In this document: positions 1 to 64,000 of the stretch, one piece after another
Numbering within the stretch: position 1 is the stretch's first letter
Layout: every line of letters starts with the position of its first letter
NCBI GenBank assembly: GCA_903825395.1
Contig: CAIKAF010000010.1
Location: forward strand, 16,700 to 80,699
Length of the DNA stretch: 64,000 nt
Source: an uncultured Flavobacteriales bacterium
GTDB lineage: Bacteria > Bacteroidota > Bacteroidia > CAIKAF01
Direction: 5' to 3'
The notes under the pieces: generated by a model
Told to the model about the DNA's origin: nothing
Database searches by the model: none
Seen by the model: only the letters and a program-made list of their open reading frames with translations
Program-made: the position numbers and the translations under genes

Positions 1-367
1 CGTTGGATTGAACCCCAATCCTCAATCCTTTGACCCTTCATTGGAGTGGGATTCTATTCCTGAGGATGCATTTGACAGCTTGGGATTTCATGCCTGCGAC
101 TGCAATTTCATGAGCTTAGAGAATGCGCCAGAGGCCTTTACCAAGATTTCTCCAAATCCAACCGACAAAGTATTGAATGTGCGTTCTGAGTTGACCATGC
201 AAACGATTTTGGTGAAAAACCTGGCGGGACAAGTGGTGCTGCAACCGCAGACAGTAAACGGGCTGCAAAGTCAAATTCAATTGGGCAATCTGCCTCCGGC
301 GATGTACCTGCTTGAAATATACTATCAAGGTGGCTTGGTGCGGAGTCAGCGGTTTTCCAAACGGTAA
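1..367 (+). CDS. 3' fragment of a secreted protein ending in a T9SS (Por) C-terminal sorting domain; 5' end lies outside the window
   Basis: The ORF is open to the window edge. The C-terminal ~70 aa (KVLNVRSEL...ILVKNLAGQVV...MYLLEIYYQGGLVRSQRFSK) has the typical beta-sandwich T9SS CTD pattern. Confidence 0.5.
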   Translation, partial: VGLNPNPQSFDPSLEWDSIPEDAFDSLGFHACDCNFMSLENAPEAFTKISPNPTDKVLNVRSELTMQTILVKNLAGQVVLQPQTVNGLQSQIQLGNLPPAMYLLEIYYQGGLVRSQRFSKR

Positions 368-373
368 TCGAAG

Positions 374-3178
374 ATGCGGCAATTTGCCCTCTGTTTGGTC
401 CTGATTCTTGCGGGAGCCCCGCCGGCTTCGCTTAAGGCCCAACAGCATGTGCTGAGTGGTCTGATTACAGATTCCATTTCGGGAGAGCCCCTGTTGGGTG
501 CGGCGGTGATGTATGCGCCAGGAAAAGGCGTTACAGCCGATTTGGAAGGCCGATTTTGGTTGAGTTTGCCGGCAGGAACCCATACCTTGGAAATTCGATT
601 TTTGGGCTATGATTCCAAAGAAATAAAGGTGCAAGTTCCAAGAGCCGCCGAATTGCACCTGCGCATGTCGGAATCAAAAGGCCATTCCTTACAGGAGTTT
701 CAACTGGTTTCTGATTTGGCGAAGCCGCGGGAAACGCCGGTGGCATACAGCAATGTATCTGCTCAACAGATTACAGAAAAATTAGGAGGACAGGACCTGC
801 CCATGCTGTTAAACGCCACGCCCGGTGTCTATGCTACCCAACAGGGCGGAGGCGATGGAGATGCTCGAATCAGCATCCGTGGATTCAGCGCCCAGAATGT
901 ACTGGTGATGGTGGACGGAGTGCCCATGAACGACATGTTCAATGGGCGAGTGTATTGGACCAATTGGTTTGGCTTGGATCAAATGACCCAAACCGTGCAG
1001 GTGCAACGTGGATTGGGGGCATCAAAACTCGCTATCCCGGCCATTGGTGGCACCATGAATATCATGACCAGGGGCATTCAGATGAATAAAAGCCTAAGCA
1101 TCAAGCAAGAACTGGGCAACGATCAGAATTTACGCACGGTTGTTTCCGGCTCTACAGGAAGGCTGAACGGCGATTGGAGCCTTCAGGCTGCCCTTTCTTA
1201 CAAAAACAACCGGGGATGGGTTGAAGGCCTGTCTTCGCAGATGTTTTTCTATTTCCTGAAAATCAACAAGGAAGTGAAAAACCATGCTTTTTCCTTTTCT
1301 GCTTTTGGGGCTCCACAGGAAAGTGGGCAACGGAGTTTTTTGTATGCACAACAAATTCAAGATTTAGATGCCAATCTGGCCCATTCCTTGGGCATTGACA
1401 CCAGCAATTCAATAGCAAGGGGGAATCGGTTTTATTCCGGTTGGAATGAGTTTGTGCGGACCCGTTCCGGCAACCGCCAACAGGATTCACTTTACGCAAG
1501 CGGAGCCATTACGCTGGAGCAGCACATGGCTCAAAACAACCTGCAGCGGGAACGCATGACCACCACGGTGAATGGATTTCATAAGCCGGTCATGACCTTT
1601 CAACACAGCTGGAAAGCCAGCAAAAACTGGTACCTAAAGAACATCGCCTATGCCAGCTTTGGATCGGGAGGAGGAAGCAGCATGGTGAACGATGGGGGGA
1701 GTACGATATCCGTAAACGACAGTACCGGCAAGATTAAATTACAGGAGCTGTATGACTTTAACATTTCTGGCCTGAAGACCGGTCAAGAAACCTTAGTCAG
1801 CAGGTATATTCTACGTAAAGACCATAACGACCATTCTTGGTATGGATTTTTAAGCACCGTAGAGGGGAAATTGCCCTTGGGGTTAACATTTTCAGGTGGT
1901 ATTGACGGCCGATACTACAATGGTCGAGTGTACAGCACCGTTTTAGATTTAATGGGCGGAGACGTTTTCAAAGTGCAAGGCCAACCCAATCAAAACCGGG
2001 CGGCAGAACCCTTGATTCGCGTGGGCGACACATTGCGTCAGCACATTGAACGCGATATTTTGTGGGGAGGAGCATTTGGTATGCTCGAATTTAAAGGAGA
2101 AAAACTAACGGCATTTGTAAACCTGAGCGGATCGGTAAGCGGATACAAACAATACAATCATTTTTTAAAACGTCAGCTGACGGTTGGCGACACGGTTTTA
2201 AATATTGGATTTTCCGACACCTTGCAGTTCCAGGGAAACATCTACACCCGAAGCAGCCCCGGTTTGCGCTCCAATTCTTCCGACCAAGTTTGGGCCTTTG
2301 GATATACCGTAAAGGGAGGAGCCAACTACAATCTGACCAAACGGCACAACGTGTATGCCAATGTAGGGTATTTTAGTCGGGTTCCCTATTTCACCTTTTT
2401 AATCACCACCGCCAACCGTTTGGTCAAAGAAACACTGAACGAGGAATTGTACAGTGCCGAACTGGGATATGGATATAGAAGCAAGAAATTTGCCCTGCAA
2501 GCGAATGCCTACTACACTCTTTGGAACAACAAGCCAACCGCTGTTTCATTTACCATAGACGGAGAAGCCGTTCGGGCCTTGGCCGGCGATATGGGAGCAC
2601 GGCACATGGGGCTGGAACTTGATTTCACTTGGAAGCCCTGGAAGTTTTTAAGCGTTGAAGGGATGGCTTCGTTGGGCGACTGGATTTGGAACAAGCAAGC
2701 TCGTGCTCAAATTATAGACGAAAGCGACGCCATCGTTGACGAAGTTGTATTTGATCCCAGAGGAGTAAAGGTCGGAGATGCCGCCCAGCATACCTACTCT
2801 CTGAGTACCCGCTGGATGCCCATAAAGCGCCTGTACATCATGCCTGAATTCCAGTATTTTAGTCAAAACTACGCCAACTTCGACCCATCGGTGTATCAGG
2901 TTACAGACATCCCCTCTGGTTTTGGGCCCAACTTGGGGCGACAAGCCTGGCGGATGCCCGATTATTATTTGTTGAATCTGTATGCGGGCTATCATTTTTA
3001 TATAAAAGACCGCAGAATTGATCTTCGGGGCAGCCTGTACAACATCACCGATTTGTCCTACATCAGCGATGCGAGCGACAACAATGCGGGCTCTGTTGAC
3101 ACCTTCAATGCCGCCTCGGCAACCGTATATGCCGGACTTGGATTTCGCTGGATGTTTTCTGTAACTGCTACATTTTAA
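374..3178 (+). CDS. TonB-dependent outer-membrane receptor (CarbopepD_reg N-terminal domain + plug + 22-strand barrel)
   Basis: Signal peptide MRQFALCLVLILAG. The LSGLITDSISGEPLLGAAVMY carboxypeptidase-regulatory-like motif, a plug region (DGVPMND) and a C-terminal aromatic barrel end (WMFSVTATF). 934 aa. Confidence 0.8.
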   Translation: MRQFALCLVLILAGAPPASLKAQQHVLSGLITDSISGEPLLGAAVMYAPGKGVTADLEGRFWLSLPAGTHTLEIRFLGYDSKEIKVQVPRAAELHLRMSESKGHSLQEFQLVSDLAKPRETPVAYSNVSAQQITEKLGGQDLPMLLNATPGVYATQQGGGDGDARISIRGFSAQNVLVMVDGVPMNDMFNGRVYWTNWFGLDQMTQTVQVQRGLGASKLAIPAIGGTMNIMTRGIQMNKSLSIKQELGNDQNLRTVVSGSTGRLNGDWSLQAALSYKNNRGWVEGLSSQMFFYFLKINKEVKNHAFSFSAFGAPQESGQRSFLYAQQIQDLDANLAHSLGIDTSNSIARGNRFYSGWNEFVRTRSGNRQQDSLYASGAITLEQHMAQNNLQRERMTTTVNGFHKPVMTFQHSWKASKNWYLKNIAYASFGSGGGSSMVNDGGSTISVNDSTGKIKLQELYDFNISGLKTGQETLVSRYILRKDHNDHSWYGFLSTVEGKLPLGLTFSGGIDGRYYNGRVYSTVLDLMGGDVFKVQGQPNQNRAAEPLIRVGDTLRQHIERDILWGGAFGMLEFKGEKLTAFVNLSGSVSGYKQYNHFLKRQLTVGDTVLNIGFSDTLQFQGNIYTRSSPGLRSNSSDQVWAFGYTVKGGANYNLTKRHNVYANVGYFSRVPYFTFLITTANRLVKETLNEELYSAELGYGYRSKKFALQANAYYTLWNNKPTAVSFTIDGEAVRALAGDMGARHMGLELDFTWKPWKFLSVEGMASLGDWIWNKQARAQIIDESDAIVDEVVFDPRGVKVGDAAQHTYSLSTRWMPIKRLYIMPEFQYFSQNYANFDPSVYQVTDIPSGFGPNLGRQAWRMPDYYLLNLYAGYHFYIKDRRIDLRGSLYNITDLSYISDASDNNAGSVDTFNAASATVYAGLGFRWMFSVTATF

Positions 3179-3181
3179 TGT

Positions 3182-3616
3182 ATGAGAATTTTCTTCGTTG
3201 TTGGCCTTCTGTTCTCCTTGTTTTCGGGGTGTGCCGAGGAAGTCGCCATGGAAAAATTACAAGGCCGCTGGGGGGCTCAATCGGTGGTACATCCCGATTC
3301 AAGCTGGACATTGAAGCTGGATACCTGTGGATTGGAAATCATGTTTTTTCCTTGCAGTCAGCCCTATACCGCCACGTGTTTCCTTGAAATGCGGGAGCAA
3401 GGTATGGGGGGGCATGTTTGGGTTGACACCCTTGGGTACACCATTAAAGGGGATGAATTGGCCTTTGTAGATGGGTCGGTGAAATCAAAATCTGTTTTTT
3501 CAAATACGCTTTTTAGGCTGCGGCGTTTTCGCTGGAGCATCCACGAGGAAATGCATTTGGATTTAAAGCGCATAGACACGTCGATTATCGAATTTCGCTT
3601 TTCAAAATTGGAATAG
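3182..3616 (+). CDS. hypothetical lipoprotein
   Basis: Lipoprotein-type signal (LLFSLFSGC). No recognisable domain. Starts 4 nt after the receptor stop. Confidence 0.4.
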   Translation: MRIFFVVGLLFSLFSGCAEEVAMEKLQGRWGAQSVVHPDSSWTLKLDTCGLEIMFFPCSQPYTATCFLEMREQGMGGHVWVDTLGYTIKGDELAFVDGSVKSKSVFSNTLFRLRRFRWSIHEEMHLDLKRIDTSIIEFRFSKLE

Positions 3617-3728
3617 TGTTTGTGCGGCAGGAATCTTCGGTAGCGTTCCAAGATTGGTTCCGGATTCTTCTTGCCGCTCTTGAGCAGGATCAATACAACC
3701 CATAAATTGCAGGTACTTTAATAGGCAT

Positions 3729-4421
3729 ATGTTGGCGAAGATGTTTTTGGACGTATTTAGGCTGTTTTTCTGCGGAGCTTGGCGAAGGGGGTTTGCCAAA
3801 TCTGTTTTTGCTTTCAGTTTACTGATGGTGGCGGGGCTGCCTCCGTTGAGGGCTCAGCCAATGAACGAGTCCTTTTTGCGGCAGGCCAAAGCCTATCCGG
3901 CAGAGGGAGGCTATGTTTGGTCAAGCACAGGATGTCCAGAGGCCCTGGTTCGGGGAACCGATACCTTGCTGCGCAAAAGCAAGGCGGGCACCTATTGCTC
4001 GGGGTTTACCTTTGCGGTTTTTTTCAAGGTCATGAACGACCGCGGCTCCTTCGATTCATTGAACATGGCCGATTTAAAAAGCATACAACAAGATTGGTAT
4101 GGGAATACGGCTCCTTCTGCCGAGCGGCAATGTGTATATGTTATGGAAAAATGGAATCTGGGATCGCAAATAGAAATGGAACATGCGCGCCCGGGAGATT
4201 TCATTCAATTTTGGAGGAACAACAATACCGGACATTCTGCCTTGTTTTTGGGCTGGATCAGGGATGAATCCGGCACAATTACCGGGTTAAAATATCGAAG
4301 TTCACAACGGCCTACCAATGGCATTGGGGAACGAACAGAACCGATAGGTTCCGCAAGCCGATCCCTAAACCCCAAACGAATTTATTTGGGTCGAATCGGG
4401 GCAGGGTTCCCGGCCCCGTAG
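3729..4421 (+). CDS. putative NlpC/P60-like (papain-fold) cysteine peptidase/amidase, secreted
   Basis: N-terminal hydrophobic segment. Cys motif TYCSGFTFAVF and a downstream GDFIQFW...GHSALFLGW resemble the NlpC/P60 Cys and His signature blocks. Motif-level only. Confidence 0.35.
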   Translation: MLAKMFLDVFRLFFCGAWRRGFAKSVFAFSLLMVAGLPPLRAQPMNESFLRQAKAYPAEGGYVWSSTGCPEALVRGTDTLLRKSKAGTYCSGFTFAVFFKVMNDRGSFDSLNMADLKSIQQDWYGNTAPSAERQCVYVMEKWNLGSQIEMEHARPGDFIQFWRNNNTGHSALFLGWIRDESGTITGLKYRSSQRPTNGIGERTEPIGSASRSLNPKRIYLGRIGAGFPAP

Positions 4422-4704
4422 AGCCAAGGCACGCCGTGGTTCTGCAAAAACGACGAATGGGGGAGGGGGCCCGTAGAGCCAAGGCACGCCTTGGCTCCCC
4501 CAAAAAACAACGAATGTGGCGGATCAGCAGAGCCAAGGCACGCCGTGGTTCTACAAAAACGACGAATGGGGGAGGGGGCCCGTAGAGCCAAGGCACGCCG
4601 TGGTTCCACAATGGCGGATTTTGTATTTCCGGTGAGCCAAGGCGCGCCGTGGTTCCACAATGGCGGATTTTGTATTTCCGGTGAGCCAAGGCATGCCTTG
4701 GCTC
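4421..4704. repeat. tandem array of 6 copies of a 22-bp (near-)palindromic unit GAGCCAAGGCACGCC(G/T)TGG(T/C)TC, spaced 49-55 bp
   Basis: Units start at 4421, 4476, 4530, 4585, 4634 and 4683. Units 2 and 6 are perfect 9+4+9 palindromes. The inter-unit spacers themselves repeat (spacer 1 = 3, spacer 4 = 5). Confidence 0.85.
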
Positions 4705-4730
4705 TACAAACGTTTCAATTTGTACCTTCA

Positions 4731-5294
4731 ATGCCTCAATTCATCCAAATGCTACGATGCATCCCTTTTGTTTTATTCAGCCTAATTACGGGGACGAGTG
4801 TTGCTCAAGGAAGCCTTCAGTTCAACCAGGTTTTGTGGCTCGATAACAGCAATAGCCCATATACCGTACCCGCGGGTAAGGTGTGGAAGATTACCCAAAA
4901 CAGCTATGGTACGCGTCATTTTTTGTCATCAACAAGCACGTTTTCTGTAACCTGGTCAAACACCAACCCCAACCCCTGCACAGGGGCCACTTCTGGAAGC
5001 TCTACGGCAATCGCAGTCAATTACAGCTCCTGCGGCGGAGTTAATTGGCCAACGGCGAATGGACACCAACTGGGGCAAGGTTCCGGACTTGTAACTTGGC
5101 TGCCCGCAGGAACCACAGTGGAGGTGCCCGCCACCCCTTGTTTTCATTCTGCTTCGGCAAACATTGGCTCAAATGTGGTGTACAGAGACAACCGCACCTC
5201 CTCATATATTTGCCAACCCCTTCAAATCAGCTCGGGTTCGTCGGTGCTGAATTCCAATGTGTTGTCTATTGTCGAATTTAACATTATCCCCTAA
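4731..5294 (+). CDS. hypothetical secreted protein (Ser/Thr/Asn-rich, beta-rich)
   Basis: Signal peptide (MLRCIPFVLFSLITGTSVAQG). Its stop overlaps the ATG of the next gene (TAATG), implying co-transcription. Confidence 0.45.
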   Translation: MPQFIQMLRCIPFVLFSLITGTSVAQGSLQFNQVLWLDNSNSPYTVPAGKVWKITQNSYGTRHFLSSTSTFSVTWSNTNPNPCTGATSGSSTAIAVNYSSCGGVNWPTANGHQLGQGSGLVTWLPAGTTVEVPATPCFHSASANIGSNVVYRDNRTSSYICQPLQISSGSSVLNSNVLSIVEFNIIP

Positions 5295-6085
5295 TGCGCA
5301 TCCTTTTCATTTGTGTTCTCACCGTTTTAAATTTGTCCGTATTTGCACAAGGCGTACGGATTGGGCCCAACCCTGCGCCAGCGGATTCCAGTGCCGGCCT
5401 TGATGTGGATTTTCCGGATCGGGGATTTTTACCCCCGCGCCTTAGCACCCAACAGCGCAATGCCATTGTGAACCCGGCGGCGGGATTGTTGGTATACAAT
5501 ACCAGTACGCAGTGCTTGGAATTGCATCTTCCACAGGGAGGTTGGCAGGCGGTATTGTGCGATTGCCAAAATCCTCCAAATCCAACCATTTCTGTCAACA
5601 GCACCTCGGCGGGCACCAACTCTTCCGTTGCATTTGCTGCGGCTCAGCCCGGAACCATCGCCTCGTATTCTTGGTCGTTCCAAAGCGGCAATCCCTCTAC
5701 TTCCAGTTCGGCCAATCCCAGTGTGTCTTGGTCGCAAGCCGGAACCTATTGGGTGTACCTTACCGCCTACAACAGCATTGGCTGCAGCGAAAAGGATTCC
5801 CTCCAAATGACCATCAGTGCCGGAATTACCGTGAATACCTTCAATTATTTTCAGCCCGGACAAGAGTACCTAATACGCACCAGTCAGTACGGTTGGCCCA
5901 TGACCGACCAGCAAACCGCCGATTGTTTTTGTCAGGCGATTGGCTACGCTTCGGCTCAGAGTTTTCAGATTGCCTATCCATCAACCACCAATTGTTTTGG
6001 ATACGAACCCAATTGCAATTACCATTCTACCTGGTGTAGCGGCACAACAAATCGCCACGTCATAACCACGGTAACCTGTCAATAA
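5294..6085 (+). CDS. secreted protein of a paralogous family: shared ~75-aa N-terminal module + PKD-like domain + Cys-rich C-terminus
   Basis: Signal peptide. The N-terminal block PAPADSSAGLDV...GFLPPRLSTQQRNAIVNPAAGLLVYNTSTQCLE is shared with the proteins at 49099 and 50419. It also has a PKD-like SYSWSF...SVSWSQAGTYWVYLTAYNSIGC block. Confidence 0.55.
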   Translation: MRILFICVLTVLNLSVFAQGVRIGPNPAPADSSAGLDVDFPDRGFLPPRLSTQQRNAIVNPAAGLLVYNTSTQCLELHLPQGGWQAVLCDCQNPPNPTISVNSTSAGTNSSVAFAAAQPGTIASYSWSFQSGNPSTSSSANPSVSWSQAGTYWVYLTAYNSIGCSEKDSLQMTISAGITVNTFNYFQPGQEYLIRTSQYGWPMTDQQTADCFCQAIGYASAQSFQIAYPSTTNCFGYEPNCNYHSTWCSGTTNRHVITTVTCQ

Positions 6086-6104
6086 AATTCAGATATTCCA
6101 AGGT

Positions 6105-7469
6105 ATGCACATTCATTTTATAGCCATCGGTGGAGCCGCTATGCACACCTTGGCTCTGGCACTCAAAAAAGAAGGCCATGAAATTTCCGGGTCGGACGAT
6201 GAAATTTTTGAGCCCTCTCGCTCTCGATTGGCGGCCGCCAACCTGCTTCCCGAGCAAGAAGGGTGGTTCCCGGAACGGATACATGCCGGCATTGATGTTG
6301 TGGTGTTGGGGATGCATGCCAAGGCCGACAATCCGGAGTTGATTCGGGCGGAAGCCTTAGGTTTGACCATTCAATCGTATCCGGCCTTTTTTAAAGAATA
6401 TACCAAACATAAAACCAGAGTGGTAGTGGGCGGTAGCCATGGAAAAACCACCACCACATCCATGATCATACATGGTCTGCAGGCGCAAGGGGTTCCGTTT
6501 GACTGTCTGGTTGGAGCAAGCATTCCCGGTATTGAGTCTCCGGTGATGTTCGACCCCAACGCCACCTTGGCCATCATTGAAGGAGATGAATATTTGGCTT
6601 CTGCTCGTCAGCCCATTCCGAAGTTTCATGTCTATCAAGGTCATATTGGTGTCATTACCGGAATCGCCTGGGATCATGTAAATGTGTTTAAAACCATGGC
6701 CGATTACCAACGGCAGTTCGAATTGTTCATTGATACCTTGGTGCCCAACGGCCATCTTATTTATTGCCTGGAAGATTCGATTTTAAAAGAAATGGTGGAA
6801 CAGCATCCCCGAACCGACATACAGCGGCACGGATATTCTACCTTGGCCTACACCTACCAACAGCATACGGCCATCGTTCAGCATCAGGGCAGAGAATATC
6901 CGGTTGGAATTCAAGGTCGCCACAACATGCAAAATCTAGCGGCAGCATGCGTGGTGAATCGATTGCTGGGGGGCTCGGAAGAGAAATTTTTGCAATCCAT
7001 GGTGAATTTTCGTGGCGCCTCAAAGCGAATGGAAGTTTGGGGGCAAAAGCCACAGCACAACTTCTTGGCCATCAAGGATTTTGCCCATAGTCCTTCCAAG
7101 GTGAAAGCAACAGTGCAGGCGGTGCGCGAGGCCTACCCGAACCACCGTTTGCTCGCCATGCTCGAATTGCACACCTACAGCAGTCTGAGTCGGGATTTTT
7201 TGCCGGAATATCAGGGGGTGTTTCAGGGGGCCGACGACTTGGCTGTATTGTATGATCCACATGCCTTGGTCATCAAGCGACTGCCCGTCTTAAATGCGCA
7301 GGAAGTGGCAGATTCTATGGGGATTTCGAGCGGGAAGGTGTTTTCCGATCCCACCGTTTGGGCCAAATTTGTGCAGAGCCAGCCACGGGAAGACTCGGTT
7401 TTTCTGTGCATGAGCAGTGGAAATTGGGGCGCGGTTGATATGGCGGGGTGTATGGATATTGATGGTTGA
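6105..7469 (+). CDS. mpl: Mur-ligase family enzyme, Mpl-like (UDP-N-acetylmuramate:L-Ala-gamma-D-Glu-meso-DAP ligase) or MurC-like
   Basis: N-terminus IHFIAIGGAAMHTLALAL. The GGSHGKTTTTSMI P-loop is typical of Mur ligases. ~454 aa fits Mpl. Confidence 0.65.
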   Translation: MHIHFIAIGGAAMHTLALALKKEGHEISGSDDEIFEPSRSRLAAANLLPEQEGWFPERIHAGIDVVVLGMHAKADNPELIRAEALGLTIQSYPAFFKEYTKHKTRVVVGGSHGKTTTTSMIIHGLQAQGVPFDCLVGASIPGIESPVMFDPNATLAIIEGDEYLASARQPIPKFHVYQGHIGVITGIAWDHVNVFKTMADYQRQFELFIDTLVPNGHLIYCLEDSILKEMVEQHPRTDIQRHGYSTLAYTYQQHTAIVQHQGREYPVGIQGRHNMQNLAAACVVNRLLGGSEEKFLQSMVNFRGASKRMEVWGQKPQHNFLAIKDFAHSPSKVKATVQAVREAYPNHRLLAMLELHTYSSLSRDFLPEYQGVFQGADDLAVLYDPHALVIKRLPVLNAQEVADSMGISSGKVFSDPTVWAKFVQSQPREDSVFLCMSSGNWGAVDMAGCMDIDG

Positions 7470-7475
7470 GGGGTT

Positions 7476-7796
7476 GCAGCCCTTTGCGGTAAAAAACAGG
7501 TTCAGGCATTACTGCCAACTTTTACCACAGAGGCCGCCAAGGGAGCCGCAAAGTTTCACAAAGGTTTGGGGCGGAATGAGGGCGCACGCGTTTTGACTAC
7601 ATCCCCTCTGCGCCCTTTGCGCCGACATTGCGCCCTTTGCGGTAAAAATCCCTGGTTCAGGAATTTCTGCCAATTTTTACCACAGAGGCCGCCACGGCAG
7701 CCGCAAAGTTTCACAAAGGTTTGGGGTGGAACGAGAGCGCCCTCGTTTTGCCCACATCCCCTCTGCGCACTTTGCGCCGACATTGCGCCCTTTGCG
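7476..7796 (+). repeat. dispersed repeat family 1: two tandem ~155-bp units (7489-7641, 7642-7796) plus a partial leading fragment
   Basis: Unit ...ccacagaggccgccaagggagccgcaaagtttcacaaaggtttgggg...ctctgcgccctttgcgccgacattgcgccctttgcggtaaaaa. Recurs at 8555, 27355(-), 27915(-) and 37783. Confidence 0.8.
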
Positions 7797-7858
7797 GTAA
7801 AAAACGAAAGACCCCCAATTTTTGGTCTCAAGAGGATTTTTACTCTAGGAACTTCAGA

Positions 7859-8242
7859 TTACCAAAATAAAGGGATATTGTATTTCCCAATTATTTCATC
7901 TTTCGACACCAGAGTTAAACCATCGCTCTTACTCTGTGCAATTAGCAACCGGTCAAAGGGGTCCCGATGAATGAAATCTAAATTTGACACAATCATGGCA
8001 TGTTCAAATCGGATAGGAAGAACCTCAAATCCATTGCCCTCAATAAGTTGAATGAACGTATTAAAACCCGAAACAAATTTTATCCTTTCCAAGCTTACTT
8101 TAATAGCGATTTCCCAAATTGAGGCGATACTAACAAGTTTAATGTTTGTGTCTGACTCAATGGCCCTTCTTGCCGGAGTTGAAAGTTGCTCATCTCCATT
8201 TAAAAACCAGATAAGCGCGTGGGTATCAAGAAGTAGATTCAC
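7859..8242 (-). CDS. vapC: PIN-domain toxin, VapC family
   Basis: MNLLLDTHALIWFLNGDEQLS...LVSIASIWEIAIK, a classic VapC PIN N-terminus with acidic residues. 127 aa. 4-nt overlap with the upstream small ORF. Confidence 0.8.
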   Translation of the reverse strand: MNLLLDTHALIWFLNGDEQLSTPARRAIESDTNIKLVSIASIWEIAIKVSLERIKFVSGFNTFIQLIEGNGFEVLPIRFEHAMIVSNLDFIHRDPFDRLLIAQSKSDGLTLVSKDEIIGKYNIPLFW

Positions 8243-8445
8243 CCAATATGCTCTTTGAAATCATCGAGGGGAGCATCAAAATCGGGTGACATATAAATCT
8301 GGCCTTTTGCACAACCAAATTTTGGGGACTTCTGCTTTTTCCCTTTCTCGCCCCGTTTAAGCAAAGAGTCGATGAAATCTACAACTTCCAATTTTAATTC
8401 TTCTGGAAGAATGCTAACTTTTCTATACCACTGAGCATAATTCAT
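8239..8445 (-). CDS. antitoxin (DUF2281-like) partnered with VapC
   Basis: 68-aa ORF immediately upstream of vapC with overlap. MNYAQWYRKVSILPEELKLEVVDFIDSLLKR resembles DUF2281-type antitoxins. Confidence 0.6.
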   Translation of the reverse strand: MNYAQWYRKVSILPEELKLEVVDFIDSLLKRGEKGKKQKSPKFGCAKGQIYMSPDFDAPLDDFKEHIG

Positions 8446-8554
8446 GGCATTGTTTTAAACAAAGATACGAAACCTTTATGGGCTTTTCCAGGAGGGTTTT
8501 AATAGGATTCGGCATCCTATTCAGGGTGAAACTAAATCAAGGCATTCAGGTTTG

Positions 8555-8752
8555 TTTTACCACAAAGCCCACCAAGGGAGCCGCAAAGTTTCACAAAGGT
8601 TTGGGGTGGAATGAGGGCGCACGCGTTTTGACTACATCCCCTCTGCGCCCTTTGCGCCGACATTGCGCCCGTTGCGGTAAAAAAACCTGGTTCAGGAATT
8701 TCTGCCAATTTTTACCACAGAGGCAGCCAAGGCAGCCGCAAAGTTTCACAAA
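8555..8752 (+). repeat. dispersed repeat family 1, ~1.3 units
   Basis: Near-identical to 7489-7796 (accaagggagccgcaaagtttcacaaaggtttggggtggaatgagggcgcacgcg...). With 7476-7796 it forms direct repeats that flank the vapBC cassette. Confidence 0.8.
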
Positions 8753-8771
8753 GAGAGAATTGAAATCCCCC

Positions 8772-11228
8772 TCAATCCCCCACCTGATACCTCTGCTTCA
8801 TTTTCATTATCCGATCTTCCAACTGTTCCGTACTGAACTTTTCCCGAATCCGCTCCACCATAATCGGAAAAGCAAAAGGCGATGGCCGGCGGGTCTTACA
8901 AATCTGCCATTCCAAGCCCGAAAGCCGCTGCAAAGCCTCATGCAACCGCTGATGCTCCAACTGAAAATCCAACACCTCCTGCCGAGCCTGCCTCAACAAA
9001 ATATGATTGGGTTCCGATTCCCGAAACACATCAAAAAACAGCCGAGAACTGGCCTGCAAATGCCGATCCTTCTTGAATTTCCCGGGGTATCCCTGAAACA
9101 CCAAGCCCGCAATCCGTGCAATATCCCGAAACCGCCGACTGGCCAATTCTGTGGTGTTTAACCCGGCTTCAATATCTCCCAACAGCCCCGCCACCGACAA
9201 CAAGCCCTGCTCCCGAATCCATTCCGCCGAAATGTAGGTGTCGCTCAACAGCTCAAACCCGTAATCGTTCATCGAAATCGAAAACGACACCGGAAAATGC
9301 CGCGAAATTCGGTGGGCCAGCACCTGCGACATGCCCTCGTGCACAAAGCGGCCTTCAAAAGGAAAGAAGAACAAATGATGCCCCTCACGCGAGGCAAACT
9401 CCTCCACCAAAAACCGATGAGCCACCGGCAGGGCGCTGATGTTGGCCTGCACCTCCAGCAAAGGCTGAAGCTTTTCCCGTTCTGCCGAAGGCGTTTCCGA
9501 AGCGGGCAGAGACAACTCCCGCCGCAATCCCGCGCCCAATTCCGACGACAAAGGCATGCGGCCCCCTTGCCAGGAAGGCACGGCCCCCTTGCTGCCCTTT
9601 GCTGCCCGCACCTGCACCGCCATATCGCGGATGCGCAGCAGCTCCAGCAAGCGCCCCGCCAGCCAAAACGCATCGCCGGGCACCAGTTTCGCCACAAACC
9701 ATTCCTCCACATGCCCAATCAAGCCTCCGCCCTGATACGAAACCGGCAGCATGGCCTCGCTTTGAATCGTGCCAATGTTCATGCGGTGGCGCTGGGCAAT
9801 TCCTTTCCGCAGAATCCTCAACTTCCCATCTTCCCACTCGGCCTTTTGAAACTCCTCGTAATGCTGAAGGCTGGGGCCGCCGCTTAAAATAAACTGAATG
9901 CACTCCGCAAAGGCCTCCTCTTCCATGTGTTCAAAACAGGCGGTTTGCCGAATTTCCTGCCAAATGTGCTGCGGCACAAAGCCTTCCGACACCGCCAGGC
10001 TGCACAAGTATTGAATCAGCACATCGTAGCACAGGCGGTAGGGCTCAATGGGTTCCAGCGCACCTTGGTTCATGGCTTCGCGCAAGGCCGCCCCTTCCAG
10101 AATTTCAAGGGCATGGGTGGGCACAAAGAAAATGCGCGAGGCCTTTCCGGGTTGGTGTCCGGAGCGGCCGGCGCGCTGCACAAAGCGGGCAATCCCTTTC
10201 GGACCGCCCACCTGAATCACCACATCTACCGGCCTAAAATCCACGCCCAGATCCAGGCTGCTGGTGCACACCACCACCTTTAATTTCCCTTCGTGCAGGG
10301 CATCTTCCACCCAGAATCGGAGTTCTTTTGAAATTGAGCCGTGGTGCATGGCCATTTGGCCCGCCAAATCGGGTTGGCGCAGCAGCAATTCCCGGTACCA
10401 GATTTCGGCTTGAGCCCGGGTATTGGTAAACAGCAGGCAGCTGTTGGCCTGATGAATCACGGGCAGAACCAGGTCCAGAAGCCGAATGCCTAAGTGTCCG
10501 GCCCAGGGGAAGGAATCAATCTGTTCCGGCAGAATGCTGATCACTTCCCAGGATTTTTTCAGGTCGGCATGGATGAGTCGGGCGCTGGGAAACAGTTCAG
10601 GGCCCAGCAGAAAATAGGCCGCATCGCTGGGGGCGCTCAGCGTTGCCGAAATGCCCCAGACCTGCAGGTTTGGCAGCAGCGCCCGCAGGCGGCTGTGCGC
10701 CAGTTCCCAGAGCACGGCGCGCTTGGTACCCAGCAGGGCATGCCATTCGTCCACCACCACCGTTTGCAGGGCCGCGAAAAAGTCCGGATAGCCGGGGGTG
10801 GCCAGGAGCAGGTGCAGGCTTTCGGGGGTAGTAATCAGCACATCGGGTGGCGATTTCCAGAGTTTCCGGCGTTCGGCGGGACTGCTATCGCCGGTGCGCA
10901 GGCCCACGCTCAGCTGGGGAGCCAAATCCGGCAGCAGCGCCAGCACGGCGGCTTCCATTTCGCGGGCCAGGGCCCGTACGGGGCTAATCCAAATCACCTT
11001 AAGGCCAGATTTGGGCGATTGTGCGGCTTGAAGCAGGGCGGGAATAAACAGCGCATACGTCTTGCCGCTTCCGGTGGGGGCGGTCAGCAGGCCGTTGCAG
11101 CCCTCGTACACCGCTTGCCAGGCATCAAGTTGAAAGGCTTGGGGCTGCCAGCCGCGTTGGGCCATCCATGCCCGGCCCAGGTCCAGGGCCGAGGCAGAGC
11201 TGCTGAGTACATGGCCGCGGTCGCGCAT
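8772..11228 (-). CDS. DEAD/DEAH-box ATP-dependent helicase, Lhr-like (ligase-associated DNA-damage-response DEXH helicase family)
   Basis: Walker A LLTAPTGSGKTYA and a DEWH box (VVVDEWHALLG). 818 aa with a long C-terminal extension typical of Lhr-core helicases. The gene is markedly GC-rich. Confidence 0.6.
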   Translation of the reverse strand: MRDRGHVLSSSASALDLGRAWMAQRGWQPQAFQLDAWQAVYEGCNGLLTAPTGSGKTYALFIPALLQAAQSPKSGLKVIWISPVRALAREMEAAVLALLPDLAPQLSVGLRTGDSSPAERRKLWKSPPDVLITTPESLHLLLATPGYPDFFAALQTVVVDEWHALLGTKRAVLWELAHSRLRALLPNLQVWGISATLSAPSDAAYFLLGPELFPSARLIHADLKKSWEVISILPEQIDSFPWAGHLGIRLLDLVLPVIHQANSCLLFTNTRAQAEIWYRELLLRQPDLAGQMAMHHGSISKELRFWVEDALHEGKLKVVVCTSSLDLGVDFRPVDVVIQVGGPKGIARFVQRAGRSGHQPGKASRIFFVPTHALEILEGAALREAMNQGALEPIEPYRLCYDVLIQYLCSLAVSEGFVPQHIWQEIRQTACFEHMEEEAFAECIQFILSGGPSLQHYEEFQKAEWEDGKLRILRKGIAQRHRMNIGTIQSEAMLPVSYQGGGLIGHVEEWFVAKLVPGDAFWLAGRLLELLRIRDMAVQVRAAKGSKGAVPSWQGGRMPLSSELGAGLRRELSLPASETPSAEREKLQPLLEVQANISALPVAHRFLVEEFASREGHHLFFFPFEGRFVHEGMSQVLAHRISRHFPVSFSISMNDYGFELLSDTYISAEWIREQGLLSVAGLLGDIEAGLNTTELASRRFRDIARIAGLVFQGYPGKFKKDRHLQASSRLFFDVFRESEPNHILLRQARQEVLDFQLEHQRLHEALQRLSGLEWQICKTRRPSPFAFPIMVERIREKFSTEQLEDRIMKMKQRYQVGD

Positions 11229-11312
11229 GCAAACTAAACGAGGAAACAGGGGATTTGGTTTTAACCTCCCAGAGAATGGTCATCGCGGAAAGGAGAAGAC
11301 GTTGGATAATTT

Positions 11313-11460
11313 GGGCGGCTGCGGGCTTTCACCGGTAGTCCGCGGTGGCCGGGCGGGCTGTTGCCGGGCTGCGGTGGCTCCCAAGGTCGCCTCCTCGCCG
11401 CGGCACAGCTGCCGCCGGCCCCCTTGCGGGCAACCGGGTTCAATCCCTGCCGCGGGCGGC
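11313..11460 (+). repeat. GC-rich dispersed element, copy A (somewhat diverged)
   Basis: gggcggctgcgggctttcaccggtagtccgcggtggcc...ctcccaaggtcgcctcc...gggcaaccgggttcaatccctgccgcgggc. Homologous to the copies at 39831, 44437, 56876, 58428, 62991 and 63271. Confidence 0.8.
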
Positions 11461-11683
11461 GTGGATAGAAAAGGTAAGGGAAAGGGCCTTTGGAGCCCCA
11501 TTTTTAATTCCAACAAAATCAAGTATTTATACTTTAAACTGAAAATCATTTTCAGTATAATAGCCTGTATATCAAAATGTTGTTAAAAAAATCTTGCTTT
11601 TGAATCGAAAATTTGGATATCTTTAAATGCCGCATTGAGTTGGTTGATGCTTAAAGTACAACTACATATATCTAAACCCTTGC

Positions 11684-11812
11684 GATACAGGCCTTGAACT
11701 CTTTGAAGGAGTTCAGGCCTATATCGAGTACTACCACAGTAAAAAGCATCAGGGTACCAGGAGCACTCCTAATGAGGCATATTCTAAATTCAAAAAACTC
11801 TCAGCCGCTTGA
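11684..11812 (+). pseudogene. 3'-terminal remnant of an IS3-family (rve integrase) transposase orfB
   Basis: Translation ...ELFEGVQAYIEYYHSKKHQGTRSTPNEAYSKFKKLSAA* matches the conserved C-terminal tail of rve integrases (yIeyYNxxRxHxxLgyxTPxEay). Upstream homology is lost and a stop sits at 11645, so it is truncated. Confidence 0.5.
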
Positions 11813-11841
11813 TAAAAATCTTAACTTAGCAATGCCAACTT

Positions 11842-12420
11842 TTGGTCCAACAATTAGGGAGTATTACAGTTTTATTTGTATTGGTTTATACCTTGCAAAA
11901 CAAGATGATTGGAGAACTTGGAGAAAAAGGCAGGGAACTAGACCGAATTAAGGAAATTGAAAAAACAGTTAACAATATTGATACTGCTTATTTTAAGTAT
12001 GATGCAGAGAACAAAAAGCATATTCTAAATATGCATTTCTTGTTTCCAAAAGGCAGCTATGATATCTCTAAAATCGTGCCTGACAAACGGGCTGACTTGC
12101 TTAAAGCGGGTAACGTAATTAAACAACTCATTTTAAAATATCCGGAGGAAGAAAACATTAAATATCTAATAGTAGTAGAAGGACAAGCATCAAAAGACAA
12201 TTGGGTGGGTAATGACGACCTGAGTTACCACAGAGCGCAATCGCTAATTAAGTTATGGGAGCAAAACAATATTGGACTTGACAAATTAAAGAACTGTGAA
12301 ATAATTGTTGCAGGAAGTGGCGAGAAAGGTATTCCAAGGACACAACCAGACATTGGTAACGCTAACCAAAGATTTTTAATAACTATCGTTCCTAAAATCG
12401 GCCAAATGAAAAATAAATAG
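11842..12420 (+). CDS. OmpA/MotB-like peptidoglycan-binding protein with N-terminal TM helix and coiled coil, in an AT-rich islet
   Basis: TM segment ITVLFVLVYTL. The C-terminal YLIVVEGQASKDNWVGNDDLSYHRAQSLIKLW...GLDKL...IIVAGSGEKGIPRT fits the OmpA_C pattern (N..LS..RA ... G.GE..P). GC is about 33% against roughly 50% for the window. Confidence 0.55.
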   Translation: MVQQLGSITVLFVLVYTLQNKMIGELGEKGRELDRIKEIEKTVNNIDTAYFKYDAENKKHILNMHFLFPKGSYDISKIVPDKRADLLKAGNVIKQLILKYPEEENIKYLIVVEGQASKDNWVGNDDLSYHRAQSLIKLWEQNNIGLDKLKNCEIIVAGSGEKGIPRTQPDIGNANQRFLITIVPKIGQMKNK

Positions 12421-12431
12421 CCAACACATTT

Positions 12432-12494
12432 GGTGGCACTTTTTCAAAATAGGACAAGCCCAACTCTAAAGCCCAGTTTTGAAAAAGTGCCACC
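12432..12494. terminator. perfect 18-bp inverted repeat (ggtggcactttttcaaaa ... ttttgaaaaagtgccacc) between convergent genes; candidate bidirectional terminator
   Basis: Arms at 12432-12449 and 12477-12494 with a 27-nt loop. It is flanked by A/T runs on both strands and sits between the ompA-like gene (+) and the beta-barrel gene (-). Confidence 0.4.
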
Positions 12495-12531
12495 TAGCCA
12501 ACGCACCAATACAGAGCAACATGTGCCCCCC

Positions 12532-13626
12532 CTAAGGACTCACCAAACTAAACACCACCGACACAAACCACGTGTGCTGAAGGCTGTTCTCCAACAAATA
12601 CCCCTGATCCCCGAAAAAGCCCCGGAAAAATTCACGGTTGTCCGCGCCGAAGGTGTCCAGCTCAAAGGCATAGTTGTAGCGCAAGCCGGCCTGTATGCCA
12701 ATCCAATAAAAGCCGGAGAGGGAACGCTGATACTCCAAGCGCAAACGGAGCTCGCTGCGGCGCAGTTCTAGGTTGGTTTGAGACACCAAAATGTCGCTGT
12801 CTACATTCTCCAGCCGGTAACTCTGCCCTTCCAATTCAAAGCCCAAGGTGGCCAGGCTTCGAGGACTAAAGGTGCGGCGCAAACTGCCCCGGGCCGGCAA
12901 TAGACACTCTACTCCCCATTTGCCACTCGCCGAAGTCCAGTTCAACAAAACCACCGGAACGTAGTTCAATTCACCCACCCGATAGGTGCGGCTAATCCCC
13001 GCCCCCCACATAAACCGGTCGCTGACCTTGCGGCCATACAACAAGGCCGCAGAATAACGCAGGTTGCCCAAGGAGGGCAGCCGCTTCCAACCATAATCTC
13101 CACTGGCATCGGCCGAGGCCTGCAGCAATACAAAGTTCTTTTCATCAAAGGGCTTGAATACGGTAAATCCTACGCCCGCACTGCGAAGACCATTGCGCGA
13201 AAGCCATCGGTGCAACGGATGAGTCAGGGCCGTGGCATCTTCAAACACATAATTCTGATCCTGATAGTTCAGGTTCATTTGCCAGATGATGTTGTTGCGC
13301 GAAATCAAGGGGATGTTGGCCTGAAGACGCAAGCCATGCGATAATCCAATGCGGGAAGCAGAGGTGTCGGCAGGCGTGTTGGAATTGGTCATGGCGGGCG
13401 AACTTAGCCCCGCTCCGCCCACAACCTCATACCCAACACCAATGAGCCGCGCCGGACTCAAATTCAACACCTTAGAGCTGGCAAACCGCTTGGCGCCCTT
13501 GTCGGCAAAATCCAAATTGCCATACATGTCCCAGTCTTCATCGGTTGAACTGCTGTCGGTCTGTGCCGAAGCAATCAGTGGGCACAGGAACAACAAGCCC
13601 AAGGCATAGTGCTTCAGCCGCAACAT
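12532..13626 (-). CDS. putative outer-membrane beta-barrel (porin-like) protein
   Basis: Signal peptide (MLRLKHYALGLLFLCPLIASAQT) and an alternating hydrophobic beta-strand pattern with many Y/F/W/G. The start was chosen at the Met that abuts the upstream gene's stop. Confidence 0.4.
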   Translation of the reverse strand: MLRLKHYALGLLFLCPLIASAQTDSSSTDEDWDMYGNLDFADKGAKRFASSKVLNLSPARLIGVGYEVVGGAGLSSPAMTNSNTPADTSASRIGLSHGLRLQANIPLISRNNIIWQMNLNYQDQNYVFEDATALTHPLHRWLSRNGLRSAGVGFTVFKPFDEKNFVLLQASADASGDYGWKRLPSLGNLRYSAALLYGRKVSDRFMWGAGISRTYRVGELNYVPVVLLNWTSASGKWGVECLLPARGSLRRTFSPRSLATLGFELEGQSYRLENVDSDILVSQTNLELRRSELRLRLEYQRSLSGFYWIGIQAGLRYNYAFELDTFGADNREFFRGFFGDQGYLLENSLQHTWFVSVVFSLVSP

Positions 13627-14087
13627 TATTTCGCCGGGATTTGAAGCCGCTTCCATACATCGGTGCGGCCAAAGGTAGAGATGCCAATGTAACCCCGAAT
13701 GTCAAGGGTATTGGGGTCCTTCATGGAAATGGTGCAACTGTAGGTGCTGCCGTTCTCCGGATCGTAGATGGTGCCTTCACTCCAACTGTTGTTGCCGGCA
13801 TAGCTAAAATCCTTGAGCAGGCGGTAGCCTTTTAAGGGCACCGTGCGCAGGGATTCGTCGGGGTTGTTTTTATCGGTTTTCGGCTGCTTGGTTTTGGGAT
13901 CTACCGGCTCTTTAAGCCACACGATTTTTCCATAGTATTTGGGTCCGATTTTCTCGATTTTTACCCGGGCTTTGCCGTTGCTGGGCTCCCAAACGCCAAG
14001 CAGACGGTCGGCATCGGCCTGGGCAGAAAGCAAGAGGGTTGAGGCCCAGAAAAGCAGGGCCGAAGAGGTCTTTAGAACTAGGTTCAT
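13626..14087 (-). CDS. DUF2147 domain-containing periplasmic protein
   Basis: Signal peptide. GVWEPSNGKARVKIEKIG..YYGKIVWL...GTIYDPENGSTYSCTISMKD.NTLDIRGY matches the DUF2147 signature. Confidence 0.6.
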   Translation of the reverse strand: MNLVLKTSSALLFWASTLLLSAQADADRLLGVWEPSNGKARVKIEKIGPKYYGKIVWLKEPVDPKTKQPKTDKNNPDESLRTVPLKGYRLLKDFSYAGNNSWSEGTIYDPENGSTYSCTISMKDPNTLDIRGYIGISTFGRTDVWKRLQIPAK

Positions 14088-14097
14088 GGCTGCAGGA

Positions 14098-14598
14098 TTA
14101 ATAGGTTATTTCAAAAACTAAGTCGCCCAAAAAGCGAATGTTTTCTTCTACATCGGTTTTAAAATCGGTGTCGAGAACCAGGTAAAAGGTTCCTTCTTTA
14201 AAGAATGCGGAGGCATCGGTTTCGGCCGATACACCCAAGGCCGCCGTTGCGCTGTTTTCGGGCAGGGGATTGAGGACCGCCGCCGAAATCGACTCGCTGG
14301 TATTGCCCATAAAGGCCAGGGCAAAACTGCGGTAGCCTTGCAGAGACTGACCTTCGGCAGGCTTGATGTTCACGGATTTAAGCCGTACGGAACGGATTTT
14401 TTCCAAGGAGAATCCCAGGGAATCGGACAGCAGGGCGGGGTCAACCGTATGGCTGAAGGTGAAGGTGTTGGCGCCTTCGAAATAGGGCCCTGCCGATTCA
14501 AACGTAGCGTTTTGAATGGTGTAACTGCTGGTTTTTGTGCCTGAACCGCAGGCCCAGAGCAACAGCATGGCTGAAAAGTAGATGAACAATCGTTTCAT
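14098..14598 (-). CDS. hypothetical lipoprotein
   Basis: LLLWACGSG lipobox-like signal. No recognisable domain. Confidence 0.4.
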   Translation of the reverse strand: MKRLFIYFSAMLLLWACGSGTKTSSYTIQNATFESAGPYFEGANTFTFSHTVDPALLSDSLGFSLEKIRSVRLKSVNIKPAEGQSLQGYRSFALAFMGNTSESISAAVLNPLPENSATAALGVSAETDASAFFKEGTFYLVLDTDFKTDVEENIRFLGDLVFEITY

Positions 14599-14777
14599 AG
14601 CTGAAAGATAAACAATCCAATAGAATCAAGACAAAATCAAATTGAAAATGACTGAAAAAAGAAAGGAGAAAGGGCTATAAATTGTTTAAACTTCAAACGC
14701 CAAGGTTGGAACATCCGTTGATGCGCCTTGTGCGGTAAGAGGGAAAAACCGAGCAGAGCAACCGGATAAATGGCCAT

Positions 14778-14930
14778 GAGGCGCTGCGGCCCGGATTGCG
14801 GCGGCAGACGCGCCGGGGCAGGGCCTGGGCGGCCGGCTGCGGAGGCGACCAGGGGGAGCCCCACGCAAGCGGCTGCCGCCCAAGCCCTGCCACCAGCGGC
14901 TACAGCCAAAAGCCGGATAAGCCGCCCTAA
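14778..14930 (-). repeat. GC-rich dispersed element, degenerate copy
   Basis: ...ggctgcggaggcgaccagggggagccccacgcaagcggctgccgcc... aligns with the reverse-orientation copies (gcggaggcgaccttgggagccaccgcaagcccgctggg). Confidence 0.5.
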
Positions 14931-14964
14931 AAAACATAAAAACGAAGAGGGAAAAGAGGCGGTT

Positions 14965-16359
14965 TTAGCGCATTAGCTCGCCCAGCAGGGCCCGGAATTC
15001 GGCCTGTTTTTGATGCAGCTTGCGGCGAACGTCCGTTTCTTTGATTTTGTATTCTATGAACTTCTGCTGCCGCTGATTGAGTAGGAAAACGGAAGATTCG
15101 CCCAGTTCAAAGCGGCGCTGCTCGGCCCGGAATAAGGCATCCAACTGCCCGGTCATGCGCTGCAATAAGTCCAGCTGCTGCCCCAAGTTCCGCCAATCGT
15201 TGTACAGGGTAAGCAATTGGTTGCGAACGCCCAACCGCTGAAACTGATAGTCCATCTGGGCCTTGGTCAACTTGGCCTCGACTTCCTGACGCTTACCACG
15301 CTCTTTGCGCAGCAGCAAGGGCATATAAAAGTCGAGCCCGATTTTGTAGTTGTTTCTGAACCAAGACGGCTGAGATTCCTGATACAGGGCATTCCAGCGG
15401 GCATTCAGGACGGGAAGCTGATTCCAAACGGCCAGCTTGCGTTCCACTTCAAGTTCGGCCAGCTGGAATTGCTGCCGCAGCAACAGCGGCGAGCTTTGAT
15501 CGGCCTGAGGCAAAATGCTCGACAAGGAATCGACCGAAGGCAAGGCGGGACTGACATCAAACCGGATTTCATCGGGAATGACCGAAGCCGGAACTTCCAT
15601 AGGGGTTTGACGGTCGCGCCACAAAAAGGTGCTGAGCAGCAGCCGCGAGCGCAGCAATTCCTGCCCGGCCACCAGCTGCCCGGTTTGCCGTTCCTGATAC
15701 AAAACAAAGGCATCTAGAGTATCAATGCCGGGGATTTCGCCCAGCTCGAAGGCGGCTTTAATGGAATTGTACTGCCGCTCGGCCACCTGAACCGAGGTGG
15801 CAAACACCTGCACGTTCCGGTAGGCCGCCGACCAATCCCAATAGGCTTTTATGGCTTTGAGCATCAGTTCGTTCCAGGCTTCAATGCGCTCTTGCTCGGC
15901 GGCAAGCAGACCCTGCTGTGCCTGGCGCAACATGGCCCTTCGTTCATCAAAAATGAGTCCGCGCAGCAAGCTGGCTTCTATTCCCACAGCGGGAAGCCCC
16001 ATTTCGGGAATGGTGCGCGAGGGATCGATGAAGGAGCCGCGCATCCAATCAAAGGAGGCGTAACCGGACAGGCCAAACCAGGTCGGCACCTTCAGCTTGG
16101 TTTCCCACCATTGCCAGTAGTTTTTTTGGTCGAAGTCTTTTTGTTCAAAGTTGCTTTGCAACAGGGGGTCGAATCCGCCGCGGGCCGAAAGCAATTGGCC
16201 TTTGGCTTGTTCTGATATTTGATCGATGGCCGCTCCGTACGGATGGTGCTTGGCCACATACTCCAGGTAGGTGTTGAATTGAAGCACCGCCGTCGTGTCT
16301 TGAGCAGAGCAGAACAGGGCCCATGCCCAGCCAATCCATACCAAGCTCTTCAGCCTCAT
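14965..16359 (-). CDS. TolC-like outer-membrane efflux protein
   Basis: Signal peptide. Two repeated coiled-coil/beta halves. The stop overlaps the HlyD gene start (ATGA). 464 aa. Confidence 0.7.
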   Translation of the reverse strand: MRLKSLVWIGWAWALFCSAQDTTAVLQFNTYLEYVAKHHPYGAAIDQISEQAKGQLLSARGGFDPLLQSNFEQKDFDQKNYWQWWETKLKVPTWFGLSGYASFDWMRGSFIDPSRTIPEMGLPAVGIEASLLRGLIFDERRAMLRQAQQGLLAAEQERIEAWNELMLKAIKAYWDWSAAYRNVQVFATSVQVAERQYNSIKAAFELGEIPGIDTLDAFVLYQERQTGQLVAGQELLRSRLLLSTFLWRDRQTPMEVPASVIPDEIRFDVSPALPSVDSLSSILPQADQSSPLLLRQQFQLAELEVERKLAVWNQLPVLNARWNALYQESQPSWFRNNYKIGLDFYMPLLLRKERGKRQEVEAKLTKAQMDYQFQRLGVRNQLLTLYNDWRNLGQQLDLLQRMTGQLDALFRAEQRRFELGESSVFLLNQRQQKFIEYKIKETDVRRKLHQKQAEFRALLGELMR

Positions 16360-17723
16360 TTTTTCGGTTTAGGGGTAGTGGTGCTTGCTTTTTCGGGCAG
16401 AGCAGAATAGAAATTGGGCGGGAATCCGTTGATTTGCCGCCACAGTTCATACCAAATGGGGACGTCTTGAAGCAGGGCAAAGCCTTGGGCTCCGGCACCC
16501 ACTCGAATTTGCTGAGGCCATCCTCCTTCTTCGATATCGGGAGCTACCAGCATTCGATACATCCCATTTTCAGAAATGTCGGAATCGATGGAAGAGATTT
16601 TTCCGCCGAAGGTGCCGAAGGAAACTCCGGGCCAGCCGGAAAAGACGATGGTGGGCCATCCGTCGAACATGATGCGAACGGTTTCGCCGCGTTGCATCAA
16701 AGGGAGGTCAACGGGCTTGACGTACATTTCAATGGCCAGTCGGGGCTTCAGCGCCGTGATGGTAAGAACGGGTTCTCCGACCGATACGTTTTCGCCCAAA
16801 CCTGACTTTAAGATTTTAACCACTTGCCCGTCTTTTGGGGCGGTGATGTGCCAGAACCGACTGCGGATGCTGTAGTTGGCGTAGGTGTTGTTCAGCTTGG
16901 CAATGTCTTCGTCGGTCTTAAACAGTTCGGTATTGGCGGTTTGAATTTCCGACTCGATTTTAAAGATTTTCGAGAGGTATTCGGTTTCGATGCCGTTTAG
17001 GTCGATGGTGGCGTTGATGAGTTCTCGGTTGGCATTGTCCAGTTTGTTTTCGGCGGCAACGAGTTTCCCGGCGGTTTCCTGCATTTTATTCCGGCGGTTT
17101 TCCAATTCGCGCAAGGACAAGATGCCTTCTTGCTTGTACATGATTTCGGCGCGTTTAACCTGATCTTCGGCAATTTTATAGGCCGTTTTAGCCACTTCCA
17201 CCTCGGCACTGTCAATGCCGACCTTGCGGCGGGCAATGCTGATTTTGTTGCGGGCCTGTTGCAAGCTGATGCGCAGGTTGTTGCGCTCGGCAGCAATCTG
17301 CCGTTCCAGCTGCATGATTTTGTCTTGATAGGCGCCCCCCGATTTCTCGCGGGCGGTGAGTTGTTCCTGGGTGCGGCGCAACAGGTTGGGATCAAAGTAT
17401 TGGTCTTTGATTTCGCTGATGAAAACGATGGTATCGCCGGCACGAACGGTATCGCCTTCTTGAACGTACCAGCGTTCAATGCGGCCGTCGATGCGGCTTT
17501 GAAGGGTTTGTGGCCGGTCTTCGGGAGTCAGCGTGGTCACTTTTCCATACCCGCGAATGTTCTGAGTCCAAGGCAGAAACAACAATAAAAAGCCCAAAAA
17601 GGCAAAGCCGACCAGCCAGTAGGCCAACATGCGGGGAGTCCGCGGATTGGTCATCGCCCGAAAGGCTCCAAATTGGTCTTGCTCCATTTCCAGCGGAGCC
17701 TGGTATTTTGACATATCAAGCAT
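16356..17723 (-). CDS. HlyD-family membrane-fusion (type I secretion periplasmic adaptor) protein
   Basis: Single N-terminal TM (LVGFAFLGFLLLFLPW), a long coiled coil, and lipoyl/beta-barrel segments (GDTIVFISE...). 455 aa. Confidence 0.8.
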   Translation of the reverse strand: MLDMSKYQAPLEMEQDQFGAFRAMTNPRTPRMLAYWLVGFAFLGFLLLFLPWTQNIRGYGKVTTLTPEDRPQTLQSRIDGRIERWYVQEGDTVRAGDTIVFISEIKDQYFDPNLLRRTQEQLTAREKSGGAYQDKIMQLERQIAAERNNLRISLQQARNKISIARRKVGIDSAEVEVAKTAYKIAEDQVKRAEIMYKQEGILSLRELENRRNKMQETAGKLVAAENKLDNANRELINATIDLNGIETEYLSKIFKIESEIQTANTELFKTDEDIAKLNNTYANYSIRSRFWHITAPKDGQVVKILKSGLGENVSVGEPVLTITALKPRLAIEMYVKPVDLPLMQRGETVRIMFDGWPTIVFSGWPGVSFGTFGGKISSIDSDISENGMYRMLVAPDIEEGGWPQQIRVGAGAQGFALLQDVPIWYELWRQINGFPPNFYSALPEKASTTTPKPKK

Positions 17724-17726
17724 AGC

Positions 17727-19895
17727 CTATTCCAAAACCTGGTTGAAGGGAGAGCCGGCTGGCAATTCAGATGGTTTTCCATCGTACACCAAGCTGCCTT
17801 GGTCTAAAATAACCAAGCGCTTGCAGGCCATAGCCATATCCCTGTTTTTACTAACAATCAATAAGGTGGTTTCACTCATGTCGTCAATGAGCAGCCGCCG
17901 TAAGTCGGCCCGTTGTTCCGGTCCCAAGCCCAGTCCCAAATCTTCCAACAGCAAAATCCTGGGCTTTTCAATCAAGGCCCGGGCCAATGAAATTTTCCGA
18001 AGGGTTGAGGTTGAAATGCCTTTTTTATCGGGAATCAACACCGTATCGTATCCTTTTTTCAAGGCTTGAATTTCTTGGGTTAAGCCGACCGCTTTCACCA
18101 CCTCATTCACTTCTGAAAAGCCAATACCGGGTCGCCCCATGCTAATGTTTTCAAATACAGTGCCCCAAAAAATGGTGTCTTGCGATACGGTTTCGCCAAT
18201 CAGGGTATGTACGTCTTGGGCGTCCAGGTTCCGCAAGGGAACGTCATCCAGCAGCACCAATCCGGCCGAGGGCTGGTACAGGCCGCTCAACAAACTCAAC
18301 AGGGTAGATTTTCCAGCCCCTTCTCCTCCGGTTAAGCATACTTTTTCGCCCGATACAATGCGCAGCTGCACCTGCTTCAATACGCTTTTTCCGGAATGCG
18401 GAGAAACATAGCTCAATCCCCTTGCCTCAATTCCAATGCCCCCTTGCTGCAATTGGGTAGAAAGGCGCCGCCCAGAATGCTGTTCCAGGGGAATGTCGGT
18501 TACTTTGCCCAGTTTTTCGGCCGCGGTCAGCACATCGTACACCGTTTCCAAACCTTGAATGAATTTTTCAACCGAGTTGATGATTAGGATGATGACAATT
18601 TCTCCGGCCACAAATTGCCCGATGTTGATTTGCTGGTTCACCACCAAAGCCCCGCCCAACACCAGCAAACCTGCCGTCAAAATGACTTTGAAGGCCACCA
18701 TGAACCAGTTTTGCGACACAATGATTCGGAAGCGTTCTCGGCGGTGTCGAATGTAGCCTGCCACCAGTTTGTCGGTGGTTTCTAAGGGCAGGCTGCTGTT
18801 CCCGGTCAGCTTAAACAGCTCAATGTGCCGCCCAAGTTCCTGCAGCCAATTGGCGGTTTTGTATTTGTAGTCTGATTCCAGTAAGCTGGCATCCATAGCC
18901 TTGGGACTGGTGAGTCGAAACATGACATACACCACACCAATAACGACCAGGCCAAACACCAAAAACGTAAAATGGTAGAAGGAGAGCAGAATAATTCCAA
19001 ACAAAATTTGGAGCACCGAGCTGCTGAGGTCAATCAACAACTTTGGAAGTCCTTTTTGAATGGTAAGAATATCAAAAAAGCGGTTGGCGAGCTCAGGAGG
19101 AGATTTTTCTGAGAGGGCATCCATGCGCATTCGGGGGAAGCGATAGGCAAATTCCAGCGAAGCTCGCGCAAACAGGCGCTGTTGCATGGCTTCTACCACC
19201 CAAATTTGCATGATGTGCAGGGCGCCGGTTAAGAAGGCCCCCAGCAGTACCAGCACAATGAGCAGCACCAATGAGGTGGAAACCTGAGCTCCCATTAAAA
19301 ACCCGATAATGGCCTGAATTCCCAGGGGCAGCGACAGCGCCATTACCCCGGTAAACAGGGCATATACATACAGCAGGATGACTTCCTTCCGTTCCTGGTG
19401 CATCAATCGGAAAAATCGACTCAAAGGGCCTTTCAGGCGCTTGTACTCGTCAGATTCAACCCCAAAAATCCAGTCTAAGGGTTCGAAGAGCAGCACCCGA
19501 AATCCGCCCTCGCCCGATTCAAACGCAGTCCAAGGCAATTCTCCTTTGATGCTTTTCTGCTGTACATTTCCGTCTTGAATGTGCCTTAAGTCAAAGGATT
19601 TGCCGGGATTGGTGCTGATGTAGGCTCCCGATTGGTTTTTGCCAAAAAAGACCAAGGGGAGGGCTTGTTTGGCGCAATGGGTCATCACTTTCTCGGCCGA
19701 GATGTTTCGTTCTTGAACCATGAGTTTCAAGAAGGGCGCAGCACTGCGTAAAATTTCGATGCAGTCTTCGGAGCCGTAATTCCGGTTCGATTCGATGTGC
19801 CCCAAATATTCCTGCAGCTCGGTATTGTTCCGTGTCTCTCGACGGAAAACGACCCCAAGTTCTTCAATTAACTTTTTTATATCAATTCCCAGCAT
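17727..19895 (-). CDS. ABC exporter with N-terminal C39-like peptidase domain, 6-TM permease and C-terminal ATPase (PCAT / T1SS-type ABC)
   Basis: N-terminal ~150 aa with the Cys motif GSEDCIEILRSAAPFL (cf. C39 Q..DCG.ACL). Walker A GGEGAGKSTLLSLL, signature ISTSTLRKISLARAL, Walker B ILLLED. 722 aa. Confidence 0.8.
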   Translation of the reverse strand: MLGIDIKKLIEELGVVFRRETRNNTELQEYLGHIESNRNYGSEDCIEILRSAAPFLKLMVQERNISAEKVMTHCAKQALPLVFFGKNQSGAYISTNPGKSFDLRHIQDGNVQQKSIKGELPWTAFESGEGGFRVLLFEPLDWIFGVESDEYKRLKGPLSRFFRLMHQERKEVILLYVYALFTGVMALSLPLGIQAIIGFLMGAQVSTSLVLLIVLVLLGAFLTGALHIMQIWVVEAMQQRLFARASLEFAYRFPRMRMDALSEKSPPELANRFFDILTIQKGLPKLLIDLSSSVLQILFGIILLSFYHFTFLVFGLVVIGVVYVMFRLTSPKAMDASLLESDYKYKTANWLQELGRHIELFKLTGNSSLPLETTDKLVAGYIRHRRERFRIIVSQNWFMVAFKVILTAGLLVLGGALVVNQQINIGQFVAGEIVIILIINSVEKFIQGLETVYDVLTAAEKLGKVTDIPLEQHSGRRLSTQLQQGGIGIEARGLSYVSPHSGKSVLKQVQLRIVSGEKVCLTGGEGAGKSTLLSLLSGLYQPSAGLVLLDDVPLRNLDAQDVHTLIGETVSQDTIFWGTVFENISMGRPGIGFSEVNEVVKAVGLTQEIQALKKGYDTVLIPDKKGISTSTLRKISLARALIEKPRILLLEDLGLGLGPEQRADLRRLLIDDMSETTLLIVSKNRDMAMACKRLVILDQGSLVYDGKPSELPAGSPFNQVLE

Positions 19896-19972
19896 GGAGA
19901 AGGTAGTACTTTAATTTAAATCAGAAACACAAAAGGTGGCAATAAGGTTGAGTGAGGTCTGAAAATCAGAGG

Positions 19973-21130
19973 TTAACGCCGCTCTTGCCATTGCTTTTTT
20001 ACCTCTTTTGTTAGGGCGTCTTTATGCATTAGAAAATTAATGGTATGAAGACGAACAAAGGCTTCAGAAGCGTAAAAATATCCTCCGCAATCGTTGCTTT
20101 TATCTCCCCAGGAGTTCTTCACTTTGTAGTACACGGTTCCGGCTGGATCGCGGAACATGCCGGTAATCAACATGCCGTGGTCGTCGGTCACTTCATACCG
20201 GTCAAAGGCTTCTTGCCGGGCTTCTTGGCCGATGGTTTGTTGAGGTTGCGGCGACAAAAACAGGGCTTCTTTTTCTTCGCGTGAGCGGCCGGAAAATCCG
20301 CCTTCCGGCTTAATGGCCAAGCCCATTTTATGATTAAAGCCGGGGTCGGAAACATCGGCACCCCAAGCCACAGAATATCCGTTTTTCAAGGCATTGTTCA
20401 GGCAGGCCATCAAATCGTCAAGGGGCAGATTGTAGGCTGGCTCCCAGCTCCAGTTGTCGGGAATTTCGATGGGGAAAGACTGGTAAAAGGGATGGTGATT
20501 GAACGAGGTCAAATCGGCATAATCGTTGGCATTTAGGCCAAGGCTACTGGCGTAGCTTTTCGGAGTGTAGGATTTTCCTTGCAGTTCGAAGGATCCGGGC
20601 AAAGGCCCCAAATAGGCATCCAAAACGCCGCTAAAGGCTGTTTTCCAGGCCGTAGAAAGCCGTTGGTTTGGGTTTTTAACGACGGCATCTACAAGGCTCC
20701 GCGTTACAGCATCCAGTTCATTGTGCTTCACCGTTTCCTCTCCGTACGCATTTCCGGGGTAGGCCGATTCGGGCATTAAACCAAAGGTGCGAAGCACAAA
20801 CAGCGGGTCATGAAAGGCTCCCCCGGGACCAAAATTGGCATTGCCATGCAGGCGCACGAATTTTTCCGCCTTGGCTTGGTACACGTGCCGCACCACAAAC
20901 ATTTCAGACAAATTAACATTCGGCCGCTTCATGCGCAGCAGTTCCGACTCAAAAAAGGCCAACGAAGAAAAGCTCCAGCAGGTGCTGCTTTGGTGTTGGT
21001 TTTGCACCGGACTGGCTTCCAAATCAACCTCGGCACTGAGCGAAAAAGTGGCTTTTTCCGAGGGCTTAACCGCTTGAGCAAAGCCAGCCGTGCTGGTCAA
21101 TAACAGAGATATAAATGTAAAATACCGCAT
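19973..21130 (-). CDS. secreted papain-family (C1, aminopeptidase C/bleomycin-hydrolase-like) cysteine peptidase
   Basis: Signal peptide. Catalytic Cys block QSSTCWSFSSLAFFESE, His block VTDDHGMLITG, and the NSWG motif (YKVKNSWGD). Confidence 0.65.
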   Translation of the reverse strand: MRYFTFISLLLTSTAGFAQAVKPSEKATFSLSAEVDLEASPVQNQHQSSTCWSFSSLAFFESELLRMKRPNVNLSEMFVVRHVYQAKAEKFVRLHGNANFGPGGAFHDPLFVLRTFGLMPESAYPGNAYGEETVKHNELDAVTRSLVDAVVKNPNQRLSTAWKTAFSGVLDAYLGPLPGSFELQGKSYTPKSYASSLGLNANDYADLTSFNHHPFYQSFPIEIPDNWSWEPAYNLPLDDLMACLNNALKNGYSVAWGADVSDPGFNHKMGLAIKPEGGFSGRSREEKEALFLSPQPQQTIGQEARQEAFDRYEVTDDHGMLITGMFRDPAGTVYYKVKNSWGDKSNDCGGYFYASEAFVRLHTINFLMHKDALTKEVKKQWQERR

Positions 21131-21202
21131 TTCAATTTTCTTCTTTGTCGTGAAGATACAAAATGAATTTGACTGGGGCCATTTCCGGCTTTCCGTTGTA
21201 GG

Positions 21203-21330
21203 TGAGCGGCGGCGGCGGCAAACGGGCTGGGCGGTGCGTGGGCTTCCTTTGGTCGCCTCCGCCCGCCGGCCCGTTTAAGCCGCCCCCATCCGCTCCCCTG
21301 CCACTGCAATCCGGGGCCCGGCCCCCTCAA
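21203..21330 (+). repeat. GC-rich dispersed element, degenerate copy in a divergent promoter region
   Basis: ...gggctgggcggtgcgtgggcttcctttggtcgcctccgcccgccggccc...ccactgcaatccggggcc is weakly alignable to the family consensus. Confidence 0.35.
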
Positions 21331-21448
21331 ACGAACAGGCCGTTTTAAACAAGAACCGCAACTCAATCCGCAGGAAGACGGCTTCCTTTTCCGAACACGC
21401 TGTGTACCTTTACCCCGAACTTTTTCCTGCAACTGAACTTTTATTGAC

Positions 21449-22237
21449 ATGACAGAAGAATTGAAAGGCAAGCATGCCTTAGTATGTGGAGGCTCTGAAG
21501 GCATAGGAAAGGCGGCCGCAATGGCCTTGGCGGCCATGGGGGCTCAGGTGACATTGTTGGCCAGAGACCCCGAAAAATTAATGGAAGTCCGAGATGCATT
21601 ACCGGCTTTTTCCGGCCAAAAGCACCGCACAATCGCCGCCGATATGTCCGACGCCAATGCCCTTCGGGAAGCGGTGGGTCAGTCCGTAGCCGCCTCAGGC
21701 GAGGTGCATATTTTAATCAACAATTCCGGGGGACCGGCATCCGGGCCGCTCATCCACGAGCCCATTGAAAAATTCGAACAGGTGTTCCGGCAGCATGTGC
21801 TCTCGGCCCAAACGTTAACCCAATTGCTGTTGGACGGAATGATTGGTGCCGGATATGGACGCATAATCAATGTGATTTCCACCAGCGTTAAGGCCCCTTT
21901 ACCCGGACTTGGCGTTTCCAATACCGTTCGCGGAGCTATGGGCAGCTGGGCCAAAACCCTATCGGCCGAAGTTGCCCCTTGGGGAATTACCGTGAACAAT
22001 GTGTTGCCCGGAGCCACAGATACAGCCCGGTTGAGAAATTTAATTTCCGCCAAAGCGCTAAAAACAAACCGTACAGAAGAGGATGTTGCTCAGGAAATGA
22101 TGGATGAAATTCCACTTGGTCGCTTTGCCCAGCCCGAAGAAATTGCGCATGCCATCGCCTTTCTGGCCTCGCCTCGGGCCGGGTACATTTCAGGCATCAA
22201 CCTTCCGGTGGACGGTGGCCGCCTAAAAAATCTATAA
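21449..22237 (+). CDS. short-chain dehydrogenase/reductase (SDR) family oxidoreductase
   Basis: ALVCGGSEGIGKAAA Rossmann motif, NNSG motif, ~262 aa. Confidence 0.8.
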   Translation: MTEELKGKHALVCGGSEGIGKAAAMALAAMGAQVTLLARDPEKLMEVRDALPAFSGQKHRTIAADMSDANALREAVGQSVAASGEVHILINNSGGPASGPLIHEPIEKFEQVFRQHVLSAQTLTQLLLDGMIGAGYGRIINVISTSVKAPLPGLGVSNTVRGAMGSWAKTLSAEVAPWGITVNNVLPGATDTARLRNLISAKALKTNRTEEDVAQEMMDEIPLGRFAQPEEIAHAIAFLASPRAGYISGINLPVDGGRLKNL

Positions 22238-22336
22238 ATGTGACCGCTGGGAATCGGTTTGGCGCACATTATTGCTAAAAAGCACCTTACTTTGCACCAT
22301 AATCCAACACCAACTTTTCTACCAAACCAAACCTTT

Positions 22337-24652
22337 ATGAAGCGTTTCTTTCTCCTGTTTTCTCTTTTACTGTCAATAAATGTACTCGGGCAGCTGGCTC
22401 CGGTTCCTACCTCATGGGATGCCAGCCCCCCCATGCCCAATGGTTTCACTACCAATATGGCCTCAGGTTCTGAATATTACATCAGCTCTACTTGCAGTTC
22501 CATCATTCAAAACCCATCGTCCTTTAAATTGGATTTCGGTGGCCGGTTCCTTCAAATGCAATTTGCCTCTCAACCGGGCAAGATTAGGTACGAGATCGGA
22601 GGTCAAACCGGTTCGGCGCCATATTGGAATGGAACATTCATCGTGCAATCTTCAGTGGATGGACTAAGCTGGACCGACCTGAAAACCTACACCGGAGCGC
22701 AGGCTATCCCTTCTCAAAACGATGCCACAAACTGCCTGTTGGACTCGGTCACGCCTACCGACCCGTTAACACGGTATGTACGTTTCTTCTTTCAAACCAA
22801 AATGAGCGGCAACGACCCCAATGGGGGAGGCAACATCAAAGTAGACAACATTTCTGTTTTTACACCGCCGTACACGGTTCAAAAGCTGAAGGTGTACCAA
22901 TCCAATGCAGAGCTATTTAATCCGGGCTTAACCCAGCCCGTTCAATCTGCTGTAAATGCGACCACGGCACTGCCTTTGGATTTAAGGCACGTGGGCCTTT
23001 CCGGAAATCTGACCATTTATTCCATGACCTTGAGCGGGCCGGCTGCCGGCAGCTATGCGGTAACCTCGCCCAATTTTCCACTCACTCTAACAGCCGGCAA
23101 CAGCCAAATAGCCAACATTGATTTTACGCCCAATCAGCCGGGAACCCACCAAGCCCTACTGACCATCAAAAGCAACGATCCTACAGTAGATAGTGTGTAC
23201 AGCATTCAGCTGTATGGAATTGGAGGCAATTTGGCCAGCGCTCCCGCCTTCGCGCCCAGCAATGTTTCCATTTCGAATGTTAAAACTTTCCGGTACACGG
23301 TTGGAATGACTCTTCCCATAAACGGCCCGGACGCCTATGGCGGGTATTTGGTGTTGCGCAGCGAAGGCAGTCCAATCAATGCCGTACCTCAAAACGGACA
23401 AAACTACCAGCGGGGCATGAGCATTGGCAATGCCAAAGTGGTGTACGTAGGCAAACCCGCTCCCGGACCTTTTGCCTTTATTCCCAATTGGATTTTGGCC
23501 GGTAGAACCGATGAAATATCCGTTTACGGATTCAATGGAACCGGCAGTTACACCAACTATGCGGCGACTCCGGTTAATGCATCCATTACTACGCCGTCCA
23601 CCATGGAAGCGCCCAACGAGTACAGCGGAATAGACCCCTCCCTGAACACCTTCCCTGCCGATTTGCAGGCTTTGATTAATCCGCATACAGCCATTTTTTA
23701 CAGCGATTACATTGAAACAATGATTCAAGGGTTTCAAGCTAGAGACACCTTTATTGTCAGCGGACCCAACATCAAAGATCGGGTGCTGGATTGCCCATAT
23801 TCCGGCGCCCCCATCTTATATCAAGAGCCGTTTCAGTTCGGAGCCACCGGAACCAGCCGTGAGCACAGCTGGCCACACACCTGGATGCCAACCCACCCTG
23901 CAGATTCGCCAGAAAAACCAGAGTACAACGACCAACACAATTTATTCCCGACCTTTCAAAATGCCAACGGCGTCCGCTGCAACTACCCCTTGGGAGAAGT
24001 AGTGAATCCTTTGGTTTCAACCGGAGTAGGAGTACTTGGATTGGATGCGGTTGGAAACCGGGTGTACGAGCCCGCCGATTACCACAAGGGGCGCGCCGCG
24101 CGTGCTTTGATGTACATGGCCGCATGCTACAACAGTGTGAGTGGAAATGGCTGGAATTTCAATGCCCCCATGGGCGAGAATTGCAACGGAACTCCCCTCA
24201 ATGCAATTCAAAACCAAGAGGTAATAAAAAACTGGCACTTCAATTATCCCCCAACCTCCTTTGACATTGCCCGCAACGACTTCTTGGATAGCCTGCAAGG
24301 CAATCGGAATCCGTTTGTAGATCGGCCGGATTATGCCTGCTACATTGATTTCTTAACCATGACGTACATTCCAAATCCCAGCATCCCCTGTTTTGTGACG
24401 GGCTTGGACAACATGGCGGCATTGCCATCCAAGGTATGGCCAAATCCGGCGCATGAAGTTGTTCATGTTGCCCTGGCCGGAGCTAAAGCATTTCAGTTCC
24501 GCATCAGCGATCTGATGGGGCGCCGAGTGTTGTCGGGAGCTTCTTCGTCAGAGGTAGAACAAATCAACATTCAAGGCCTGAGTTCAGGGACCTACATGGT
24601 TGAAATTGAACATCAGGGAAGCCGGGCACTGCACCGCCTAGTGATTCCCTAA
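22337..24652 (+). CDS. secreted endonuclease I (EndA/NucM-type) family nuclease with N-terminal beta-domains and T9SS C-terminal sorting domain
   Basis: Signal peptide MKRFFLLFSLLLSINVLG. The DYHKGRAARALMYMAACYN and GNRNPFVDRPDY blocks match the Endonuclease_1 signature. The C-terminal VWPNP...QINIQGLSSGTYMVEIEHQG is T9SS-CTD-like. The start is moved to the 22337 ATG. Confidence 0.65.
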   Translation: MKRFFLLFSLLLSINVLGQLAPVPTSWDASPPMPNGFTTNMASGSEYYISSTCSSIIQNPSSFKLDFGGRFLQMQFASQPGKIRYEIGGQTGSAPYWNGTFIVQSSVDGLSWTDLKTYTGAQAIPSQNDATNCLLDSVTPTDPLTRYVRFFFQTKMSGNDPNGGGNIKVDNISVFTPPYTVQKLKVYQSNAELFNPGLTQPVQSAVNATTALPLDLRHVGLSGNLTIYSMTLSGPAAGSYAVTSPNFPLTLTAGNSQIANIDFTPNQPGTHQALLTIKSNDPTVDSVYSIQLYGIGGNLASAPAFAPSNVSISNVKTFRYTVGMTLPINGPDAYGGYLVLRSEGSPINAVPQNGQNYQRGMSIGNAKVVYVGKPAPGPFAFIPNWILAGRTDEISVYGFNGTGSYTNYAATPVNASITTPSTMEAPNEYSGIDPSLNTFPADLQALINPHTAIFYSDYIETMIQGFQARDTFIVSGPNIKDRVLDCPYSGAPILYQEPFQFGATGTSREHSWPHTWMPTHPADSPEKPEYNDQHNLFPTFQNANGVRCNYPLGEVVNPLVSTGVGVLGLDAVGNRVYEPADYHKGRAARALMYMAACYNSVSGNGWNFNAPMGENCNGTPLNAIQNQEVIKNWHFNYPPTSFDIARNDFLDSLQGNRNPFVDRPDYACYIDFLTMTYIPNPSIPCFVTGLDNMAALPSKVWPNPAHEVVHVALAGAKAFQFRISDLMGRRVLSGASSSEVEQINIQGLSSGTYMVEIEHQGSRALHRLVIP

Positions 24653-24676
24653 GTCCAAACTGCTAGAACATGGGCA

Positions 24677-25468
24677 ATGGAAGAGGCCCATTTTCATGCC
24701 GCCTTTCTTACCTTTGAATCAATGCAAAGCCAGAATAACGGTGTGTTGAATATTGATGCGGTGTTTGTTGTGCATGTAAAGCACGACCTTGAGCGTGAAA
24801 CCTGGATGCAGCAGCAATTGAATCGGTTGGGTATTGCCTTTCGTTGGATGTTGGAAGCAGACCTTCAAGAGCTAAGCCCCGAAATCATAGAGCAGTACTT
24901 TTCCGGAGATGAGATGGCCGGAGCCCCTAGGCCTGCCCATTCCTGTGCCTTAAAGCACCTGTTCATTTATCGAACTATGGTGCAAGAAAACATAGGGTCG
25001 GCCCTTATTTTAGAAGACGATGCCATTTTATCGAACAACTTTGTGCCGCTGTTCAATCAAATGGTAGAGGAATGGAAATCGTTGCCCGAGGCGGAACGCG
25101 ATATGGCCTTGATTAATCTTGAAAACAGCCTTCAGGTCTGGGTGCCGCGGAAGCAAAGAAAAAAAAATCAATTGCTCTATGCCATGCCCAAAGGCCGGGC
25201 AACCGGGGGGTATATGTTGAGCAAGCCCTTGGCCAAACGCATTTGGAATCATGCTCAGGAAAAGGGTTGCCATCGTCCAATAGACTGGTACCACAACGAC
25301 TTAAGCGGCATGATTGGGTTGAAGCATTACTGGGCGCATCCAACCTGCGTAGAGCAAGGCAGCCACAACGGCAGGTGGAAATCGTTGGTGGACCATAAGC
25401 CGGCGGGCTGGTTTCGGCAAATCACCTGGCAAGTTCAATTGAGAATAAAATCCCTTTTTGCTCCGTAA
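24677..25468 (+). CDS. glycosyltransferase family 25 (LPS/LOS biosynthesis, Lic2B/LgtB-like)
   Basis: IDAVFVVHVKHDLERETWMQQQL...ALKHLFIYRTMV...ALILEDDAIL is typical of GT25. Contains an A9 run in the coding sequence (25159-25167). Confidence 0.6.
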   Translation: MEEAHFHAAFLTFESMQSQNNGVLNIDAVFVVHVKHDLERETWMQQQLNRLGIAFRWMLEADLQELSPEIIEQYFSGDEMAGAPRPAHSCALKHLFIYRTMVQENIGSALILEDDAILSNNFVPLFNQMVEEWKSLPEAERDMALINLENSLQVWVPRKQRKKNQLLYAMPKGRATGGYMLSKPLAKRIWNHAQEKGCHRPIDWYHNDLSGMIGLKHYWAHPTCVEQGSHNGRWKSLVDHKPAGWFRQITWQVQLRIKSLFAP

Positions 25469-27296
25469 CTTGCATCCGGTGAATCGATTGTTGCGCATAT
25501 TTCATTTAACCCGAGGGCTCCGTAAAAACCTTTGGTTTTATCTTGTTTTTGGTTGGATAAGCACTTTTTTTGGCTTGTTTTCCTTGGTGTTGATTGCTCC
25601 CCTCCTGGAACTTATTTTTTATCCCTCGGCGCAGGTCAACAATGTAGCACCAAGCTGGGAATGGAGCAAACAAGGCATGTTGGACTCGGCCGAATATGCC
25701 CTTCACCACATTGGAGTCATACATGGACCTCAATTCGCCTTGCTGATGGTCTGCCTGTTTGTAGTAGCCGCCATTGGACTGAAAAACGGGTTTCATTATT
25801 GGGCAACCCGGCATTCCTCGCTGGTGGTAAATAAAAGCACAGAAACCCTTCGCAACCAGCTGTTTCGTCGGGTGTTAAATTTGCCTCAAGCCTACCTGAC
25901 CGATAGCCGCAAGGGAGAATTGGTGTCGCGCTTAACCAACGATGTGCAGGACATCGAGTTTTCAATATTGTCGGTGGTTACGGCCTTTTTTCGGCACCCA
26001 CTTCACATTGTTACCTACGTAGTTGCCTTGCTTCTGCTGAGTCCTCAGCTCACCTTATTTTTGCTTTTGTTTTTGCCCATCACCGGCGGCGTTATAGGCC
26101 TGGTTAGTCGCGCGCTGCGTAAAAACACCAGAATGGCACAACAGCATTTTGGTCGCCTGGTGGCCCACCTGGAAGAAAGCCTTAGCGTGTTGAAAATGAT
26201 TCGCTCCTTTGGTGCCGCCCCTTTTTTTACCGCCCGCTTTGAATCAGAAAATCGGGAATATACCCAGCGAAGAATTCGGATGTTTCGTCAGGCCGACCTT
26301 GCTGTTCCTTTGGGAGAGGTGCTTGGGGTTGCTGCTGTTGCCGCAGTGCTTTGGTGGGGCGGGTCACTGGTGTTTTCTGCTCAACTTTCGGCAGCTGCAT
26401 TTATTACTTACATCGTTGTTTTTGCTCAGCTTATCGAGCCATTTAAAGGGCTATCCAGATCCATTTACGATGCGCAAAAAGGAGTGGCGGCATTGGATGG
26501 AATCGAAGAAATGATTCGGCAGGCCAAGCCTCATGCCCTTAGCGAAGGCCAAGCGACCATGACTTCTTTTCAACACCACATTGAAATCCAAAACCTAGGA
26601 TTTCAGTTCGGCGAAGAGTGGATTTTGCGTGGAATGAACTTCAGCATTCCCAAAGGAAAAACAGTAGCCGTGGTGGGGCCATCCGGTTCTGGAAAAACAA
26701 CCCTAATCAATCTGTTGGCTCGGTTTTATGACCCCCTTGAAGGGCAAATCAGGGTTGATGGCGTCAATTTAAAGGAAATACGCCCCGAGGATTGGAGGAA
26801 GGTGTTGGCCTTGGTGAGCCAGGAAGCCCTGTTGTTCAACGACAGCATTGAAAGCAACATTCGGCTTGGGGAGCAGGATAGAACCGAAGACCACTTAATT
26901 CAGGCGGCTCAACAGGCCAATGCCTTGGAATTTATTCTGCAACAACCTCAGGGCTTTCAAACTCAGGTGGGCGACGGAGGCAATCGATTGTCTGGAGGTC
27001 AAAAGCAACGGATTGGATTGGCTCGGGCCTTGTACCATGGAGCAGAAATTTTGCTTTTGGATGAAGCGACGTCTGCCTTAGACTCGGAATCTGAGCGCGC
27101 GGTGCAGGCGGCATTGGCTCAATTGTCGGGGTGCCACACCTTGGTGGTTGTGGCCCATCGACTAAGTACGGTGCGGTCTGCCGACCTTATTTTGGTGTTG
27201 AAGGGCGGGAGGATACAAGAGGCAGGAACGCATCAGGAATTGATGGAACAGGGAGGCATGTACAAGTCAATGGTTGAGCTTCAGGCGTTTAGGTAG
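25458..27296 (+). CDS. ABC transporter permease/ATPase, MsbA-like lipid exporter
   Basis: 6-TM N-domain, then GPSGSGKTT, LSGGQKQRIGLARAL and LLLDEATSALD. 612 aa. Overlaps the GT25 gene by 11 nt. Confidence 0.8.
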   Translation: MLRNLHPVNRLLRIFHLTRGLRKNLWFYLVFGWISTFFGLFSLVLIAPLLELIFYPSAQVNNVAPSWEWSKQGMLDSAEYALHHIGVIHGPQFALLMVCLFVVAAIGLKNGFHYWATRHSSLVVNKSTETLRNQLFRRVLNLPQAYLTDSRKGELVSRLTNDVQDIEFSILSVVTAFFRHPLHIVTYVVALLLLSPQLTLFLLLFLPITGGVIGLVSRALRKNTRMAQQHFGRLVAHLEESLSVLKMIRSFGAAPFFTARFESENREYTQRRIRMFRQADLAVPLGEVLGVAAVAAVLWWGGSLVFSAQLSAAAFITYIVVFAQLIEPFKGLSRSIYDAQKGVAALDGIEEMIRQAKPHALSEGQATMTSFQHHIEIQNLGFQFGEEWILRGMNFSIPKGKTVAVVGPSGSGKTTLINLLARFYDPLEGQIRVDGVNLKEIRPEDWRKVLALVSQEALLFNDSIESNIRLGEQDRTEDHLIQAAQQANALEFILQQPQGFQTQVGDGGNRLSGGQKQRIGLARALYHGAEILLLDEATSALDSESERAVQAALAQLSGCHTLVVVAHRLSTVRSADLILVLKGGRIQEAGTHQELMEQGGMYKSMVELQAFR

Positions 27297-27354
27297 TCCG
27301 TTTGGGATTTGAAATTGGGGGCGGTTTACTATTACGGTAAAGAACGATTTTAGT

Positions 27355-27509
27355 GACTTGAAGTTTTTTTTGCCGCGAAGGACACCATGTCGGCACAAAG
27401 TGCACAGAGGGAGTGGTGTTATACCGAGAGTGTGCAGGAGTTCCGAGGCTCCTTTGCGAACATTGCGGCTTCCTTTGCGGCCATTGCGGTAAAAAATGGC
27501 GGTTAGGCC
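27355..27509 (-). repeat. dispersed repeat family 1, reverse orientation
   Basis: The reverse complement reads ttttttaccgcaatggccgcaaaggaagccgcaatgttcgcaaaggagcc...ccctctgtgcactttgtgccgacat, matching the 37783-37920 copy. Confidence 0.7.
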
Positions 27510-27602
27510 TTGATGGGTTTTTCACGGAAAAGAACACTTAAGCGACAACATTCAAAAATCCAAACCAGAGAAAGGCCTGTTTCCCCTCATATTTTATATT
27601 TG

Positions 27603-27639
27603 GGCGTAAATTTTACAATAGCATTGTAAAATTTACGCC
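27603..27639. promoter_or_regulatory. perfect 17-bp/3-nt-loop palindrome ggcgtaaattttacaat-agc-attgtaaaatttacgcc in the ~880-bp leader upstream of the pyrimidine-catabolism cluster; operator or terminator
   Basis: Perfect inverted repeat, read directly. Followed by attttatgtg. Sits between the two family-1 repeat copies. Confidence 0.5.
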
Positions 27640-27914
27640 ATTTTATGTGATACAACAAAAATCAGCCTTCTTGCTGGGGGAAATATCTTCATGATTGTAT
27701 TGATCATTGATTGCTATTCCGTAGCTCAAAACACCAGGACCCCGTGGGGGTGATATTATTGTAGGTGGCATTATTGTGGGATACATGATAATATTTGGAA
27801 TAGAAAATTTGCCTCACTCCCCCTCAGCGCCTTTTTCGGCTCCTTCATGGTAAAAATCCCATTAAAATAGCGAGAGTATTTTTTACCATTTCAATTCGGC
27901 GCAACGGGCACGGA

Positions 27915-28004
27915 GGGTGTGTTGTGTCGCTAGAGGGCTCGTGGCTCCTTTGCGAACATTGCGGCTTCCTTTGCGGCCTTTGTGTTAAAAATTGGCGGTT
28001 AGGC
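27915..28004 (-). repeat. dispersed repeat family 1, partial copy (reverse orientation)
   Basis: gctcgtggctcctttgcgaacattgcggcttcctttgcggcc...ggcggttaggcc is near-identical to 27440-27509. Confidence 0.6.
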
Positions 28005-28259
28005 CTATTAATTGCTTTTGATGGAGTCGAGCTGTTAAAACCCGAAAAGCGCTATAAATGGATGTAAACACTCCTACCTCCCCGATTCCCCCCGCCGGGT
28101 AAGATTTCATAGATTTTTGGAAGACCCTAAAAAACACTGATTTACAGATACTTAACCGATTCGCTCCGGCAAAGCCCGTTGCGTTTCAGTTCTTTTGTAA
28201 TAACTTGTCCTTTTAAAACCTTAAACCGCGGCGAAACCCCGCCAAATTTGTACAAAACT

Positions 28260-29729
28260 ATGACGATTGCTGAATTGACTTTGCCCCAAGCTCGACACCT
28301 GATTGCAGGCAAAACGCTGGAATTGAACGGGCCTGCGCTGGAAGTGATTAGCCCCATTGACGGACAGTTGCTGTCGATGGTGCCCATGGGCGGAATGAAT
28401 GAAGTAGATATGGCTGTGGAAGCCGCCAAAACGGCCTACACCGCTTGGTCGGCCAAAACCCTGAAAGAACGCGTTCAGATTTTCTTCCGCTACCGGCAGT
28501 TGCTGGAAACCCATATGGAAGAGCTGACCCGCCTGGTGCACATTGAAAACGGCAAAACCATGGATGAAGCACGGGCCGAAATTGAAAAAAGCATGGAACT
28601 CTGCGAATTCGCCGTTTCTATGCCTCAAATTATTGTGAATGAAGTGCAAGAGGTGAGCCGCGGCGTGGAAGCACGCATTGAGAAAAAACCGCTGGGCGTG
28701 GTGGCCTGCATCAGCCCCTTTAATTTTCCGAATATGGTTCCGCATTGGACGGTGCCCAACGCGATCGTTTTGGGGAACTGCGTGATTTTAAAGCCATCGG
28801 AAGTGGTGCCATTAAGCGCCATGCGCATGGCGGAACTGCTAACAGAAGCAGGCTTGCCCGATGGCGTGTTCCAAGTGGTGCACGGTGGCAAAGACGTGGT
28901 GGAAGCCCTCTGCGATCACCCCGGAATTCAAGCCGTTTCTTTTGTTGGCAGTACGGCTGTAGCCAAACTGGTATATATTCGGGCAACCTCAAACCTGAAG
29001 CGCTGCGTGGCCTTGGGTGGCGCCAAAAACCACCTTCTGGTCTTGCCCGACGCACACCTGGAAATGACGGCCAGCAATGTAGTGGCATCTATGAGCGGAT
29101 GCGCCGGACAGCGCTGCATGGCGGCTTCTGTAATGGTGGCCGTAGATCAGGTGCAGCACATCATTGACCGAATGGTTGATGAAGCCAAGGCCATCGTGCC
29201 CGGAAAAAACCTAGGATCGGTCATTAGTGCAGCCGCCAAAGAACGCATTGAACGATACATTACCGAAGCCGAGCAAGCCGGAGCAAAAATCTTGGTGGAT
29301 GGTCGCGGGGCTACCGTTCCCGGAAAAGAAGGCGGTTTTTATGTAGGCCCCACCATTATTGACTATGTAACGCCCGATATGGCCGTGGCCAAAGAAGAAA
29401 TTTTTGGTCCGGTGATTTCCATTGTCCGTACCAAAACCCTGGACGAAGCCCTAGAGGTGGAAAACAGCTCGAACTATGGAAATGCCGCCGCCGTATTCAC
29501 TCAAAGCGGTTCGATGGCGAAAGTGGTCATGGAGCGCGCCAGCGCCGGGATGATTGGGGTGAACATTGGGGTACCTGTTCCTCGCGAGCCGTTCTCCTTC
29601 GGGGGCTGGAACGACTCAAAATTCGGAATGGGGGATATTACCGGAAAATCGTCCATTGAATTTTGGACTCAAAACAAAAAAACCTCCACCAAATGGAATC
29701 CGGAGGCCCGCACCAATTGGATGAGCTAA
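28260..29729 (+). CDS. mmsA: CoA-acylating malonate/methylmalonate-semialdehyde dehydrogenase (aldehyde dehydrogenase family)
   Basis: ALDH motifs FNFPNMVP, VGSTAVAKLVY and the catalytic Cys region. ~490 aa as for MmsA. Start moved to MTIAELTL. Confidence 0.75.
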   Translation: MTIAELTLPQARHLIAGKTLELNGPALEVISPIDGQLLSMVPMGGMNEVDMAVEAAKTAYTAWSAKTLKERVQIFFRYRQLLETHMEELTRLVHIENGKTMDEARAEIEKSMELCEFAVSMPQIIVNEVQEVSRGVEARIEKKPLGVVACISPFNFPNMVPHWTVPNAIVLGNCVILKPSEVVPLSAMRMAELLTEAGLPDGVFQVVHGGKDVVEALCDHPGIQAVSFVGSTAVAKLVYIRATSNLKRCVALGGAKNHLLVLPDAHLEMTASNVVASMSGCAGQRCMAASVMVAVDQVQHIIDRMVDEAKAIVPGKNLGSVISAAAKERIERYITEAEQAGAKILVDGRGATVPGKEGGFYVGPTIIDYVTPDMAVAKEEIFGPVISIVRTKTLDEALEVENSSNYGNAAAVFTQSGSMAKVVMERASAGMIGVNIGVPVPREPFSFGGWNDSKFGMGDITGKSSIEFWTQNKKTSTKWNPEARTNWMS

Positions 29730-29749
29730 TTACAAAGAACGAAGAGAGT

Positions 29750-31081
29750 ATGATGTCAACGAGTGTAAAAGACAGTTTAGACTACACCTTATTTTCTTGG
29801 TCAAAGCAATCGGGGTTGAATCCGATTGAAATTGATCGTGCAGAAGGGGTGTATTTGTGGGATGCCCAAGGCAAGCGCATTATTGATTTTTCGTCGCAGC
29901 TGATGAATGTGAACATAGGGCACGGGAACCAGCGCGTTACTCAGGCAGTGGCCCGGCAAATGGAAAAAGTCAGTTATGTGTATCCCGGTATGATTACCGA
30001 GGTGCGTGCCCAACTGGGAAAGAAGATGGCCGAAATTACGCCGGGCGATTTAAGCAAGGCTTTTTTCACTTTAGGCGGCGCTGAGGCCATAGAAAACGCG
30101 ATTAAAATTGCCCGGATGTACACCGGCAAGCATAAAATTATTGCGCAATACCGCTCCTACCATGGGGCGACCTACGGGGCCGGTTCGGTAAGTGGAGATC
30201 CGCGCAGGCATCCTATGGACAGTCAGGCCATGCCCAGTGTTACCCACGTAGAAAATCCGTACTTCTATCGCTGCCCCTGGGGAACTCGGACGGCCGAAGA
30301 ATGTGGAGAAATGGCAGCACGCAACCTGGAACAGGTGATTTTGTACGAAAACCCCGGTAACATTGCCGCCATATTAATGGAGGGAGAAAGCGGTTCTTCA
30401 GGCTGCATAAAATACCCGGCAGGGTACTGGAAAAAAGTGCGGGCCATTGCCGACAAATACAATATTCTGCTCATTTGCGATGAAGTTATGAGCGGATTTG
30501 GTCGCACCGGAAAATGGTTTGGCATCGACCACCATGAAGTGGTTCCTGACATCATGTGCATGGCCAAAGGCATCACTTCCGGATATGTGCCCTTAGGTTG
30601 CACCATGGTGAATGCTGCTATTGCCGCCTATTTTGAAGACCGCCCGCTGGCGGCAGGACTCACCTATTCTGCTCATCCCGTGGCGTGTGCCGCGGCCATT
30701 GAGAACCTGAAGGTGATGGAGGAAGGAAATATGATTCAAAATGCGGCCGAAATGGGTAGGTATATGGAGCAGCGGGTGGCCGAACTGGCTCAGCAGCACC
30801 CCAGCATTGGAGATTTTAGAAATACCGGATTGCTGGGTTGCATTGAATTGGTGAAAAACCGAGAAACCAAAGAGCCGACTGTGCCCTGGAATGCGGCCCC
30901 GGCACATATGGAGCCAACCAACCGCATGGCTGCCAAGCTAAAGGAACTGGGTATGTTCACCTTTGTGCGTTGGAACTGGATTTTTGTAGCTCCTCCGCTC
31001 TGCATCACCAAAGACCAAATTGATGAAGGTCTAGATATTGTTCGCGAAGCCTTGCACATTGCCGACGAGTACTGCCATTAA
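29750..31081 (+). CDS. class-III (omega) aminotransferase, beta-alanine/omega-amino-acid:pyruvate type
   Basis: The DEVMSGFGRTGKWFG block (PLP Lys region) and GHGNQRV. ~443 aa. Start at MMSTSVKD. Confidence 0.8.
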   Translation: MMSTSVKDSLDYTLFSWSKQSGLNPIEIDRAEGVYLWDAQGKRIIDFSSQLMNVNIGHGNQRVTQAVARQMEKVSYVYPGMITEVRAQLGKKMAEITPGDLSKAFFTLGGAEAIENAIKIARMYTGKHKIIAQYRSYHGATYGAGSVSGDPRRHPMDSQAMPSVTHVENPYFYRCPWGTRTAEECGEMAARNLEQVILYENPGNIAAILMEGESGSSGCIKYPAGYWKKVRAIADKYNILLICDEVMSGFGRTGKWFGIDHHEVVPDIMCMAKGITSGYVPLGCTMVNAAIAAYFEDRPLAAGLTYSAHPVACAAAIENLKVMEEGNMIQNAAEMGRYMEQRVAELAQQHPSIGDFRNTGLLGCIELVKNRETKEPTVPWNAAPAHMEPTNRMAAKLKELGMFTFVRWNWIFVAPPLCITKDQIDEGLDIVREALHIADEYCH

Positions 31082-31086
31082 GATTC

Positions 31087-32823
31087 ATGGAACAGACCAA
31101 CAGCACCGAATCCTACAAGCACTCTTCGTTGTATAGCGAAGAGCTGGCTCCTGTGCCGGTTTCAGGACGCACTTGGAACCATTGGCATTTGGCCGCTTTG
31201 TGGGTAGGTATGGCGGTCTGCATTCCAACTTGGTTGTTGGCATCCTACATGCTGAAAGCCGGTTTAAATTGGATCGAGGCCTTACTTATTATTGGTTTAG
31301 CCAATGTGGTGATTACGGTCCCCATGGTGCTAAATGGCTATGCCGGCGTAAAGTACGGCTTGTCTTTTCCGGTGATTGGCAGGTCGGCTTTTGGAGTGCA
31401 TGGCATTCATATAGCATCGATGATGCGGGCATTGGTGGCTTGCGGGTGGTTTGGAGTTCAAACTTGGGTGGGAGGCCTAGCCATTGGAGCTATTCTTAGT
31501 TTGCTGCTGGGAGAACCCTATCAAGAGGGAACTACCATGTTGAATTTTGTCGGGTTTGGACTGTTCTGGCTGATTTCCATGTTTTTTGTGGTGAAAGGGT
31601 TTGAGGGAATTAAGTGGCTGGAAGAGTATTCGGCGCCGGTCCTCATTGCCGTTGGGATAGGCTTAATTGCTTGGGGCGTTTTGGTCGGCGGTGGGTTTGG
31701 CCAAGTGCTGAAACAAAGCGAACAGCTTCAAACCGGATCGGCACATCGGGAACTGCAGAACGGACAGGATATGGTATTTTTTCATCCGCTGACCAATTCG
31801 GCCGGGGAATGGAAAGCCGATGTGGTGAAGGTACGTGCCCTAGCCTCAGGAAACGACTCGGAAGTGTTTGAGCTGCCTAGGTCCTACGGTGAACGGCCCT
31901 TTTTCACTTCGGCCTTGGGTGCCGACCATTCTAAAGACACCTTGGCGGTTTGGTTTGAAACCCGCGATGCTCAGGGCAAGTTGCTTAGTGCATCCACGCC
32001 TCAACGTTTGAATCCGTCTCAGGCAGGGGCATCTGCCGGAATTGGCTGGTGGGATTATTTGTTGTGGTTTACCGCTATGGTGGGATTTTGGGCCACAATG
32101 GCCATCAGTATTTCAGACATTACCCGCTACGCCAAAAACCAACGGGCTCAGGTGTCAGGACAGTTTATTGGCTTGCCGGCCACCATGATGTTGTTTTCGT
32201 TTGTCGGCCTGTTTGTTACGAGCGCGGCCGCCATAGCCTTTGCAGATGTATTGACTCAGGAAGGCGCCCCTTGGGATCCCGCCAGTTTGCTATCGCATTT
32301 CAACCAACCTCTGGTGGTAATTGGAACCCAATTGGTGTTGTTGGTAGCCACGCTAAGCACCAATTTAGCGGCCAACGTCATTGCGCCGGCAACGGCCTTC
32401 TCGAACATGTGGCCCCAACGAATTTCGTTCCGAACCGGTGGCTTACTGACCGGCGTTATTGGAATTGCAATTTGTCCATGGTGGCTGTTGAACGAAATTT
32501 CCTCCATTTTACTTTTGGTTAGCGCCTTCCTAGGTCCGGTATTGGGCATTTTATTGGCCGATTATTTCTGGGTTCGGAAGCAGAAACTAGATGTAAATAG
32601 CTTGTTTTCTTTGTCGGGCATCTATCAATACAATTCGTTTGGTATAAATCCGAAAGCCATTCTGGCCCTGTTGCTGGGAATTGGAATGGCCTTGATCGGA
32701 GTTTGGGTAGAAGCCCTAGCCTTTTTATATCAAATTGCCTGGTTCACCGGATTCATTGTTGCCTTTTTGGTGTATGGATTAGGAATGAAACAGAACTTAA
32801 CATCAACCCCATCTGAGCCATGA
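31087..32823 (+). CDS. NCS1-family nucleobase:cation symporter (uracil/thymine/hydantoin/allantoin-type permease) with ~100-aa extra loop
   Basis: 12 hydrophobic helices. N-terminal SEELAPVP.SGRTW..WHLAALWVG is typical of NCS1. A hydrophilic insert lies at about aa 200-300. Confidence 0.7.
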   Translation: MEQTNSTESYKHSSLYSEELAPVPVSGRTWNHWHLAALWVGMAVCIPTWLLASYMLKAGLNWIEALLIIGLANVVITVPMVLNGYAGVKYGLSFPVIGRSAFGVHGIHIASMMRALVACGWFGVQTWVGGLAIGAILSLLLGEPYQEGTTMLNFVGFGLFWLISMFFVVKGFEGIKWLEEYSAPVLIAVGIGLIAWGVLVGGGFGQVLKQSEQLQTGSAHRELQNGQDMVFFHPLTNSAGEWKADVVKVRALASGNDSEVFELPRSYGERPFFTSALGADHSKDTLAVWFETRDAQGKLLSASTPQRLNPSQAGASAGIGWWDYLLWFTAMVGFWATMAISISDITRYAKNQRAQVSGQFIGLPATMMLFSFVGLFVTSAAAIAFADVLTQEGAPWDPASLLSHFNQPLVVIGTQLVLLVATLSTNLAANVIAPATAFSNMWPQRISFRTGGLLTGVIGIAICPWWLLNEISSILLLVSAFLGPVLGILLADYFWVRKQKLDVNSLFSLSGIYQYNSFGINPKAILALLLGIGMALIGVWVEALAFLYQIAWFTGFIVAFLVYGLGMKQNLTSTPSEP

Positions 32824-34205
32824 AAACCTTGATTCAAAATGGAACGCTGGTAACCGCAGAAGCGACATTTGCCGCCGATTTATTGGTAGAAAACGACAAA
32901 ATTGCAGGGATTGGGCATGCCTTACCTACCCAGGGCGTAGATCGGGTGATTGATGCCTCTGGCAAATTGGTGATTCCCGGCGGAATTGACCCCCATGTGC
33001 ATTTGGATATGCCATTTATGGGAACCTATTCCAGCGACGATTATACCACCGGAACTCGTGCAGCCCTGTTTGGCGGTACCACCATGGTGATTGATTTTAT
33101 TCTTCAAACCCAGGGCGATACCTTATACAATGCGCTTCGCACCTGGCAGAAAAAATCGGAAGGAAAAGCAGTGGGCGATTACTCCTACCACATGGCCGTT
33201 ACCGATTTCAATCCCGACGTCGCCAAAGAGGTGGTAGCCATGATTGAAAAAGAAGGCATTAGCTCCTTCAAAACGTTTATGGCCTATAAAGGCGCCCTGA
33301 TGATTGACGACGGGCAGATGATGAACCTGATGCGTGTGGTGCGTGACCACGGGGGCTTGGTTACCGTGCATGCCACCAATGGCGACATGATTGATGCCCT
33401 GATTGCCCGGCATAAGCGGGAAGGGAAGTTAAGCCCCTTATATCACTATTTGTCTCAGCCGGAAATTACGGAAGCCGAAGCTTCTGGTCGTTTTGCCGAC
33501 CTGCTTTATTACACCGGCTGCCCAGGATATATTGTCCACATGACCTGCGAAGGTGCTTTAAATGCCGTTCGGCGAGCCACTTTACGCAACCAGCGGGTGT
33601 TGGTTGAAACCTGCACCCAATATTTGGTCTTGGACGCCTCCCTGTACGAAAAAGGGTTCGAAGCCGCCAAGTGGGTCATGAGCCCGCCCTTGCGCCAACC
33701 CAAAGACCAAGAAGCCTTATGGGCCGGATTAAATCAAGGCTTGGTTCAGGTGGTTGGTACCGACCACTGTCCCTTTATGTGGGAGCAAAAGAAAATGGGA
33801 GAAACCGATTTTAGCAAAATCCCGAACGGGCATCCGGCCATAGAACACCGGGTAGAGCTTTTGTTTTCAGAGGGAGTAGCTAAAAACCGCATTACCCTGA
33901 ACAAATTTGTAGAAGCCAGTTCAACCCGAGCGGCCCAAATTTTTGGGATGCACCCCAGAAAAGGAACCTTGTCGGTGGGTGCCGATGCCGATATCGTCAT
34001 TTTTAATCCCGAAATCAAGCATAAAATTTCGGCGGCCACCCACCACATGCGCTGCGACTATTCCGCCTACGAAGGCATGGAATTGACCGGCAAAACCGAA
34101 ACCGTTTTATTGCGCGGAGAATTGGCTATTCACAACAACGAATGCCTGATTCAGCCCGGTTACGGCCAATTTATTCACCGAGGAAAAACACAACATTTAG
34201 GATAA
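32820..34205 (+). CDS. dihydropyrimidinase / D-hydantoinase (cyclic amidohydrolase)
   Basis: GGIDPHVHLDMPFMGT metal-binding motif. 461 aa. Strong match to the dihydropyrimidinase family. Confidence 0.8.
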   Translation: MKTLIQNGTLVTAEATFAADLLVENDKIAGIGHALPTQGVDRVIDASGKLVIPGGIDPHVHLDMPFMGTYSSDDYTTGTRAALFGGTTMVIDFILQTQGDTLYNALRTWQKKSEGKAVGDYSYHMAVTDFNPDVAKEVVAMIEKEGISSFKTFMAYKGALMIDDGQMMNLMRVVRDHGGLVTVHATNGDMIDALIARHKREGKLSPLYHYLSQPEITEAEASGRFADLLYYTGCPGYIVHMTCEGALNAVRRATLRNQRVLVETCTQYLVLDASLYEKGFEAAKWVMSPPLRQPKDQEALWAGLNQGLVQVVGTDHCPFMWEQKKMGETDFSKIPNGHPAIEHRVELLFSEGVAKNRITLNKFVEASSTRAAQIFGMHPRKGTLSVGADADIVIFNPEIKHKISAATHHMRCDYSAYEGMELTGKTETVLLRGELAIHNNECLIQPGYGQFIHRGKTQHLG

Positions 34206-34224
34206 ACGACAAACAAACACCACT

Positions 34225-35091
34225 ATGCCAAGAAACGTAAAAAGCGGACTTATTCAGTTGTCCCTGCCCATGACCGAAGGCGAAGGCAGCATTCAAGACA
34301 TTTGCGAAGCCATGTACCAAAAACATGTGCCCTATATTGAAGAAGCAGGCAGAAAAGGAGTACAGATTCTGTGCTTCCAAGAGATTTTTAACACGCCCTA
34401 CTTTTGTCCGGGCCAAGACAAACAATGGTACAACTCGGCCGAGCCTGTACCTGGCCCTACCGTAGCCCGCTTGCAAGAGTACGCCAAGAAATACCAAATG
34501 GTGATTATTGCTCCTTTGTATGAGATGGAGATGCCCGGCGTATATTACAACACCGCGGCGGTAATTGATGCCGACGGCACCTACTTGGGCAAATACCGTA
34601 AAAACCACATTCCACACACTTCCGGCTTTTGGGAAAAATTCTTTTTTAAGCCAGGGAACCTAGGATATCCGGTGTTTCAAACCAAGTATGCCAAAGTGGG
34701 CGTGTACATTTGCTACGATCGGCACTTCCCTGACGGAGCACGGATTTTAGGACTGAACGGCGCCGAAATTGTGTACAACCCCAGCGCTACAGTTGCCGGT
34801 CTTTCTCAGTACCTATGGAAATTGGAACAACCTGCACATGCGGCTGCCAATGGATATTTCATGGGCTGCATCAACCGAGTAGGAACCGAAAAACCCTGGA
34901 ATCTGGGCAAGTTTTACGGTAGCTCGTACTTTGTAGATCCCCGCGGACAAATTTTTGCCCAAGCCTCGGAAGACAACGATGAATTGCTGGTGGCTGATTT
35001 TGACTTAGATATGATTGATGAGGTGCGCTCTACCTGGCAGTTCTTCCGCGATCGTCGCCCCGAAACCTATGGCAAACTAACTGAACTTTAA
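34225..35091 (+). CDS. nitrilase-superfamily CN hydrolase, beta-ureidopropionase / N-carbamoyl-amino-acid amidohydrolase-like
   Basis: Glu (FQEIFNTPYF), Lys (YRKNHIP) and Cys (VGVYICYDRHFPD) catalytic-triad blocks. Confidence 0.7.
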   Translation: MPRNVKSGLIQLSLPMTEGEGSIQDICEAMYQKHVPYIEEAGRKGVQILCFQEIFNTPYFCPGQDKQWYNSAEPVPGPTVARLQEYAKKYQMVIIAPLYEMEMPGVYYNTAAVIDADGTYLGKYRKNHIPHTSGFWEKFFFKPGNLGYPVFQTKYAKVGVYICYDRHFPDGARILGLNGAEIVYNPSATVAGLSQYLWKLEQPAHAAANGYFMGCINRVGTEKPWNLGKFYGSSYFVDPRGQIFAQASEDNDELLVADFDLDMIDEVRSTWQFFRDRRPETYGKLTEL

Positions 35092-35096
35092 GGCAG

Positions 35097-36398
35097 ATGG
35101 CTGAATACAAACGACCCGAAACGCCCCAGGAGTATCAGCGGAATTTTCCGCCGAAAAAACCCCTGATGAACACCTCCGAGGCTTATTATGAGAGTGCCCG
35201 ATGCCTATATTGCTACGATGCTCCATGCATGACCGCTTGCCCCACCCACATTGATATTCCTCTGTTTATTAAGCAAATAAATACCGGAAACGTCAAAGGG
35301 GCGGCGGCTACCATTTACGATTCAAATTGGTTGGGGAATGCCTGTGGAAAGGTATGTCCGACAGAACAATTGTGCGAAGGCAGCTGTGTGTACACAGAAC
35401 AAGACATGAAGCCGTTGCAGATTGGTCGGCTTCAGAATTTCGCCACCGAAGCGGTGATGCAAGCAAAAACGCCGTTGTTCAAGCCCGGTCCGGACAATGG
35501 ACGCCGGGTGGCCATCGTGGGCGCCGGCCCCGCCGGAATTGCCTGCGCTTGCGAATTGAGGGTATTGGGCTACAGCGTCGAGATTTTCGAAGCTAAAGCC
35601 CTGCCAACCGGCCTTACCGTGTATGGAACTGCTCCCTACAAAATTACCAATGAAGAGGCCCTCAGGGAAAACGAATACCTACAACAACAGCTGGGCTATA
35701 CCGTACATTACAATCAGCCCATTCAAAATGCCGCTCAATTTGCCGAATTGGAAAAACAGTTTGATGCCGTTTTTCTGGGACTAGGCCTAGGAGCTACAGC
35801 TCAACTCAACATTCCCGGCGAAGAACTGCCCGGTGTGGTTGGTGCCGTTGAATTTGTTGAAGAACTGCGCATGAAACAGCATGCATTTCAGGTTCCGGAA
35901 CGGGTTGTGGTGATTGGCGGTGGAAATACCGCTGTGGATGCCGCCAGTGAATCTGCCCGCATGGGAGCCCAGTCGGTGCATTTGGTGTACCGCCGAACCA
36001 AGGCCGATATGGGAGCCTATGATTTTGAATATGCTACGGCCTTAGCTGCCGGCGTGCAAGGCGTGTTCGAGGCTAGTCCCCTGCGCATTGAAGGCGAAAA
36101 TAAAGCCTCAGGCGTAACGTTTTCCCGCCCCGACGGATCGGAATTTCATTTGCCTGCCGACCTCGTGATTAAGGGAACCGGACAGGCCAAGCAAGGCGCC
36201 CTTTTGGCGCATTTACCCAACATAAGTACCGACGCAAAGGGCCGCGTTGTGGTTGACGCTGCATATCAAACTTCTCGTCCCGGATATTTCGCTGCCGGCG
36301 ACATGGTGAACGGCGGAGCTGAAGTGGTGAATGCCGCTTACGAAGGTAAGCTGGCCGCCCAGGGTATACATCAGTGGATTCAAAATAAAAACGCATGA
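35097..36398 (+). CDS. preT: NAD-dependent dihydropyrimidine dehydrogenase subunit PreT (GltD-like; 4Fe-4S + FAD/NAD)
   Basis: Cys clusters CLYCYDAPCMTACP...CGKVCP...CEGSC. Dinucleotide folds VAIVGAGPAGIACA and VVVIGGGNTAVD. Confidence 0.75.
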   Translation: MAEYKRPETPQEYQRNFPPKKPLMNTSEAYYESARCLYCYDAPCMTACPTHIDIPLFIKQINTGNVKGAAATIYDSNWLGNACGKVCPTEQLCEGSCVYTEQDMKPLQIGRLQNFATEAVMQAKTPLFKPGPDNGRRVAIVGAGPAGIACACELRVLGYSVEIFEAKALPTGLTVYGTAPYKITNEEALRENEYLQQQLGYTVHYNQPIQNAAQFAELEKQFDAVFLGLGLGATAQLNIPGEELPGVVGAVEFVEELRMKQHAFQVPERVVVIGGGNTAVDAASESARMGAQSVHLVYRRTKADMGAYDFEYATALAAGVQGVFEASPLRIEGENKASGVTFSRPDGSEFHLPADLVIKGTGQAKQGALLAHLPNISTDAKGRVVVDAAYQTSRPGYFAAGDMVNGGAEVVNAAYEGKLAAQGIHQWIQNKNA

Positions 36399-37753
36399 GC
36401 AACATCGATCTTTCCATAAATTTTGCCGGAATTAAAGCCCCAAATCCTTTTTGGTTGGCCTCGGCGCCGCCCACCAATACCGGATATCAAATCATGAAAG
36501 CCTTTGAGGCCGGATGGGGTGGTGCCGTTTGGAAAACCTTGGGCGTTCCTGTTCAAAACGTGTCTAGCCGTTACGGCTCCATCAATTACCGCGATACGCG
36601 CATGGCCGGGCTCAATAACATCGAGCTAATTACCGACCGACCCCTGGCCGACAACCTGCGCGAAATTGAGGAAGTCAAAAAATACTTCCCCAATCATGCT
36701 GTGATTGCTTCGTTAATGGTTGAATCCAAAAAAGAGTGGTTTCAAATTGTAAAGGATGTTGAGAATGCCGGGGCCGATGGTATAGAATTGAATTTCGGCT
36801 GCCCACATGGCATGTGCGAACGCGGCATGGGATCGGCCGTAGGCCAAGAACCCGAAGTCTTGAACACCATTGTTCAATGGGTAATGGAAGCGGCAACGGT
36901 TCCGGTCATCACAAAATTGACTCCCAATATTTCCGACATCACTGACCCGGCTTTGGCGGCGGTACGCGGCGGCACCAGCGCCCTGTCGCTCATCAATACA
37001 ATCAAAAGCATCGTTGGAATTGATTTAGACACCTATGCGCCCTATCCTGTAGTGGACGGCAAAGGCACCAATGGCGGATATTGTGGTCCGGCGGTAAAGC
37101 CAATCGCCTTGCACATGCTCAAAGAACTGGCCGGACATCCTGAAATCAGAAATACGCCCATCAGCGGCATTGGGGGCATTGAAACCTGGCGCGATGTGGT
37201 GGAATTTATCTTGCTCGGCGCTACTTCGGTGCAAGTATGCACCGCGGTGATGCACTATGGGTTTGGTATTGTGCGCGAAATGGAAGCTGGTTTGCGCCAG
37301 TTTATGAGCGACAAAGGCTACAGCACCATCTACGATTTTGCCGGGAAGGCTGTGCCAAACGTGGTGGAATGGAAAAACCTAAACTTGCATTACAAGGTGG
37401 TGGCCAGCATCAATGCCGACAAATGCATTGGCTGTCAGCTCTGTCACATTGCATGCGATGACGGTGCTCACCAGGCCATTGCTCTGCCCACCAATGGCAG
37501 TCGTGTGCCTGAAATCATCGACGAAAACTGCGTCGGCTGCAATTTGTGTTCACTGGTTTGCCCTGTCGAAGAGTGCATTACCATGGAACGCCGCGACGAC
37601 GGCAGCCAAACAGAAAGCTGGGCCGAGCGCACCATGGCCGGCAAAGTTCCGGAGCATTTCAATGACCCTAGGGGTGGCGGAGTGGGCCATTTTGTTCCAG
37701 AGCCTTCGGCAGCGCTGCAATACAAGCGTAAAGATCGTTCTGGTCGGAAGTGA
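36395..37753 (+). CDS. preA: dihydropyrimidine dehydrogenase subunit PreA (DHOD-like TIM barrel + C-terminal 2x[4Fe-4S] ferredoxin)
   Basis: ELNFGCPHGM active-site block. Ferredoxin motifs CIGCQLCHIACDD and CVGCNLCSLVCP. Overlaps preT by 4 nt. Confidence 0.8.
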   Translation: MSNIDLSINFAGIKAPNPFWLASAPPTNTGYQIMKAFEAGWGGAVWKTLGVPVQNVSSRYGSINYRDTRMAGLNNIELITDRPLADNLREIEEVKKYFPNHAVIASLMVESKKEWFQIVKDVENAGADGIELNFGCPHGMCERGMGSAVGQEPEVLNTIVQWVMEAATVPVITKLTPNISDITDPALAAVRGGTSALSLINTIKSIVGIDLDTYAPYPVVDGKGTNGGYCGPAVKPIALHMLKELAGHPEIRNTPISGIGGIETWRDVVEFILLGATSVQVCTAVMHYGFGIVREMEAGLRQFMSDKGYSTIYDFAGKAVPNVVEWKNLNLHYKVVASINADKCIGCQLCHIACDDGAHQAIALPTNGSRVPEIIDENCVGCNLCSLVCPVEECITMERRDDGSQTESWAERTMAGKVPEHFNDPRGGGVGHFVPEPSAALQYKRKDRSGRK

Positions 37754-37782
37754 TTTTTGAGTGTGGTTAAGGCTTGACTGCC

Positions 37783-37920
37783 TTTTTTTACCACCAAGGC
37801 CGCCAAGGGAGCCGCAATGTTCCCAAAGGAGCCTCCAAACTCTTGCACACCCTCGCTGTAACTACATTCCCTCTGTGCCCTTTGCGCCGACATTGAGTCC
37901 TTTGTGGTAAAAAACAGGTT
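37783..37920 (+). repeat. dispersed repeat family 1
   Basis: tttttaccaccaaggccgccaagggagccgcaatgttcccaaaggagcc...ctctgtgccctttgcgccgacattgagtcctttgtggtaaaaaacagg. Lies between convergent preA and the PNP gene. Confidence 0.7.
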
Positions 37921-37939
37921 CCGGCTTCAATGCCACTGT

Positions 37940-38767
37940 TTATTTCGCTTCTTGTGCCAAGCGCAAGCCACCCAAAATGATTTCCGACATGGTTTTTCCG
38001 GCGGTTTCGGCCGCATTTAAAACGTCTTGCAATACTACCTTGCGTATTCGGCCCGGCACTCCCAAATCGGTGATGGCAGAAAAACCGGAACACCCTATTC
38101 CCATGTGCCGAGCAGCCAACACTTCGGGTACTGTAGACATGCCCACGGCGTCTGCGCCAATGGTTCGTATCCATCGGTATTCTGCCGGTGTTTCCAGAGC
38201 TGGGCCCTTCAGGGCAGCATACACTCCCTCATGCATTTTTGTGTTTAAGTGTTGGGCCGCCTGTCTGAAATATCCGGCCCAAGTAGCATCATAGGAATCG
38301 TGCATGTCTGGAAACCTGGGGCCCAATTGCTCAATATTGGGTCCCGACAAGGGGGAGTCTCCCAGCAAATTCAAATGGTCGGTAATCATCATCACTTCGC
38401 CCACTTCCATATCTGGATTCACTCCGCCTGCGGCGTTGGTCACCACCAAATGGGTTATCCCCAACATTCCCATCACCCGAATTGGGAATACCACCTGAGC
38501 CAACGAATAGCCTTCATAGTAATGAAAGCGCCCTTTCATTCCCAACACCTTAAACCCTTGGATTGTTCCCGCATGCAATTCGCCGGCATGGCTTTGAACT
38601 GTACTTGTTGGAAAATGGGGTATTGCAGAATAGGGAATTCGTTGGGCGTCTTTCATTTCTTTCATCAGTTGGCCCAAACCGGTTCCTAGAACCAAGCCAA
38701 TTTCGGGCTGAAATCCTTGCAATTCCTTCTTAAGAAAGTTTGCGGCTTCGTTCAATTCTGTCCACAT
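37940..38767 (-). CDS. purine nucleoside phosphorylase (PNP/MTAP family)
   Basis: 275 aa. The GTGLGQL, HFPTSTVQSHAGEL and AVGMSTVPEV blocks are typical of PNP-I. Confidence 0.75.
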   Translation of the reverse strand: MWTELNEAANFLKKELQGFQPEIGLVLGTGLGQLMKEMKDAQRIPYSAIPHFPTSTVQSHAGELHAGTIQGFKVLGMKGRFHYYEGYSLAQVVFPIRVMGMLGITHLVVTNAAGGVNPDMEVGEVMMITDHLNLLGDSPLSGPNIEQLGPRFPDMHDSYDATWAGYFRQAAQHLNTKMHEGVYAALKGPALETPAEYRWIRTIGADAVGMSTVPEVLAARHMGIGCSGFSAITDLGVPGRIRKVVLQDVLNAAETAGKTMSEIILGGLRLAQEAK

Positions 38768-39713
38768 GCTGCATGATTTTTTGAGTTAATTCTGATGCTG
38801 AAGGCCGAAGGATCGACAGGCGCAAAGGTACAAGGGCCAAGCGTGATAGGGTAGCTGCTGCAGGCCCCAATCGAGCCAAATCCTTACCTGTAGTTAGAAT
38901 ATATCGCCCGGCGGCCCGACGCTCCAGTGCCTCTATTTCCTTCGTGTTCATATGGCCATGATCGGGGAGGGCATAGGGTTCCCAACCGGGGAATGCTAGG
39001 CGCAAACTTTGGTTGTCTGCCAGGCCGGTCAGCAAAATTCCCGGAACTTCCGGATTGATTTGATTTCCAGTTCGCAGATCGACTGCCGGACCCATTTCTT
39101 CCAAAAAGCAGGCATCCCAATCGCTGGGGCAATCCATATTGGGCGGACATTTGGTTAAAAAAAGAACATCAAATTGGGTTCGGGTTCGGAAGGGTTGCCT
39201 CCAACGGCCTGCGGGAAGCAGGTCCTTATTCCTCTGATTAAAAGCGGAATGGCTGACCAAACAAATGGAAATGTCGGGTTGCAGGAGGTGGTGTTGTAAG
39301 CCATCGTCCAACAGCACCCATTGTACCTGTGGGTGGTGTTTTTGAATCCATTCCACGCCTTTTCTTCTGTTTTCTGAAACAACAACGGGCAGATGTGGAA
39401 GCGCGCGTTTGAGTTCCAAGGCCTCGTCGCCGGTTTCTGTTGCCAGGCTATTGACAAGGACCTCTACGATACCCTTACTTGTCCTTCCATATCCCCTAGA
39501 AAGGATTCCGATGTTTCGGTGTTGACAAAGCTGTTCTGACAGCCAGCGCACCATGGGCGTTTTTCCGCTGCCTCCAACGGTTAAGTTCCCCACCACCAGG
39601 GTGGGCAAAACGGCCTTTTTCCTCAGGCCCAAACGGAAAATAAGAAAGCGGTGCAGTAAAAACCCAAGCCAATACACGGGCACCAATATCCGAAACCAAG
39701 GGCTTGGGCTCAT
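38730..39713 (-). CDS. lpxK: tetraacyldisaccharide 4'-kinase
   Basis: P-loop VVGNLTVGGSGKTPMV at the characteristic position. 327 aa. Confidence 0.75.
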   Translation of the reverse strand: MSPSPWFRILVPVYWLGFLLHRFLIFRLGLRKKAVLPTLVVGNLTVGGSGKTPMVRWLSEQLCQHRNIGILSRGYGRTSKGIVEVLVNSLATETGDEALELKRALPHLPVVVSENRRKGVEWIQKHHPQVQWVLLDDGLQHHLLQPDISICLVSHSAFNQRNKDLLPAGRWRQPFRTRTQFDVLFLTKCPPNMDCPSDWDACFLEEMGPAVDLRTGNQINPEVPGILLTGLADNQSLRLAFPGWEPYALPDHGHMNTKEIEALERRAAGRYILTTGKDLARLGPAAATLSRLALVPLRLSILRPSASELTQKIMQHVDRIERSRKLS

Positions 39714-39830
39714 GCTTCAAAGGTAGGGGTTGTAGGGGAGGTTTGAAAGGGGAGCACGTATTGGATTTGGAATTTTAGGTTGTCCCCTCGTTTCCAATAC
39801 ATTCTATTACGAATCCCCCCCAAGTCTCAA

Positions 39831-39985
39831 CGCCGCCCGCGGCAGGGATTGAAGAGGGTAGGACGCCAGTGTGCCGGAGCCTGGCCCGCGAGGCGCGGAG
39901 GCGACCTTGGGAGCCCCCGCAAGCCCGCTGGGCCAGCCTTCCGGCACCGGCGGACTAGCCCTGAAAGCCCGCCCGCCGCCCCCCC
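39831..39985 (-). repeat. GC-rich dispersed element, copy B (reverse orientation)
   Basis: cccgcggcagggattgaag...gcggaggcgaccttgggagcccccgcaagcccgctgggccagcc...gaaagcccgcccgccgccccc. Confidence 0.8.
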
Positions 39986-39996
39986 CCAAAAAAAAA
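39979..39996. repeat. homopolymer tract C9 followed by A9
   Basis: cccccccccaaaaaaaaa read directly. Lies 143 nt upstream of the 40139 ORF start, at the edge of repeat copy B. Confidence 0.9.
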
Positions 39997-40138
39997 TCAA
40001 ATACCCCCACAATCTCCGCAATAAAATCGGGGCAGCAGACCCAATCTGCTCAAGCCGTTTGCCTCACGCAGATAAAACCACTTAAAATTTAATTTTCTCG
40101 GTGTATCTTTAACCTAATGTTATCAGGAAACCAACCCT

Positions 40139-42031
40139 ATGAAAAATACTCTTGCTTTTTTATGCATGCTGCTGCTGGGCGGCCTTGCCCACCTTGATGT
40201 TGCGGCTCAAGCCTGCCCCGGATGTGCCGTGAATCCAAGCTGTTATGTGCCCGGCGGCGGACTGTGTCCAGATTCTCTGCCCGCAGCTACGGTTGCCCAA
40301 GCCTACTCACAAGATGTTACATTTTACCTGCCAAGGCAAATCGATGCCGGACCTTTTTCTGGCGGATTGCTGGGCATTGTAGATTTGCTGCAACTCCGCA
40401 TTGATGCCATTTCCGGACTGCCTTTCGGATTGAACTGGTCTTGCAATATGAACAGCAACAACTGCACCTATTTTCCCTCTTCCAACGATACGCTGGGTTG
40501 TGTGCGCATTTGCGGAACTCCCGTCGGAAACCCCGGCGTGTATGCCGTTACCATTTTTGTTACCGCCACTGTCGATGCCGGCATTTTAGGACCTCAACAA
40601 GCCCAAACCTCGTTCCCTAACGTATTGGTATTGCTTCCAGATACCACCTCGAACTTGGGCTTCTCTATGGCCCCCGGAATTGGCTGTGCCCCACTCACCG
40701 TGAATTTCATCAACAACTTTCCCAGCAACGGCTATGTTCCGATTCCCGGACAAACCCAAGGATTTTTATACAATTGGGATTTTGGGAACGGACTGCAATC
40801 CAACATTGAAAATCCCCCGGCCGTCACCTTTTATGCCCCCGGCCAATATCCGGTGAATTATACCGCAACCGTCGACACCTTTGGATTCCAGCTGACCAAT
40901 GTTACAGTTACGGCCGTCAATTGCAGCGATTTTGGCAGCAGTGCCGATGTGTACATCAAAATCTTTGATGGCTCAAACACCGAAATTTTCAACAACGAAA
41001 GCAACCAAACAACAACCTTGCCGTTTAACGTTTCTTTAAGCATTGATGCCACCAATCCGCCCTACCGACTTGAAGTCTGGGACGACGATTCCGGGTTTTT
41101 AGGCACTGCCGACGACAATTGCTTTGACGACACCGAAAACCCCCACCCCCCTGTGGTCATGAATCTGCCACCGGTGAACGTCTTAGGAACTACGACCCAG
41201 TATTTCACGAGCGGAAATACTCCCTTGGCCTTTAATTATACCTACACCAAAAACACCTTCCAGGTTCAGGTGAGCGATACGGTTACGGTATTCCCCGTGC
41301 CGCCTGTCCAAAGCTTGGTGTTGAGTCCGGGGAATAAAGTCTGCAGTCCCGATTCCATTGAAATGCGGGTAAGCCCGGGGTTTGGCTATGAATGGTTTAT
41401 GAACGATACGATGCTGCTGGCCGGGGCCATTACAGAACAGGCTTTTGCCAAACAAACCGGCTCGTACAAAGTACGGGTGTATGACCTCAATACCGGCTGC
41501 TATTCTTTTAGCCACGATACGTTGATTACCGTTGCTCCCGGAATCCCCGGCAATTTTGCCATTCTTCAAAATCCCCCAGGAACGCTGAATTCCTCCATTT
41601 CCGGATTCTACTCTTTCCAATGGATTTTCCAGTCTGGCACGGCCTGGCTGCCCATCCCCGCCCCTCAAGGTCAACAATCCACCTACATTCATCCCATTGG
41701 TGGGTTTTATGGGCTTATTGCCACCAACCCCGAAGGCTGCACCGATACCGCATTCTTTAATTACAACGGAACCTCGTTCGAGGTGTTCGAATCTTCCGTG
41801 CAACTCTACCCAAATCCAGCTAAAAACCAGATTAATATTCATGTGGAGGGATCGGAGATTCTTAAGCTGAGCATACTTGATTTTGCCGGACGCCTCATCT
41901 CAGAACAAAGCTGGACAGAAGGACAGTCGAACATTGAGCTATCGCTGATTGGCTGGCAAAGTGGGTATTATTTTGCTTTGGTAGAAGGCCCATTAGGCCG
42001 CCGGGCCTTGCCCTTTATTAAAATAGAATAA
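40139..42031 (+). CDS. secreted protein with PKD/Ig-like beta domains and T9SS C-terminal sorting domain
   Basis: Signal peptide. Cys-rich N-terminus (CPGCAVNPSCY). C-terminal VQLYPNPAKNQINIHVEG...SGYYFALVEG has T9SS CTD features. Confidence 0.55.
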   Translation: MKNTLAFLCMLLLGGLAHLDVAAQACPGCAVNPSCYVPGGGLCPDSLPAATVAQAYSQDVTFYLPRQIDAGPFSGGLLGIVDLLQLRIDAISGLPFGLNWSCNMNSNNCTYFPSSNDTLGCVRICGTPVGNPGVYAVTIFVTATVDAGILGPQQAQTSFPNVLVLLPDTTSNLGFSMAPGIGCAPLTVNFINNFPSNGYVPIPGQTQGFLYNWDFGNGLQSNIENPPAVTFYAPGQYPVNYTATVDTFGFQLTNVTVTAVNCSDFGSSADVYIKIFDGSNTEIFNNESNQTTTLPFNVSLSIDATNPPYRLEVWDDDSGFLGTADDNCFDDTENPHPPVVMNLPPVNVLGTTTQYFTSGNTPLAFNYTYTKNTFQVQVSDTVTVFPVPPVQSLVLSPGNKVCSPDSIEMRVSPGFGYEWFMNDTMLLAGAITEQAFAKQTGSYKVRVYDLNTGCYSFSHDTLITVAPGIPGNFAILQNPPGTLNSSISGFYSFQWIFQSGTAWLPIPAPQGQQSTYIHPIGGFYGLIATNPEGCTDTAFFNYNGTSFEVFESSVQLYPNPAKNQINIHVEGSEILKLSILDFAGRLISEQSWTEGQSNIELSLIGWQSGYYFALVEGPLGRRALPFIKIE

Positions 42032-42039
42032 ACGGAACC

Positions 42040-44427
42040 TTGGGTCAGCCCAACAAAATAAGAGCGGCCTTTCGATCCGCCCTTTTTCTGGTCTGGACAG
42101 TCTGGATTCCCTTGTGTCTGCAAGGACAAAACCCTACGTTTGTCTTTTCAGGCAAGGTGGTGGATTCTGAAAGCGGAGAAGGCCTGCCGGCAGCGACGCT
42201 TCAGGAAAACGGCAAGGTGCTTTCTGTCTGCAATGCCAAAGGCGAATTCAGCTTTTCCTTCAACTCAGAATCCCTCACTGTTTCGGTTCGATACATGGGC
42301 TATCAGGCCTTTGAAACCAAACTAAATGCGTCAACGGCCTTTCACACCATACCACTGCAGGCATCTTCTACAGCTCTGGCAGCCGTAGTCGTTACAGGAA
42401 GCCGATATGGCAAACGCGCCGCCGAAGAAACCGTCAGCATCGAAGTGATTGGCAAAGAACTGATTAAAAACACGGCTGCGGTTGAAACCGCCGAAATGCT
42501 GAATCGAGTACCCGGAATTCAGGTTTCTGACGGACAAGCCAACATCCGCGGAGGCTCCGGATATGCCTATGGCGTTGGAAGCCGCGTTTCGGTATTGCTC
42601 GATGGACTCCCCATTCTTGCCGCCGACCAAATGAACGCGGAATGGCAATACTTACCCCTAGAAATTACCGATCAAATTGAAGTCATAAAAGGGGCCAGCT
42701 CGGTGCTGTACGGTTCTGGCTCAATGAATGGAATTGTACATGTGCTTACCACCTGGCCCGGCCAAGAACCTGAAACTCGGCTTGCCGTATATTCTGAGGT
42801 GTTCGACCAGCCACGAACTCCCGAGCAACGCTGGTACAGCAGCGGCGAAACACCCAACGCCCATGGCATGTTTTTCAGCCATACGCAAAAAATTGGAGAC
42901 GATGTTGACTTGGTCATCGGAGGCAATTCGCACTTGGAACGCAGCTTCCGACAATTTAACGATGAGCAACGCCTGCGGCTCAACATTAAAACCCGCTATC
43001 GAATTCCCTCTAAACCCGGCATGACTTTGGGCATCAACGCCACGGGCATGTATGAAAACAGCAGCCGTTTTTTGCTTTGGTCGGGCTCAGATGCCAATGC
43101 CTATCGAGCCTTTGCCTACAGCGACGACCGCTATTATTTTTTTAATGTGGATCCTTTTTGGACCTGGAACCGCAGCAAGGCCTCCCACCAGTTAAAAACC
43201 CGATACTTCCGCAAATTAAGATTTGGAACGGGCACCGACATCGATGCCATTGCCAACATTGCTCTGGCCGATTATCAATTCCAACAACGGCTTTGGAAAC
43301 AAAAATTGGTGATGACCGTGGGCGGTACCGGCAGCTATGGCTGGACTCAAAGCAATTTGTTTTTACCTGAACTGCAATTGGACTCCTTGGGAAACCCGGC
43401 CCGCTTCTTTGAATTGTTCTCGGCCGCCGTATTCGGGCAGCTTGAGGGAACCTTTAACCGGTTGAATGTGCTGTTGGGACTGCGCTATGAAGTGAATGGA
43501 GCCGATTTGCTTGTCGAAGGCTCAATCCCTGTACTGCGCTTGGGCGCAAATTACCGCATTTCAGAACAAACCTTTGCCCGCGTTTCCTTCGGTCAGTCGT
43601 ATCGGATGCCCAGTTTGGCCGAACGGTTTTTGCAGAGCAATGTTGGCGGATTGAATATTTTTCCCAATTTCGATTTGTTGCCTGAAACGGGAATCAACAG
43701 CGAACTGGGCATTAAATCTGGATTCAGAATTGGAAAACACTGGACTGGAAGCCTTGACGCAGCGTTGTTTTGGATGGAATACGATCGCATGACAGAATAT
43801 ACTCTGGGCTTTTATCCTCCGGCCGGTACCGACACCGCTCTGTCTTGGCTTGGATGGAAATCGCTGAATACCGGCCGAGCCCGAATGGCAGGGTTTGAAT
43901 GGTCAATACAAGGTTCGGGGAATTTCGGCCGCCTAAAAATTCAGCCTATGCTGGGATACACCTACAGCTTTGGGACAAACTTAGACGACAACCCCGACAT
44001 GATTGCGCCCGGCATATTTCTGGAGCGCATGTTCACTACCCTATTTCAAAATTTAATCAATCAACCCGAAGCGAATTGGCTGCTTCCTATGCGCAGCCGC
44101 CATTTGATTCGGATGGATTTGCAGGCCGATTGGAAACGCTGGGGCTTAGGCATCAACCTTCGCTACCAATCCTTCATCGAACGCTATGATCCCAATTTTG
44201 GAGTCATTTCGCTCGCCATCCCCGATTTCAACGACAGTTATCTGGCAAATCGAACACATCGGAACGGCGACTGCATCATTGATCTTCGGCTTCAGTACCG
44301 CATTCCAAAATGGAATTGCCGCCTTTCCTTCTTGGTCAAAAATATAGGTAGCTTGGAATTCGCCGACCGTCCCGGCATTATGAACGCGCCCCGCAGCTTC
44401 AATCTGCGCTGGGACTTTTCTTGGTAA
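42040..44427 (+). CDS. TonB-dependent outer-membrane receptor (CarbopepD_reg + plug + barrel)
   Basis: FSGKVVDSESGEGLPAATL (CarbopepD_reg), a plug domain and a terminal aromatic (RWDFSW). 795 aa. Confidence 0.75.
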   Translation: MGQPNKIRAAFRSALFLVWTVWIPLCLQGQNPTFVFSGKVVDSESGEGLPAATLQENGKVLSVCNAKGEFSFSFNSESLTVSVRYMGYQAFETKLNASTAFHTIPLQASSTALAAVVVTGSRYGKRAAEETVSIEVIGKELIKNTAAVETAEMLNRVPGIQVSDGQANIRGGSGYAYGVGSRVSVLLDGLPILAADQMNAEWQYLPLEITDQIEVIKGASSVLYGSGSMNGIVHVLTTWPGQEPETRLAVYSEVFDQPRTPEQRWYSSGETPNAHGMFFSHTQKIGDDVDLVIGGNSHLERSFRQFNDEQRLRLNIKTRYRIPSKPGMTLGINATGMYENSSRFLLWSGSDANAYRAFAYSDDRYYFFNVDPFWTWNRSKASHQLKTRYFRKLRFGTGTDIDAIANIALADYQFQQRLWKQKLVMTVGGTGSYGWTQSNLFLPELQLDSLGNPARFFELFSAAVFGQLEGTFNRLNVLLGLRYEVNGADLLVEGSIPVLRLGANYRISEQTFARVSFGQSYRMPSLAERFLQSNVGGLNIFPNFDLLPETGINSELGIKSGFRIGKHWTGSLDAALFWMEYDRMTEYTLGFYPPAGTDTALSWLGWKSLNTGRARMAGFEWSIQGSGNFGRLKIQPMLGYTYSFGTNLDDNPDMIAPGIFLERMFTTLFQNLINQPEANWLLPMRSRHLIRMDLQADWKRWGLGINLRYQSFIERYDPNFGVISLAIPDFNDSYLANRTHRNGDCIIDLRLQYRIPKWNCRLSFLVKNIGSLEFADRPGIMNAPRSFNLRWDFSW

Positions 44428-44436
44428 GAGGGGTAT

Positions 44437-44586
44437 TCGGGCGGCAGCCGGGCTTTCAGGGGTAGTCTGCCCTTGCCGAAAGGCGGGCCCAGCGGGCTTG
44501 CGGGGGCTCCTAAAGTCGCCTCCGCGCCGCGCGGGCCCGGCTTCGGCAACGGGCAGAGCTACCCTCTTCAATCCCTGCCGCGGGCC
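44437..44586 (+). repeat. GC-rich dispersed element, copy C
   Basis: gggcggcagccgggctttcaggggtagtc...gcgggcccagcgggcttgcgggggctcctaaagtcgcctccgcgccgcgcgggcccggc...caatccctgccgcgggcc. Overlaps the last ~6 codons of menD. Confidence 0.8.
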
Positions 44587-46220
44587 ACCTCATTCCATGA
44601 CGCCGCTCGCCGTGCTTGATAGGTGTTCCATGCCGCCGTATTTTCCCGCGCATCGGTTTGCAGTTCAATGACTCCCGTGCGAATTCCATCCCAAATTTTT
44701 AGGCAATCTGCCAACTCCTGAACGCATCCACAACAGGCATACCGAAGCCCAAACCGCTGGGCAAACCAGGCAAAGGTGTCGGTTCGGGCAGCCACAAAAT
44801 GCCGTTCTACATCAGCAGATGCCGCGGGAGGCCCCGGCAGATTTCTAAATATTTGACCCCCAAAATTATTGAGGATCACTACCAATACATTGGTTGGGAA
44901 AGGCTGGCTCAGCAGGGCATTGTTGTCGTAGTTCATGGCCAAATCGCCAATCAAAACCACATGTTGGCGCAGGGGGTCGGCCAAAGCCTGTCCCACTGCA
45001 GTAGATAAGGTGCCGTCAATTCCACTCAAACCTCTGTTGCACCACAGTTCAATTCCCTCAGGCAGCATAGTTTGAAGCGCATCTACATAGCGTACACTCA
45101 TGCTGTTTGCCACATGCATTACCGAGTCGGCCTGCAGTTGCTTCAATATGAAGGCAACCGCGGAAACATCCGACCACGTTTCATCCCATTCTTCAATGTC
45201 GGCCATTGGCAAAACCATGGGCTCAAGGGGTTGGGGTAAGGAGTTGAAAAACGCCGCCACCGAACCCATCCAAAACGGTTGCTGTGGTAAAAATCGATAT
45301 CCCGGCTGTTCAAACAAATCCACATGCAAGGTCTTCTGACCGGGGAACCGAGAAAAGAAGGACTCCCATCGCCGTGGAACCATAGAACCTCCCACTGAAA
45401 CAAGCACGTGGGGAAGACCTTCCTCAGTTGGACGGCTCCACAACCAAAATGGGAAATCGCTGCGCGACGAAAACGACCACAAGTGCGAGGACACATCCCC
45501 CCAAAACGCCCCACCTTTGGCAATAAATTCTCGGATAAAAGGCTGCAGTTCCAGCGCAGATTTTCGATCCATATGGCCGGCCAAAATGGCTATTCTGGGT
45601 CGAGCCGGCACATTCAACTCGGCCAAAGAACGAATGCCTTGGCCAAGATCAATCGCTGGCCCCTCTTGAGTTAAGACCAAAGGTTCAGAGCCCGGATGCA
45701 CCGTACTTCCATCGTCTGCCTCATACAAGGGCTCTTCAAACCGAATGTTCAGGTGTACCGGCCCGGGTTTCCCTTGGCACAACACATCCCAGGTTTGATC
45801 CGGATGGCCGGGATCTAGATTTGAAACCAGAGTCCGACCTTTAATAAATCCCTGAAAAAAAGATTCCTGCCATAGGGTTTGCCCCTCATGTGCAGGCACG
45901 TACCGCGAAGGCCTGTCGGCAGTAATGACCACCAATCCAACTCCCTGATGATAGGCCTCGGCTATTGCTGGGCCATAATTAATTCCAGCCGAACCGCTGC
46001 TGCAAATTAAGCCTACCGGGCGCTGCCATTGCCGGGCAAGCCCAAGGGCAATAAACCCCGCTGAACGCTCATCGGGATGAACAACCATCCGAACACCGGG
46101 CAAGGATTCTAAGGCCAGAATTAAAGGCGCAGAACGAGAACCTGGCGAAACCACAAAATCGCGCAACCCCTTTTCAAAAAGAGCCTGAATCCAAAACCGG
46201 GCCAGTGCTGCTGCGTTCAT
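44568..46220 (-). CDS. menD: 2-succinyl-5-enolpyruvyl-6-hydroxy-3-cyclohexene-1-carboxylate synthase (ThDP enzyme, menaquinone pathway)
   Basis: N-terminus FVVSPGSRSAPL...HPDERSAGFIALG...GPAIAEAY typical of MenD. ThDP-binding GDLA...N motif. 550 aa. Confidence 0.8.
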   Translation of the reverse strand: MNAAALARFWIQALFEKGLRDFVVSPGSRSAPLILALESLPGVRMVVHPDERSAGFIALGLARQWQRPVGLICSSGSAGINYGPAIAEAYHQGVGLVVITADRPSRYVPAHEGQTLWQESFFQGFIKGRTLVSNLDPGHPDQTWDVLCQGKPGPVHLNIRFEEPLYEADDGSTVHPGSEPLVLTQEGPAIDLGQGIRSLAELNVPARPRIAILAGHMDRKSALELQPFIREFIAKGGAFWGDVSSHLWSFSSRSDFPFWLWSRPTEEGLPHVLVSVGGSMVPRRWESFFSRFPGQKTLHVDLFEQPGYRFLPQQPFWMGSVAAFFNSLPQPLEPMVLPMADIEEWDETWSDVSAVAFILKQLQADSVMHVANSMSVRYVDALQTMLPEGIELWCNRGLSGIDGTLSTAVGQALADPLRQHVVLIGDLAMNYDNNALLSQPFPTNVLVVILNNFGGQIFRNLPGPPAASADVERHFVAARTDTFAWFAQRFGLRYACCGCVQELADCLKIWDGIRTGVIELQTDARENTAAWNTYQARRAASWNEVARGRD

Positions 46221-46334
46221 GCAACAAAGTAACGAAAAAGAGGGCTAGATGTTCCCAAGTATAGCCCCAAGGCCCCGGAATGAAGGGACACAACTATCGC
46301 GCAATTTCCAGTCTCAAGACCTATCTTTGCATCT

Positions 46335-49013
46335 ATGTCTGAAACGTTGTCTCCTCTTTCTCCCTTACTTCGGCTTTCGGGCCTTGAAGCCTTGGTGGCG
46401 ACCTCCACCACCAATTTTATCAACATTGGTGAACGGTGCAATGTAACAGGCTCCCGAAAGTTCCTTCGATTGATTCAAGAAAACCAGTACGACGAAGCCG
46501 TAGGAATTGCCTTAGAACAAGTTCGCGGTGGAGCTCAAATTCTGGACGTTAACATGGACGAAGGCATGCTGGACGGGAAACGAGCCATGGTGCGCTTCTT
46601 AAATCTAATTGCTGCCGAACCTGAAATTGCCCGTATTCCCATTATGATTGACAGTTCCCGCTGGGAAATCATTCATGCCGGATTAAAATGCCTGCAAGGA
46701 AAAGGCATGGTAAATTCCATTTCGCTGAAATCGGGAGAAGAAGAATTCCTATACCAAGCAGCGGAAATCCGTAAGTTTGGCGCCGCAGTGGTGGTAATGG
46801 CCTTTGATGAACAGGGACAGGCCGATACCCTTCAACGCCGAATTGATATTTGCCAACGGGCCTACAACCTGCTGGTGAAAAAGGTCGGTTTCTCTCCCAG
46901 TGATATTGTTTTTGATCCCAATATTTTCCCCGTTGCCACTGGGATTGAGGAACACAACAATTACGCCCTCGATTTCTTTGAAGCCACCCGGTGGATTAAA
47001 GCCAATCTGCCCTACGCCAAGGTTTCGGGTGGAGTTTCCAATGTCTCATTTTCTTTTCGCGGCAACGACCGCGTTCGCGAAGCCATGCACTCTGCTTTCT
47101 TATACCACGGCATACAAGCCGGCATGGATATGGGCATTGTGAACCCATCGCAATTGGAAGTGTATGACGACATTCCCGCCACCTTGCTTGAACACGTAGA
47201 AGACGTGCTGCTCAACCGCCGTCCCGATGCCACAGAACGCTTGCTCAACTTGGCCGAAGAGTTTAAAACATCCAGGCAAAAAGAGGTAACTACCGAAGCT
47301 TGGCGGGAAGGCCCAGTTCAAGAACGACTCAGCTATGCCTTGGTAAAGGGGATTGTAGATTTTATTGATGCCGACGTTGAAGAAGCACGGCAATACTACG
47401 ACCGACCCATTCAGGTCATTGAAGGACCGCTAATGGACGGCATGAATCACGTTGGAGATTTGTTTGGTGCCGGAAAAATGTTCCTCCCTCAGGTGGTTAA
47501 ATCCGCCCGAGTTATGAAAAAGGCCGTGGCTCAGCTGATTCCGTACATCGAAGCAGAAGCCCAGGGAGAAGTTCAGAAAAAAGGCCGAATCTTAATGGCT
47601 ACGGTAAAAGGAGATGTTCACGATATTGGCAAAAACATTGTGGGTGTTGTGCTGGGTTGCAACAATTACGACATCATTGACCTTGGAGTAATGGTGCCTG
47701 CCGAGAAAATTCTGGCCGAAGCCAAAGCCCAGGAGGTGGATATTATTGGCCTTAGTGGCTTAATTACTCCTAGCCTAGAAGAAATGGTATTCCTCGCCTC
47801 TGAAATGCAGCGGCAAGGGTTTACAATTCCTCTTCTAATTGGCGGAGCTACTACATCAAAAGCACACACCGCAGTGAAAATAGCTCCGGCATATACCGCA
47901 GGTCCTGTTGTACACGTTTTAGATGCCAGCCGCTCTGTTCCCGTTGCCGAGGCACTGCTTGGCGATAAAAAAGAAGGATTCCTTCAGCAATGGGAAGAAG
48001 AGTATGCCGAGGTGCGTAGCCGATTTGAGCGGCAGCAGGAAGAGAAAAATTTAATCTCCCTGCGCAGCGCCCGCGCCAATGCCGCTCGGTCTACCGCACT
48101 TCTGCCGCCAGCCCCAGCTCCGGCTCAATTGGGCCTGCAACACCTTAAAAATTACCCCCTGGAAAAACTAATTCCATACATCGATTGGACACCTTTTTTC
48201 CAAACCTGGGAACTGGCGGGTCGTTTTCCGGCCATTCTGGAAGATACCGTTGTGGGAGAACAAGCCCGAGAGCTATTTGCCGATGCCCAATTTATGCTGA
48301 ACCAATTGGTGCAAGAGGGTTGGTTAACAGCCAATGCCAGTTTTGGACTTTTCCCCGCCCGGCGCGAGGGCGATAGCGTGGTTGTGTATTCCGACGAAAC
48401 TCGAAAGCAGGAAATCAGCCGATTCCATTTTTTACGGCAGCAAAACCTAAAACAAGCCGGGCAACCAAATTACTGCCTAGCCGATTTCATCTCAGAAGAT
48501 GCCCCCGATTACATCGGCGCCTTCGCCGTCACCACTGGAATCGGCATTGAAAGCCATTTGCAGCGCTTTGAAGCCGACCACGACGACTACCGTTCCATTC
48601 TTTTAAAGGCCCTGGCCGACCGATTGGCAGAGGCGTTTGCTGAACACCTGCATGCCCGTATTCGAAGAGAAATCTGGGGCTATGCCCCAAATGAAAATTT
48701 AGACAACGAAGCGCTAATTAAAGAAAAATACCAAGGCATACGCCCGGCACCCGGATACCCCGCTTGCCCCGACCATACTGAAAAACCCAGGCTGTTTGAG
48801 TTGCTGAATGCCAGCGCAGAATCCGGAATGCACCTGACCGAATCTATGGCCATGATGCCCGCCAGCAGTGTCTGCGGCTGGTATTTTGCTCATCCCGATT
48901 CAAGGTATTTTGGTTTAGGCAAAATAACGGAAGAACAGGGCCGAGACCTTGCCGAGCGAAAGGGAATTCCCTGGGAAGACCTGCGGCGCTGGCTTAGCCC
49001 AAACCTGGCCTAA
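46335..49013 (+). CDS. metH: methionine synthase core: pterin-binding + B12-cap + B12-binding + AdoMet-activation domains (lacks Hcy-binding domain)
   Basis: The pterin-binding block [15 protein letters not shown]...[11 protein letters not shown]12-binding [10 protein letters not shown] and GLSGL, and the C-terminal reactivation domain. 892 aa, i.e. MetH minus the N-terminal ~340 aa. Confidence 0.85.
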
Positions 49014-49098
49014 ATTACCCATGTATTACCCTTTTGGTTCAGCTCCAACCCAACTTGGAGCAATGTTGTACCTTTAATGGAATCAACCTGATCTTTGT

Positions 49099-50382
49099 AT
49101 GACACGTCTTTTGCTTTCTCTTGGCCTGATTTTATTCTCCAAGGCCTTTTCCCAGAACATACATTTGGGCAGCAATACGCCCGCAGACCCTTCCTCTGTT
49201 GTAGAAATTTCCTCTACAACCGGAGGCTTTTTAGTGCCTCGAATGACCACCGTCCAGCGCAATGCCATTCAAAATCCCGCCACGGCACTTCAAATTTTCA
49301 ATACCGATACCGATTGCCTGGAAATGTATTATTCCGGTGGAGGCTGGCGTAGCATTCATTGCGATTGCCAAGCCTTTCCCAACGCCGTTTTTGCCGTTCC
49401 CAACGGCTACATAAATCAGGCCGCATCATTTAGCGCCCCTCCCAATATGACCTACAGCTGGAGTTTTCAAAACGGCACGCCTTCCAGCTCTGTATTGCAA
49501 AACCCACAACCCAGCTGGTCAAGCCCCGGAACCTACGCTGTTTCACTGTCCTTGACCGACAGCGCCGGCTGCTCCTCTTCGCATACCGATTCCATTACGG
49601 TTATCAACTGTGCCCCAGCCACCGGCGGAACCATTACCACCTCTGGCCCCTGGACCATTCATACTTTTACCGGCAATGGAACGTTTAACCCCGGCTGCAG
49701 CCGCACCATAGAATACTTGATTGTGGCTGGTGGCGGTGGCGGCGGAGATGGGAATGCCGGTGGCGGTGGGGGCGGAGCCGGTGGTTTTGTCGAAGGCTCT
49801 GTTCAGCTTTCTCCAGGAAATTACTCCATCGTAGTAGGAAGCGGAGGCGCCGGAAGCACGGTTCAAGATGGTGTTGGTCAATCTGGTAACAATTCCAGCT
49901 TTAACAACATTATAGCCTTTGGCGGCGGCCGCGGTGGTGGATATGTAAGCCCCAACGGCGCCAATGGAGGAAGTGGCGGTGGGGGCAGTGGCCCATCTGG
50001 AAGCGGACAAGGCGGGTCTTCAACCCAAACCTCTCCACAAGGCGGAAATGGGTATGGATTTTCGGGTGCGCCCTATGCCGGCGGCGACGGCGGTGGCGGC
50101 GGTGGAGCCGGTGGGGCAGCCAATAGCAGAAATGGAGGGCCCGGCCGCAACAGTTCTATATCTGGCAACACGGTAACCTATGCCGGAGGTGGCGGCGGAG
50201 CCCGCTACCTAGGTCAAGCGGGCTTAGGTGGTTCCGGAGGTGGCGGAAATGGAGGATATTACCCCGGAAATGGAAACGGACAAAATGGCCAAGCCAACAC
50301 CGGGGGCGGAGGCGGAGGTTCCGGCGATGGCCCCATCGGGGGCAATGGCGGCTCTGGTATTGTTATTCTTCGGTACCAATAA
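49099..50382 (+). CDS. secreted protein of paralogous family: shared N-terminal module + PKD-like domain + long glycine-rich C-terminal domain
   Basis: Signal peptide. PADPSSVVEISSTTGGFLVPRMTTVQRNAIQNPATALQIFNTDTDCLE, then TYSWSF...GTYAVSL, then ~230 aa of G-runs ending GSGIVILRY. Confidence 0.6.
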   Translation: MTRLLLSLGLILFSKAFSQNIHLGSNTPADPSSVVEISSTTGGFLVPRMTTVQRNAIQNPATALQIFNTDTDCLEMYYSGGGWRSIHCDCQAFPNAVFAVPNGYINQAASFSAPPNMTYSWSFQNGTPSSSVLQNPQPSWSSPGTYAVSLSLTDSAGCSSSHTDSITVINCAPATGGTITTSGPWTIHTFTGNGTFNPGCSRTIEYLIVAGGGGGGDGNAGGGGGGAGGFVEGSVQLSPGNYSIVVGSGGAGSTVQDGVGQSGNNSSFNNIIAFGGGRGGGYVSPNGANGGSGGGGSGPSGSGQGGSSTQTSPQGGNGYGFSGAPYAGGDGGGGGGAGGAANSRNGGPGRNSSISGNTVTYAGGGGGARYLGQAGLGGSGGGGNGGYYPGNGNGQNGQANTGGGGGGSGDGPIGGNGGSGIVILRYQ

Positions 50383-50418
50383 ATTCCCAAGCTCTAAAAC
50401 CAACCAAACCTCTCTCCC

Positions 50419-51990
50419 ATGAAACAATTGCTCGGCCTTATCTTGCTGATTTTCTCGGCCAATCTTAGCGCCCAAGGGGTAAAAATCAACCATGGAACAC
50501 CAAGTCCGGCAGACAGTTCGGCCATTTTGGAATTGGAATCGACCCAAAAAGGATTTCTGCTGCCTAGGCTCACTACAGCACAGCGAAATGCCATCGCTTC
50601 TCCTGCAGTAGGATTGCAAATTTACAACACTTCAACCCGCTGCGTAGAAACCTTTTTTCCTGTAGGTTGGAGGCCAACAGGATGTCAATGTACCGCGTTC
50701 CCCAATGCTGGATTCACCCTTCAACCCGCTTTCCCATCGGCGGGCTTCCCAATCCAGTTTATGGCCAACGATTCCTCCAATGCCCTTTCCTGGACTTTCC
50801 AAAACGGAAGCCCCGCTAACGATACCGTCGGAGCCCCCATTGTAATATTTTCCAACCCAGATACCGTTTCGGTAGTGCTTCGTGCTACCGATTCTCAAGG
50901 CTGCCAAGATTCAACAACTCAAACCATTGTTATTCAAAATTGCCCCCTGAATACCCCAAACCCGGCCTTTACCGCTTCACCCGCAAGTCCGGGAACAAAT
51001 CAAGCGGTAACGTTTAACCCAAGTAGCCTAGTGGGGGTGTCTCACAGTTGGTCTTTTGCCAGTGGTAACCCAGGGAGTTCTTCGGCTACAAATCCAACCT
51101 CCACCTGGTCAAGCGCAGGAACTTATTCTGTCATTCATCAAGTTACCGATTCTAGCACCGGCTGCGTTCAAGCCGATACCTTGGCTCTGGTTGTAAGCTC
51201 CTGCATTACAGGAGGCAATGCCAATTTTATTTTCACGGGTAACCTTCAGCTTTGGACAGCTCCGGCTGGGGTATGTACGATTCAAGTAGAAGGCTGGGGC
51301 GCCCGCGGAGGAGATGGCGGTGGCTATGGGGCCTACGTGGTAGGAACCTTTTCCGTTACCCCTGGGCAGCAATATAAAATTTTAGTTGGCCGGAAAGGAA
51401 ACAATGGCAACGGCGGTGGCGGCGGTGGCGGGACATGGTTTACCGATGCCAACAACAATCCATTGTTGGTAGCTGGGGGCGGAGGCGGTAAAGGCTATGG
51501 CAATTCCAACCTGCCTTCCTCAGTAAATGGCGGCGCTTGCGGAGGCTCAGGCTGCTCGGGAACCCAAGGCTCATGCGGAAGCCCTGGCACCGGCGGAAGC
51601 AACGGCGCCGGGGGACTTGGGGCCACCTGCACTCAAAATGGAACCGGAGGCGGTGGCGGCGCCGGAACACTAACCGGCGGGGGAACAGCAAACGGCTGTT
51701 CCTATTCCCAAAGCACAGGCGGAGCCGCATTTGTGAATGGGGGTGCCGGGGGCTTAGGGGGCTGTGGAGTGGCAGGAGGATTCGGCGGCGGTGGTGGTGG
51801 CGGTTGCAACGGCGGTGGAGGTGGCGGCGGAGGAGGATATTCTGGCGGCGGCGGCGGAAATCCCTGGTGCAACAACGGAGGAATTGGAGGCCATGGCGGC
51901 GGCGGTGGCTGCTACAACACCGGAACCAACACATCTTTAACGGTGGGCGGCAACCTCAACGACGACGGCAGGTTGTACATCACCTGGTAA
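50419..51990 (+). CDS. secreted protein of the same paralogous family (N-terminal module + PKD-like repeats + glycine-rich C-terminal domain)
   Basis: PSPADSSAILELESTQKGFLLPRLTTAQRNAIASPAVGLQIYNTSTRCVE. Two PKD-like blocks (ALSWTFQNGSP..., SHSWSFASGNP...). A Gly-rich tail ending GRLYITW. Confidence 0.6.
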   Translation: MKQLLGLILLIFSANLSAQGVKINHGTPSPADSSAILELESTQKGFLLPRLTTAQRNAIASPAVGLQIYNTSTRCVETFFPVGWRPTGCQCTAFPNAGFTLQPAFPSAGFPIQFMANDSSNALSWTFQNGSPANDTVGAPIVIFSNPDTVSVVLRATDSQGCQDSTTQTIVIQNCPLNTPNPAFTASPASPGTNQAVTFNPSSLVGVSHSWSFASGNPGSSSATNPTSTWSSAGTYSVIHQVTDSSTGCVQADTLALVVSSCITGGNANFIFTGNLQLWTAPAGVCTIQVEGWGARGGDGGGYGAYVVGTFSVTPGQQYKILVGRKGNNGNGGGGGGGTWFTDANNNPLLVAGGGGGKGYGNSNLPSSVNGGACGGSGCSGTQGSCGSPGTGGSNGAGGLGATCTQNGTGGGGGAGTLTGGGTANGCSYSQSTGGAAFVNGGAGGLGGCGVAGGFGGGGGGGCNGGGGGGGGGYSGGGGGNPWCNNGGIGGHGGGGGCYNTGTNTSLTVGGNLNDDGRLYITW

Positions 51991-52059
51991 TCAATGCCCC
52001 AAAACCCTTCCAAAACCTTTCGCCCCATGCCCTGTTTTCTTATGTAGATTCCAAGGCCG

Positions 52060-52494
52060 ATGAAATTGTATGATGTTTCCTTGTTTCCTCCTGCTCTGCT
52101 TCGAGAAATCAATCAACACTATGGAGCACCCGTCTCGTTAAAAGAACGCCTATTCGGTCCCCCAACCGGCAGCCCAGGCATGGATTGGATCTCCGGCCCT
52201 CCCGAGATTTCTGACATCATCACCCCTTTAGGCCCACGCATCCGATTGAACGCAGAACGCCGCCCAAAAGGCTGGTTGCTGCACATCAACGGCAGCCTGA
52301 GGCGATTTTATCTGGTAGGCTTTGAACCGGGAGAACTCCAACATTGGACGTTTGAACCTATGCCCGGAGAACGATTTATGCACGTATCCATTTGCACCTC
52401 TGGGGTAGATTGGACCTTCCGCCTACGCGATTCCGCGCAAAAAAATGCATTGAATCGGTTTTTTCAGGCCTTGGACTCTCCCAACCACTCATAA
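52060..52494 (+). CDS. hypothetical protein
   Basis: 144-aa ORF with no recognisable motif. Its 3' end overlaps the purD 3' end on the opposite strand. Confidence 0.3.
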   Translation: MKLYDVSLFPPALLREINQHYGAPVSLKERLFGPPTGSPGMDWISGPPEISDIITPLGPRIRLNAERRPKGWLLHINGSLRRFYLVGFEPGELQHWTFEPMPGERFMHVSICTSGVDWTFRLRDSAQKNALNRFFQALDSPNHS

Positions 52495-53741
52495 CCAATA
52501 TCTCTGCGGTAAAATCCGGCCGACCAAGGATTCTCTGATAAATATCCATACGCCACCTCTAAGGCCTCTTCCAAATCCGCTCCCAGTCCGGTAACCGCCA
52601 ATACACGGCCCCCTTGGCTCAATAAATGTTCTCCCGACCGCCGCGTTCCGGCCTGAAATACCAAGGCCCGATTTGATTCCGATAACCGCAACGGCATTCC
52701 CGTTTCATAGGTTCCCGGATATCCATTGGCACACAATACCACCGTAGCCGCCACACCCTCCTCAGATTCCAACATGTCCTCCGGCCAATTTCCACCGGCA
52801 CTTCCCTCCAACCAAGGCAGCAAATCGCTTTTAATTAAAGGCATAACCGCTTGAGTTTCCGGATCACCCATCCTGCAATTGTACTCGATCACATAGGGTT
52901 TGCCCTCTACTACCATTAATCCCACATACAAAAATCCGGTGTAGGGCTGCCCTTCTTCGGCCATACCCAGCAAGGTGGGCCTTACAATATCACGTTCTAC
53001 CTCGGCTAAAAATTCCGGACTGCTGTGCGGCCAGGGCGCCACTACGCCCATGCCTCCTGTATTCGGGCCCTGATCACCCTCACCCACACGCTTATAGTCT
53101 TTGGCCGTAGGCAAAAAAACAAAGTCCTTCCCATTGCTCAACACAAAGACCGAACATTCCTTCCCCGGCAAAAATTCCTCAATCACAACCTTTGGGGAAG
53201 CCTCACTGTGCTTCTCGGTTTTCAGCATCAAACTCAATTCGCGCTTAGCAGTATCGGCATCCGGTAAAATCAAAACGCCCTTGCCCCCCGCCAAGCCATC
53301 GGCCTTTAACACATAAGGAGGCCGAAGCGAATCAATAAACCGATAGCCTTCTACCAGCTCCTGTTTGGTAAAGGTTTTATGCTTGGCTGTTGGAATGCCA
53401 TGCCGCACCATAAACGACTTGGCAAAGTCCTTGCTCGACTCCAACATGGCCGCAGCGCGGCGGGGACCAACTACCTTTAGCGGCCCCAAATCTCTGCGTT
53501 CCCGCAAAAAATCCACAAGACCTTCTGCCAAAGGCTGCTCTGGCCCCACTACCACCAAACCAATCGCATGTGTTTTTATGGCCTTGGCTAGGGCTTCAAA
53601 ATCCAGCGGATCTATGGGCAAGGTGTTCGGGCTTCCTCCGTTCCCCGGAGCTATAAATAAAGCATCACAGTGGGGACTTTGAGCCAGTTTCCAAGCCAAG
53701 GCATTTTCTCTGCCTCCGGAACCGACAACCAGGATATTCAT
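52464..53741 (-). CDS. purD: phosphoribosylamine--glycine ligase
   Basis: [20 protein letters not shown]-terminus and an ATP-grasp core. About 425 aa. Confidence 0.85.
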   Translation of the reverse strand: MNILVVGSGGRENALAWKLAQSPHCDALFIAPGNGGSPNTLPIDPLDFEALAKAIKTHAIGLVVVGPEQPLAEGLVDFLRERRDLGPLKVVGPRRAAAMLESSKDFAKSFMVRHGIPTAKHKTFTKQELVEGYRFIDSLRPPYVLKADGLAGGKGVLILPDADTAKRELSLMLKTEKHSEASPKVVIEEFLPGKECSVFVLSNGKDFVFLPTAKDYKRVGEGDQGPNTGGMGVVAPWPHSSPEFLAEVERDIVRPTLLGMAEEGQPYTGFLYVGLMVVEGKPYVIEYNCRMGDPETQAVMPLIKSDLLPWLEGSAGGNWPEDMLESEEGVAATVVLCANGYPGTYETGMPLRLSESNRALVFQAGTRRSGEHLLSQGGRVLAVTGLGADLEEALEVAYGYLSENPWSAGFYRRDIGYEWLGESKA

Positions 53742-55315
53742 TATAAGGGTATATTTCCGTGTTTCTTTCTGGGAAGCCATTCTACCTTATTCGACAGCAT
53801 CGAATAGGCCTTCATCAATTTCTCACGCGTTTGTTCGGGCAATATTACTTCATCAATGTAGCCGCGCGCCGCTGCTTCATACGGATTAGCAAAGCGCTCG
53901 GCATACTCCTGTTCCTTTTCTTTCCATTTGGCTTGCGGATCTTCGGCCGAGGCGATTTCGGCACGAAAGATGATTTCGGCGGCGCCTTTTGCTCCCATCA
54001 CTGCAATTTCAGCTGTGGGCCAAGCATAATTCATATCTGCCCCAATGTGCTTGGAGTTCATCACATCGTAAGCCCCTCCATATGCTTTTCGCGTAATAAC
54101 TGTAATTCTTGGTACGGTGGCTTCGCTAAAGGCATAGAGCAACTTAGCCCCATGCGTAATGATTCCGTTCCATTCTTGATCGGTTCCTGGTAAAAAACCC
54201 GGAACGTCTTCCAATACCAATAAGGGAATGTTGAAAGCATCACAAAACCGAACAAAACGTGCAGCCTTGGTGCTGGATTTTATATCCAAAACTCCAGCCA
54301 AAAACGCAGGCTGATTCGCCACCACACCCAAGCATCTACCTCCTAAGCGCCCAAATCCCACCACCATGTTTTCGGCAAATTCTTTGTGCACTTCCATAAA
54401 CGAATCGGCATCCAGAATCTCCCGAATCACTTCCTTCATATCGTAGGGCTGGTTTGGATTCTCTGGCAATAAGGAATTTAAGGCCGGGCGGCTTTCATCT
54501 CCCGATTCATAGGGCAAATGCGGGGGTTTTTCTTCGCAGTTTTGAGGCAAATACGACAATAATCTGCGGATATGCCGAACGGCATCCGTTTCTGTAGTGC
54601 AGGTAAAATGCGTTACTCCGCTTTTGCTGGCATGGGTAGAAGCGCCCCCAAGCTCTTCGCTGCTTACCTCTTCATGCGTTACTGTTTTCACCACGTTCGG
54701 ACCAGTAACAAACATGTAAGAGGTATCTTCCACCATTAAAATAAAGTCGGTAATGGCCGGCGAATAAACAGCGCCTCCGGCACAAGGCCCCATAATGGCT
54801 GATATTTGAGGAATAACCCCCGAGGCCTTGGTGTTCCGGTAAAAAATATCGGCATAGCCTCCCAGCGAAACCACCCCTTCTTGGATGCGGGCTCCCCCCG
54901 AATCGTTTAATCCAATCACCGGCGCTCCGTTTTTAAGAGCCATGTCCATCAAACGGCAAATTTTTTCAGCATGGGCTTCGGCCAAAGAGCCCCCCAAAAC
55001 GGTAAAGTCTTGAGAAAACACATACACCCGTCGGCCATGAATGCTGCCATAGCCGGTCACTACACCATCTCCTAAAAACTGCTGTTTATCCAATCCAAAA
55101 TGCCGGGAGCGGTGCATCACCAACATTCCGATTTCTTCAAATGACCCTGGGTCTAAGAGCAAATCAATGCGTTCTCGAGCCGTTAATTTTCCCTTTTTAT
55201 GTTGTGCCTCCTGACGAGTTAGGCCTCCACCCAAAAGGGCTTCTGCCTGTTTGGCCTGTAGTTCGGCCACCTTTTTCGCATGTTTCATACCCAATCTGGC
55301 TTGGTTGCGCTTCAA
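53741..55315 (-). CDS. acyl-CoA carboxylase carboxyltransferase subunit (propionyl-CoA carboxylase beta / methylmalonyl-CoA carboxyltransferase family)
   Basis: [19 protein letters not shown] and two carboxyltransferase halves. 524 aa. Confidence 0.8.
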
Positions 55316-55353
55316 AAGTAACCAAACCCAACGGAATTAGCCGAAGAAAGAAG

Positions 55354-56751
55354 CTATTGCTTCATCCATTTTTTTACCCAAGTTTTTCCTTGCGCATCTT
55401 GAATCCGTACTTGGTAGATTCCGGCCGGCAATTCCTGCACATTCAGTACAAAGCCCGCACTTGAGCCAACCTTTCTAATCACCTGCCCTTGCGCATTGGT
55501 AACCGTCAATTCTGCCGTCAATCCTTGGGGCAATTCGACCTTCAGCCAATCGCTGCTTGGGTTTGGGTACACCTTCCAACTGAACGAAGCCGAGGCTTGT
55601 GTAGATAAAGGCAAACCAATAAAATCAATGTTGCCGTTGGCATCAAAGGGGTTCGACCATTGCTCGGCCGTATATACTGCCGTCCCGCTGAGGGTCCGTA
55701 AAAAGGCTATTAGGGCAGTTTTATCGGCATTGCTAAGGTTCAGGTTTTGGCCCTGGTTTTGTGGACCGGCCAGTCGTGGATCTAAATTGGTATTCCCCGG
55801 CACAGGAACAATCAGGTTGTAATGGTCAATCACCTGCATCAGCGAGGTTTTGCTGCCATCGTGCATCAATGGCCCATTCAGCTGCCCCGCAGGGTTCACC
55901 AAATCGCGCAACGAAGGCGAACGGGTGTTGCCCAAATCCAATTGTCCCGGCTGTCCACCCGCTACGGCCACAATGTTGTTGTTGCGGCTGTTGGGGTCTA
56001 TGTCAAACTCTGGGCCACGGTGGCAACCTTGGCAACCGGCACCGGCCGGCGGGGGAGTCAAAAACAGGTTTTTCCCGTTGTTCTCTTGGGCGCTGAAATT
56101 CGGAAAGGGAGCACCCAGGTTCGGCGCCTGCGCCAGGCCCACATCAAATTTCGAATCAAACGATGCAATGCTCCTTAAAAAAGTCGATAAGGCACGCTGA
56201 ATGTACATTTCTGAAATGTCAGGACTTCCAAAGGCCAACTGAAACAAGGCCGGATACTCCGGTATGGACTCCAACTTACGGATTAGAGAATCGATGCCCG
56301 GCTGTCCTCCTTGCCCCGAAAAGCCCATCTCAACCGCATCTTGAATGGGTTGACTGGTTTGGTCGTCCAAAGAGCTGGCGCGTTCATTCCAAAAAAACCG
56401 GGTTTCTGTGGCAAATCGAGCATTGATAAGGCGCATGGAGTGCCGCCCGGTAAGTCCTCCTGTATGCCCTACCGACCGTACGGCGGTATCGCCAAAGGCA
56501 AACTCCTGCTTGTGGCAAGAAGCACAAGAAATGGCATTGTTTACCGATAAGCGGGCATCATAAAACAGCACCCGACCCAGCGTTGCCCGCATATTGTCTG
56601 CGGCATTGGGCGCCGGCGCATTGTCTTTCGTAATGTAAGCCGGAACGGCAAGTCCGTAATAATTGAACAGATTGCCCAGGTCAATGCTGCCCGCTGTAAG
56701 CAGCAGCAAAAAAGCAAATCCCAAAAAAACTGAAGTCGTTTTACGCATCAT
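55354..56751 (-). CDS. di-haem cytochrome c peroxidase (CCP/MauG family) carrying a T9SS C-terminal sorting domain
   Basis: Two CxxCH motifs (CASCHKQ, CQGCHRG). The C-terminal ~80 aa (VYPNPSSDWLKVELP...GIYQVRIQDAQGKTWVKK) is T9SS-CTD-like. Confidence 0.7.
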   Translation of the reverse strand: MMRKTTSVFLGFAFLLLLTAGSIDLGNLFNYYGLAVPAYITKDNAPAPNAADNMRATLGRVLFYDARLSVNNAISCASCHKQEFAFGDTAVRSVGHTGGLTGRHSMRLINARFATETRFFWNERASSLDDQTSQPIQDAVEMGFSGQGGQPGIDSLIRKLESIPEYPALFQLAFGSPDISEMYIQRALSTFLRSIASFDSKFDVGLAQAPNLGAPFPNFSAQENNGKNLFLTPPPAGAGCQGCHRGPEFDIDPNSRNNNIVAVAGGQPGQLDLGNTRSPSLRDLVNPAGQLNGPLMHDGSKTSLMQVIDHYNLIVPVPGNTNLDPRLAGPQNQGQNLNLSNADKTALIAFLRTLSGTAVYTAEQWSNPFDANGNIDFIGLPLSTQASASFSWKVYPNPSSDWLKVELPQGLTAELTVTNAQGQVIRKVGSSAGFVLNVQELPAGIYQVRIQDAQGKTWVKKWMKQ

Positions 56752-56875
56752 AGGGTTGGCAGGTTAGTGAGGTCGATTTCCATCTAGGTCGCAAAATATT
56801 GATTTTTCCTTTCTTATCCCCCTCCATTTTTTAGGGTGAATCATTGATTTGGATAGGTTCTTTTCTGTTTTTTCT

Positions 56876-57025
56876 TGGGCGGCTGCGGGCTTTCGTGGGT
56901 AGTCCGCGGTGGGCGGAAGTCTGGCCCAGCGGGCTTGCGGGGGCTCCCAAGGTCGCCTCCGCGCCACGCGGGCCAGGCTCCGCCCACCTTGCGGGCAACC
57001 CTACTCAATCCCTGCCGCAGGGCCC
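56876..57025 (+). repeat. GC-rich dispersed element, copy D
   Basis: gggcggctgcgggctttcgtgggtagtccgcggtgggcggaagtctggcccagcgggcttgcgggggctcccaaggtcgcctccgcgccacgcgggccaggctcc...caatccctgccgcagggcc. Confidence 0.8.
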
Positions 57026-57114
57026 CCTCCTACCTAGGCTCTCCATATTGATTTTTCATCCACAACAGCGAATTTCAGCTTAGCCTACTCAGCCAACCCG
57101 CCTATGGCCTATCT

Positions 57115-57360
57115 TTGGGTGTGATTTTCATTGGCAACCTTCCTTATGCCTTCACTGAACAGGAGCTTAAAGACCTGTTTAGTCCGTTTGGCGAGGCCCA
57201 ATCGGTTCAGTTGATTCGGGACCGAATTTCGGGCCGAAGCCGCGGATTTGGGTTTGTAGACCTGAGCAATTCACAGCAAGAAATTGCTGCCATCGAGGCC
57301 CTGCAGGGCCTCGAATTGGAAGGAAGAACCATTCGAATAAGCAAGAAGCACCATGAATAG
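57115..57360 (+). CDS. RRM-type RNA-binding protein
   Basis: RNP-2 (IFIGNLPY) and RNP-1 (RGFGFVDL) motifs. 81 aa. Confidence 0.7.
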   Translation: MGVIFIGNLPYAFTEQELKDLFSPFGEAQSVQLIRDRISGRSRGFGFVDLSNSQQEIAAIEALQGLELEGRTIRISKKHHE

Positions 57361-58381
57361 AGAACAACGCATTGAGGCCCTGCGCCTAGCCATGAAAACC
57401 CGGGTGGTCGTTTTAGACGGTGCCATGGGAACCATGATTCAACGGCATAATCTGCAAGAAGAAGATTACCGCGGACAGCGCTTTGCCGATTGGCCCCACC
57501 CCGTAAAAGGCAACAATGAATTGCTTAGCCTTACTCGGCCAGATGTTATTCAGGGTATCCACCAAGCGTATTTTGAGGCCGGCGCTGATATTGCTGAAAC
57601 CAATACGTTCGGAGCCAACCGAATTTCTCAGGCCGACTACCACATGGAAGCCCTGGCCGAAGAAATGAATCTGGCTTCGGTAGCCTGTGCTCGAGCCGCT
57701 GCCGATGCCTGCATGGAAAAAGAACCCGGACGGTTGTGCTGGGTAGCCGGAGCGATTGGACCCACCAATAAAACCGCGTCCTTGTCACCCGACGTCAACG
57801 ATCCCGGATTCCGAGCCATTGACTTCGACGAACTGGTAGAGGCATACCTAGAACAGGCTCGAGCCCTTTGGTCTGCCGGAGCCGACGCCCTTCTGGTTGA
57901 AACCATTTTCGACACCTTAAACGCCAAGGCCGCTCTGTACGCCATTCAACAGCTGCGCGAGGAAACCGGAGCCGCCATTCCCATTATGGTGAGTGGAACC
58001 ATCACCGACGCCTCGGGAAGAACCCTTAGCGGACAAACCGTAGAGGCCTTTATGATTTCATTGCTGCATGCCGACCTTCTGAGCATCGGCCTGAACTGCG
58101 CCCTAGGCGCCAAAGACATGGCCCCCTACATTCAGGAATTGGCAAAAAAATCTCCGGTCATGGTAACGGCCTACCCCAATGCCGGCCTTCCCAATGCTTT
58201 TGGAGCCTACGATCAAACTCCCGATGAAATGGCCGATTTGGTGGCTGAATTTATGAACAACCGCTGGATTAATTTGATTGGTGGCTGCTGTGGCAGTACC
58301 CCCGACCACATTGCCGCTATTGCCCGTGTGGCAAAACAAGCTCAGCCTAGACCTCTACCCGAGTTAAATAAAGAGTCGTAA
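57353..58381 (+). CDS. homocysteine S-methyltransferase domain protein (stand-alone Hcy-binding module of cobalamin-dependent methionine synthase)
   Basis: [11 protein letters not shown], the [10 protein letters not shown] barrel motifs, and the Zn-ligand Cys pair [10 protein letters not shown]. 342 aa, matching the MetH N-terminal module missing from 46335-49013. Confidence 0.8.
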
Positions 58382-58427
58382 CCCCCAATCTGCAGTTTTT
58401 CCCTACTCAGTATTAGGCATGATGTGG

Positions 58428-58573
58428 CCCGCGGCAGGGATTGAACCGGGTAGCACGCCAACGGGGCGGAGCCTGGCCCGCGTGGTGCGGAGGCGACTTT
58501 AGGAGCCACCGCAAGCCCGCTGGGCCAGCCTTCCGCCCTGTGCGGACTACCGGTGAAAGCCCGCAGCCGCCCC
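58428..58573 (-). repeat. GC-rich dispersed element, copy E (reverse orientation)
   Basis: cccgcggcagggattgaaccgggtagc...ggcgcggaggcgactttaggagccaccgcaagcccgctgggccagcc...ggtgaaagcccgcagccgccccc. Confidence 0.8.
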
Positions 58574-58592
58574 CATAAAAAACCAAATCCAT

Positions 58593-60431
58593 TTAGCCCT
58601 GAACCCGCCCCGTTTCTCCCTGGGCGAATTTCAAAAATGCCTGATTTACAAAGGCGTAGCCCCCCGGCGTAGGGTAATTTCCGCTGAAGTACCAATCGCC
58701 CGTATGCTCAGGACAGGCCGAGTGCAGCCCCTGCAACGACTGAAACACCAGCTGCACTTGAGCCTGTATGCCCGCCGGACTAAGCTGTTCTGCCATTTTA
58801 TCGGCCAACTGCGCATCGCTGAACCGGGCATACAATTCTGCCACCCAGTTTTTTTCTCCGTCTGTTCTCTGCTCTCTAGCGCGTAAGATATTGGCCTCGG
58901 TTTGCTTTAATTCCGAGTTCAAACCGGCTTCGGCGAGCAAGGCCAGCAGCGCCCGAAAGGCCGCCAAGTCTTCCAGCCGAGCCATATCAATGCCATAGCA
59001 ATCGGGGTACTTGATGATGGGTGCCGAGCTGACTACCACGATGCGCCGCGGTTGCAAGCGATCCAGCATTTTCAGGATGCTTTCGCGCAGGGTGGTGCCC
59101 CGCACAATGCTGTCGTCCACCACCACCAGGGTGTCTTGGCCAGGCCGCACAGAGCCGTAGGTGATGTCGTACACGTGCTGCACCAGGTCGTCCCGGTGCC
59201 GGTCGTCGGTAATGAAGGTGCGCAATTTAGCGTCCTTCACCGCCACCTTTTCTACCCGCACCTTGCGGCGCAGCAAGGCTAAAATCTCTTCTTCCGTGGC
59301 CGGACAATGTTCCATGATCTGCCGGGCGGTTCGCGCCTCTTGCTCGGCCTCCAAGCCCTTTACCAATCCATAAAACGCCAGTTCTGCCGTGTTGGGAATA
59401 AAAGAAAATACAGCCTCTTCAAGCTGTCCATTCAGGGCCTGCAACACCGGCTCGGCCAGCTGCTCGCCCAAGGCTTTGCGTTCGGTATATACTGAGGCGT
59501 CGGTGCCCCGAGAAAAATAAATGCGCTCAAACGAACAGGCTAGGGTGGGCTGAGCCTCGAGCACCTGCACCGTTTCCGCCTGCCCCTGAGCGGAAATCAA
59601 CAGCGCACTACCGGGCTTTAGCTCTTGAATGTCTTGCACATCGGCATGAAACACAGTTTGCAGGACCGGCCGCTCAGAAGCCACCGCAATCAGTTCTTCG
59701 TTTTCGTACCAAAAGCAAGGGCGAATGCCCCGCGGGTCTCGAATGGCAAAGGCATGTCCATCGCCTGTAAAACCGCCAATGGCATAGCCTCCGTCTAGTT
59801 TTTGAAAGGTGTTGCGGAGCACCTGCCCCAAATCGGGCGGCCCCACCGGACGGCCTTGATTTTCATGTTGCCCAAGGGCGCGGTCTAAAAAATGCCCCAT
59901 GCGCTCCATCACCGTTACGGTATCGGCCGTTTGCGTAGGGTGTTGACCTAGTTCTACCAACTGCTGAAACAACTCGGCCGTATTGGTCAAATTGAAATTC
60001 CCGGCAAGGCAGAGCATTTTTTCTTTCCATGGACTGTCCCGTAAAAATGGGTGGCATGAATCAATGCCGTTCGCTCCATACGTGCCATAACGCACATGGC
60101 CCAAATAAATATCGCCTTCAAATCGGTTGGCCTGAGGTTCGCGCTGCCGCTGCTCCTCAATTTGCCGAATGACATGCAAAATGGGCTGCGCCTGCACCGA
60201 GCGCTCCCGAAGAATGGGGGGCTTGCCGGGCAAGGTATCAACCGACAGGCAGGCCAAACCGGCACCGTCTTGCCCGCGGTTGTGCATTTTTTCCAGCAAC
60301 AGGTACATGTGGCGCAAGGCCTGTCCATAGGGCAAAGAAGAGGGCTTTCCGGCTTGCCGCTTCAACCGGATTAAGGCCAATCCACATTCGTGTTTTAATG
60401 GGTCGCTCATGCATGGGGTTTCCAGGCACAA
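58593..60431 (-). CDS. purF: amidophosphoribosyltransferase (class-II glutamine amidotransferase + PRTase)
   Basis: N-terminal nucleophile context HECGLALIRL, Ntn-GATase domain, PRPP-binding VVVDDSIVRGTT. 612 aa long form. The true start is possibly the MSDPLKHEC Met at 60410. Confidence 0.8.
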   Translation of the reverse strand: MCLETPCMSDPLKHECGLALIRLKRQAGKPSSLPYGQALRHMYLLLEKMHNRGQDGAGLACLSVDTLPGKPPILRERSVQAQPILHVIRQIEEQRQREPQANRFEGDIYLGHVRYGTYGANGIDSCHPFLRDSPWKEKMLCLAGNFNLTNTAELFQQLVELGQHPTQTADTVTVMERMGHFLDRALGQHENQGRPVGPPDLGQVLRNTFQKLDGGYAIGGFTGDGHAFAIRDPRGIRPCFWYENEELIAVASERPVLQTVFHADVQDIQELKPGSALLISAQGQAETVQVLEAQPTLACSFERIYFSRGTDASVYTERKALGEQLAEPVLQALNGQLEEAVFSFIPNTAELAFYGLVKGLEAEQEARTARQIMEHCPATEEEILALLRRKVRVEKVAVKDAKLRTFITDDRHRDDLVQHVYDITYGSVRPGQDTLVVVDDSIVRGTTLRESILKMLDRLQPRRIVVVSSAPIIKYPDCYGIDMARLEDLAAFRALLALLAEAGLNSELKQTEANILRAREQRTDGEKNWVAELYARFSDAQLADKMAEQLSPAGIQAQVQLVFQSLQGLHSACPEHTGDWYFSGNYPTPGGYAFVNQAFLKFAQGETGRVQG

Positions 60432-60484
60432 AGGTAAAAACCCATGTAAGATTTAAGGCGGTTTTGGGAAATAAATTGTTGGGG

Positions 60485-60720
60485 CAGACCTACGTGTCTG
60501 CCCCAAACGAGTCGAGGCCGCCAGGCCAGACCTACGTGTCTGCCCCAAACGAGTCGGGGCCGTCAGGGCACACCTAGGTGTCTGCCCCAAACGAGTCGAG
60601 GCCGCCAGGCCAGACCTACGTGTCTGCCCCAAACATGTCGAGGCCGCCGGGGCACACCTACGTGTCTGCCCCAAACCAAACGGGTGCCGTAGGCATACAC
60701 GGATTGGAGGGGCATATAAG
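60485..60720. repeat. tandem repeat, ~4.5 copies of a 40-44-bp unit with palindromic core cagacctacgtgtctg
   Basis: Units at 60485, 60527, 60571, 60611 and 60655 (partial), e.g. cagacctacgtgtctgccccaaacgagtcgaggccgccaggc. Lies between the fabD 3' end and the purF 5' end. Confidence 0.85.
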
Positions 60721-60743
60721 GCAGGGGGCATATACGGTGGACG

Positions 60744-60767
60744 GGGCACACACGAAGGTGTGCCCCT
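60744..60767 (-). terminator. GC-rich hairpin ggggcacacacgaaggtgtgcccc overlapping the fabD stop codon; possible terminator or structural element
   Basis: Perfect 9-bp stem with a 5-nt loop. There is no clean U-tract downstream on the minus strand. Confidence 0.3.
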
Positions 60768-61641
60768 AGCCGGAAACCAAATCGGCCTCGGGGGCCACTT
60801 TGCGGATTAATCCCTGCAACACATTCCCCGGTCCGGCTTCGACAAAACGATGAATGCCATCGTTCCACATGGCCTGCACCGATTGGGTCCAGCGCACCGG
60901 ACCGGTGAGTTGTGCAATCAAATTGCTGCGAATTTCCTCCGGATCCGTTACGGCACAGGCCACCACATTCTGATAAACAGGACATCGGGGTGCCGAGAGT
61001 TCAGTACGGCGAATGGCTGCTTCCAGGCGCTGCCGCGCGGGTTCCATCAATGGCGAATGGAAGGCTCCGCCCACTTTTAGGGGCAAGGCCCTTTTGGCTC
61101 CGGCCTCTTTCAAGCGAATGCAGGCCTCTTCAATGCCTGCATGGCTGCCCGATATCACCAGCTGACCCGGACAATTGTAGTTGGCCGGCACCACCACCAG
61201 GGTCGAAATCCCTGCACAGACGGATTCTACCGATGCGTCATCCAGGCCGAGCACGGCGGCCATGGTTCCTGGCTCCGACTCGCACGCTTCCTGCATGGCC
61301 AAAGCACGTTCCTGAACCAAGGCCAGTCCGGCCTCAAAGGGAAATACTCCTGCCACTACCAGGGCCGAGAACTCGCCTAGAGAATGGCCCGCCACCGCAT
61401 CGGGACTAAATGATTGCTGCATTGCCACCGCCACCGAATGCACAAAAATGGCCGGTTGGGCATAGCGGGTTTCGGTTAAATCTTCGGCCGAGCCATCAAA
61501 CATAATGTCAGTAAGGCGAAAACCCAATATATCATTGGCCTGTTCAAACACGGCTTTTACTCGGGCGTCGCGCTCGTACAAATCTTTCCCCATTCCGGGA
61601 GTTTGGGCCCCTTGACCGGGAAATACCAAGGCTGTTTTCAT
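60766..61641 (-). CDS. fabD: malonyl-CoA:ACP transacylase
   Basis: ALVFPGQGAQTPGMGKDLY and the GHSLGEFSALVVAG active-site Ser motif. 291 aa. Confidence 0.85.
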   Translation of the reverse strand: MKTALVFPGQGAQTPGMGKDLYERDARVKAVFEQANDILGFRLTDIMFDGSAEDLTETRYAQPAIFVHSVAVAMQQSFSPDAVAGHSLGEFSALVVAGVFPFEAGLALVQERALAMQEACESEPGTMAAVLGLDDASVESVCAGISTLVVVPANYNCPGQLVISGSHAGIEEACIRLKEAGAKRALPLKVGGAFHSPLMEPARQRLEAAIRRTELSAPRCPVYQNVVACAVTDPEEIRSNLIAQLTGPVRWTQSVQAMWNDGIHRFVEAGPGNVLQGLIRKVAPEADLVSG

Positions 61642-61754
61642 GGTAAATTTTACATTAAGATTAGCGAAGATAACCCATTTGCTGCATCACACCCAAATGG
61701 ACCAATGTGGGGTTCTATGTAAAAAGGTTGTAGTTTCGTACAACACCGAAGCCC

Positions 61755-62966
61755 ATGGCAAGAACAGAACCGGCTAAGCATGCGTCCGATACCAAAGCTC
61801 CCTTGGCGCACTTTCTCATTTTGGGCGAGCCCAAGGCCTTGCGATCGGGCATGTTGGCCTTGGTGGAGGCGCTTAATCGTCAGGGCAAGCGGGTGGTATT
61901 GGCCAATCCAAATGTGGTTGAATTTCACGCCGCCATCAACGGAGGAGGAATGCTCCTCGGCGCCTCAGAACCGTATTCCCTACGCCCAAAAAAAACCTGC
62001 ATTATTCCTTGTTTGGAAAGCCTGGATGAGCAAGGATGGCAGCTGTGGATGCGCATGGAACAAGCCAAGCTGGCCTCGCTCAACGCCTCGGCTGCAGTTC
62101 GCCTTTGTTTGGATCGACCTAGCTTAAGTGCCGTTTTGCAGCAGCAGGGAATTGGTCATTCTGAGGCTCCGCTCAGCGGAGGAATTGCTCGGTTTTGGTT
62201 GTTTGCCCAGCGTCAAGGCTTGGTGCGCCGCGACCTTCTGACCTTGCATTCCCGGTGGCCCGAGGACTGGACCGACAATCAGGTCCAAGAGGCTCAGCGT
62301 CTGGCTGTTGAGGCCGCCAAGCGGTCGGGGTGCCTGTGGGCCGAAGTGCTTGTATCGCATGATCATAGCCGCTTTGCGGTATTGCATATTCAGCCTCAGC
62401 CCGGCATTTTTCCGGCCGAAGCGCCGGGGTTGGCCGGCAATCTGGCCGAGCTGTTGACGCAGCGTTTGCATGCGCCTTTGCCCAAAACCTGCATTGGCTT
62501 TCGCGAGCGCATTTTCATTGCGGGGGTAGGCGAAGTCGTAGCCAAATTTGATACGGGAAATGGCGCCACGGCTTGTTCCTTGCATGCCGACCACATCGAA
62601 GAAGTAGATGGATACTTGGAGTGGAGTTTGGGTTCGCAGCAGCATCGGCACCCGGTGGTGGGGCATTCCTTTGCCGAGGTGGGGCATTCGGTGCAGCGTC
62701 GACCGGTAATTTTACTTACCGTGCAGTTCAATGGAATGGAGTACCGCAAGGTGCGTTTTGCTTTGGTAAACCGCACCAAGAAAAGCACTCCGGTGCTGGC
62801 GAACCGGCAGTTTATGCGCAGGGCGGGGCTGTTGGTCGATCCCGCCGAAGAATTTATGGTTTCATGGCGGCCGGAGGGCTACTGTCCTAAAGATGCCAAG
62901 GGCCAGGCGCGTGCGGGCATTTTGCCGGTGCAGGCCATAGATTTGGGCGAGGGCCGCGGGCGTTAA
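61755..62966 (+). CDS. RimK-like ATP-grasp-related domain fused to a retropepsin-like (PF05618 'putative ATP-dependent zinc protease'/RimB-like) C-terminal domain
   Basis: The N-terminus (FLILGEPKALRSGMLALVEALNRQGKRVVLANP) and AQRLAVEAAKRSGCLWAEVLVSHDHSRFAVLHIQPQPG resemble RimK ends, but the ATP-binding middle is not evident. The C-terminal VVAKFDTGNGATACSL...RPVILLTVQFNG...ANRQFMRRAGLLVDP resembles the retropepsin-like fold. Confidence 0.35.
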   Translation: MARTEPAKHASDTKAPLAHFLILGEPKALRSGMLALVEALNRQGKRVVLANPNVVEFHAAINGGGMLLGASEPYSLRPKKTCIIPCLESLDEQGWQLWMRMEQAKLASLNASAAVRLCLDRPSLSAVLQQQGIGHSEAPLSGGIARFWLFAQRQGLVRRDLLTLHSRWPEDWTDNQVQEAQRLAVEAAKRSGCLWAEVLVSHDHSRFAVLHIQPQPGIFPAEAPGLAGNLAELLTQRLHAPLPKTCIGFRERIFIAGVGEVVAKFDTGNGATACSLHADHIEEVDGYLEWSLGSQQHRHPVVGHSFAEVGHSVQRRPVILLTVQFNGMEYRKVRFALVNRTKKSTPVLANRQFMRRAGLLVDPAEEFMVSWRPEGYCPKDAKGQARAGILPVQAIDLGEGRGR

Positions 62967-62990
62967 GTTGAGGAATCTGGTTTTTTTAAT

Positions 62991-63137
62991 GGGGGCGGCT
63001 ACGGGCTTTCACCGGTAGTCCGCGGTGGCCGGAAGGCTGGCCCAGCGGGCTTGCGTGGGCTCCCAAGGTCGCCTCCGCGCCGCGCGGGCCAGGCTCCGGC
63101 CCCTGGCGGGCTACCCGGTTCAATCCCTGCCGCTGGC
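62991..63137 (+). repeat. GC-rich dispersed element, copy F
   Basis: gggggcggctacgggctttcaccggtagtccgcggtggccggaaggctggcccagcgggcttgcgtgggctcccaaggtcgcctccgcgccgcgcgggccaggctccggcccctggcgggctacccggttcaatccctgccgctggcc. Confidence 0.8.
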
Positions 63138-63270
63138 CAAGAAAATATTAAAGCAATACTAGAGCAGATGGCTCAACAACGTTTCCACCTCAAATATAAT
63201 TTCAAAGGCTGAAATTCCAAACTTTAGGTTGATTTTTTTGTTTCCTGGCCTTTAAAATGGATTCGGGTCG

Positions 63271-63414
63271 CCCGCGGCAGGGATTGAGCCGGGTTGCCCG
63301 CAAGGGGGGCCTGGCGCTGCCCGCGTGGCGCGGAGGCGACCTTGGGAGCCACCGCAAGCCCGCTGGGCAGCCCAGTGCCCACCGCGGACAACCGGTGAAA
63401 GCCCGCAGCCGCCC
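63271..63414 (-). repeat. GC-rich dispersed element, copy G (reverse orientation; forms an inverted pair with copy F across a 133-bp AT-rich spacer)
   Basis: cccgcggcagggattgagccgggttgcccgcaagggggg...gcggaggcgaccttgggagccaccgcaagcccgctgggcagccc...ggtgaaagcccgcagccgccc. Confidence 0.8.
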
Positions 63415-63460
63415 AATTCCTCACCCTATTTATTCTGTTTTTTGCTGCGGCCTACTCGCT

Positions 63461-64000
63461 TCAGCGCGCCGCGGCCGAGGGCAGCGCCAGGGCCGGAAGC
63501 CGCAACTGCTCAAGCTCGCGTAAGATTCGAGGCAGTAAGCGGAGGTTGCGCCGCCCCGCTTCGCCCCAATCGTGCAAGGCCAATATTGCGCCCGGACGCA
63601 AGGCCGATAGCGCGCGCCGTTCCAATTCGTTGTCGCTGATCTTCAGGTTGAAATCGCCGGGCATGTGCGACCAAAATACGACCTGCTGCTGCGCTTGGAT
63701 GGCCCGGCACTGCGCCGGCCACAACCTGCCGTAGGGCGGGCGGTACAAGCCGCTGCGCACGGCCTGCGGCGGCCGCGCGTTTTCAACGTATTCTTTCCGG
63801 CCCCGGCGCCAACCGTTCCAATGCCGATGCCCATGAAAACCAATCTGATGCCCCAGCTCGCCCACGCGTTGAATCAACTGCGGGTGCTGAAGAATTTTTT
63901 CGCCCAGCCAAAAGAAACTGAGGGCCGCGTTCTGCTCGGCCGCAATCCGCGCCAAGGCCAAACTGTACTGAGGGTCGGGGCCGTCGTCATAGCTCAGGTA
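63461..64000 (-). CDS. polysaccharide deacetylase (NodB-homology) family protein, N-terminus beyond window
   Basis: GHQIGFHGHRHW His-His motif and ILALHDWGE. The ORF is open to the window edge (no TFDDGP block is visible, so the N-terminus is outside the window). Confidence 0.45.
   Translation of the reverse strand, partial: YLSYDDGPDPQYSLALARIAAEQNAALSFFWLGEKILQHPQLIQRVGELGHQIGFHGHRHWNGWRRGRKEYVENARPPQAVRSGLYRPPYGRLWPAQCRAIQAQQQVVFWSHMPGDFNLKISDNELERRALSALRPGAILALHDWGEAGRRNLRLLPRILRELEQLRLPALALPSAAAR

What the first reader, a model, noticed from the sequence alone, without database searches (positions are those of the whole stretch)
4421..4704. CRISPR-like but non-CRISPR array: six 22-bp palindromic units with recurring spacers in the promoter region of a secreted-protein operon
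Units of GAGCCAAGGCACGCC(G/T)TGG(T/C)TC repeat every 49-55 bp. Two are perfect 9+4+9 palindromes. The 'spacers' are themselves duplicated (1 = 3, 4 = 5), which excludes CRISPR and indicates tandem duplication of about 55-bp and 49-bp super-units. The array ends 27 bp before the 4731 ATG and abuts the stop of the NlpC/P60-like gene. So it could be an array of regulator-binding hairpins (operator multimer), a transcriptional attenuator or a recombination site.
Basis: seen in the sequence. Interest (0 to 1): 0.55.

Follow-up and report, generated by a model that had tools for sequence, protein, structure and literature searches.

The report
Tandem cluster of REP hairpin repeats
The six-hairpin array is a local pile-up of a known kind of selfish palindromic repeat (a "double-foot" REP, the substrate of a RAYT/TnpA_REP transposase found in many bacteria), not a CRISPR or an operon-specific operator, so it is essentially ordinary.

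Summary
In detail: six 22-bp units at 4421-4704, spaced 55/54/55/49/49 bp, with recurring spacers, found nowhere else in the window. The true unit is a 28-bp palindrome, GTAGAGCCAAGGCATGCCTTGGCTCTAC. This exact sequence occurs at more than 100 unrelated intergenic sites in about 30 genome assemblies and 73 metagenome contigs, mostly Bacteroidota, including five separate loci in a 95-97% identical relative of the window's genome. Copies favour gene 3' ends (27 convergent, 31 tandem, 3 divergent spacers). In seven cases the palindrome abuts, flanks or lies in frame inside (peptide VEPRHALALQ) a Y1/HUH transposase gene with the motifs of TnpA_REP subclass 2.4 (RAYT group 4). "Double-foot" REPs inserted in the enzyme's own gene are the published hallmark of that subclass. 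The window array is therefore a cluster of partly decayed REPs amplified in place by tandem duplication. The relative has five units instead of six, lacking exactly one 55-bp unit, and other loci carry arrays with periods of 21-31 bp. An operator-multimer reading is not supported. Any effect on transcripts, as a 3'-UTR hairpin barrier, is inferred only. Novelty is low: a new member of a known kind.

The parts
4415..4710 (+). Whole REP cluster: six head-to-tail units, each a hairpin plus a ~27-33-nt tail, with periods of 55 and 49 bp
   Evidence: TRF 4415-4611 period 55 x3.6; 4585-4709 period 49 x2.6
4418..4445 (+). Unit 1: GTAG foot plus asymmetric stem variant (GAGCCAAGGCACGCCGTGGTTC) plus CTGC. 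The TAG of its GTAG foot (4419-4421) is the stop codon of the upstream gene
   Evidence: RNA dG -14.1
4473..4500 (+). Unit 2: GTAG foot plus perfect stem (GAGCCAAGGCACGCCTTGGCTC); 3' foot lost (CCCC)
   Evidence: dG -16.1
4527..4554 (+). Unit 3: GCAG foot, asymmetric stem variant, CTAC foot
4582..4609 (+). Unit 4: GTAG...CCAC feet, asymmetric stem variant. This unit and the preceding spacer (about 4553-4607) are absent from the relative L023
4631..4658 (+). Unit 5: GGTG foot, GCGC loop, asymmetric stem variant
4680..4707 (+). Unit 6: perfect 22-nt core (GAGCCAAGGCATGCCTTGGCTC), identical to the consensus seen across phyla, plus a CTAC foot
   Evidence: dG -16.3
3729..4421 (+). Upstream gene (230 aa, weak NlpC/P60 match below the Pfam cut-off). 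The array begins at its stop codon, so it lies in this gene's 3' region
4705..4750 (+). Leader conserved with the relative genome. It contains TCAATTTG (4715-4722), which resembles the Bacteroidetes -7 promoter box TAnnTTTG (inference from own knowledge of that consensus)
4751..5294 (+). Downstream secreted protein (signal peptide MLRCIPFVLFSLITGTSVAQG). This gene cassette is absent from the relative, where the PKD gene follows the same leader and ATG directly

Best explanation
The array is a cluster of 'double-foot' REP elements: a repetitive extragenic palindrome with a 5' GTAG foot and a 3' CTAC foot. This is the type associated with TnpA_REP subclass 2.4 (RAYT group 4) Y1/HUH transposases. 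Shown: the consensus element is GTAGAGCCAAGGCATGCCTTGGCTCTAC; it is dispersed at low copy number in many, mostly Bacteroidota, genomes; it sits mainly downstream of genes; it is physically linked to RAYT genes; and it often forms tandem arrays. Inferred: one copy landed (or was created) at the stop codon of the NlpC/P60-like gene. Then the hairpin plus ~30 nt of flank was amplified in situ by replication slippage or unequal recombination between hairpins, giving six partly decayed units. The asymmetric stem variant GAGCCAAGGCnnGCCGTGGTTC exists only in this array, which supports that route. Also inferred: the array is not a purpose-built regulatory device. Its most likely effect is incidental. 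If transcribed with the upstream gene, its stable hairpins (RNA dG -9.5 to -16 kcal/mol) would act as 3'-end barriers or insulators ahead of the downstream gene's own promoter-like leader. REP and BIME elements are known to do this in E. coli.
For: The core is exact at 45 non-chance loci in about 30 assemblies and at 73 metagenome loci, with unrelated flanks. GTA/TAC flanks and an AT loop were not part of the search pattern but are conserved (AT loop in 75 of 79 copies). There are five separate loci in MAG casp15-mb.160, which is 95-97% identical to the window. Positional bias: 27 convergent, 31 tandem and 3 divergent spacers against a background of 82, 248 and 79 (P = 1.6e-5 for convergent enrichment, 1.3e-3 for divergent depletion), with a median of 56 nt to a flanking stop codon. 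A RAYT gene is adjacent to or contains the palindrome in L010 (the isolate Runella limosa), L015, L053, L059 (twice), L072 and L084. That protein's only NCBIfam hit is 'REP-associated tyrosine transposase' (E 1e-11 to 1e-19) and its only significant PDB hit is 4ER8, TnpA_REP (E 1.2e-5). [quoted passage not shown] 7,252 homologues were found, several named RayT by their sources. In nearly all of the 103 listed members whose loop could be delimited, the same loop carries a related REP-encoded peptide such as VETRHALSLQ. Arrays of the same core with other periods occur at independent loci. Copy number differs by one unit between the window and its relative. [quoted passage not shown] RAYT group 4 occurs in few species but 17 bacterial classes, and is associated with only ~14 repeated 16-mers per replicon.
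Against: No RAYT gene lies in the 64-kb window or in the five loci of the relative MAG, so a cognate enzyme in this lineage is not shown. The window has only one locus carrying the element. None of the six units retains both feet and a perfect stem, so they may no longer be RAYT substrates. RAYT-driven mobility of this REP has never been tested, and the RAYT link rests on 7 of about 110 loci. The RAYT scores fall below NCBIfam's curated cut-off (44-70 bits versus 80) and are borderline for Pfam Y1_Tnp. Taxon labels of non-Bacteroidota hosts come from MAG record titles and were not verified (neither confirmed nor contradicted the Deinococcales label).
Confidence: 0.85

Rival explanations
1. Operator multimer: the six palindromes are binding sites for a dimeric transcription factor that controls the downstream secreted-protein genes.
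For: The units are 22-bp dyad symmetries next to a promoter-like leader. The last unit lies where a -33 promoter element would be expected (inference).
Against: The same palindrome lies at more than 100 unrelated sites, mostly at gene 3' ends, and is depleted from divergent, promoter-containing spacers. It even occurs inside coding sequence. Four of the six units carry a stem variant that breaks the dyad. The relative lacks both one unit and the first downstream gene, yet keeps the array.
Confidence: 0.03
2. Exapted RNA element: the array was recruited as a transcriptional attenuator, terminator or mRNA-stabilising 3' structure for the NlpC/P60-like gene. Its copy number is under selection, rather than the array being a neutral by-product.
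For: The stems are stable and the whole region folds better than shuffled versions (z = -4.9). The first hairpin starts at the stop codon. Elsewhere the same core is followed directly by a T-run, like an intrinsic terminator, in about 10 copies. The core stays 100% identical downstream of groEL in Bacteroidales whose flanking sequence has diverged. The G-T pair in the variant stem is tolerated only in + strand RNA or single-stranded DNA.
Against: No unit in the window is followed by a T-run (A-rich tails instead), and the terminator scan found nothing in the array. Copy number and loop bases drift between close relatives. No expression data are available.
Confidence: 0.2
3. Degenerate or orphan CRISPR array.
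For: Regularly spaced short palindromic repeats.
Against: The repeat is only 22 nt. The spacers are duplicated and homologous to one another. The repeat occurs mostly as single copies in genomes. None of the seven flanking genes examined encodes a Cas protein.
Confidence: 0.01
4. A RAYT-independent small mobile or self-generating palindrome. On this view the hairpin spreads or regenerates by another route (for example template switching at hairpins, or an unknown enzyme), and the RAYT genes are simply frequent targets of it.
For: Only 7 of about 110 loci show a RAYT. 12 of 46 GTA...TAC copies sit at the apex of longer locus-specific palindromes (P about 2e-23), which RAYT biology as published does not explain. 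Small hairpin elements of 21-27 nt nested in each other were described in cyanobacteria (Elhai et al. 2008, from my own knowledge, not retrieved here).
Against: In-gene, in-frame REPs at one fixed loop appear across the listed members of a clade of thousands of RAYTs. That is a specific, published signature of a cognate REP/RAYT pair, not of random targeting. GTAG feet are the RAYT guide motif.
Confidence: 0.07

Closest known systems
'Double-foot' REPs of TnpA_REP subclass 2.4 (Quentin et al. 2018, PMC6006769), equivalent to RAYT group 4 (Bertels et al. 2017, PMC5581495)
   Same: 5' GT[AG]G plus a palindrome plus 3' C[TC]AC. [quoted passage not shown] The enzyme motifs are NH[IFV]H, WQ and YIxNNP. 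Hosts are Bacteroidetes, Cyanobacteria and scattered phyla. Copy number per genome is low.
   Different: This exact sequence was not found in the searchable literature. In the window the copies are decayed and arranged as a six-unit head-to-tail array. No RAYT was seen in this lineage's available DNA.
GTAG-tagged REP superfamily and REP clusters (Di Nocera et al. 2013, PMC3733652)
   Same: GTAG tag. The TAG of the tag serves as the stop codon of the neighbouring ORF. Location between convergent or unidirectional genes. G-T pairs in stems. Clusters made of units reiterated in tandem together with flanking DNA.
   Different: There the tag is unpaired and present at one end only, whereas here it is mirrored at both ends and pairs. 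Head-to-tail arrangements were rare in that survey.
E. coli BIMEs (REP/iREP mosaics, substrates of TnpA_REP; PMC3333891, PMC8266576)
   Same: Tandem REP-plus-linker units whose copy number varies between strains. Intergenic position at 3' ends. Proposed attenuator or mRNA-stabiliser side effects.
   Different: BIMEs alternate REP orientation with defined linkers. Here all asymmetric units point the same way, and the REP itself is symmetric.
CRISPR arrays
   Same: Short palindromic repeats at regular spacing.
   Different: 22-nt repeat, duplicated and mutually homologous spacers, no cas genes among the neighbours examined, and a repeat that is mostly solitary elsewhere.
Small dispersed repeats (SDR) of Nostoc (Elhai et al. 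2008, Genome Res; own knowledge, not retrieved)
   Same: Mobile hairpins of 21-27 nt that nest within other palindromes and tandem repeats.
   Different: Different sequences and hosts. No enzyme was assigned to SDRs, whereas this element has a RAYT link.

Membership tests
REP (GTAG type, double-foot; TnpA_REP subclass 2.4 / RAYT group 4) | Palindrome of 20-50 nt directly preceded by GT[AG]G | tested here: met
   The consensus is GTAG+AGCCAAGGCATGCCTTGGCT+CTAC. The three bases before the 22-mer core are GTA in 50 of 79 metagenome copies, although they were not in the search pattern. In the window, units 1, 2 and 4 keep GTAG, unit 3 has GCAG, and units 5 and 6 have GGTG.
REP (GTAG type, double-foot; TnpA_REP subclass 2.4 / RAYT group 4) | Mirror foot C[TC]AC at the 3' end ('double foot') | tested here: met
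   TAC follows the core in 42 of 79 metagenome copies. In the window, units 3 and 6 have CTAC, unit 4 has CCAC, and the rest are degenerate.
REP (GTAG type, double-foot; TnpA_REP subclass 2.4 / RAYT group 4) | Several dispersed, mostly extragenic copies within one genome | tested here: met
   Five loci in MAG casp15-mb.160, the relative of the window, and nine loci in MAG ABC2.109. Almost all copies are intergenic. Caveat: only one locus lies in the 64-kb window itself, and the complete genome was not available.
REP (GTAG type, double-foot; TnpA_REP subclass 2.4 / RAYT group 4) | Preference for the 3' ends of genes (convergent or unidirectional spacers) | tested here: met
   27 convergent, 31 tandem and 3 divergent spacers against a background of 82, 248 and 79 (P = 1.6e-5 and 1.3e-3). 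Median distance to a stop codon is 56 nt.
REP (GTAG type, double-foot; TnpA_REP subclass 2.4 / RAYT group 4) | [quoted passage not shown] | tested here: met
   Seen in L010, L015, L053, L059 (twice), L072 and L084. VEPRHALALQ is encoded by the 28-mer. The motifs are NH[IV]H, WQ and YIxNNP, with hits to NF047646 and PDB 4ER8. Not shown for the window's own genome.
REP (GTAG type, double-foot; TnpA_REP subclass 2.4 / RAYT group 4) | Binding and cleavage of the single-stranded hairpin by the cognate RAYT | not testable with these tools
   Needs biochemistry of the kind done for E. coli, S. maltophilia and Marinomonas REPtrons.
BIME (E. coli type) | REPs in alternating (inverted) orientation separated by defined linkers | tested here: not met
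   All four asymmetric units have the same orientation. The array is head-to-tail.
CRISPR | Unique spacers of foreign origin between identical repeats of about 23-48 nt | tested here: not met
   Spacers 4 and 5 are identical, spacers 1 and 3 differ by one base, and all spacers are homologous to each other. The repeat is 22 nt.
CRISPR | Adjacent cas genes | tested here: not met
   The seven neighbouring ORFs are a TonB-dependent receptor, two with no Pfam match, a weak NlpC/P60 match, a PKD protein, a Mur ligase and an Lhr helicase. The rest of the window was not annotated.
Operator array of a local regulator | Motif confined to promoters of a regulon | tested here: not met
   The motif is scattered at unrelated gene 3' ends in many genomes and depleted in divergent spacers.

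The most novel reading that the evidence does not exclude
The 28-nt core behaves as a self-templating palindrome. Three observations point this way. 26% of GTA...TAC copies lie exactly at the apex of longer, locus-specific perfect palindromes of up to 23 further bp. The core stays 100% identical at orthologous sites whose flanks have diverged. Between close relatives, nearly all changes fall on the two central loop bases. One reading is that the HUH enzyme nicks at one foot and the hairpin is recopied from its own arm, as in rolling-hairpin replication. That would create the 'double foot', extend the palindrome outwards and homogenise the arms, and this mode of REP propagation has not been described. 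The alternative is that the element inserts preferentially into the loops of existing hairpins. Identity of the 28-mer across phyla would then reflect recent inter-phylum spread of one REPtron.
Probability: 0.2. Interest if true: 0.55.

Novelty: new member of a known kind. Interest (0 to 1): 0.22.

Why it matters
The main value is for annotation. Arrays like this in Bacteroidota can be mistaken for CRISPRs, operators or riboswitch-like leaders, and they create spurious ORFs (for example 4312-4731 and 4382-4660 on the - strand). Recognising them as RAYT-type REP clusters avoids that. REPs are little studied outside Proteobacteria. This case gives a concrete REP/RAYT pair in Bacteroidota, with an exact 28-mer, in-gene copies, array formation and copy-number variation. 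The pair could be used to test how subclass-2.4 enzymes propagate their hairpins.

Tried and rejected
Rfam at gathering thresholds over the whole window found nothing. A permissive scan of 4300-4800 gave only sub-threshold snoRNA and miRNA noise. The exact 28-mer is absent from 2.9 million viral contigs. In plasmids only 86-96% identical variants were found, all in Cytophagia-type Bacteroidota. A literature search for the sequence string found nothing. My first two motif screens for Y1 transposases found nothing because I required the HuH motif within 110 residues of the Y motif, and the in-gene REP insertion pushes it further away. Clustering of neighbouring ORFs then found the gene. An adapter or assembly artefact was considered, because the core sits at the centre of palindromes and near contig ends. 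I rejected it because palindromy stops after 4-23 bp, variants and arrays exist, isolate genomes (Runella limosa, Lewinella sp. W8) carry the element, and orthologous sites from independent studies share it. Six one-strand matches in high-GC genomes lie inside long ORFs and were discarded as chance. L053 was tested as a possible circular or terminally redundant contig, but its ends are only 63% identical, so it is not. An attempt to verify the 'Deinococcales' MAG label from gene content was inconclusive. The sigma-70 promoter and terminator scan of 3600-5400 was uninformative.

Full report
OBSERVATION. Six units matching GAGCCAAGGC(A/G)(C/T)GCC(G/T)TGG(T/C)TC start at 4421, 4476, 4530, 4585, 4634 and 4683, spaced 55, 54, 55, 49 and 49 bp. 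With up to three mismatches the motif occurs nowhere else in the 64-kb window, and none of 100 shuffles gave a match. Units 2 and 6 are perfect palindromes. Spacers 4 and 5 are identical, and spacers 1 and 3 differ at one base. The three spacer types are recognisably homologous, so the array is a single tandem repeat of a ~50-55-bp unit (hairpin plus tail) that has diverged. The upstream ORF 3729-4421 has only a weak NlpC/P60 match, below the Pfam cut-off. It ends in a TAG at 4419-4421 that overlaps the first unit.

THE UNIT IS LARGER AND IS NOT LOCAL. A scan of one genome per species (185,579 species) for GAGCCAAGGCNNGCCKTGGYTC returned 51 loci. Six are one-strand, non-palindromic matches inside long ORFs of high-GC genomes and are chance hits. 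The other 45 are perfect palindromes, nearly all with an AT loop and GTA...TAC flanks that were not part of the search pattern. The real element is therefore GTAGAGCCAAGGCATGCCTTGGCTCTAC. Flanking sequences are unrelated. By record title, the hosts are mostly Bacteroidota: Bacteroidales, Chitinophagales, Cytophagales, Flavobacteriales, and the isolates Runella limosa DSM 17973 and Lewinella sp. W8. There are also MAGs labelled Deinococcales (nine loci), Mariprofundaceae, Cloacimonadota, Desulfovibrionales and others. I could not verify those labels. A metagenome scan added 73 loci, with an AT loop in 75 of 79 copies. The 28-mer is absent from viral contigs, only variants occur on Bacteroidota plasmids, and the sequence string is not in the searchable literature.

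THE RELATIVE GENOME. Locus L023 (MAG 'Bacteroidetes bacterium casp15-mb.160') is collinear with window 1-7803 at 95-97% identity and carries the same array. It has five units, lacking exactly one 55-bp unit (window ~4553-4607). Five of the six substitutions inside shared units fall on the two central loop bases (Fisher P = 1.2e-5). The same MAG has the perfect core at four other, unrelated loci (L016, L042, L046, L049). The asymmetric stem variant GAGCCAAGGCnnGCCGTGGTTC, present in four of the six window units, occurs only in this array, so it was amplified in place. The gene after the array also differs. The 46-nt leader 4705-4750 and an ATG (4751) are shared. In the window that ATG opens a 181-aa secreted protein that the relative lacks, and in the relative the PKD protein (window 5294-6085) follows directly.

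POSITION RELATIVE TO GENES. Among 61 classifiable spacers that hold the palindrome, 27 are convergent, 31 tandem and 3 divergent. The background in the same loci is 82, 248 and 79 (P = 1.6e-5 for convergent enrichment and 1.3e-3 for divergent depletion). The median distance to a flanking stop codon is 56 nt, against 120 nt to a flanking start codon. This is the distribution published for REPs, not for operators. About ten copies are followed directly by a T-run, like an intrinsic terminator. In several Bacteroidales the element lies at an orthologous site downstream of groES-groEL. There the core is 100% identical while the flanks have diverged.

THE ASSOCIATED ENZYME. Clustering the ORFs of all 124 loci showed one small protein that abuts or overlaps the palindrome in five unrelated contigs. 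It has the motifs MPNH(I/V)HGI, WQxRFYD and YIxNNP. Its Pfam Y1_Tnp scores are borderline. Its only NCBIfam hit is 'REP-associated tyrosine transposase' (E 1e-11 to 1e-19, below the curated cut-off), and its only significant PDB hit is 4ER8, E. coli TnpA_REP. [quoted passage not shown] In L053 two copies flank the gene. In L059 the GTAG foot supplies the stop codon, and a second RAYT gene begins after a second copy. In Runella limosa (L010) the gene ends 12 nt before the palindrome. A database search found 7,252 homologues (E <= 1e-10). Several are named 'REP element-mobilizing transposase RayT' by their sources. In nearly all of the 103 listed members whose loop could be delimited, the same loop holds a related peptide (VETRHALSLQ, VETGHALSL, VQTEHALSL and similar). 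These peptides are translations of sister GTAG...CTAC palindromes. The T-to-P and S-to-A differences from our version correspond to a compensatory change in the stem.

COMPARISON WITH WHAT IS KNOWN. Quentin et al. 2018 (PMC6006769) define TnpA_Y1 subclass 2.4 by the motifs NH[IFV]H, WQ and YIxNNP. They describe 'double foot' REPs (5' GT[AG]G and 3' C[TC]AC) and, as a unique feature, REPs inserted in frame within the tnpA_REP gene between HuH and Y. [quoted passage not shown] It equals RAYT group 4 of Bertels et al. 2017 (PMC5581495), found in 61 species across 17 classes, with flanking 16-mers repeated only about 14 times per replicon. That fits the low copy number and wide host range seen here. 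Di Nocera et al. 2013 (PMC3733652) report that GTAG REP termini often supply the TAG stop codon of the adjacent ORF. [quoted passage not shown] Both statements describe the window array. Arrays of the same core with periods of 21, 26, 28 and 31 bp occur at independent loci (L016, L095, L103, L108, L118), so forming arrays is a habit of the element and not a design of this operon. E. coli-type BIME membership fails because the units do not alternate in orientation. CRISPR membership fails on repeat length, spacer uniqueness and the absence of Cas proteins among the neighbours examined.

MECHANISM. Shown: identity of the element, its dispersal, its 3'-end bias, its RAYT linkage, its tendency to form arrays, and copy-number variation by one unit. 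Inferred: one REP was placed at the stop codon of the NlpC/P60-like gene, followed by slippage or unequal recombination between hairpins. That first spread a ~55-bp unit and then a 49-bp derivative, with decay of the feet and of two stem positions. None of the six units now has both feet and a perfect stem, so the array is probably an inactive relic as far as transposition is concerned. Also inferred: if the array is co-transcribed with the upstream gene, its hairpins (RNA dG -9.5 to -16.3 kcal/mol; region z-score -4.9) would form 3' structures that slow exonucleases or partly insulate the downstream unit. That unit has its own conserved leader containing a box similar to the Bacteroidetes -7 promoter element (4715-4722). 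The consensus for that box is from my own knowledge. No T-runs follow the hairpins, and the terminator scan found nothing in the array, so classical intrinsic termination is unlikely.

WHAT REMAINS ODD. Twelve of 46 GTA...TAC copies continue as perfect palindromes for at least 5 more bp, and up to 23 bp (L120), using locus-specific sequence (binomial P about 2e-23). One of these (L015) lies inside the RAYT coding region, so insertion into terminator loops cannot be the whole answer. At one orthologous pair (L063 versus L081) the outer flanks are homologous, but the 4-6 nt next to the core differ and are palindromic in one of them. Two readings remain open: the element grows outwards (by template switching or hairpin-templated resynthesis after HUH nicking), or it prefers hairpin loops as targets. 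I could not decide between them.

VERDICT. This is a new sequence member of a described REP/RAYT class, so interest is low.

Noticed in passing
window 11310-11453(+), 39839-39981(-), 44436-44581(+), 56871-57026(+), 58431-58581(-), 62993-63133(+), 63274-63414(-); also L029:730-884, L046:2342-2498, L049:7344-7510: A GC-rich, non-coding repeat of ~145 nt occurs seven times in the 64-kb window and also in other Bacteroidota MAGs. It folds as one long hairpin of 51 predicted pairs, 19 with compensatory changes across 10 copies. Its ends (GGGCGGCTGCGGGCTTTCA...TTCAATCCCTGCCGC) and apex (GGCTCCCAAGGTCGCC) are conserved. It has no real Rfam match: the plant miRNA hits only reflect two inverted copies. 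It is a candidate MITE/REPIN-like element or structured RNA, and possibly more interesting than the assigned finding.
   Followed up: partly
L015, L030, L036, L056, L060, L075, L080, L082, L112, L114, L119, L120 (core positions as listed): The REP core sits exactly at the centre of longer, locus-specific perfect palindromes (8-23 extra bp) in 12 of 46 GTA...TAC copies, where about 0.2% would be expected by chance. Published REP/RAYT descriptions do not explain this. Candidates are insertion into hairpin loops or outward growth of the palindrome.
   Followed up: partly
window 4421-4704 versus L023:3163-3400: Between the two 95-97% identical genomes, five of the six substitutions inside shared REP units hit the two central loop bases (CATG, CACG, CCTG, GCGC). 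This suggests the hairpins are extruded and their loops are mutation-prone.
   Followed up: partly
window 4751-5323 versus L023:~3082-3101: A gene-cassette difference. A 181-aa secreted protein (no Pfam match) is present in the window and absent from the relative. The upstream leader and the ATG are retained, so in the relative the PKD-domain gene uses them directly. The signal-peptide region of the PKD gene is much more diverged than its surroundings.
   Followed up: partly
L012, L019, L022, L028, L031, L051, L070, L122 (downstream of groEL): In several Bacteroidales the same REP lies at an orthologous site between groES-groEL and a gene encoding a translational GTPase (GTP_EFTU domain). The 22-28-nt core is 100% identical although the flanking intergenic sequence has diverged beyond alignment on one side. 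This implies selection on the core or its repeated renewal.
   Followed up: partly
window 60485-60676 and 60743-60766: A second hairpin-plus-spacer tandem array: 42 bp x 4.6, with the hairpin TTGGGGCAGACCTACGTGTCTGCCCCAA. A related solitary hairpin, GGGGCACACACGAAGGTGTGCCCC, lies nearby. This is probably another REP-like family that also forms arrays.
   Followed up: no
window 7474-7805 (related pieces at 8555-8766, 27947-28006, 37765-37942): A 155-bp tandem repeat (x2.2) lies directly after the Mur-ligase gene and contains motifs such as TTGCGCCCTTTGCGGTAAAAA. Diverged copies occur elsewhere in the window and in L023.
   Followed up: no
L053:162-1385: A 1.5-kb metagenome contig in which a RAYT gene (346-1035, - strand) is bracketed by two direct copies of the palindrome (loop variant AG), whose immediate flanks (about 40 nt on each side) are nearly identical. 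This is a compact REPtron-like unit. The contig is not terminally redundant (ends 63% identical).
   Followed up: partly
window 27603-27639 and 57293-57314: Two further strong palindromes: a hairpin with a 17-bp perfect stem (GGCGTAAATTTTACAATAGCATTGTAAAATTTACGCC) and a 22-nt perfect palindrome (TCGAGGCCCTGCAGGGCCTCGA).
   Followed up: no
L059:1088-5241: A type I restriction R-subunit gene (hsdR, 1760-4987) is bracketed by two REP copies, each next to a RAYT gene or gene fragment. The REPs provide or abut the stop codons.
   Followed up: no

Follow-up and report, generated by a model that had tools for sequence, protein, structure and literature searches.

In an uncultured Flavobacteriales genome, a vapBC toxin-antitoxin operon is embedded in one array of non-coding palindromic repeats (family A) beside the 3' end of lhr, and arrays of this MITE/ERIC/BIME-like kind probably serve as substrates for homologous recombination, by which segments are deleted, units are gained or lost and flanking genes are exchanged. 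The repeats would act as portable homology, and would not themselves have transposed the cassette. The locus, read here in a stretch of 64,000 nucleotides (the window) and in comparison genomes that are all metagenome assemblies, illustrates repeat-driven genome variation in a well documented but unexceptional form and represents no new class of element. It provides a base-resolved natural example of a species-specific interspersed repeat shaping a genome: a single array displays variation in unit number, loss of a 1.2-kb toxin-antitoxin segment and replacement of a flanking gene among close strains, and the chromosomal module meets three fates in one population, being intact, inactivated by a nonsense mutation in the toxin gene, or deleted.

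The vapBC cassette and its flanking arrays

The left neighbour of the operon is a Mur-ligase gene (mpl/murC-like; 6105-7469, + strand) with the Pfam domains Mur_ligase, Mur_ligase_M and Mur_ligase_C, its matches to the NCBIfam murC and mpl models lying below their cut-offs. The right neighbour, lhr (8772-11228, - strand), encodes a ligase-associated, Lhr-like DEXH-box helicase recognised by Pfam and by NCBIfam TIGR04121 (1042 bits, cut-off 850). Between these otherwise convergent genes, where the first-pass annotation had also placed it and where the Pfam and NCBIfam searches bear it out, lies vapC (7859-8242, - strand), whose 127-aa product matches the PIN family PF01850 over residues 4-120 (E = 2e-15). 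VapC is at most 49% identical to the products of plasmid genes annotated as VapC, and a PDB sequence search with it gave no match. The antitoxin gene vapB (8239-8445, - strand; 68 aa) is of the DUF2281 type (Pfam, E = 2.8e-16; NCBIfam NF050009 TA_VapB, 78.5 bits, cut-off 60) and lies directly upstream of vapC in one operon, the two overlapping by 4 nt at 8239-8242. Judged by its sequence, the pair at 7859-8445 is an intact VapB(DUF2281)/VapC(PIN) type II toxin-antitoxin operon.

The GC content of the cassette is 38.7%, against 51.7% for the window, and vapBC is a self-contained, AT-rich module that was probably acquired horizontally. Its left non-coding spacer (7807-7858, 39.6% GC) contains a weak 5-bp hairpin at 7809-7828, and its right spacer (8446-8534, - strand) reads as a putative vapBC control region. 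Here a TAnnTTTG-type box, TATCTTTG on the minus strand (reverse complement of 8460-8467), is found about 14 nt upstream of the vapB ATG and is a candidate promoter, and an 8-bp perfect palindrome, AATAGGAT-n5-ATCCTATT at 8501-8521, is a candidate operator. The left junction reads GGTAAAAAAC|GAAAGACC without variation in the window and in L030/L024, L033 and L027, which are all the toxin-antitoxin-carrying contigs that were read over it. The right spacer closes with GGGTGAAAC, which resembles the repeat tail at 7474-7497, and the GGTAAAAAAC/GGTGAAAC direct repeats, imperfect and placed at the two cassette junctions, may be what remains of a target duplication made by an unrelated insertion mechanism.

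Family-A arrays at 7474-7806 and 8535-8753 flank vapBC, with every unit in the + orientation. Tandem Repeats Finder describes 7474-7805 as 2.2 copies with a period of 155 and 88% matches, the segment 7520-7718 is found again at 8555-8753 with 95% identity by a repeat search and BLAST, and unit boundaries were refined by nhmmer profile search. The left array opens 4 nt past the mpl stop with a tail (7474-7497, +) made of the final ~24 nt of a right arm (GCAGCCCTTTGCGGTAAAAAAC); every strain has this tail, and so does the empty site described below. Unit 1 follows at 7499-7651 (+; nhmmer 152 bits and alignments), comprising a linker at about 7499-7519, a left arm at 7520-7565, a core at about 7566-7605 and a right arm at about 7606-7650, and unit 2 lies at 7654-7806 (+; 149 bits). 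On the right, unit 3 (8536-8686, +; 142 bits) has a variant linker, ATCAAGGCATTCAGGTTTG, and is succeeded by a partial unit 4 (8689-8753, +), a head of linker and left arm only, which ends 18 nt before the lhr stop. The truncation of unit 4 reads CACAAAG|AGAGAATTG, a junction common to the window, L045 and L030. The earlier claim that vapBC is bounded by same-orientation copies of one repeat family is therefore upheld by the repeat search, BLAST and nhmmer; two tandem + units on the left and further copies on the right likewise stand, with the coordinates now refined and the right flank resolved into unit 3 and partial unit 4.

A stretch of 1362 bases that begins at the end of mpl and takes in the first 30 bases of lhr is identical base for base in four assemblies (L001/L006, L003/L010, L007 and L008), and L002/L009 agrees up to the end of its contig. 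The identity across the four assemblies indicates that the window arrangement is not a misassembly.

Structure and distribution of the repeat family

Each ~155-nt unit consists, in order, of a 22-nt linker, a left arm of ~45 nt opening TTTTTACCACAGAGG..., a variable core of at least two types and a right arm of ~45 nt, complementary to the left, closing ...CCTTTGCGGTAAAAA. CRCARAGG motifs occur in both arms at a spacing of about 10 or 20 nt. An internal sub-repeat had been counted three times in the first-pass annotation; what is found is a 12-mer, GCGCCCTTTGCG, present twice per unit, 20 nt apart. A 20-mer derived from the unit is matched 4 times, where chance would give 0.02. Every family-A locus is built of n cores and n+1 linkers and ends in truncated outer arms, a composition that points to head-to-tail expansion and contraction through direct repeats internal to the units. 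By explicit pair counting, 88-89% of cells in the arm helices pair, compared with 37-50% overall with slid partners. The terminal inverted repeats of 7-8 bp are nearly invariant, with the TTTTACC/GGTAAAA terminal pairs kept in 15-17 of the 17 copies. Unit 2 (7654-7806) can form a near-perfect long hairpin on both strands (-57 to -67 kcal/mol, z about -5).

nhmmer places four family-A loci in the 64 kb. Copies had been noted earlier near 27355(-), 27915(-) and 37783(+), and BLAST and nhmmer recover all three: a diverged full-length copy at 27364-27514 (-; 143 bits) downstream of an ABC transporter gene, a diverged copy at 27878-28007 (-; 82 bits) whose core is shortened by partial deletion, and a solo copy at 37765-37916 (+; 152 bits). 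In the last case a second linker extends the locus to 37935, and 37765-37935 fills the gap between convergent dihydropyrimidine-dehydrogenase-like and nucleoside phosphorylase genes. These three diverged copies are 70-76% identical to unit 1. Family-A copies are intergenic, in either orientation, and lie 4-24 nt from gene 3' ends at most loci. Within the window, apart from the vapBC arrays, only the copies at 27364-28007 enclose anything, namely a 357-nt non-coding AT-rich segment, and the suggestion that copies elsewhere might also flank cargo holds for none of the eight other family-A loci in related contigs.

Pattern scans of genome and metagenome contigs for the family gave seven matches in the Caspian MAG, which is fragmentary and conspecific, and six in JGI metagenomes, all 13 loci being conspecific. 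No family-A copies were found in contigs read from relatives at 72-81% identity, and the repeats are limited to a single uncultured Flavobacteriales species. The element is short and non-coding, has terminal inverted repeats and is dispersed in many copies, as expected of a MITE. No clear target-site duplication was seen around the units or the whole segment, nor a consistent direct repeat outside the units, the loci ending instead in truncated arms. Neither a transposase nor an integrase domain was detected in the window, and no transposase or autonomous partner was seen among the genes called on the conspecific contigs that were read or in the pattern-scan loci. Family A can be described as an interspersed, non-coding palindrome of about 155 nt, restricted to one species and belonging to the MITE/ERIC/BIME kind.

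Strain variants of the locus and explanations for them

In the conspecific MAG L045 (GCA_049463115.1), mpl and lhr converge 112 nt apart, without vapBC and with one partial repeat. Its intergenic region corresponds to window positions 7474-7565 joined to 8754 onward, with flanks 98.6-99.1% identical, so that a direct copy of linker plus left arm stands at each boundary (7499-7565 and 8689-8753) of the additional 1188 nt of the window (7566-8753, core 1 to the unit 4 head in the alignment with L045), and L045 keeps one hybrid tail-linker-arm. It had been predicted that a relative lacking vapBC would carry a single repeat copy; L045 does so, the copy being partial. The retention of a repeat copy at the empty site is the signature of recombination between direct repeats, rather than of excision or insertion of a composite transposon. 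More distant relatives, with 69-72% Mpl and 80% Lhr identity, were considered as empty sites and rejected, as mpl and lhr are not adjacent in them.

A second arrangement, recA-array-vapCB-array-lhr, is found in strain J, mid-contig in 62-kb contigs from two assemblies and also in two shorter contigs. Here recA replaces mpl at the left; the cassette junctions and the lhr-side junction are the same as in the window, and the left neighbour alone changes. A reciprocal recA-array-sucA order would be predicted for the window's strain; the RecA variants that were looked up belong to other species. One or two units lie to the left of the cassette, depending on the strain, and crossover positions differ, being inside CCTTTGCGGTAAAAA in L027 and inside the left arm in L045 and L033; such variable crossover points suggest general, homology-driven recombination. 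In the L033/L034 sub-strain, vapC carries a premature stop. A Caspian MAG contig reads mpl-array-sucA, but could be chimeric, since a near-identical population (L027) has mpl-unit-vapBC.

Recombination between repeat copies would account for each of these states. It would alter the number of units, as in the observed alternation of one and two left units; it would delete the DNA between two direct copies, as appears to have happened in L045, where the absence of 7566-8753 is observed; and, by a mechanism that we infer, it would swap the flanking DNA between arrays at separate loci, as in strain J, where recA is observed in place of mpl, and possibly in the Caspian MAG, where sucA follows mpl. 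The L045 state is best interpreted as a deletion and not an insertion, because the window and L045 are the closest pair in lhr (98.94% nucleotide identity, against 98.29% between the window and strain J and 98.21% between L045 and strain J) while the more distant strain J has the cassette. Site patterns in lhr group the window with L045 at 30 positions, the window with strain J at 14 and L045 with strain J at 12. This direction is read from one gene, lhr (26 differences versus 42-44), in a population that probably recombines. The cassette is about as diverged between strains as lhr (about 97-98% versus 98.3% identity), which indicates vertical descent.

The reverse direction, in which L045 is ancestral and the 1188-nt segment entered by a single Campbell-type crossover between a resident repeat and a repeat on circular or incoming DNA, is unlikely; if it held, the repeats would serve as a landing pad and would indeed move cargo. 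It would leave the same product, with direct linker and arm copies flanking the extra DNA, and it suits an AT-rich, foreign-looking cassette. Furthermore, no vapBC lies beside lhr or recA in relatives at 72-81% identity, on contigs extending past these genes, or in a contig with a 98% Lhr variant, which reads lhr, 355 nt and then a TMEM260_N gene, with no toxin-antitoxin pair. However, strain J, which in lhr is farther from the window than L045, carries the cassette with an unchanged junction on the lhr side, so that L045 has most simply lost it, and divergence of the cassette about equal to that of lhr also speaks against such an entry.

It is less probable still that the units are functional RNA elements (terminators, mRNA stabilisers or sRNAs) selected at gene ends, with the flanking of vapBC incidental. 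The position of copies so close to gene 3' ends at most loci and the capacity of the units to form long hairpins would be in keeping with this, and REP and ERIC elements are credited with such RNA-level roles (PMC3733652). Nevertheless, a scan of both strands of 7300-8900 found no hairpin plus T-run terminator site, where shuffles gave an expectation of 2.5, and the A-run/T-run of the unit sits inside the stem and not after it. With copies also found in both orientations relative to flanking genes, and so inconsistently oriented to transcription, the terminator-like role once proposed for the repeat is not sustained. The whole window gave no Rfam match at the gathering threshold, a search by E-value over 7300-11700 returned only a chance miRNA-hairpin match (E = 0.3), and ARAGORN detected no tRNA or tmRNA. 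Sister species in which the same genes occur, moreover, lack the family. The idea of a structured RNA was dropped, as RNAalifold and explicit pair counting over the 17 copies showed conservation of the 7-bp ends alone in the consensus and covariation no higher than in shuffles.

A composite transposon, in which two MITE copies were moved by a trans-acting transposase with vapBC as cargo, is highly improbable. Same-family copies do bound the cassette and have nearly invariant inverted termini, and TIMEs (PMC4133298) are an example of known non-autonomous transposons with this general composite build. On the other hand, the empty site in L045 retains a repeat copy and is not a clean target, the flanking copies are direct and not inverted, only one flank differs between the mpl and recA contexts, and other copies are without cargo. 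The lack of a clear target-site duplication around units or segment, and of a transposase in the window or the loci read, also counts against it. The earlier proposal that a MITE mobilised the toxin-antitoxin module is disfavoured by the retained repeat, the constant lhr junction and the co-divergence of cassette and lhr.

That the units are attC-like sites of a dedicated site-specific recombinase, with vapBC an integron-like cassette whose excision leaves one hybrid site, is also highly improbable: the likeness to chromosomal integron arrays is superficial, consisting of directly oriented, imperfect palindromes of about 130-155 nt, a toxin-antitoxin cassette with its own putative promoter and a precise loss that leaves one site, and R'' (RYYYAAC) and R' (GTTRRRY) boxes are absent from the unit ends (which by eye read GTTTTTTACC and GGTAAAAAAC, the linker GTTCAGG/GTTAAGG not fitting GTTRRRY), the units are mostly solo or head-to-tail without cassettes between them and are scattered over the genome, crossovers fall at differing positions within the unit, and no tyrosine recombinase or integron integrase is found in the window. 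It is equally improbable that the units are recognition sites of a recombinase encoded elsewhere in the genome, the arrays forming a non-canonical integron-like capture and excision system in uncultured Flavobacteriales, in which case vapBC would be one captured cassette and L045 the excised state.

If recombination between repeat copies is the process at work, as is probable, a toxin-antitoxin operon flanked by repeats need not be annotated as a transposon, and the repeat arrays would explain contig breaks and recombination at these sites in metagenome assembly of this organism.

Comparison with known systems

The operon resembles other VapBC type II systems in its PIN toxin, its small upstream antitoxin overlapping by 4 nt and the palindrome in its putative promoter region. 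Among them it is distinguished by an antitoxin of the DUF2281 type, by the distance of the nearest annotated plasmid VapC and by a toxin without a sequence match among solved structures. Deletion between direct repeats or IS copies removes chromosomal toxin-antitoxin loci, toxin-antitoxin modules have been proposed to counter-select such deletions, and the toxin-antitoxin cassettes of Vibrio superintegrons are flanked by VCR/attC sites. As in the superintegrons, the operon lies between same-orientation repeats of ~120-150 nt, and its presence/absence polymorphism leaves one copy; unlike them, the locus has no attC core sites and no integron integrase in the window, and its crossover points vary.

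ERIC (IRU) elements of enterobacteria and Correia/NEMIS elements of Neisseria are non-coding imperfect palindromes of 100-160 nt, dispersed between genes in many copies and restricted to their clades. Family A shares with them the palindromic build, occurrence in either orientation and a link with genome plasticity, with no sequence relationship expected, but differs in its head-to-tail arrays, in which linkers are shared and the outer arms truncated, and, compared with Correia elements, in showing no TA target duplication. REP elements are palindromes of 20-40 nt with a GTAG or CGTC tag and an associated RAYT transposase, and BIMEs are mosaic REP clusters. Like BIMEs and the pneumococcal BOX, family A has modular arms, alternative cores and alternative or inverted linkers, and the number of modules varies between strains. 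Unlike REP/BIME, its units are about 155 nt long with ends TTTTTACC/GGTAAAAA, by eye without a GTAG/CGTC tag, and no RAYT/Y1 transposase was found in the window. Within the Bacteroidota, the BrickBuilt MITE of Porphyromonas gingivalis, made up of a 23-nt internal repeat with no spacers, is likewise species-specific, strictly intergenic and MITE-like, with tandem repeats, small inverted-repeat ends and strain-variable forms (PMC4596501). In contrast to BrickBuilt, the repeating unit of family A is the whole 155-nt palindrome.

Build of the vapBC cassette and its flanking repeats

A complete toxin-antitoxin (TA) operon of foreign base composition (38.7% GC vs 51.7% for the window) lies on the minus strand between convergent mpl and lhr. 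It consists of vapC, a PIN-domain gene recognised by domain match (7859-8242), and vapB, a DUF2281 gene scoring above the NCBIfam VapB equivalog cut-off (8239-8445). By domain matches, mpl, on one side of the repeat arrays, encodes a Mur ligase, and lhr, on the other, a ligase-associated DEXH helicase. The first-pass annotation had described this pair as flanked by one repeat family, which is confirmed by Tandem Repeats Finder, BLAST, domain matches and contigs of four assemblies, base-identical from the end of mpl into lhr. The spacer at 8446-8534 may contain the vapBC promoter, with a TATCTTTG box on the minus strand as candidate, and the palindrome at 8501-8521 is a putative operator. Imperfect GGTAAAAAAC / GGTGAAAC repeats at the two cassette junctions give only a hint of the route by which vapBC came into the array. 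Some of the population has a decaying toxin: in contigs L033 and L034, from two assemblies of a recA-context sub-strain, vapC has a nonsense codon (R78 to stop; L033 about 2738-3121) and vapB is intact.

The flanking repeat, family A, forms an array at 7474-7805 (period 155 nt, 2.2 copies, 88% matches in Tandem Repeats Finder). Repeat search and BLAST place a second copy of 7520-7718 at 8555-8753 (95% identity) and weaker copies at 27.4, 27.9 and 37.8 kb. With a profile of nine units, the anatomy resolves into a tail, or truncated right-arm end, at 7474-7497, unit 1 at 7499-7651, unit 2 at 7654-7806, unit 3 at 8536-8686 and partial unit 4 at 8689-8753. The copies previously reported at 27355, 27915 and 37783 were recovered at 27364-27514 (-), 27878-28007 (-) and 37765-37916 (+). 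One 20-mer of the unit occurs four times, against 0.02 expected.

In alignments, the unit comprises a 22-nt linker (several variants, inverted in one case), a left arm of ~45 nt beginning TTTTTACC, a core that comes in two or more unrelated types and in shortened versions, and a right arm of ~45 nt with final bases GGTAAAAA. The arms are complementary, with ~88-89% of cells paired in two arm helices vs 37-50% overall once partners are slid, and unit 2 folds into a near-perfect hairpin on both strands (z about -5). The palindrome is conserved as sequence, in keeping with a young repeat, since the alignment contains no covariation above shuffles and RNAalifold retains just the 7-bp ends. CRCARAGG or CCTYTGYG motifs recur in each arm about 10 or 20 nt apart; a 12-mer sub-repeat once counted three times is present in two copies per unit, with a spacing of 20 nt. 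Whether solo or an array, a locus always has n cores, n+1 linkers and truncated or decayed outer arms (a tail at one end and a head of linker and left arm at the other), and therefore contains internal direct repeats.

Presence and absence of the cassette among strains

On the NCBI Flavobacteriales MAG contig that bears the representative Mpl of the window's cluster (L045, GCA_049463115.1), mpl and lhr are convergent and just 112 nt apart. Its spacer runs from the tail through the linker and the left arm to CACAAAG, then continues with AGAGAATTGAA... as in the window, so that window 7474-7565 is joined to 8754. An empty site had been predicted to hold a single repeat copy, and one tail-linker-left arm is what this spacer contains. 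Identity to the window is 98.6-99.1% in the flanks, and the window's excess of 1188 nt (7566-8753) has direct copies of linker and arm at both ends. At the L045 junction, bases specific to unit 1 adjoin the lhr flank; the window genome has no such pairing, so the junction reflects real molecules and not a collapsed assembly.

L030/L031, from a 62-kb JGI contig and an ENA assembly, and the two shorter L033/L034 contigs show a third arrangement, in the order recA, tail, units, vapC, vapB, units, lhr. This recA-context strain is 95% identical overall to window 7520-11521, from the left array through lhr to a family-B repeat, and 99% further downstream. It shares the head/lhr junction and the two cassette junctions with the window, the sole differing flank around the cassette being the DNA left of the left array. 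Between the two strain types, identity is ~97-98% for the cassette and 98.3% for lhr, a similar divergence that indicates vertical descent. In lhr, 26 sites distinguish the window strain from L045, and 42-44 distinguish either of them from the recA-context strain; 30 sites group the window strain with L045, 14 the window and recA-context strains, and 12 L045 with the recA-context strain. Since the window strain and the more distant recA-context strain share the cassette at an identical junction and L045 lacks it, the simplest history is loss in L045, probably through recombination of the direct copies on either side. Insertion of the cassette in a single crossover, the opposite event by the same mechanism, is a less simple but tenable history.

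Strains differ in unit number, in the presence of the repeat-bounded segment and in the gene left of the array. The left array has two units in the window strain and L030, and one in L033 and in L027, a conspecific contig with the mpl context. Homologous recombination or slippage among the repeat copies would account for such differences, and recombination between flanking family-A copies probably also explains the vapBC polymorphism. The inferred crossovers fall at the right-arm end (L027) or in the left arm (L045, L033), and these differing positions argue for general homology-driven exchange over a fixed site; a non-canonical cassette-recombination system acting at the arrays is very improbable. 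In a Caspian MAG contig (L013 1-930, JAQCBQ010000046.1), mpl is followed by a tail, two units, a partial unit and a sucA-like start (MDPFSYLSNASPESVEALYQAYL..., 2-oxoglutarate dehydrogenase E1). This may be a third mpl-array arrangement, or a chimeric join across the repeat, because the near-identical population of L027 has mpl-unit-vapBC. Another arrangement at the lhr 3' end is seen in the P0121 contig (ENA ERZ22067504, 9289 nt), where an lhr encoding a protein 98% identical to the window's has no vapBC beside it and a convergent TMEM260_N-domain gene 355 nt downstream.

Distribution of family A and other variable sites

Family A consists of palindromic repeats dispersed within a single species. 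When one genome per GTDB species was scanned for the exact pattern, the sole genome with copies was a Caspian Sea 'Bacteroidetes bacterium' MAG, which belongs to the window species, being syntenic with window 1-7803 at 96-97% identity; a JGI metagenome scan gave six loci, all from the window species. Contigs of the nearest other species (Mpl 69-72%, Lhr 80%, recA DNA 74-81% identical), when read, contained no copy. The window has ~1 locus per 16 kb, and arrays nearly fill intergenic gaps, most loci lying 4-24 nt from gene 3' ends. Only one of 12 further loci encloses anything, namely a 357-nt non-coding stretch (27521-27877; 38% GC) between two same-orientation copies. Within this stretch, 27603-27639 forms a perfect inverted repeat of 16 bp (GGCGTAAATTTTACAAT-AGC-ATTGTAAAATTTACGCC); the stretch may be a remnant of other cargo or a regulatory region.

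A second dispersed family, the GC-rich, ~150-nt family B, has copies at 11307-11457 (+), 39834-39981 (-), 44439-44587 (+), 56875-57021 (+), 58425-58572 (-), 62987-63137 (+) and 63269-63416 (-), and outside the window at 4826-4970 of contig L018. Its consensus folds as a single long hairpin of 54 pairs, 12 of which have compensatory double changes among only seven copies, and its end GGTTCAATCCCTGCCGC resembles a tRNA T-arm; Rfam gave no family, only spurious plant-miRNA hairpin matches. Family B is 84% identical in a species with Mpl only 72% identical, and is therefore far better conserved than family A. Directly beside a family-B repeat, the window and the recA-context strain carry different DNA: window 11522-12525 has an unannotated ORF of 171-192 aa, and L030 10997-12463 holds a PhdYeFM/YoeB toxin-antitoxin pair together with small ORFs. 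This makes a second variable islet where a TA module adjoins a repeat. A minisatellite at 4415-4709 (55/49-nt period) overlaps a predicted ORF that varies in length among assemblies, with 242 aa or, in contig L007, 181 aa. Another at 60485-60676 (42-nt period, 4.6 copies) abuts fabD, which lies near recA in 81%-identity relatives, marking another repeat-associated synteny breakpoint.

Family A in relation to known elements

Family A was earlier suggested to be a MITE that mobilised the TA module, or a terminator-like REP element. It has the inverted ends, small size and multiplicity of MITEs, and paired miniature elements are known to mobilise DNA as composites (TIMEs; PMC4133298), but such mobilisation is at odds with the junction evidence here. 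No transposase or integrase domain was found among ~45 long window ORFs, and no consistent direct repeat of the target-duplication kind was seen beyond the unit ends, where loci close with truncated arms. A terminator role is not supported, with no terminator-like site in 7300-8900 vs 2.5 expected from shuffling, an A-run/T-run that belongs to the stem and forms no 3' tail, and copies in both orientations relative to adjacent genes. As read from the sequence, the ends match neither attC core sites nor REP tags, and there was no Rfam or tRNA match.

Loss of a TA cassette from between repeats, with one repeat left behind, is reminiscent of superintegron cassettes, but their defining sites and integrase are absent here. 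Family A is an ordinary interspersed repeat of a known kind, and well resolved. It resembles ERIC and Correia elements in being a palindrome of similar size dispersed between genes, and BIMEs and BOX in its modular build and variable unit number; within Bacteroidota, the closest described analogue is the BrickBuilt MITE of P. gingivalis (PMC4596501).

Follow-up and report, generated by a model that had tools for sequence, protein, structure and literature searches.

The closest described systems are the REPINs and the 'double-foot' or atypical REPs linked to RAYT/TnpA-Y1 (Bertels & Rainey 2011; PMC6006769), which are non-autonomous, GC-rich, intergenic and present in many copies. In Bacteroidetes, 'atypical secondary structures' that also occur at other places in the genome border the RAYTs of subclass 2.6 (Quentin et al. 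2018, PMC6006769). A second group, comprising ERIC/IRU, YPAL, Correia/NEMIS, RUP and BOX, consists of imperfect palindromes of ~130-170 nt that lie in transcribed intergenic regions in either orientation and have no known dedicated transposase. Effects on mRNA stability have been proposed for ERIC/IRU and related repeats. Similar in other respects are the PATEs derived from IS200/IS605, which lack classical terminal inverted repeats (TIRs) and target-site duplications and show a sequence preference on the 5' side only, and integron attC sites such as the Vibrio VCRs (123-126 nt), imperfect palindromes located just 3' of co-oriented ORFs. The stretch of DNA analysed here (64,000 nt; hereafter the window) contains copies of a previously uncatalogued family of GC-rich palindromes that is found in several uncultured Bacteroidota.

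Copies in the window and distribution of the family

A scan of the whole window with covariance model R1, filters off, recovered nine copies and none further above reverse-strand echoes or noise, upholding all nine coordinates of the first-pass annotation; a 20-nt consensus segment occurs five times versus 0.01 expected by chance. Seven copies score 112-160 bits, and the other two, at ~40 bits, represent a divergent subfamily with members in other genomic loci as well (aligned at L075:7370-7520). These two had been described as degenerate relics, but both are full-length, and one opens with GGGCGGC and closes with GCCGC. Likewise, the proposed length of ~150 bp gives way to a measured shared unit of ~142 nt. 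The copies have a GC content of 0.72-0.77 in a window of about 0.48-0.60 (mostly ~0.51), in agreement with the earlier estimate of more than 70% against about 50%, and their reported intergenic or gene-terminal placement also holds, all being intergenic. Five lie on the plus and four on the minus strand, without strand bias.

Copy A (11313-11462, +; 111.7 bits) comprises a rod at 11313-11453 and a GC-rich 9-nt tail, and occupies the divergent gap between the start of an Lhr helicase gene (11228, -) and an ORF at 11842 (+). The full-length divergent-subfamily copy at 14777-14927 (-; 40.4 bits; rod 14786-14927, GGGCGGCTTATCCGGCTTTT...GCAATCCGGGCCGC) has its 5' end 37 nt past the stop of a co-oriented OEP gene (14965-16359), while the other such copy, at 21174-21328 (+; 41.2 bits), is partly degenerate at its 5' end and separates the divergent genes for peptidase C1 (-) and adh_short (+). 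Copy B (39830-39981, -; 145.4 bits; rod 39839-39981) is located 116 nt upstream of lpxK (38730-39713, -; identified by Pfam), with a T9 run immediately 5' of it. Copy C (44439-44590, +; 149.8 bits; rod 44439-44581) starts 11 nt past the stop of a co-oriented TonB-dependent receptor gene, and its 3' end supplies the final few codons and the stop of a convergent TPP-enzyme ORF (44568-46220, -). Copy D (56877-57027, +; 156 bits; rod 56877-57018) is bordered by the start of a CCP_MauG gene (-) on one side and an RRM_1 gene (57115-57360, +) on the other, and copy E (58422-58572, -; 159.5 bits; rod 58431-58572) lies in a convergent gap, 20 nt past the stop of a co-oriented GATase-domain gene (58593-60431, -). 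Copy F (62993-63142, +; 152 bits; rod 62993-63133), whose RNA fold reaches -95.9 kcal/mol (z = -3.6), starts 26 nt past the stop of a co-oriented 403-aa gene and exemplifies the T-rich, C-poor 5' flank found at most copies (TGGTTTTTTTAATGG, 62978-62992, +). Copy G (63265-63414, -; 138.1 bits; rod 63274-63414), which starts 46 nt past the stop of a co-oriented polysaccharide-deacetylase gene (from 63461, -), forms a tail-to-tail pair with copy F, their 3' ends facing each other across 122 nt.

The search beyond the window identified more than 200 copies, drawn from metagenomes and from nine or more Bacteroidota MAGs (71 GTDB MAG loci gave ~97 copies and 80 metagenome loci gave 106), establishing a real dispersed repeat family, as had been suspected. 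Each genome is estimated to carry a hundred copies or more, in both orientations and spaced ~7-20 kb apart amid large housekeeping genes. Rfam 15 returned no match at gathering thresholds and, in E-value mode, only miRNA-hairpin artefacts from the inverted F/G pair; ARAGORN found no tRNA or tmRNA in the family, and plasmid collections, viral collections and literature searches likewise gave no match. These results agree with the first-pass statement that no named ncRNA, REP or MITE family is recognised. The description 'novel-looking' therefore applies to the family by sequence but not to its category, since it behaves like REP/BIME/MITE-type repeats.

Fold, conserved modules and boundaries

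The repeated unit, GGGCGGC...GCCGC, has precise ends and forms a single rod-like hairpin of 54 pairs. Pairing is retained in 95% of paired cells versus 35-54% in slid controls, double-sided changes occur at 43 of the 54 pairs among 103 copies, and none of 500 shuffles reached the observed values. The same rod emerged from an independent MAFFT/RNAalifold run on 92 copies, with compensatory change at 26 of 42 pairs. The single exchange from which a selected helix had originally been argued (CTGGCCC/GGGCCAG versus CGGGCCC/GGGCCCG; alignment columns 49-103) is real and is one among many; the helix is indeed maintained, and the alignment-folding and covariation check proposed at that stage reveals covariation far beyond one pair. 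Three modules are near-invariant, namely the terminal helix GCGGC/GCCGC, an internal loop with CGGGCUUUC opposite UCAAUCCC, and an apical region, GGCUCC...GUCGCCUCC. Between them, ~30 bp of helix drift freely in sequence while retaining pairing.

Boundaries were assessed in 269 pairs of non-orthologous copies whose rods share at least 93% identity; the identity of the 5' leader was 35% (background, 34%) and that of the 3' tail 38% (background, 36%). Neither a target-site duplication nor copy-specific flank pairing was detected at the copies. Gene conversion could be an alternative origin of identical rods in unrelated flanks.

Both strands fold well into a long hairpin. The plus-strand RNA is 6-12 kcal/mol more stable, and three fixed wobble positions carry G-U on the plus strand in 55-83 of 103 copies, which together hint at one preferred strand. 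Outside these positions, G-U (40 cells) is not commoner than the A-C mismatch (53 cells), the variable helices being otherwise Watson-Crick only; this scarcity of G-U, together with the equal frequency of sense and antisense copies, weighs against a strand-specific RNA gene. The fold may be under selection either as RNA or as single-stranded or cruciform DNA.

Placement, turnover and origin

Within tandem gene pairs, sense and antisense copies are about equally frequent (34 versus 30, p = 0.71), and convergent gaps with copies outnumber divergent ones (47 versus 23). Co-oriented copies usually start 10-45 nt past the stop codon; a co-oriented stop is found at most 45 nt from the 5' end for 76% of sense copies in tandem gaps and 62% of copies in convergent gaps. 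All seven adjacent pairs are tail-to-tail, each copy being co-oriented with the gene that precedes it. A run of at least four Ts within 12 nt occurs on the 5' side of 59% of copies and on the 3' side of 2%, and the 5' run is independent of gene context. The C-poor 5' flank spans ~20 nt, contains many Gs and is not co-inherited with the rod, since the flank identity of near-identical rods equals background. A terminator reading was rejected given the rarity of 3' T-runs and the absence of any call by a terminator scan; 5' T-runs follow a hairpin in 3 of 98 cases. No Bacteroidetes-type -7 box was found at a constant spacing (position -6 is A in 8%).

The presence of copies varies among related species, with one locus kept across genera. 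Copies D and E are both missing at the orthologous sites in L077/L078, a relative at 86% identity on the amino-acid level, and copy E is identical in L001-L004 and L025. The L077 site orthologous to 14777-14927 holds a canonical-type copy, that is, one of the other subfamily, a REP-like array takes the place of one copy in L009, and L030 retains a remnant with an internal deletion. Synteny or assembly breaks coincide with copy ends: copy A has an ortholog in MAG JAQCBQ01 (L062) with a synteny break at its 3' end, and in L005 the sequence departs immediately past copy F's GCCGC, where a strain-specific ORFan gene block starts. Contigs terminate within copies in L025, L036 and L043. Orthologous copies gather uncompensated mismatches. 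At the YitT-DUF6125 locus of three Lentimicrobiaceae/Sulfidibacterium MAGs, copies are 81-90% identical and flanks 45-62%, which looks like purifying selection in place.

The ~1.5 Mb of sequence surrounding the more than 200 copies contained no recurrent transposase or integrase and no reverse transcriptase near copies; no gene for the family's own movement, including TnpA/TnpB, was found near copies. A single Y1_Tnp gene was seen (L063), at a distance of 3.9 kb from a copy; the 26-nt REPs on either side of it are its own and unrelated to the rods. Integrase gene fragments occur downstream of one copy in L039. Close strains yielded no clean pair of filled and empty sites, so that movement is inferred from distribution rather than seen.

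A selfish non-autonomous repeat, rather than a new RNA gene, is the most likely identity of the family. We assign a probability of about 0.55 to a non-autonomous dispersed imperfect palindrome of the REP/REPIN, ERIC or palindromic-MITE kind that spreads in trans via its folded single strand. An enzyme encoded elsewhere would recognise this strand, most simply DNA, via the conserved modules and would cut at the hairpin foot, the leading candidate being an HUH/Y1-type or other hairpin-specific recombinase (none found), and the insertion site would adjoin T-rich sequence. Insertions would survive mostly where harm is least, in convergent gaps and just past stop codons. In transcripts, the GC-rich rod with its 50 pairs would make a 3' structure of high stability and could thereby shield or delimit the ends of mRNAs, an effect that may account for long retention at some loci. 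Neutral insertion alone leaves the 10-45 nt post-stop placement and the tail-to-tail pairs unexplained.

That placement also bears on a tentative second reading, clearly less probable, in which the family is an RNA-level cis-acting 3'-UTR or intergenic module, a very stable rod serving to mark or protect the 3' ends of mRNAs or to bind an RNA-binding protein via its loop and apical modules, retained by the host and multicopy from past mobility. This overlaps the best explanation, differing in what maintains the fold. Proximity to co-oriented stops, the seven tail-to-tail pairs, the fixed wobbles and stabler plus-strand RNA, the invariant internal and apical loops and the locus kept across genera far above flank level all speak for such a module, but 30 of 64 tandem-gap copies are antisense to both neighbours, 23 copies lie in divergent, promoter-side gaps, no U-tract follows the rod, no -7 box stands at a fixed distance, and the variable helices show no G-U preference; uncompensated mismatches in orthologous copies and their loss or replacement between related species also count against it. 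It is improbable that the copies are folded-strand recombination sites, attC-like or other hairpin targets at which a tyrosine or serine recombinase exchanges genes or islands. Their palindromic form, attC-like length, position past co-oriented ORFs and conservation of structure over sequence would suit this role, as would the breakpoints at copies A and F and the integrase fragments in L039; however, the ends are GGGCGGC/GCCGC rather than RYYYAAC/GTTRRRY cores, the wide spacing among housekeeping genes includes no cassette arrays, no integrase recurs, and the breakpoints equally fit homologous recombination between copies or metagenome misassembly at repeats.

Two further readings are more doubtful still. 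A SINE-like retroelement would be copied from reverse-strand RNA by a reverse transcriptase acting in trans, its A-rich tail corresponding to the plus-strand T-run. One precise terminus, and only one, does abut a homopolymer tract, which varies in length and purity and is not inherited with the rod, yet target-site duplications are absent, the Gs of the C-poor flank would place Cs in the supposed tail, the fixed wobbles point to the opposite strand as the one that folds, and no reverse transcriptase lies near copies; to our knowledge, no such mechanism is established in bacteria. Equally remote is the idea of independent small RNA genes or of derivatives of tRNA, tmRNA, SRP or Y RNAs, to which the T-loop-like GGTTCAATCC and the GC-rich 5'/3' terminal helix of the consensus lend some resemblance; SRP, 6S and Y RNAs are also rods with conserved modules. 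Against it stand the negative ARAGORN and Rfam results, the absence of a promoter/terminator signature and the repeat-like behaviour implied by the estimated copy number (100 or more per genome) and by the occurrence of both orientations. The candidate tRNA T-arm GGTTCAATCCC in the consensus was rejected: its bases lie opposite the 5' arm in the rod, pair with it and covary.

Comparison with known repeat systems

The family shares with attC sites their approximate length, their location and a mid-element structure more conserved than sequence, but lacks their cores, cassette arrays and integron integrase, and its neighbours are large housekeeping genes. With PATEs it shares the absence of classical TIRs and target-site duplications, a 5'-side-only preference and, by inference, a folded single strand as the recognised substrate. 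It differs from them in having a single full-length hairpin where they have two subterminal ones, a loose 5' T-run instead of a fixed tetra- or pentanucleotide, and no TnpA/TnpB nearby, and the balanced strands in the window are unlike the lagging-strand specificity of IS200/IS605. Resemblance to ERIC/IRU and related palindromes extends to size, setting, free orientation and the lack of a known dedicated transposase. However, ERIC/IRU belong to Enterobacteria, a different phylum, and have no sequence relation to the rods, Correia and RUP possess TIRs and a TA duplication where the rods have no duplication, and the one-sided T-run and much stronger covariation evidence set the rods apart from ERIC-type repeats.

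Compared with REPs (20-40 nt) and REPINs (~70-110 nt), the ~142-nt unit is longer, its arms are not small hairpins themselves, and ~25 nt of invariant sequence lie outside GTAG. A GTAG/CTAC duplex like that of REPs is present inside the rod in 56 of 103 copies, but it is internal, flips in orientation and is missing in ~45% of copies. Canonical GTAG-tagged REPs coexist in genomes that carry the rods; rods were not found on the flanks of any RAYT, and the REPs of the single RAYT seen are of another kind. Nevertheless, the family resembles REPINs and atypical REPs in being non-autonomous, GC-rich, intergenic and multicopy, in lacking target-site duplications and persisting vertically over long periods, and in forming, as REPINs do, a long hairpin from two inverted arms whose stem is kept by compensatory change.

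The repeat family and its fold

The first-pass annotation had described a dispersed family of GC-rich elements in the window, and a repeat scan recovered direct and inverted families at the same places: copies A (11313-11462, +), B (39830-39981, -), C (44439-44590, +), D (56877-57027, +), E (58422-58572, -), F (62993-63142, +) and G (63265-63414, -) of a unit of about 142 nt, GGGCGGC...GCCGC, here called the rod. A 20-nt piece of the consensus occurs five times in the window against 0.01 expected, and the copies are indeed GC-rich (72-77% GC, against a window mean of about 51%). R1, a covariance model of the rod built from the seven good copies and run on the entire window with filters off, scored these copies at 112-160 bits and two weak copies, at 14777-14927 (-) and 21174-21328 (+), at 40-41 bits, below which only reverse-strand echoes and noise were found. 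The weak copies had been taken for degenerate relics, a description that does not hold: that at 14777-14927 is full length, GGGCGGC...GCAATCCGGGCCGC, and represents a divergent subfamily also present at another locus (L075:7370-7520). Copies in the window are spaced 1.5-18 kb apart, save for the F/G pair, which is separated by 122 nt, and their neighbours are housekeeping genes. These genes are Bacteroidota-like, including LpxK, TonB-dependent receptors with a CarboxypepD_reg domain and several proteins with T9SS sorting tails; the window is approximately 97-99% identical to contigs of the MAG 'Bacteroidetes bacterium casp15-mb.160' (JAQCBQ01), and the region is also present in several ENA metagenome assemblies. 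At one site, the 3' end of copy C contains the stop and the last few codons of a TPP-enzyme ORF (44568-46220, -; overlap 44568-44581), so that the repeat supplied or reshaped the C-terminus of this ORF.

Folding the seven copies with RNAalifold yielded one rod of 54 pairs. In 103 copies aligned to the model, standard pairs make up 95.0% of pair cells, compared with 35-54% in controls whose 3' partner was slid by 1-3 columns; both partners have changed in 43 of the 54 pairs, and none of 500 shuffles attained the observed values. Because the 103-copy alignment had been fitted to the model, the test was repeated with MAFFT and RNAalifold on 92 copies, which returned the same rod with compensatory changes in 26 of 42 pairs, in agreement with the selected helix that had been proposed from a single compensatory change. 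The rod structure is thus exceptionally well supported. Positions conserved in at least 95% of the 103 copies form three blocks, namely the 5' base (GGGCGGC with CGGGCTTTC), the apex (GGC-TCC...GTCGCCTCC) and the 3' base (TCAATCCC.GCCGC), and in the helices between them the sequence varies freely while pairing is kept. A local hairpin within the 5' arm (CACCG/CGGTG) is unsupported, since its bases covary with the 3' arm.

The type of mismatch tolerated bears on whether RNA or DNA is constrained. On the plus strand, 240 G-U cells stand against 53 A-C cells, with 200 of the G-U cells located at three fixed positions; elsewhere the counts are 40 G-U and 53 A-C, so the variable helices admit Watson-Crick pairs only, a pattern compatible with a constraint acting on DNA or on the two strands alike. 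Seen from the opposite strand, the fixed wobbles could just as well be non-pairs that are conserved. Folding is far better than in shuffles for either strand, with the plus-strand RNA 6-12 kcal/mol more stable.

Termini, gene context and turnover

The ends of the unit are sharp. Among 269 pairs of rods from unrelated loci with a rod identity of 93% or more, identity drops to 35% in the 20 nt upstream (background 34%) and to 38% in the 12 nt downstream (background 36%), and what the copies share is therefore exactly GGGCGGC...GCCGC. The flanks differ in composition: a run of at least four T lies within 12 nt in 59% of copies on the 5' side and in 2% on the 3' side. T reaches 55-70% at positions -6 to -2 with no fixed word, the run ends 0-4 nt from the unit, and C is scarce for about 20 nt upstream, while the 10-12 nt downstream carry a loose RRGCS..YCAW pattern. 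The frequency of the 5' T-run is equal in every gene context, and a terminator-like hairpin precedes it in only 3 of 98 cases, so that it is not the U-tract of a host terminator. No Bacteroidetes promoter at a fixed distance was found in the flank profile, direct repeats in the flanks do not exceed cross-copy controls as a target-site duplication would (LCS 3.56 against 3.50; p = 0.32), and extension of the rod by flank-to-flank pairing was rejected, the duplex of a copy's own flanks reaching -9.1 kcal/mol against -9.4 kcal/mol in cross-copy controls. Some rods have TGGCC(G/A)TTTATC 10-15 nt to their 3' side, with a 'double-foot' GTAG...CTAC REP palindrome beyond it (loci L013, L037, L044, L056, L057 and L108, and window 14750-14775), a composite of rod, motif and REP that resembles BIME mosaic organisation.

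A crude ORF call on 187 deduplicated copies placed 47 in convergent gaps, 34 in tandem gaps in sense orientation, 30 in tandem gaps in antisense orientation and 23 in divergent gaps, the difference between sense and antisense being not significant (p = 0.71). The 5' end of the rod lies at most 45 nt from the stop codon of the co-oriented upstream gene in 76% of tandem and 62% of convergent cases, and all seven distinct adjacent rod pairs, F and G included, are arranged tail to tail. Copy D ends 88 nt upstream of an RRM_1 gene for a small RNA-binding protein (57115-57360, +), itself just upstream of a homocysteine S-methyltransferase gene; the corresponding site is empty in L077, a locus of a relative, and in relatives with 73-74% amino-acid identity (L079-L081) a divergent rod of about 41-44 bits lies 42 nt upstream of the RRM_1 gene in the opposite orientation. 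Two neighbouring genes at 49099-51990 encode glycine-rich repeat proteins (GGxGGxGG runs, with recorded PTL_trimer/PKD matches), whose paralogues form the largest protein cluster near rods at other loci.

A pattern scan of GTDB species genomes detected at least 71 stretches from at least nine MAGs. The nine listed are casp15-mb.160, K_DeepCast_35m_m2_130, ErkenSummer bin-6618, a 'Bacteroides sp.' bin, three Lentimicrobiaceae, one Sulfidibacterium and one Bacteroidales bin; over the single flank compared, the 'Bacteroides sp.' bin is 97.5% identical to the Erken bin, to which it is thus close. R1 recognised about 97 forward copies in the 71 GTDB loci listed. A metagenome scan added at least 120 stretches, with 106 R1 copies in the 80 loci searched, and plasmid and viral collections gave no match to the rod. 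When the seed copy of each locus is set aside, further copies occur about once per 20 kb, which suggests that a genome carries of the order of a hundred copies or more; the density in the window is higher, at one per 7 kb.

Copies D-G are common to strains of the window's species, whereas D and E are missing from a relative whose neighbouring methyltransferase shows 86% amino-acid identity and which has copies at other sites; at the site of the window's divergent copy at 14777, this relative (L077) carries a copy of the canonical type. In the Erken bin, a REP-like array stands in place of one K_DeepCast copy, and at another site (L030) the rod is reduced to its first 17 nt, followed by a REP-like palindrome. 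A search of 202 loci for true empty sites returned only this deleted remnant and one very diverged site (L142). At the YitT-DUF6125 locus, a copy has been kept in three Lentimicrobiaceae/Sulfidibacterium MAGs, where rods are 81-90% identical and flanks 45-62%; among these orthologous copies, uncompensated differences outnumber compensated ones. Synteny or assembly breaks fall exactly at or inside copies, as in copy A compared with L062 (the JAQCBQ01 locus), copy F compared with L005, and contigs ending within copies. At L005:2610-11109, compared with the window from 63134 onward, one strain diverges directly after the terminal GCCGC of copy F and continues with about 8 kb of ORFs, none with a Pfam or PHROG match, and then an IS4-like DDE transposase; this block is either a strain-specific island beside the rod or a chimeric assembly. 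At L039:150-500 (-), two degenerate tyrosine recombinase C-terminal fragments (…GHSSSKTTEIYTHVS…SPFDDL) lie downstream of a rod, and a second contig of that MAG (L032) repeats this rod and over 100 nt of its 3' flank, with the boundary of the duplication exactly at the rod's 5' end.

Candidate partner enzyme and possible roles

When 1,792 ORFs from some 1.5 Mb surrounding the copies were clustered, no recurrent transposase or partner gene emerged, the clusters consisting of housekeeping or T9SS families and artefactual ORFs that read through rods. No split or enlarged rod that could represent an autonomous parent was seen in the same 1.5 Mb. A scan for RAYTs by HUH and Y motifs detected one Pfam-confirmed Y1_Tnp gene (L063), located 3.9 kb from a rod and flanked by its own 26-nt REPs, which are unrelated to the rod; no Y1_Tnp gene flanked by rods (a REPtron) was found within this DNA. 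Canonical GTAG REPs are present in rod-bearing genomes. In the window, a tandem array at 4411-4700 with a period of about 55 nt has units carrying such a REP (CCGTAGAGCCAAGGCACGCCTTGGCTCC), which implies a RAYT-type system at some place in the genome. RAYT subclasses specific to Bacteroidetes, with 'atypical secondary structures' and 'double-foot' REPs on their flanks, have been described (Quentin et al., PMC6006769). Taken together, this precedent, the GTAG/CTAC duplex in rods and the coexisting GTAG REPs make a RAYT-like enzyme the leading candidate for the rod's partner, as a lead rather than a result. Other repeats also occur in the window. A second dispersed repeat of about 155 nt, unrelated to the rod (…TTTACCACAGAGGCCGCCAAGGGAGCCGCAAAGTTTCACAAAGG…GCGCCCTTTGCGGTAAAAA), lies at 7478-7873, 8533-8755, 27366-27511, 27940-28006 and 37764-37942, with copies in either orientation and some in tandem; the folding of one unit is only modestly better than that of shuffles (z = -1.9), and a piece of the repeat adjoins a rod in L054. 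Tandem 42-nt units, four to five in number, lie at 60482-60691, each with a palindrome (GGGCAGACCTACGTGTCTGCCC), and one of them is called terminator-like.

The one-sided T-run, the placement at stop codons, the tail-to-tail pairs, the fixed wobbles and the one locus conserved across genera are unexplained, which leaves room for a role at the RNA level and for an unusual insertion mechanism. One scenario, which we consider unlikely, is that of an undescribed single-hairpin mobile element later used by the host, once transcribed, as a protein-bound 3'-end RNA module. Both ends of such an element would be set by the foot of one hairpin of 50 pairs, and an enzyme specific for the folded strand would direct it to sites by oligo-T, preferentially right after stops and co-oriented with the gene; host use as a 3'-end module would then account for the fixed wobbles, the invariant loops and the single cross-genera locus.

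If confirmed, the rod would give a phylum with hardly any catalogued elements of this sort a well-defined repeat family with deep covariation, would make the annotation of Bacteroidota MAGs more accurate, where GC-rich rods create spurious ORFs and break assemblies, and could serve as a marker of strain-level rearrangements. It would also raise a concrete search question, that of the enzyme recognising a 142-nt hairpin in which three modules are invariant. The sharp termini, one-sided T-run and stop-proximal, tail-to-tail placement offer testable constraints on an insertion mechanism outside the textbook classes and, if the RNA form matters, the rod would represent a widespread 3'-end module in bacteria without Hfq and ProQ.

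Relation to known RNA families and repeats

The first-pass annotation had recognised no named ncRNA in the rod, and an Rfam 15 scan of the whole window gave no match at gathering thresholds. In E-value mode over 56800-63500, the only models matching copies were those of miRNAs extending across the inverted F/G pair (MIR7533 with 51.8 bits, threshold 230; MIR841 with 30.8 bits, threshold 200), which are artefacts of that inversion, and two other matches sit away from copies; Rfam on five outgroup loci returned one tRNA and nothing else. A sub-threshold Guanidine-II (mini-ykkC) match at 59183-59241 (-), within a GATase-domain ORF, scores 27.3 bits against a gathering score of 32 and is probably due to chance. 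The tRNA-like GGTTCAATCC might recall a tRNA, a tmRNA or a T-arm; it pairs instead with the 5' arm (columns 22-24 with 153-155), its variable bases covary and no T-arm is formed, and such a reading was rejected on this covariation pattern and on ARAGORN, which called 0 genes. An intrinsic terminator on either strand was likewise rejected: a run of four or more T within 12 nt on the 3' side is seen in only 2% of copies, and none of copies D-G was called in a terminator scan.

Literature searches by keyword and by sequence string yielded no description specific to the rod sequence. REP/BIME elements are palindromes of 20-40 nt with a GTAG or CGTC tag at the foot, whereas the rod is about 142 nt long and its GTAG is internal, occurring in GTAG/CTAC orientation in 35 of 103 copies and in the reverse orientation in 21, the remainder lacking it (duplex in 56 of 103). 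Classical MITEs combine terminal inverted repeats with a target-site duplication; the rod has complementary ends (GCGGC/GCCGC) and no duplication, and no parent IS sharing its ends was found in 1.5 Mb of DNA around copies. IS200/IS605-type miniatures are strand-biased and follow a fixed 4-5-nt 5' target, while the rod follows no fixed word and lies in the window in five plus and four minus orientations. Integron attC sites possess RYYYAAC...GTTRRRY cores and form cassette arrays by intI, in contrast to the GGGCGGC/GCCGC termini of rods scattered among housekeeping genes. A SINE-like retroposon would carry a 3' A-tail and a duplication, whereas the rod has a one-sided homopolymer without duplication, in a G-containing tract that is C-poor for about 20 nt. 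With REPINs the rod shares two inverted arms that form one hairpin, its stem maintained by compensatory change, and the rod is a new family within a known general kind, the non-autonomous palindromic intergenic repeat.
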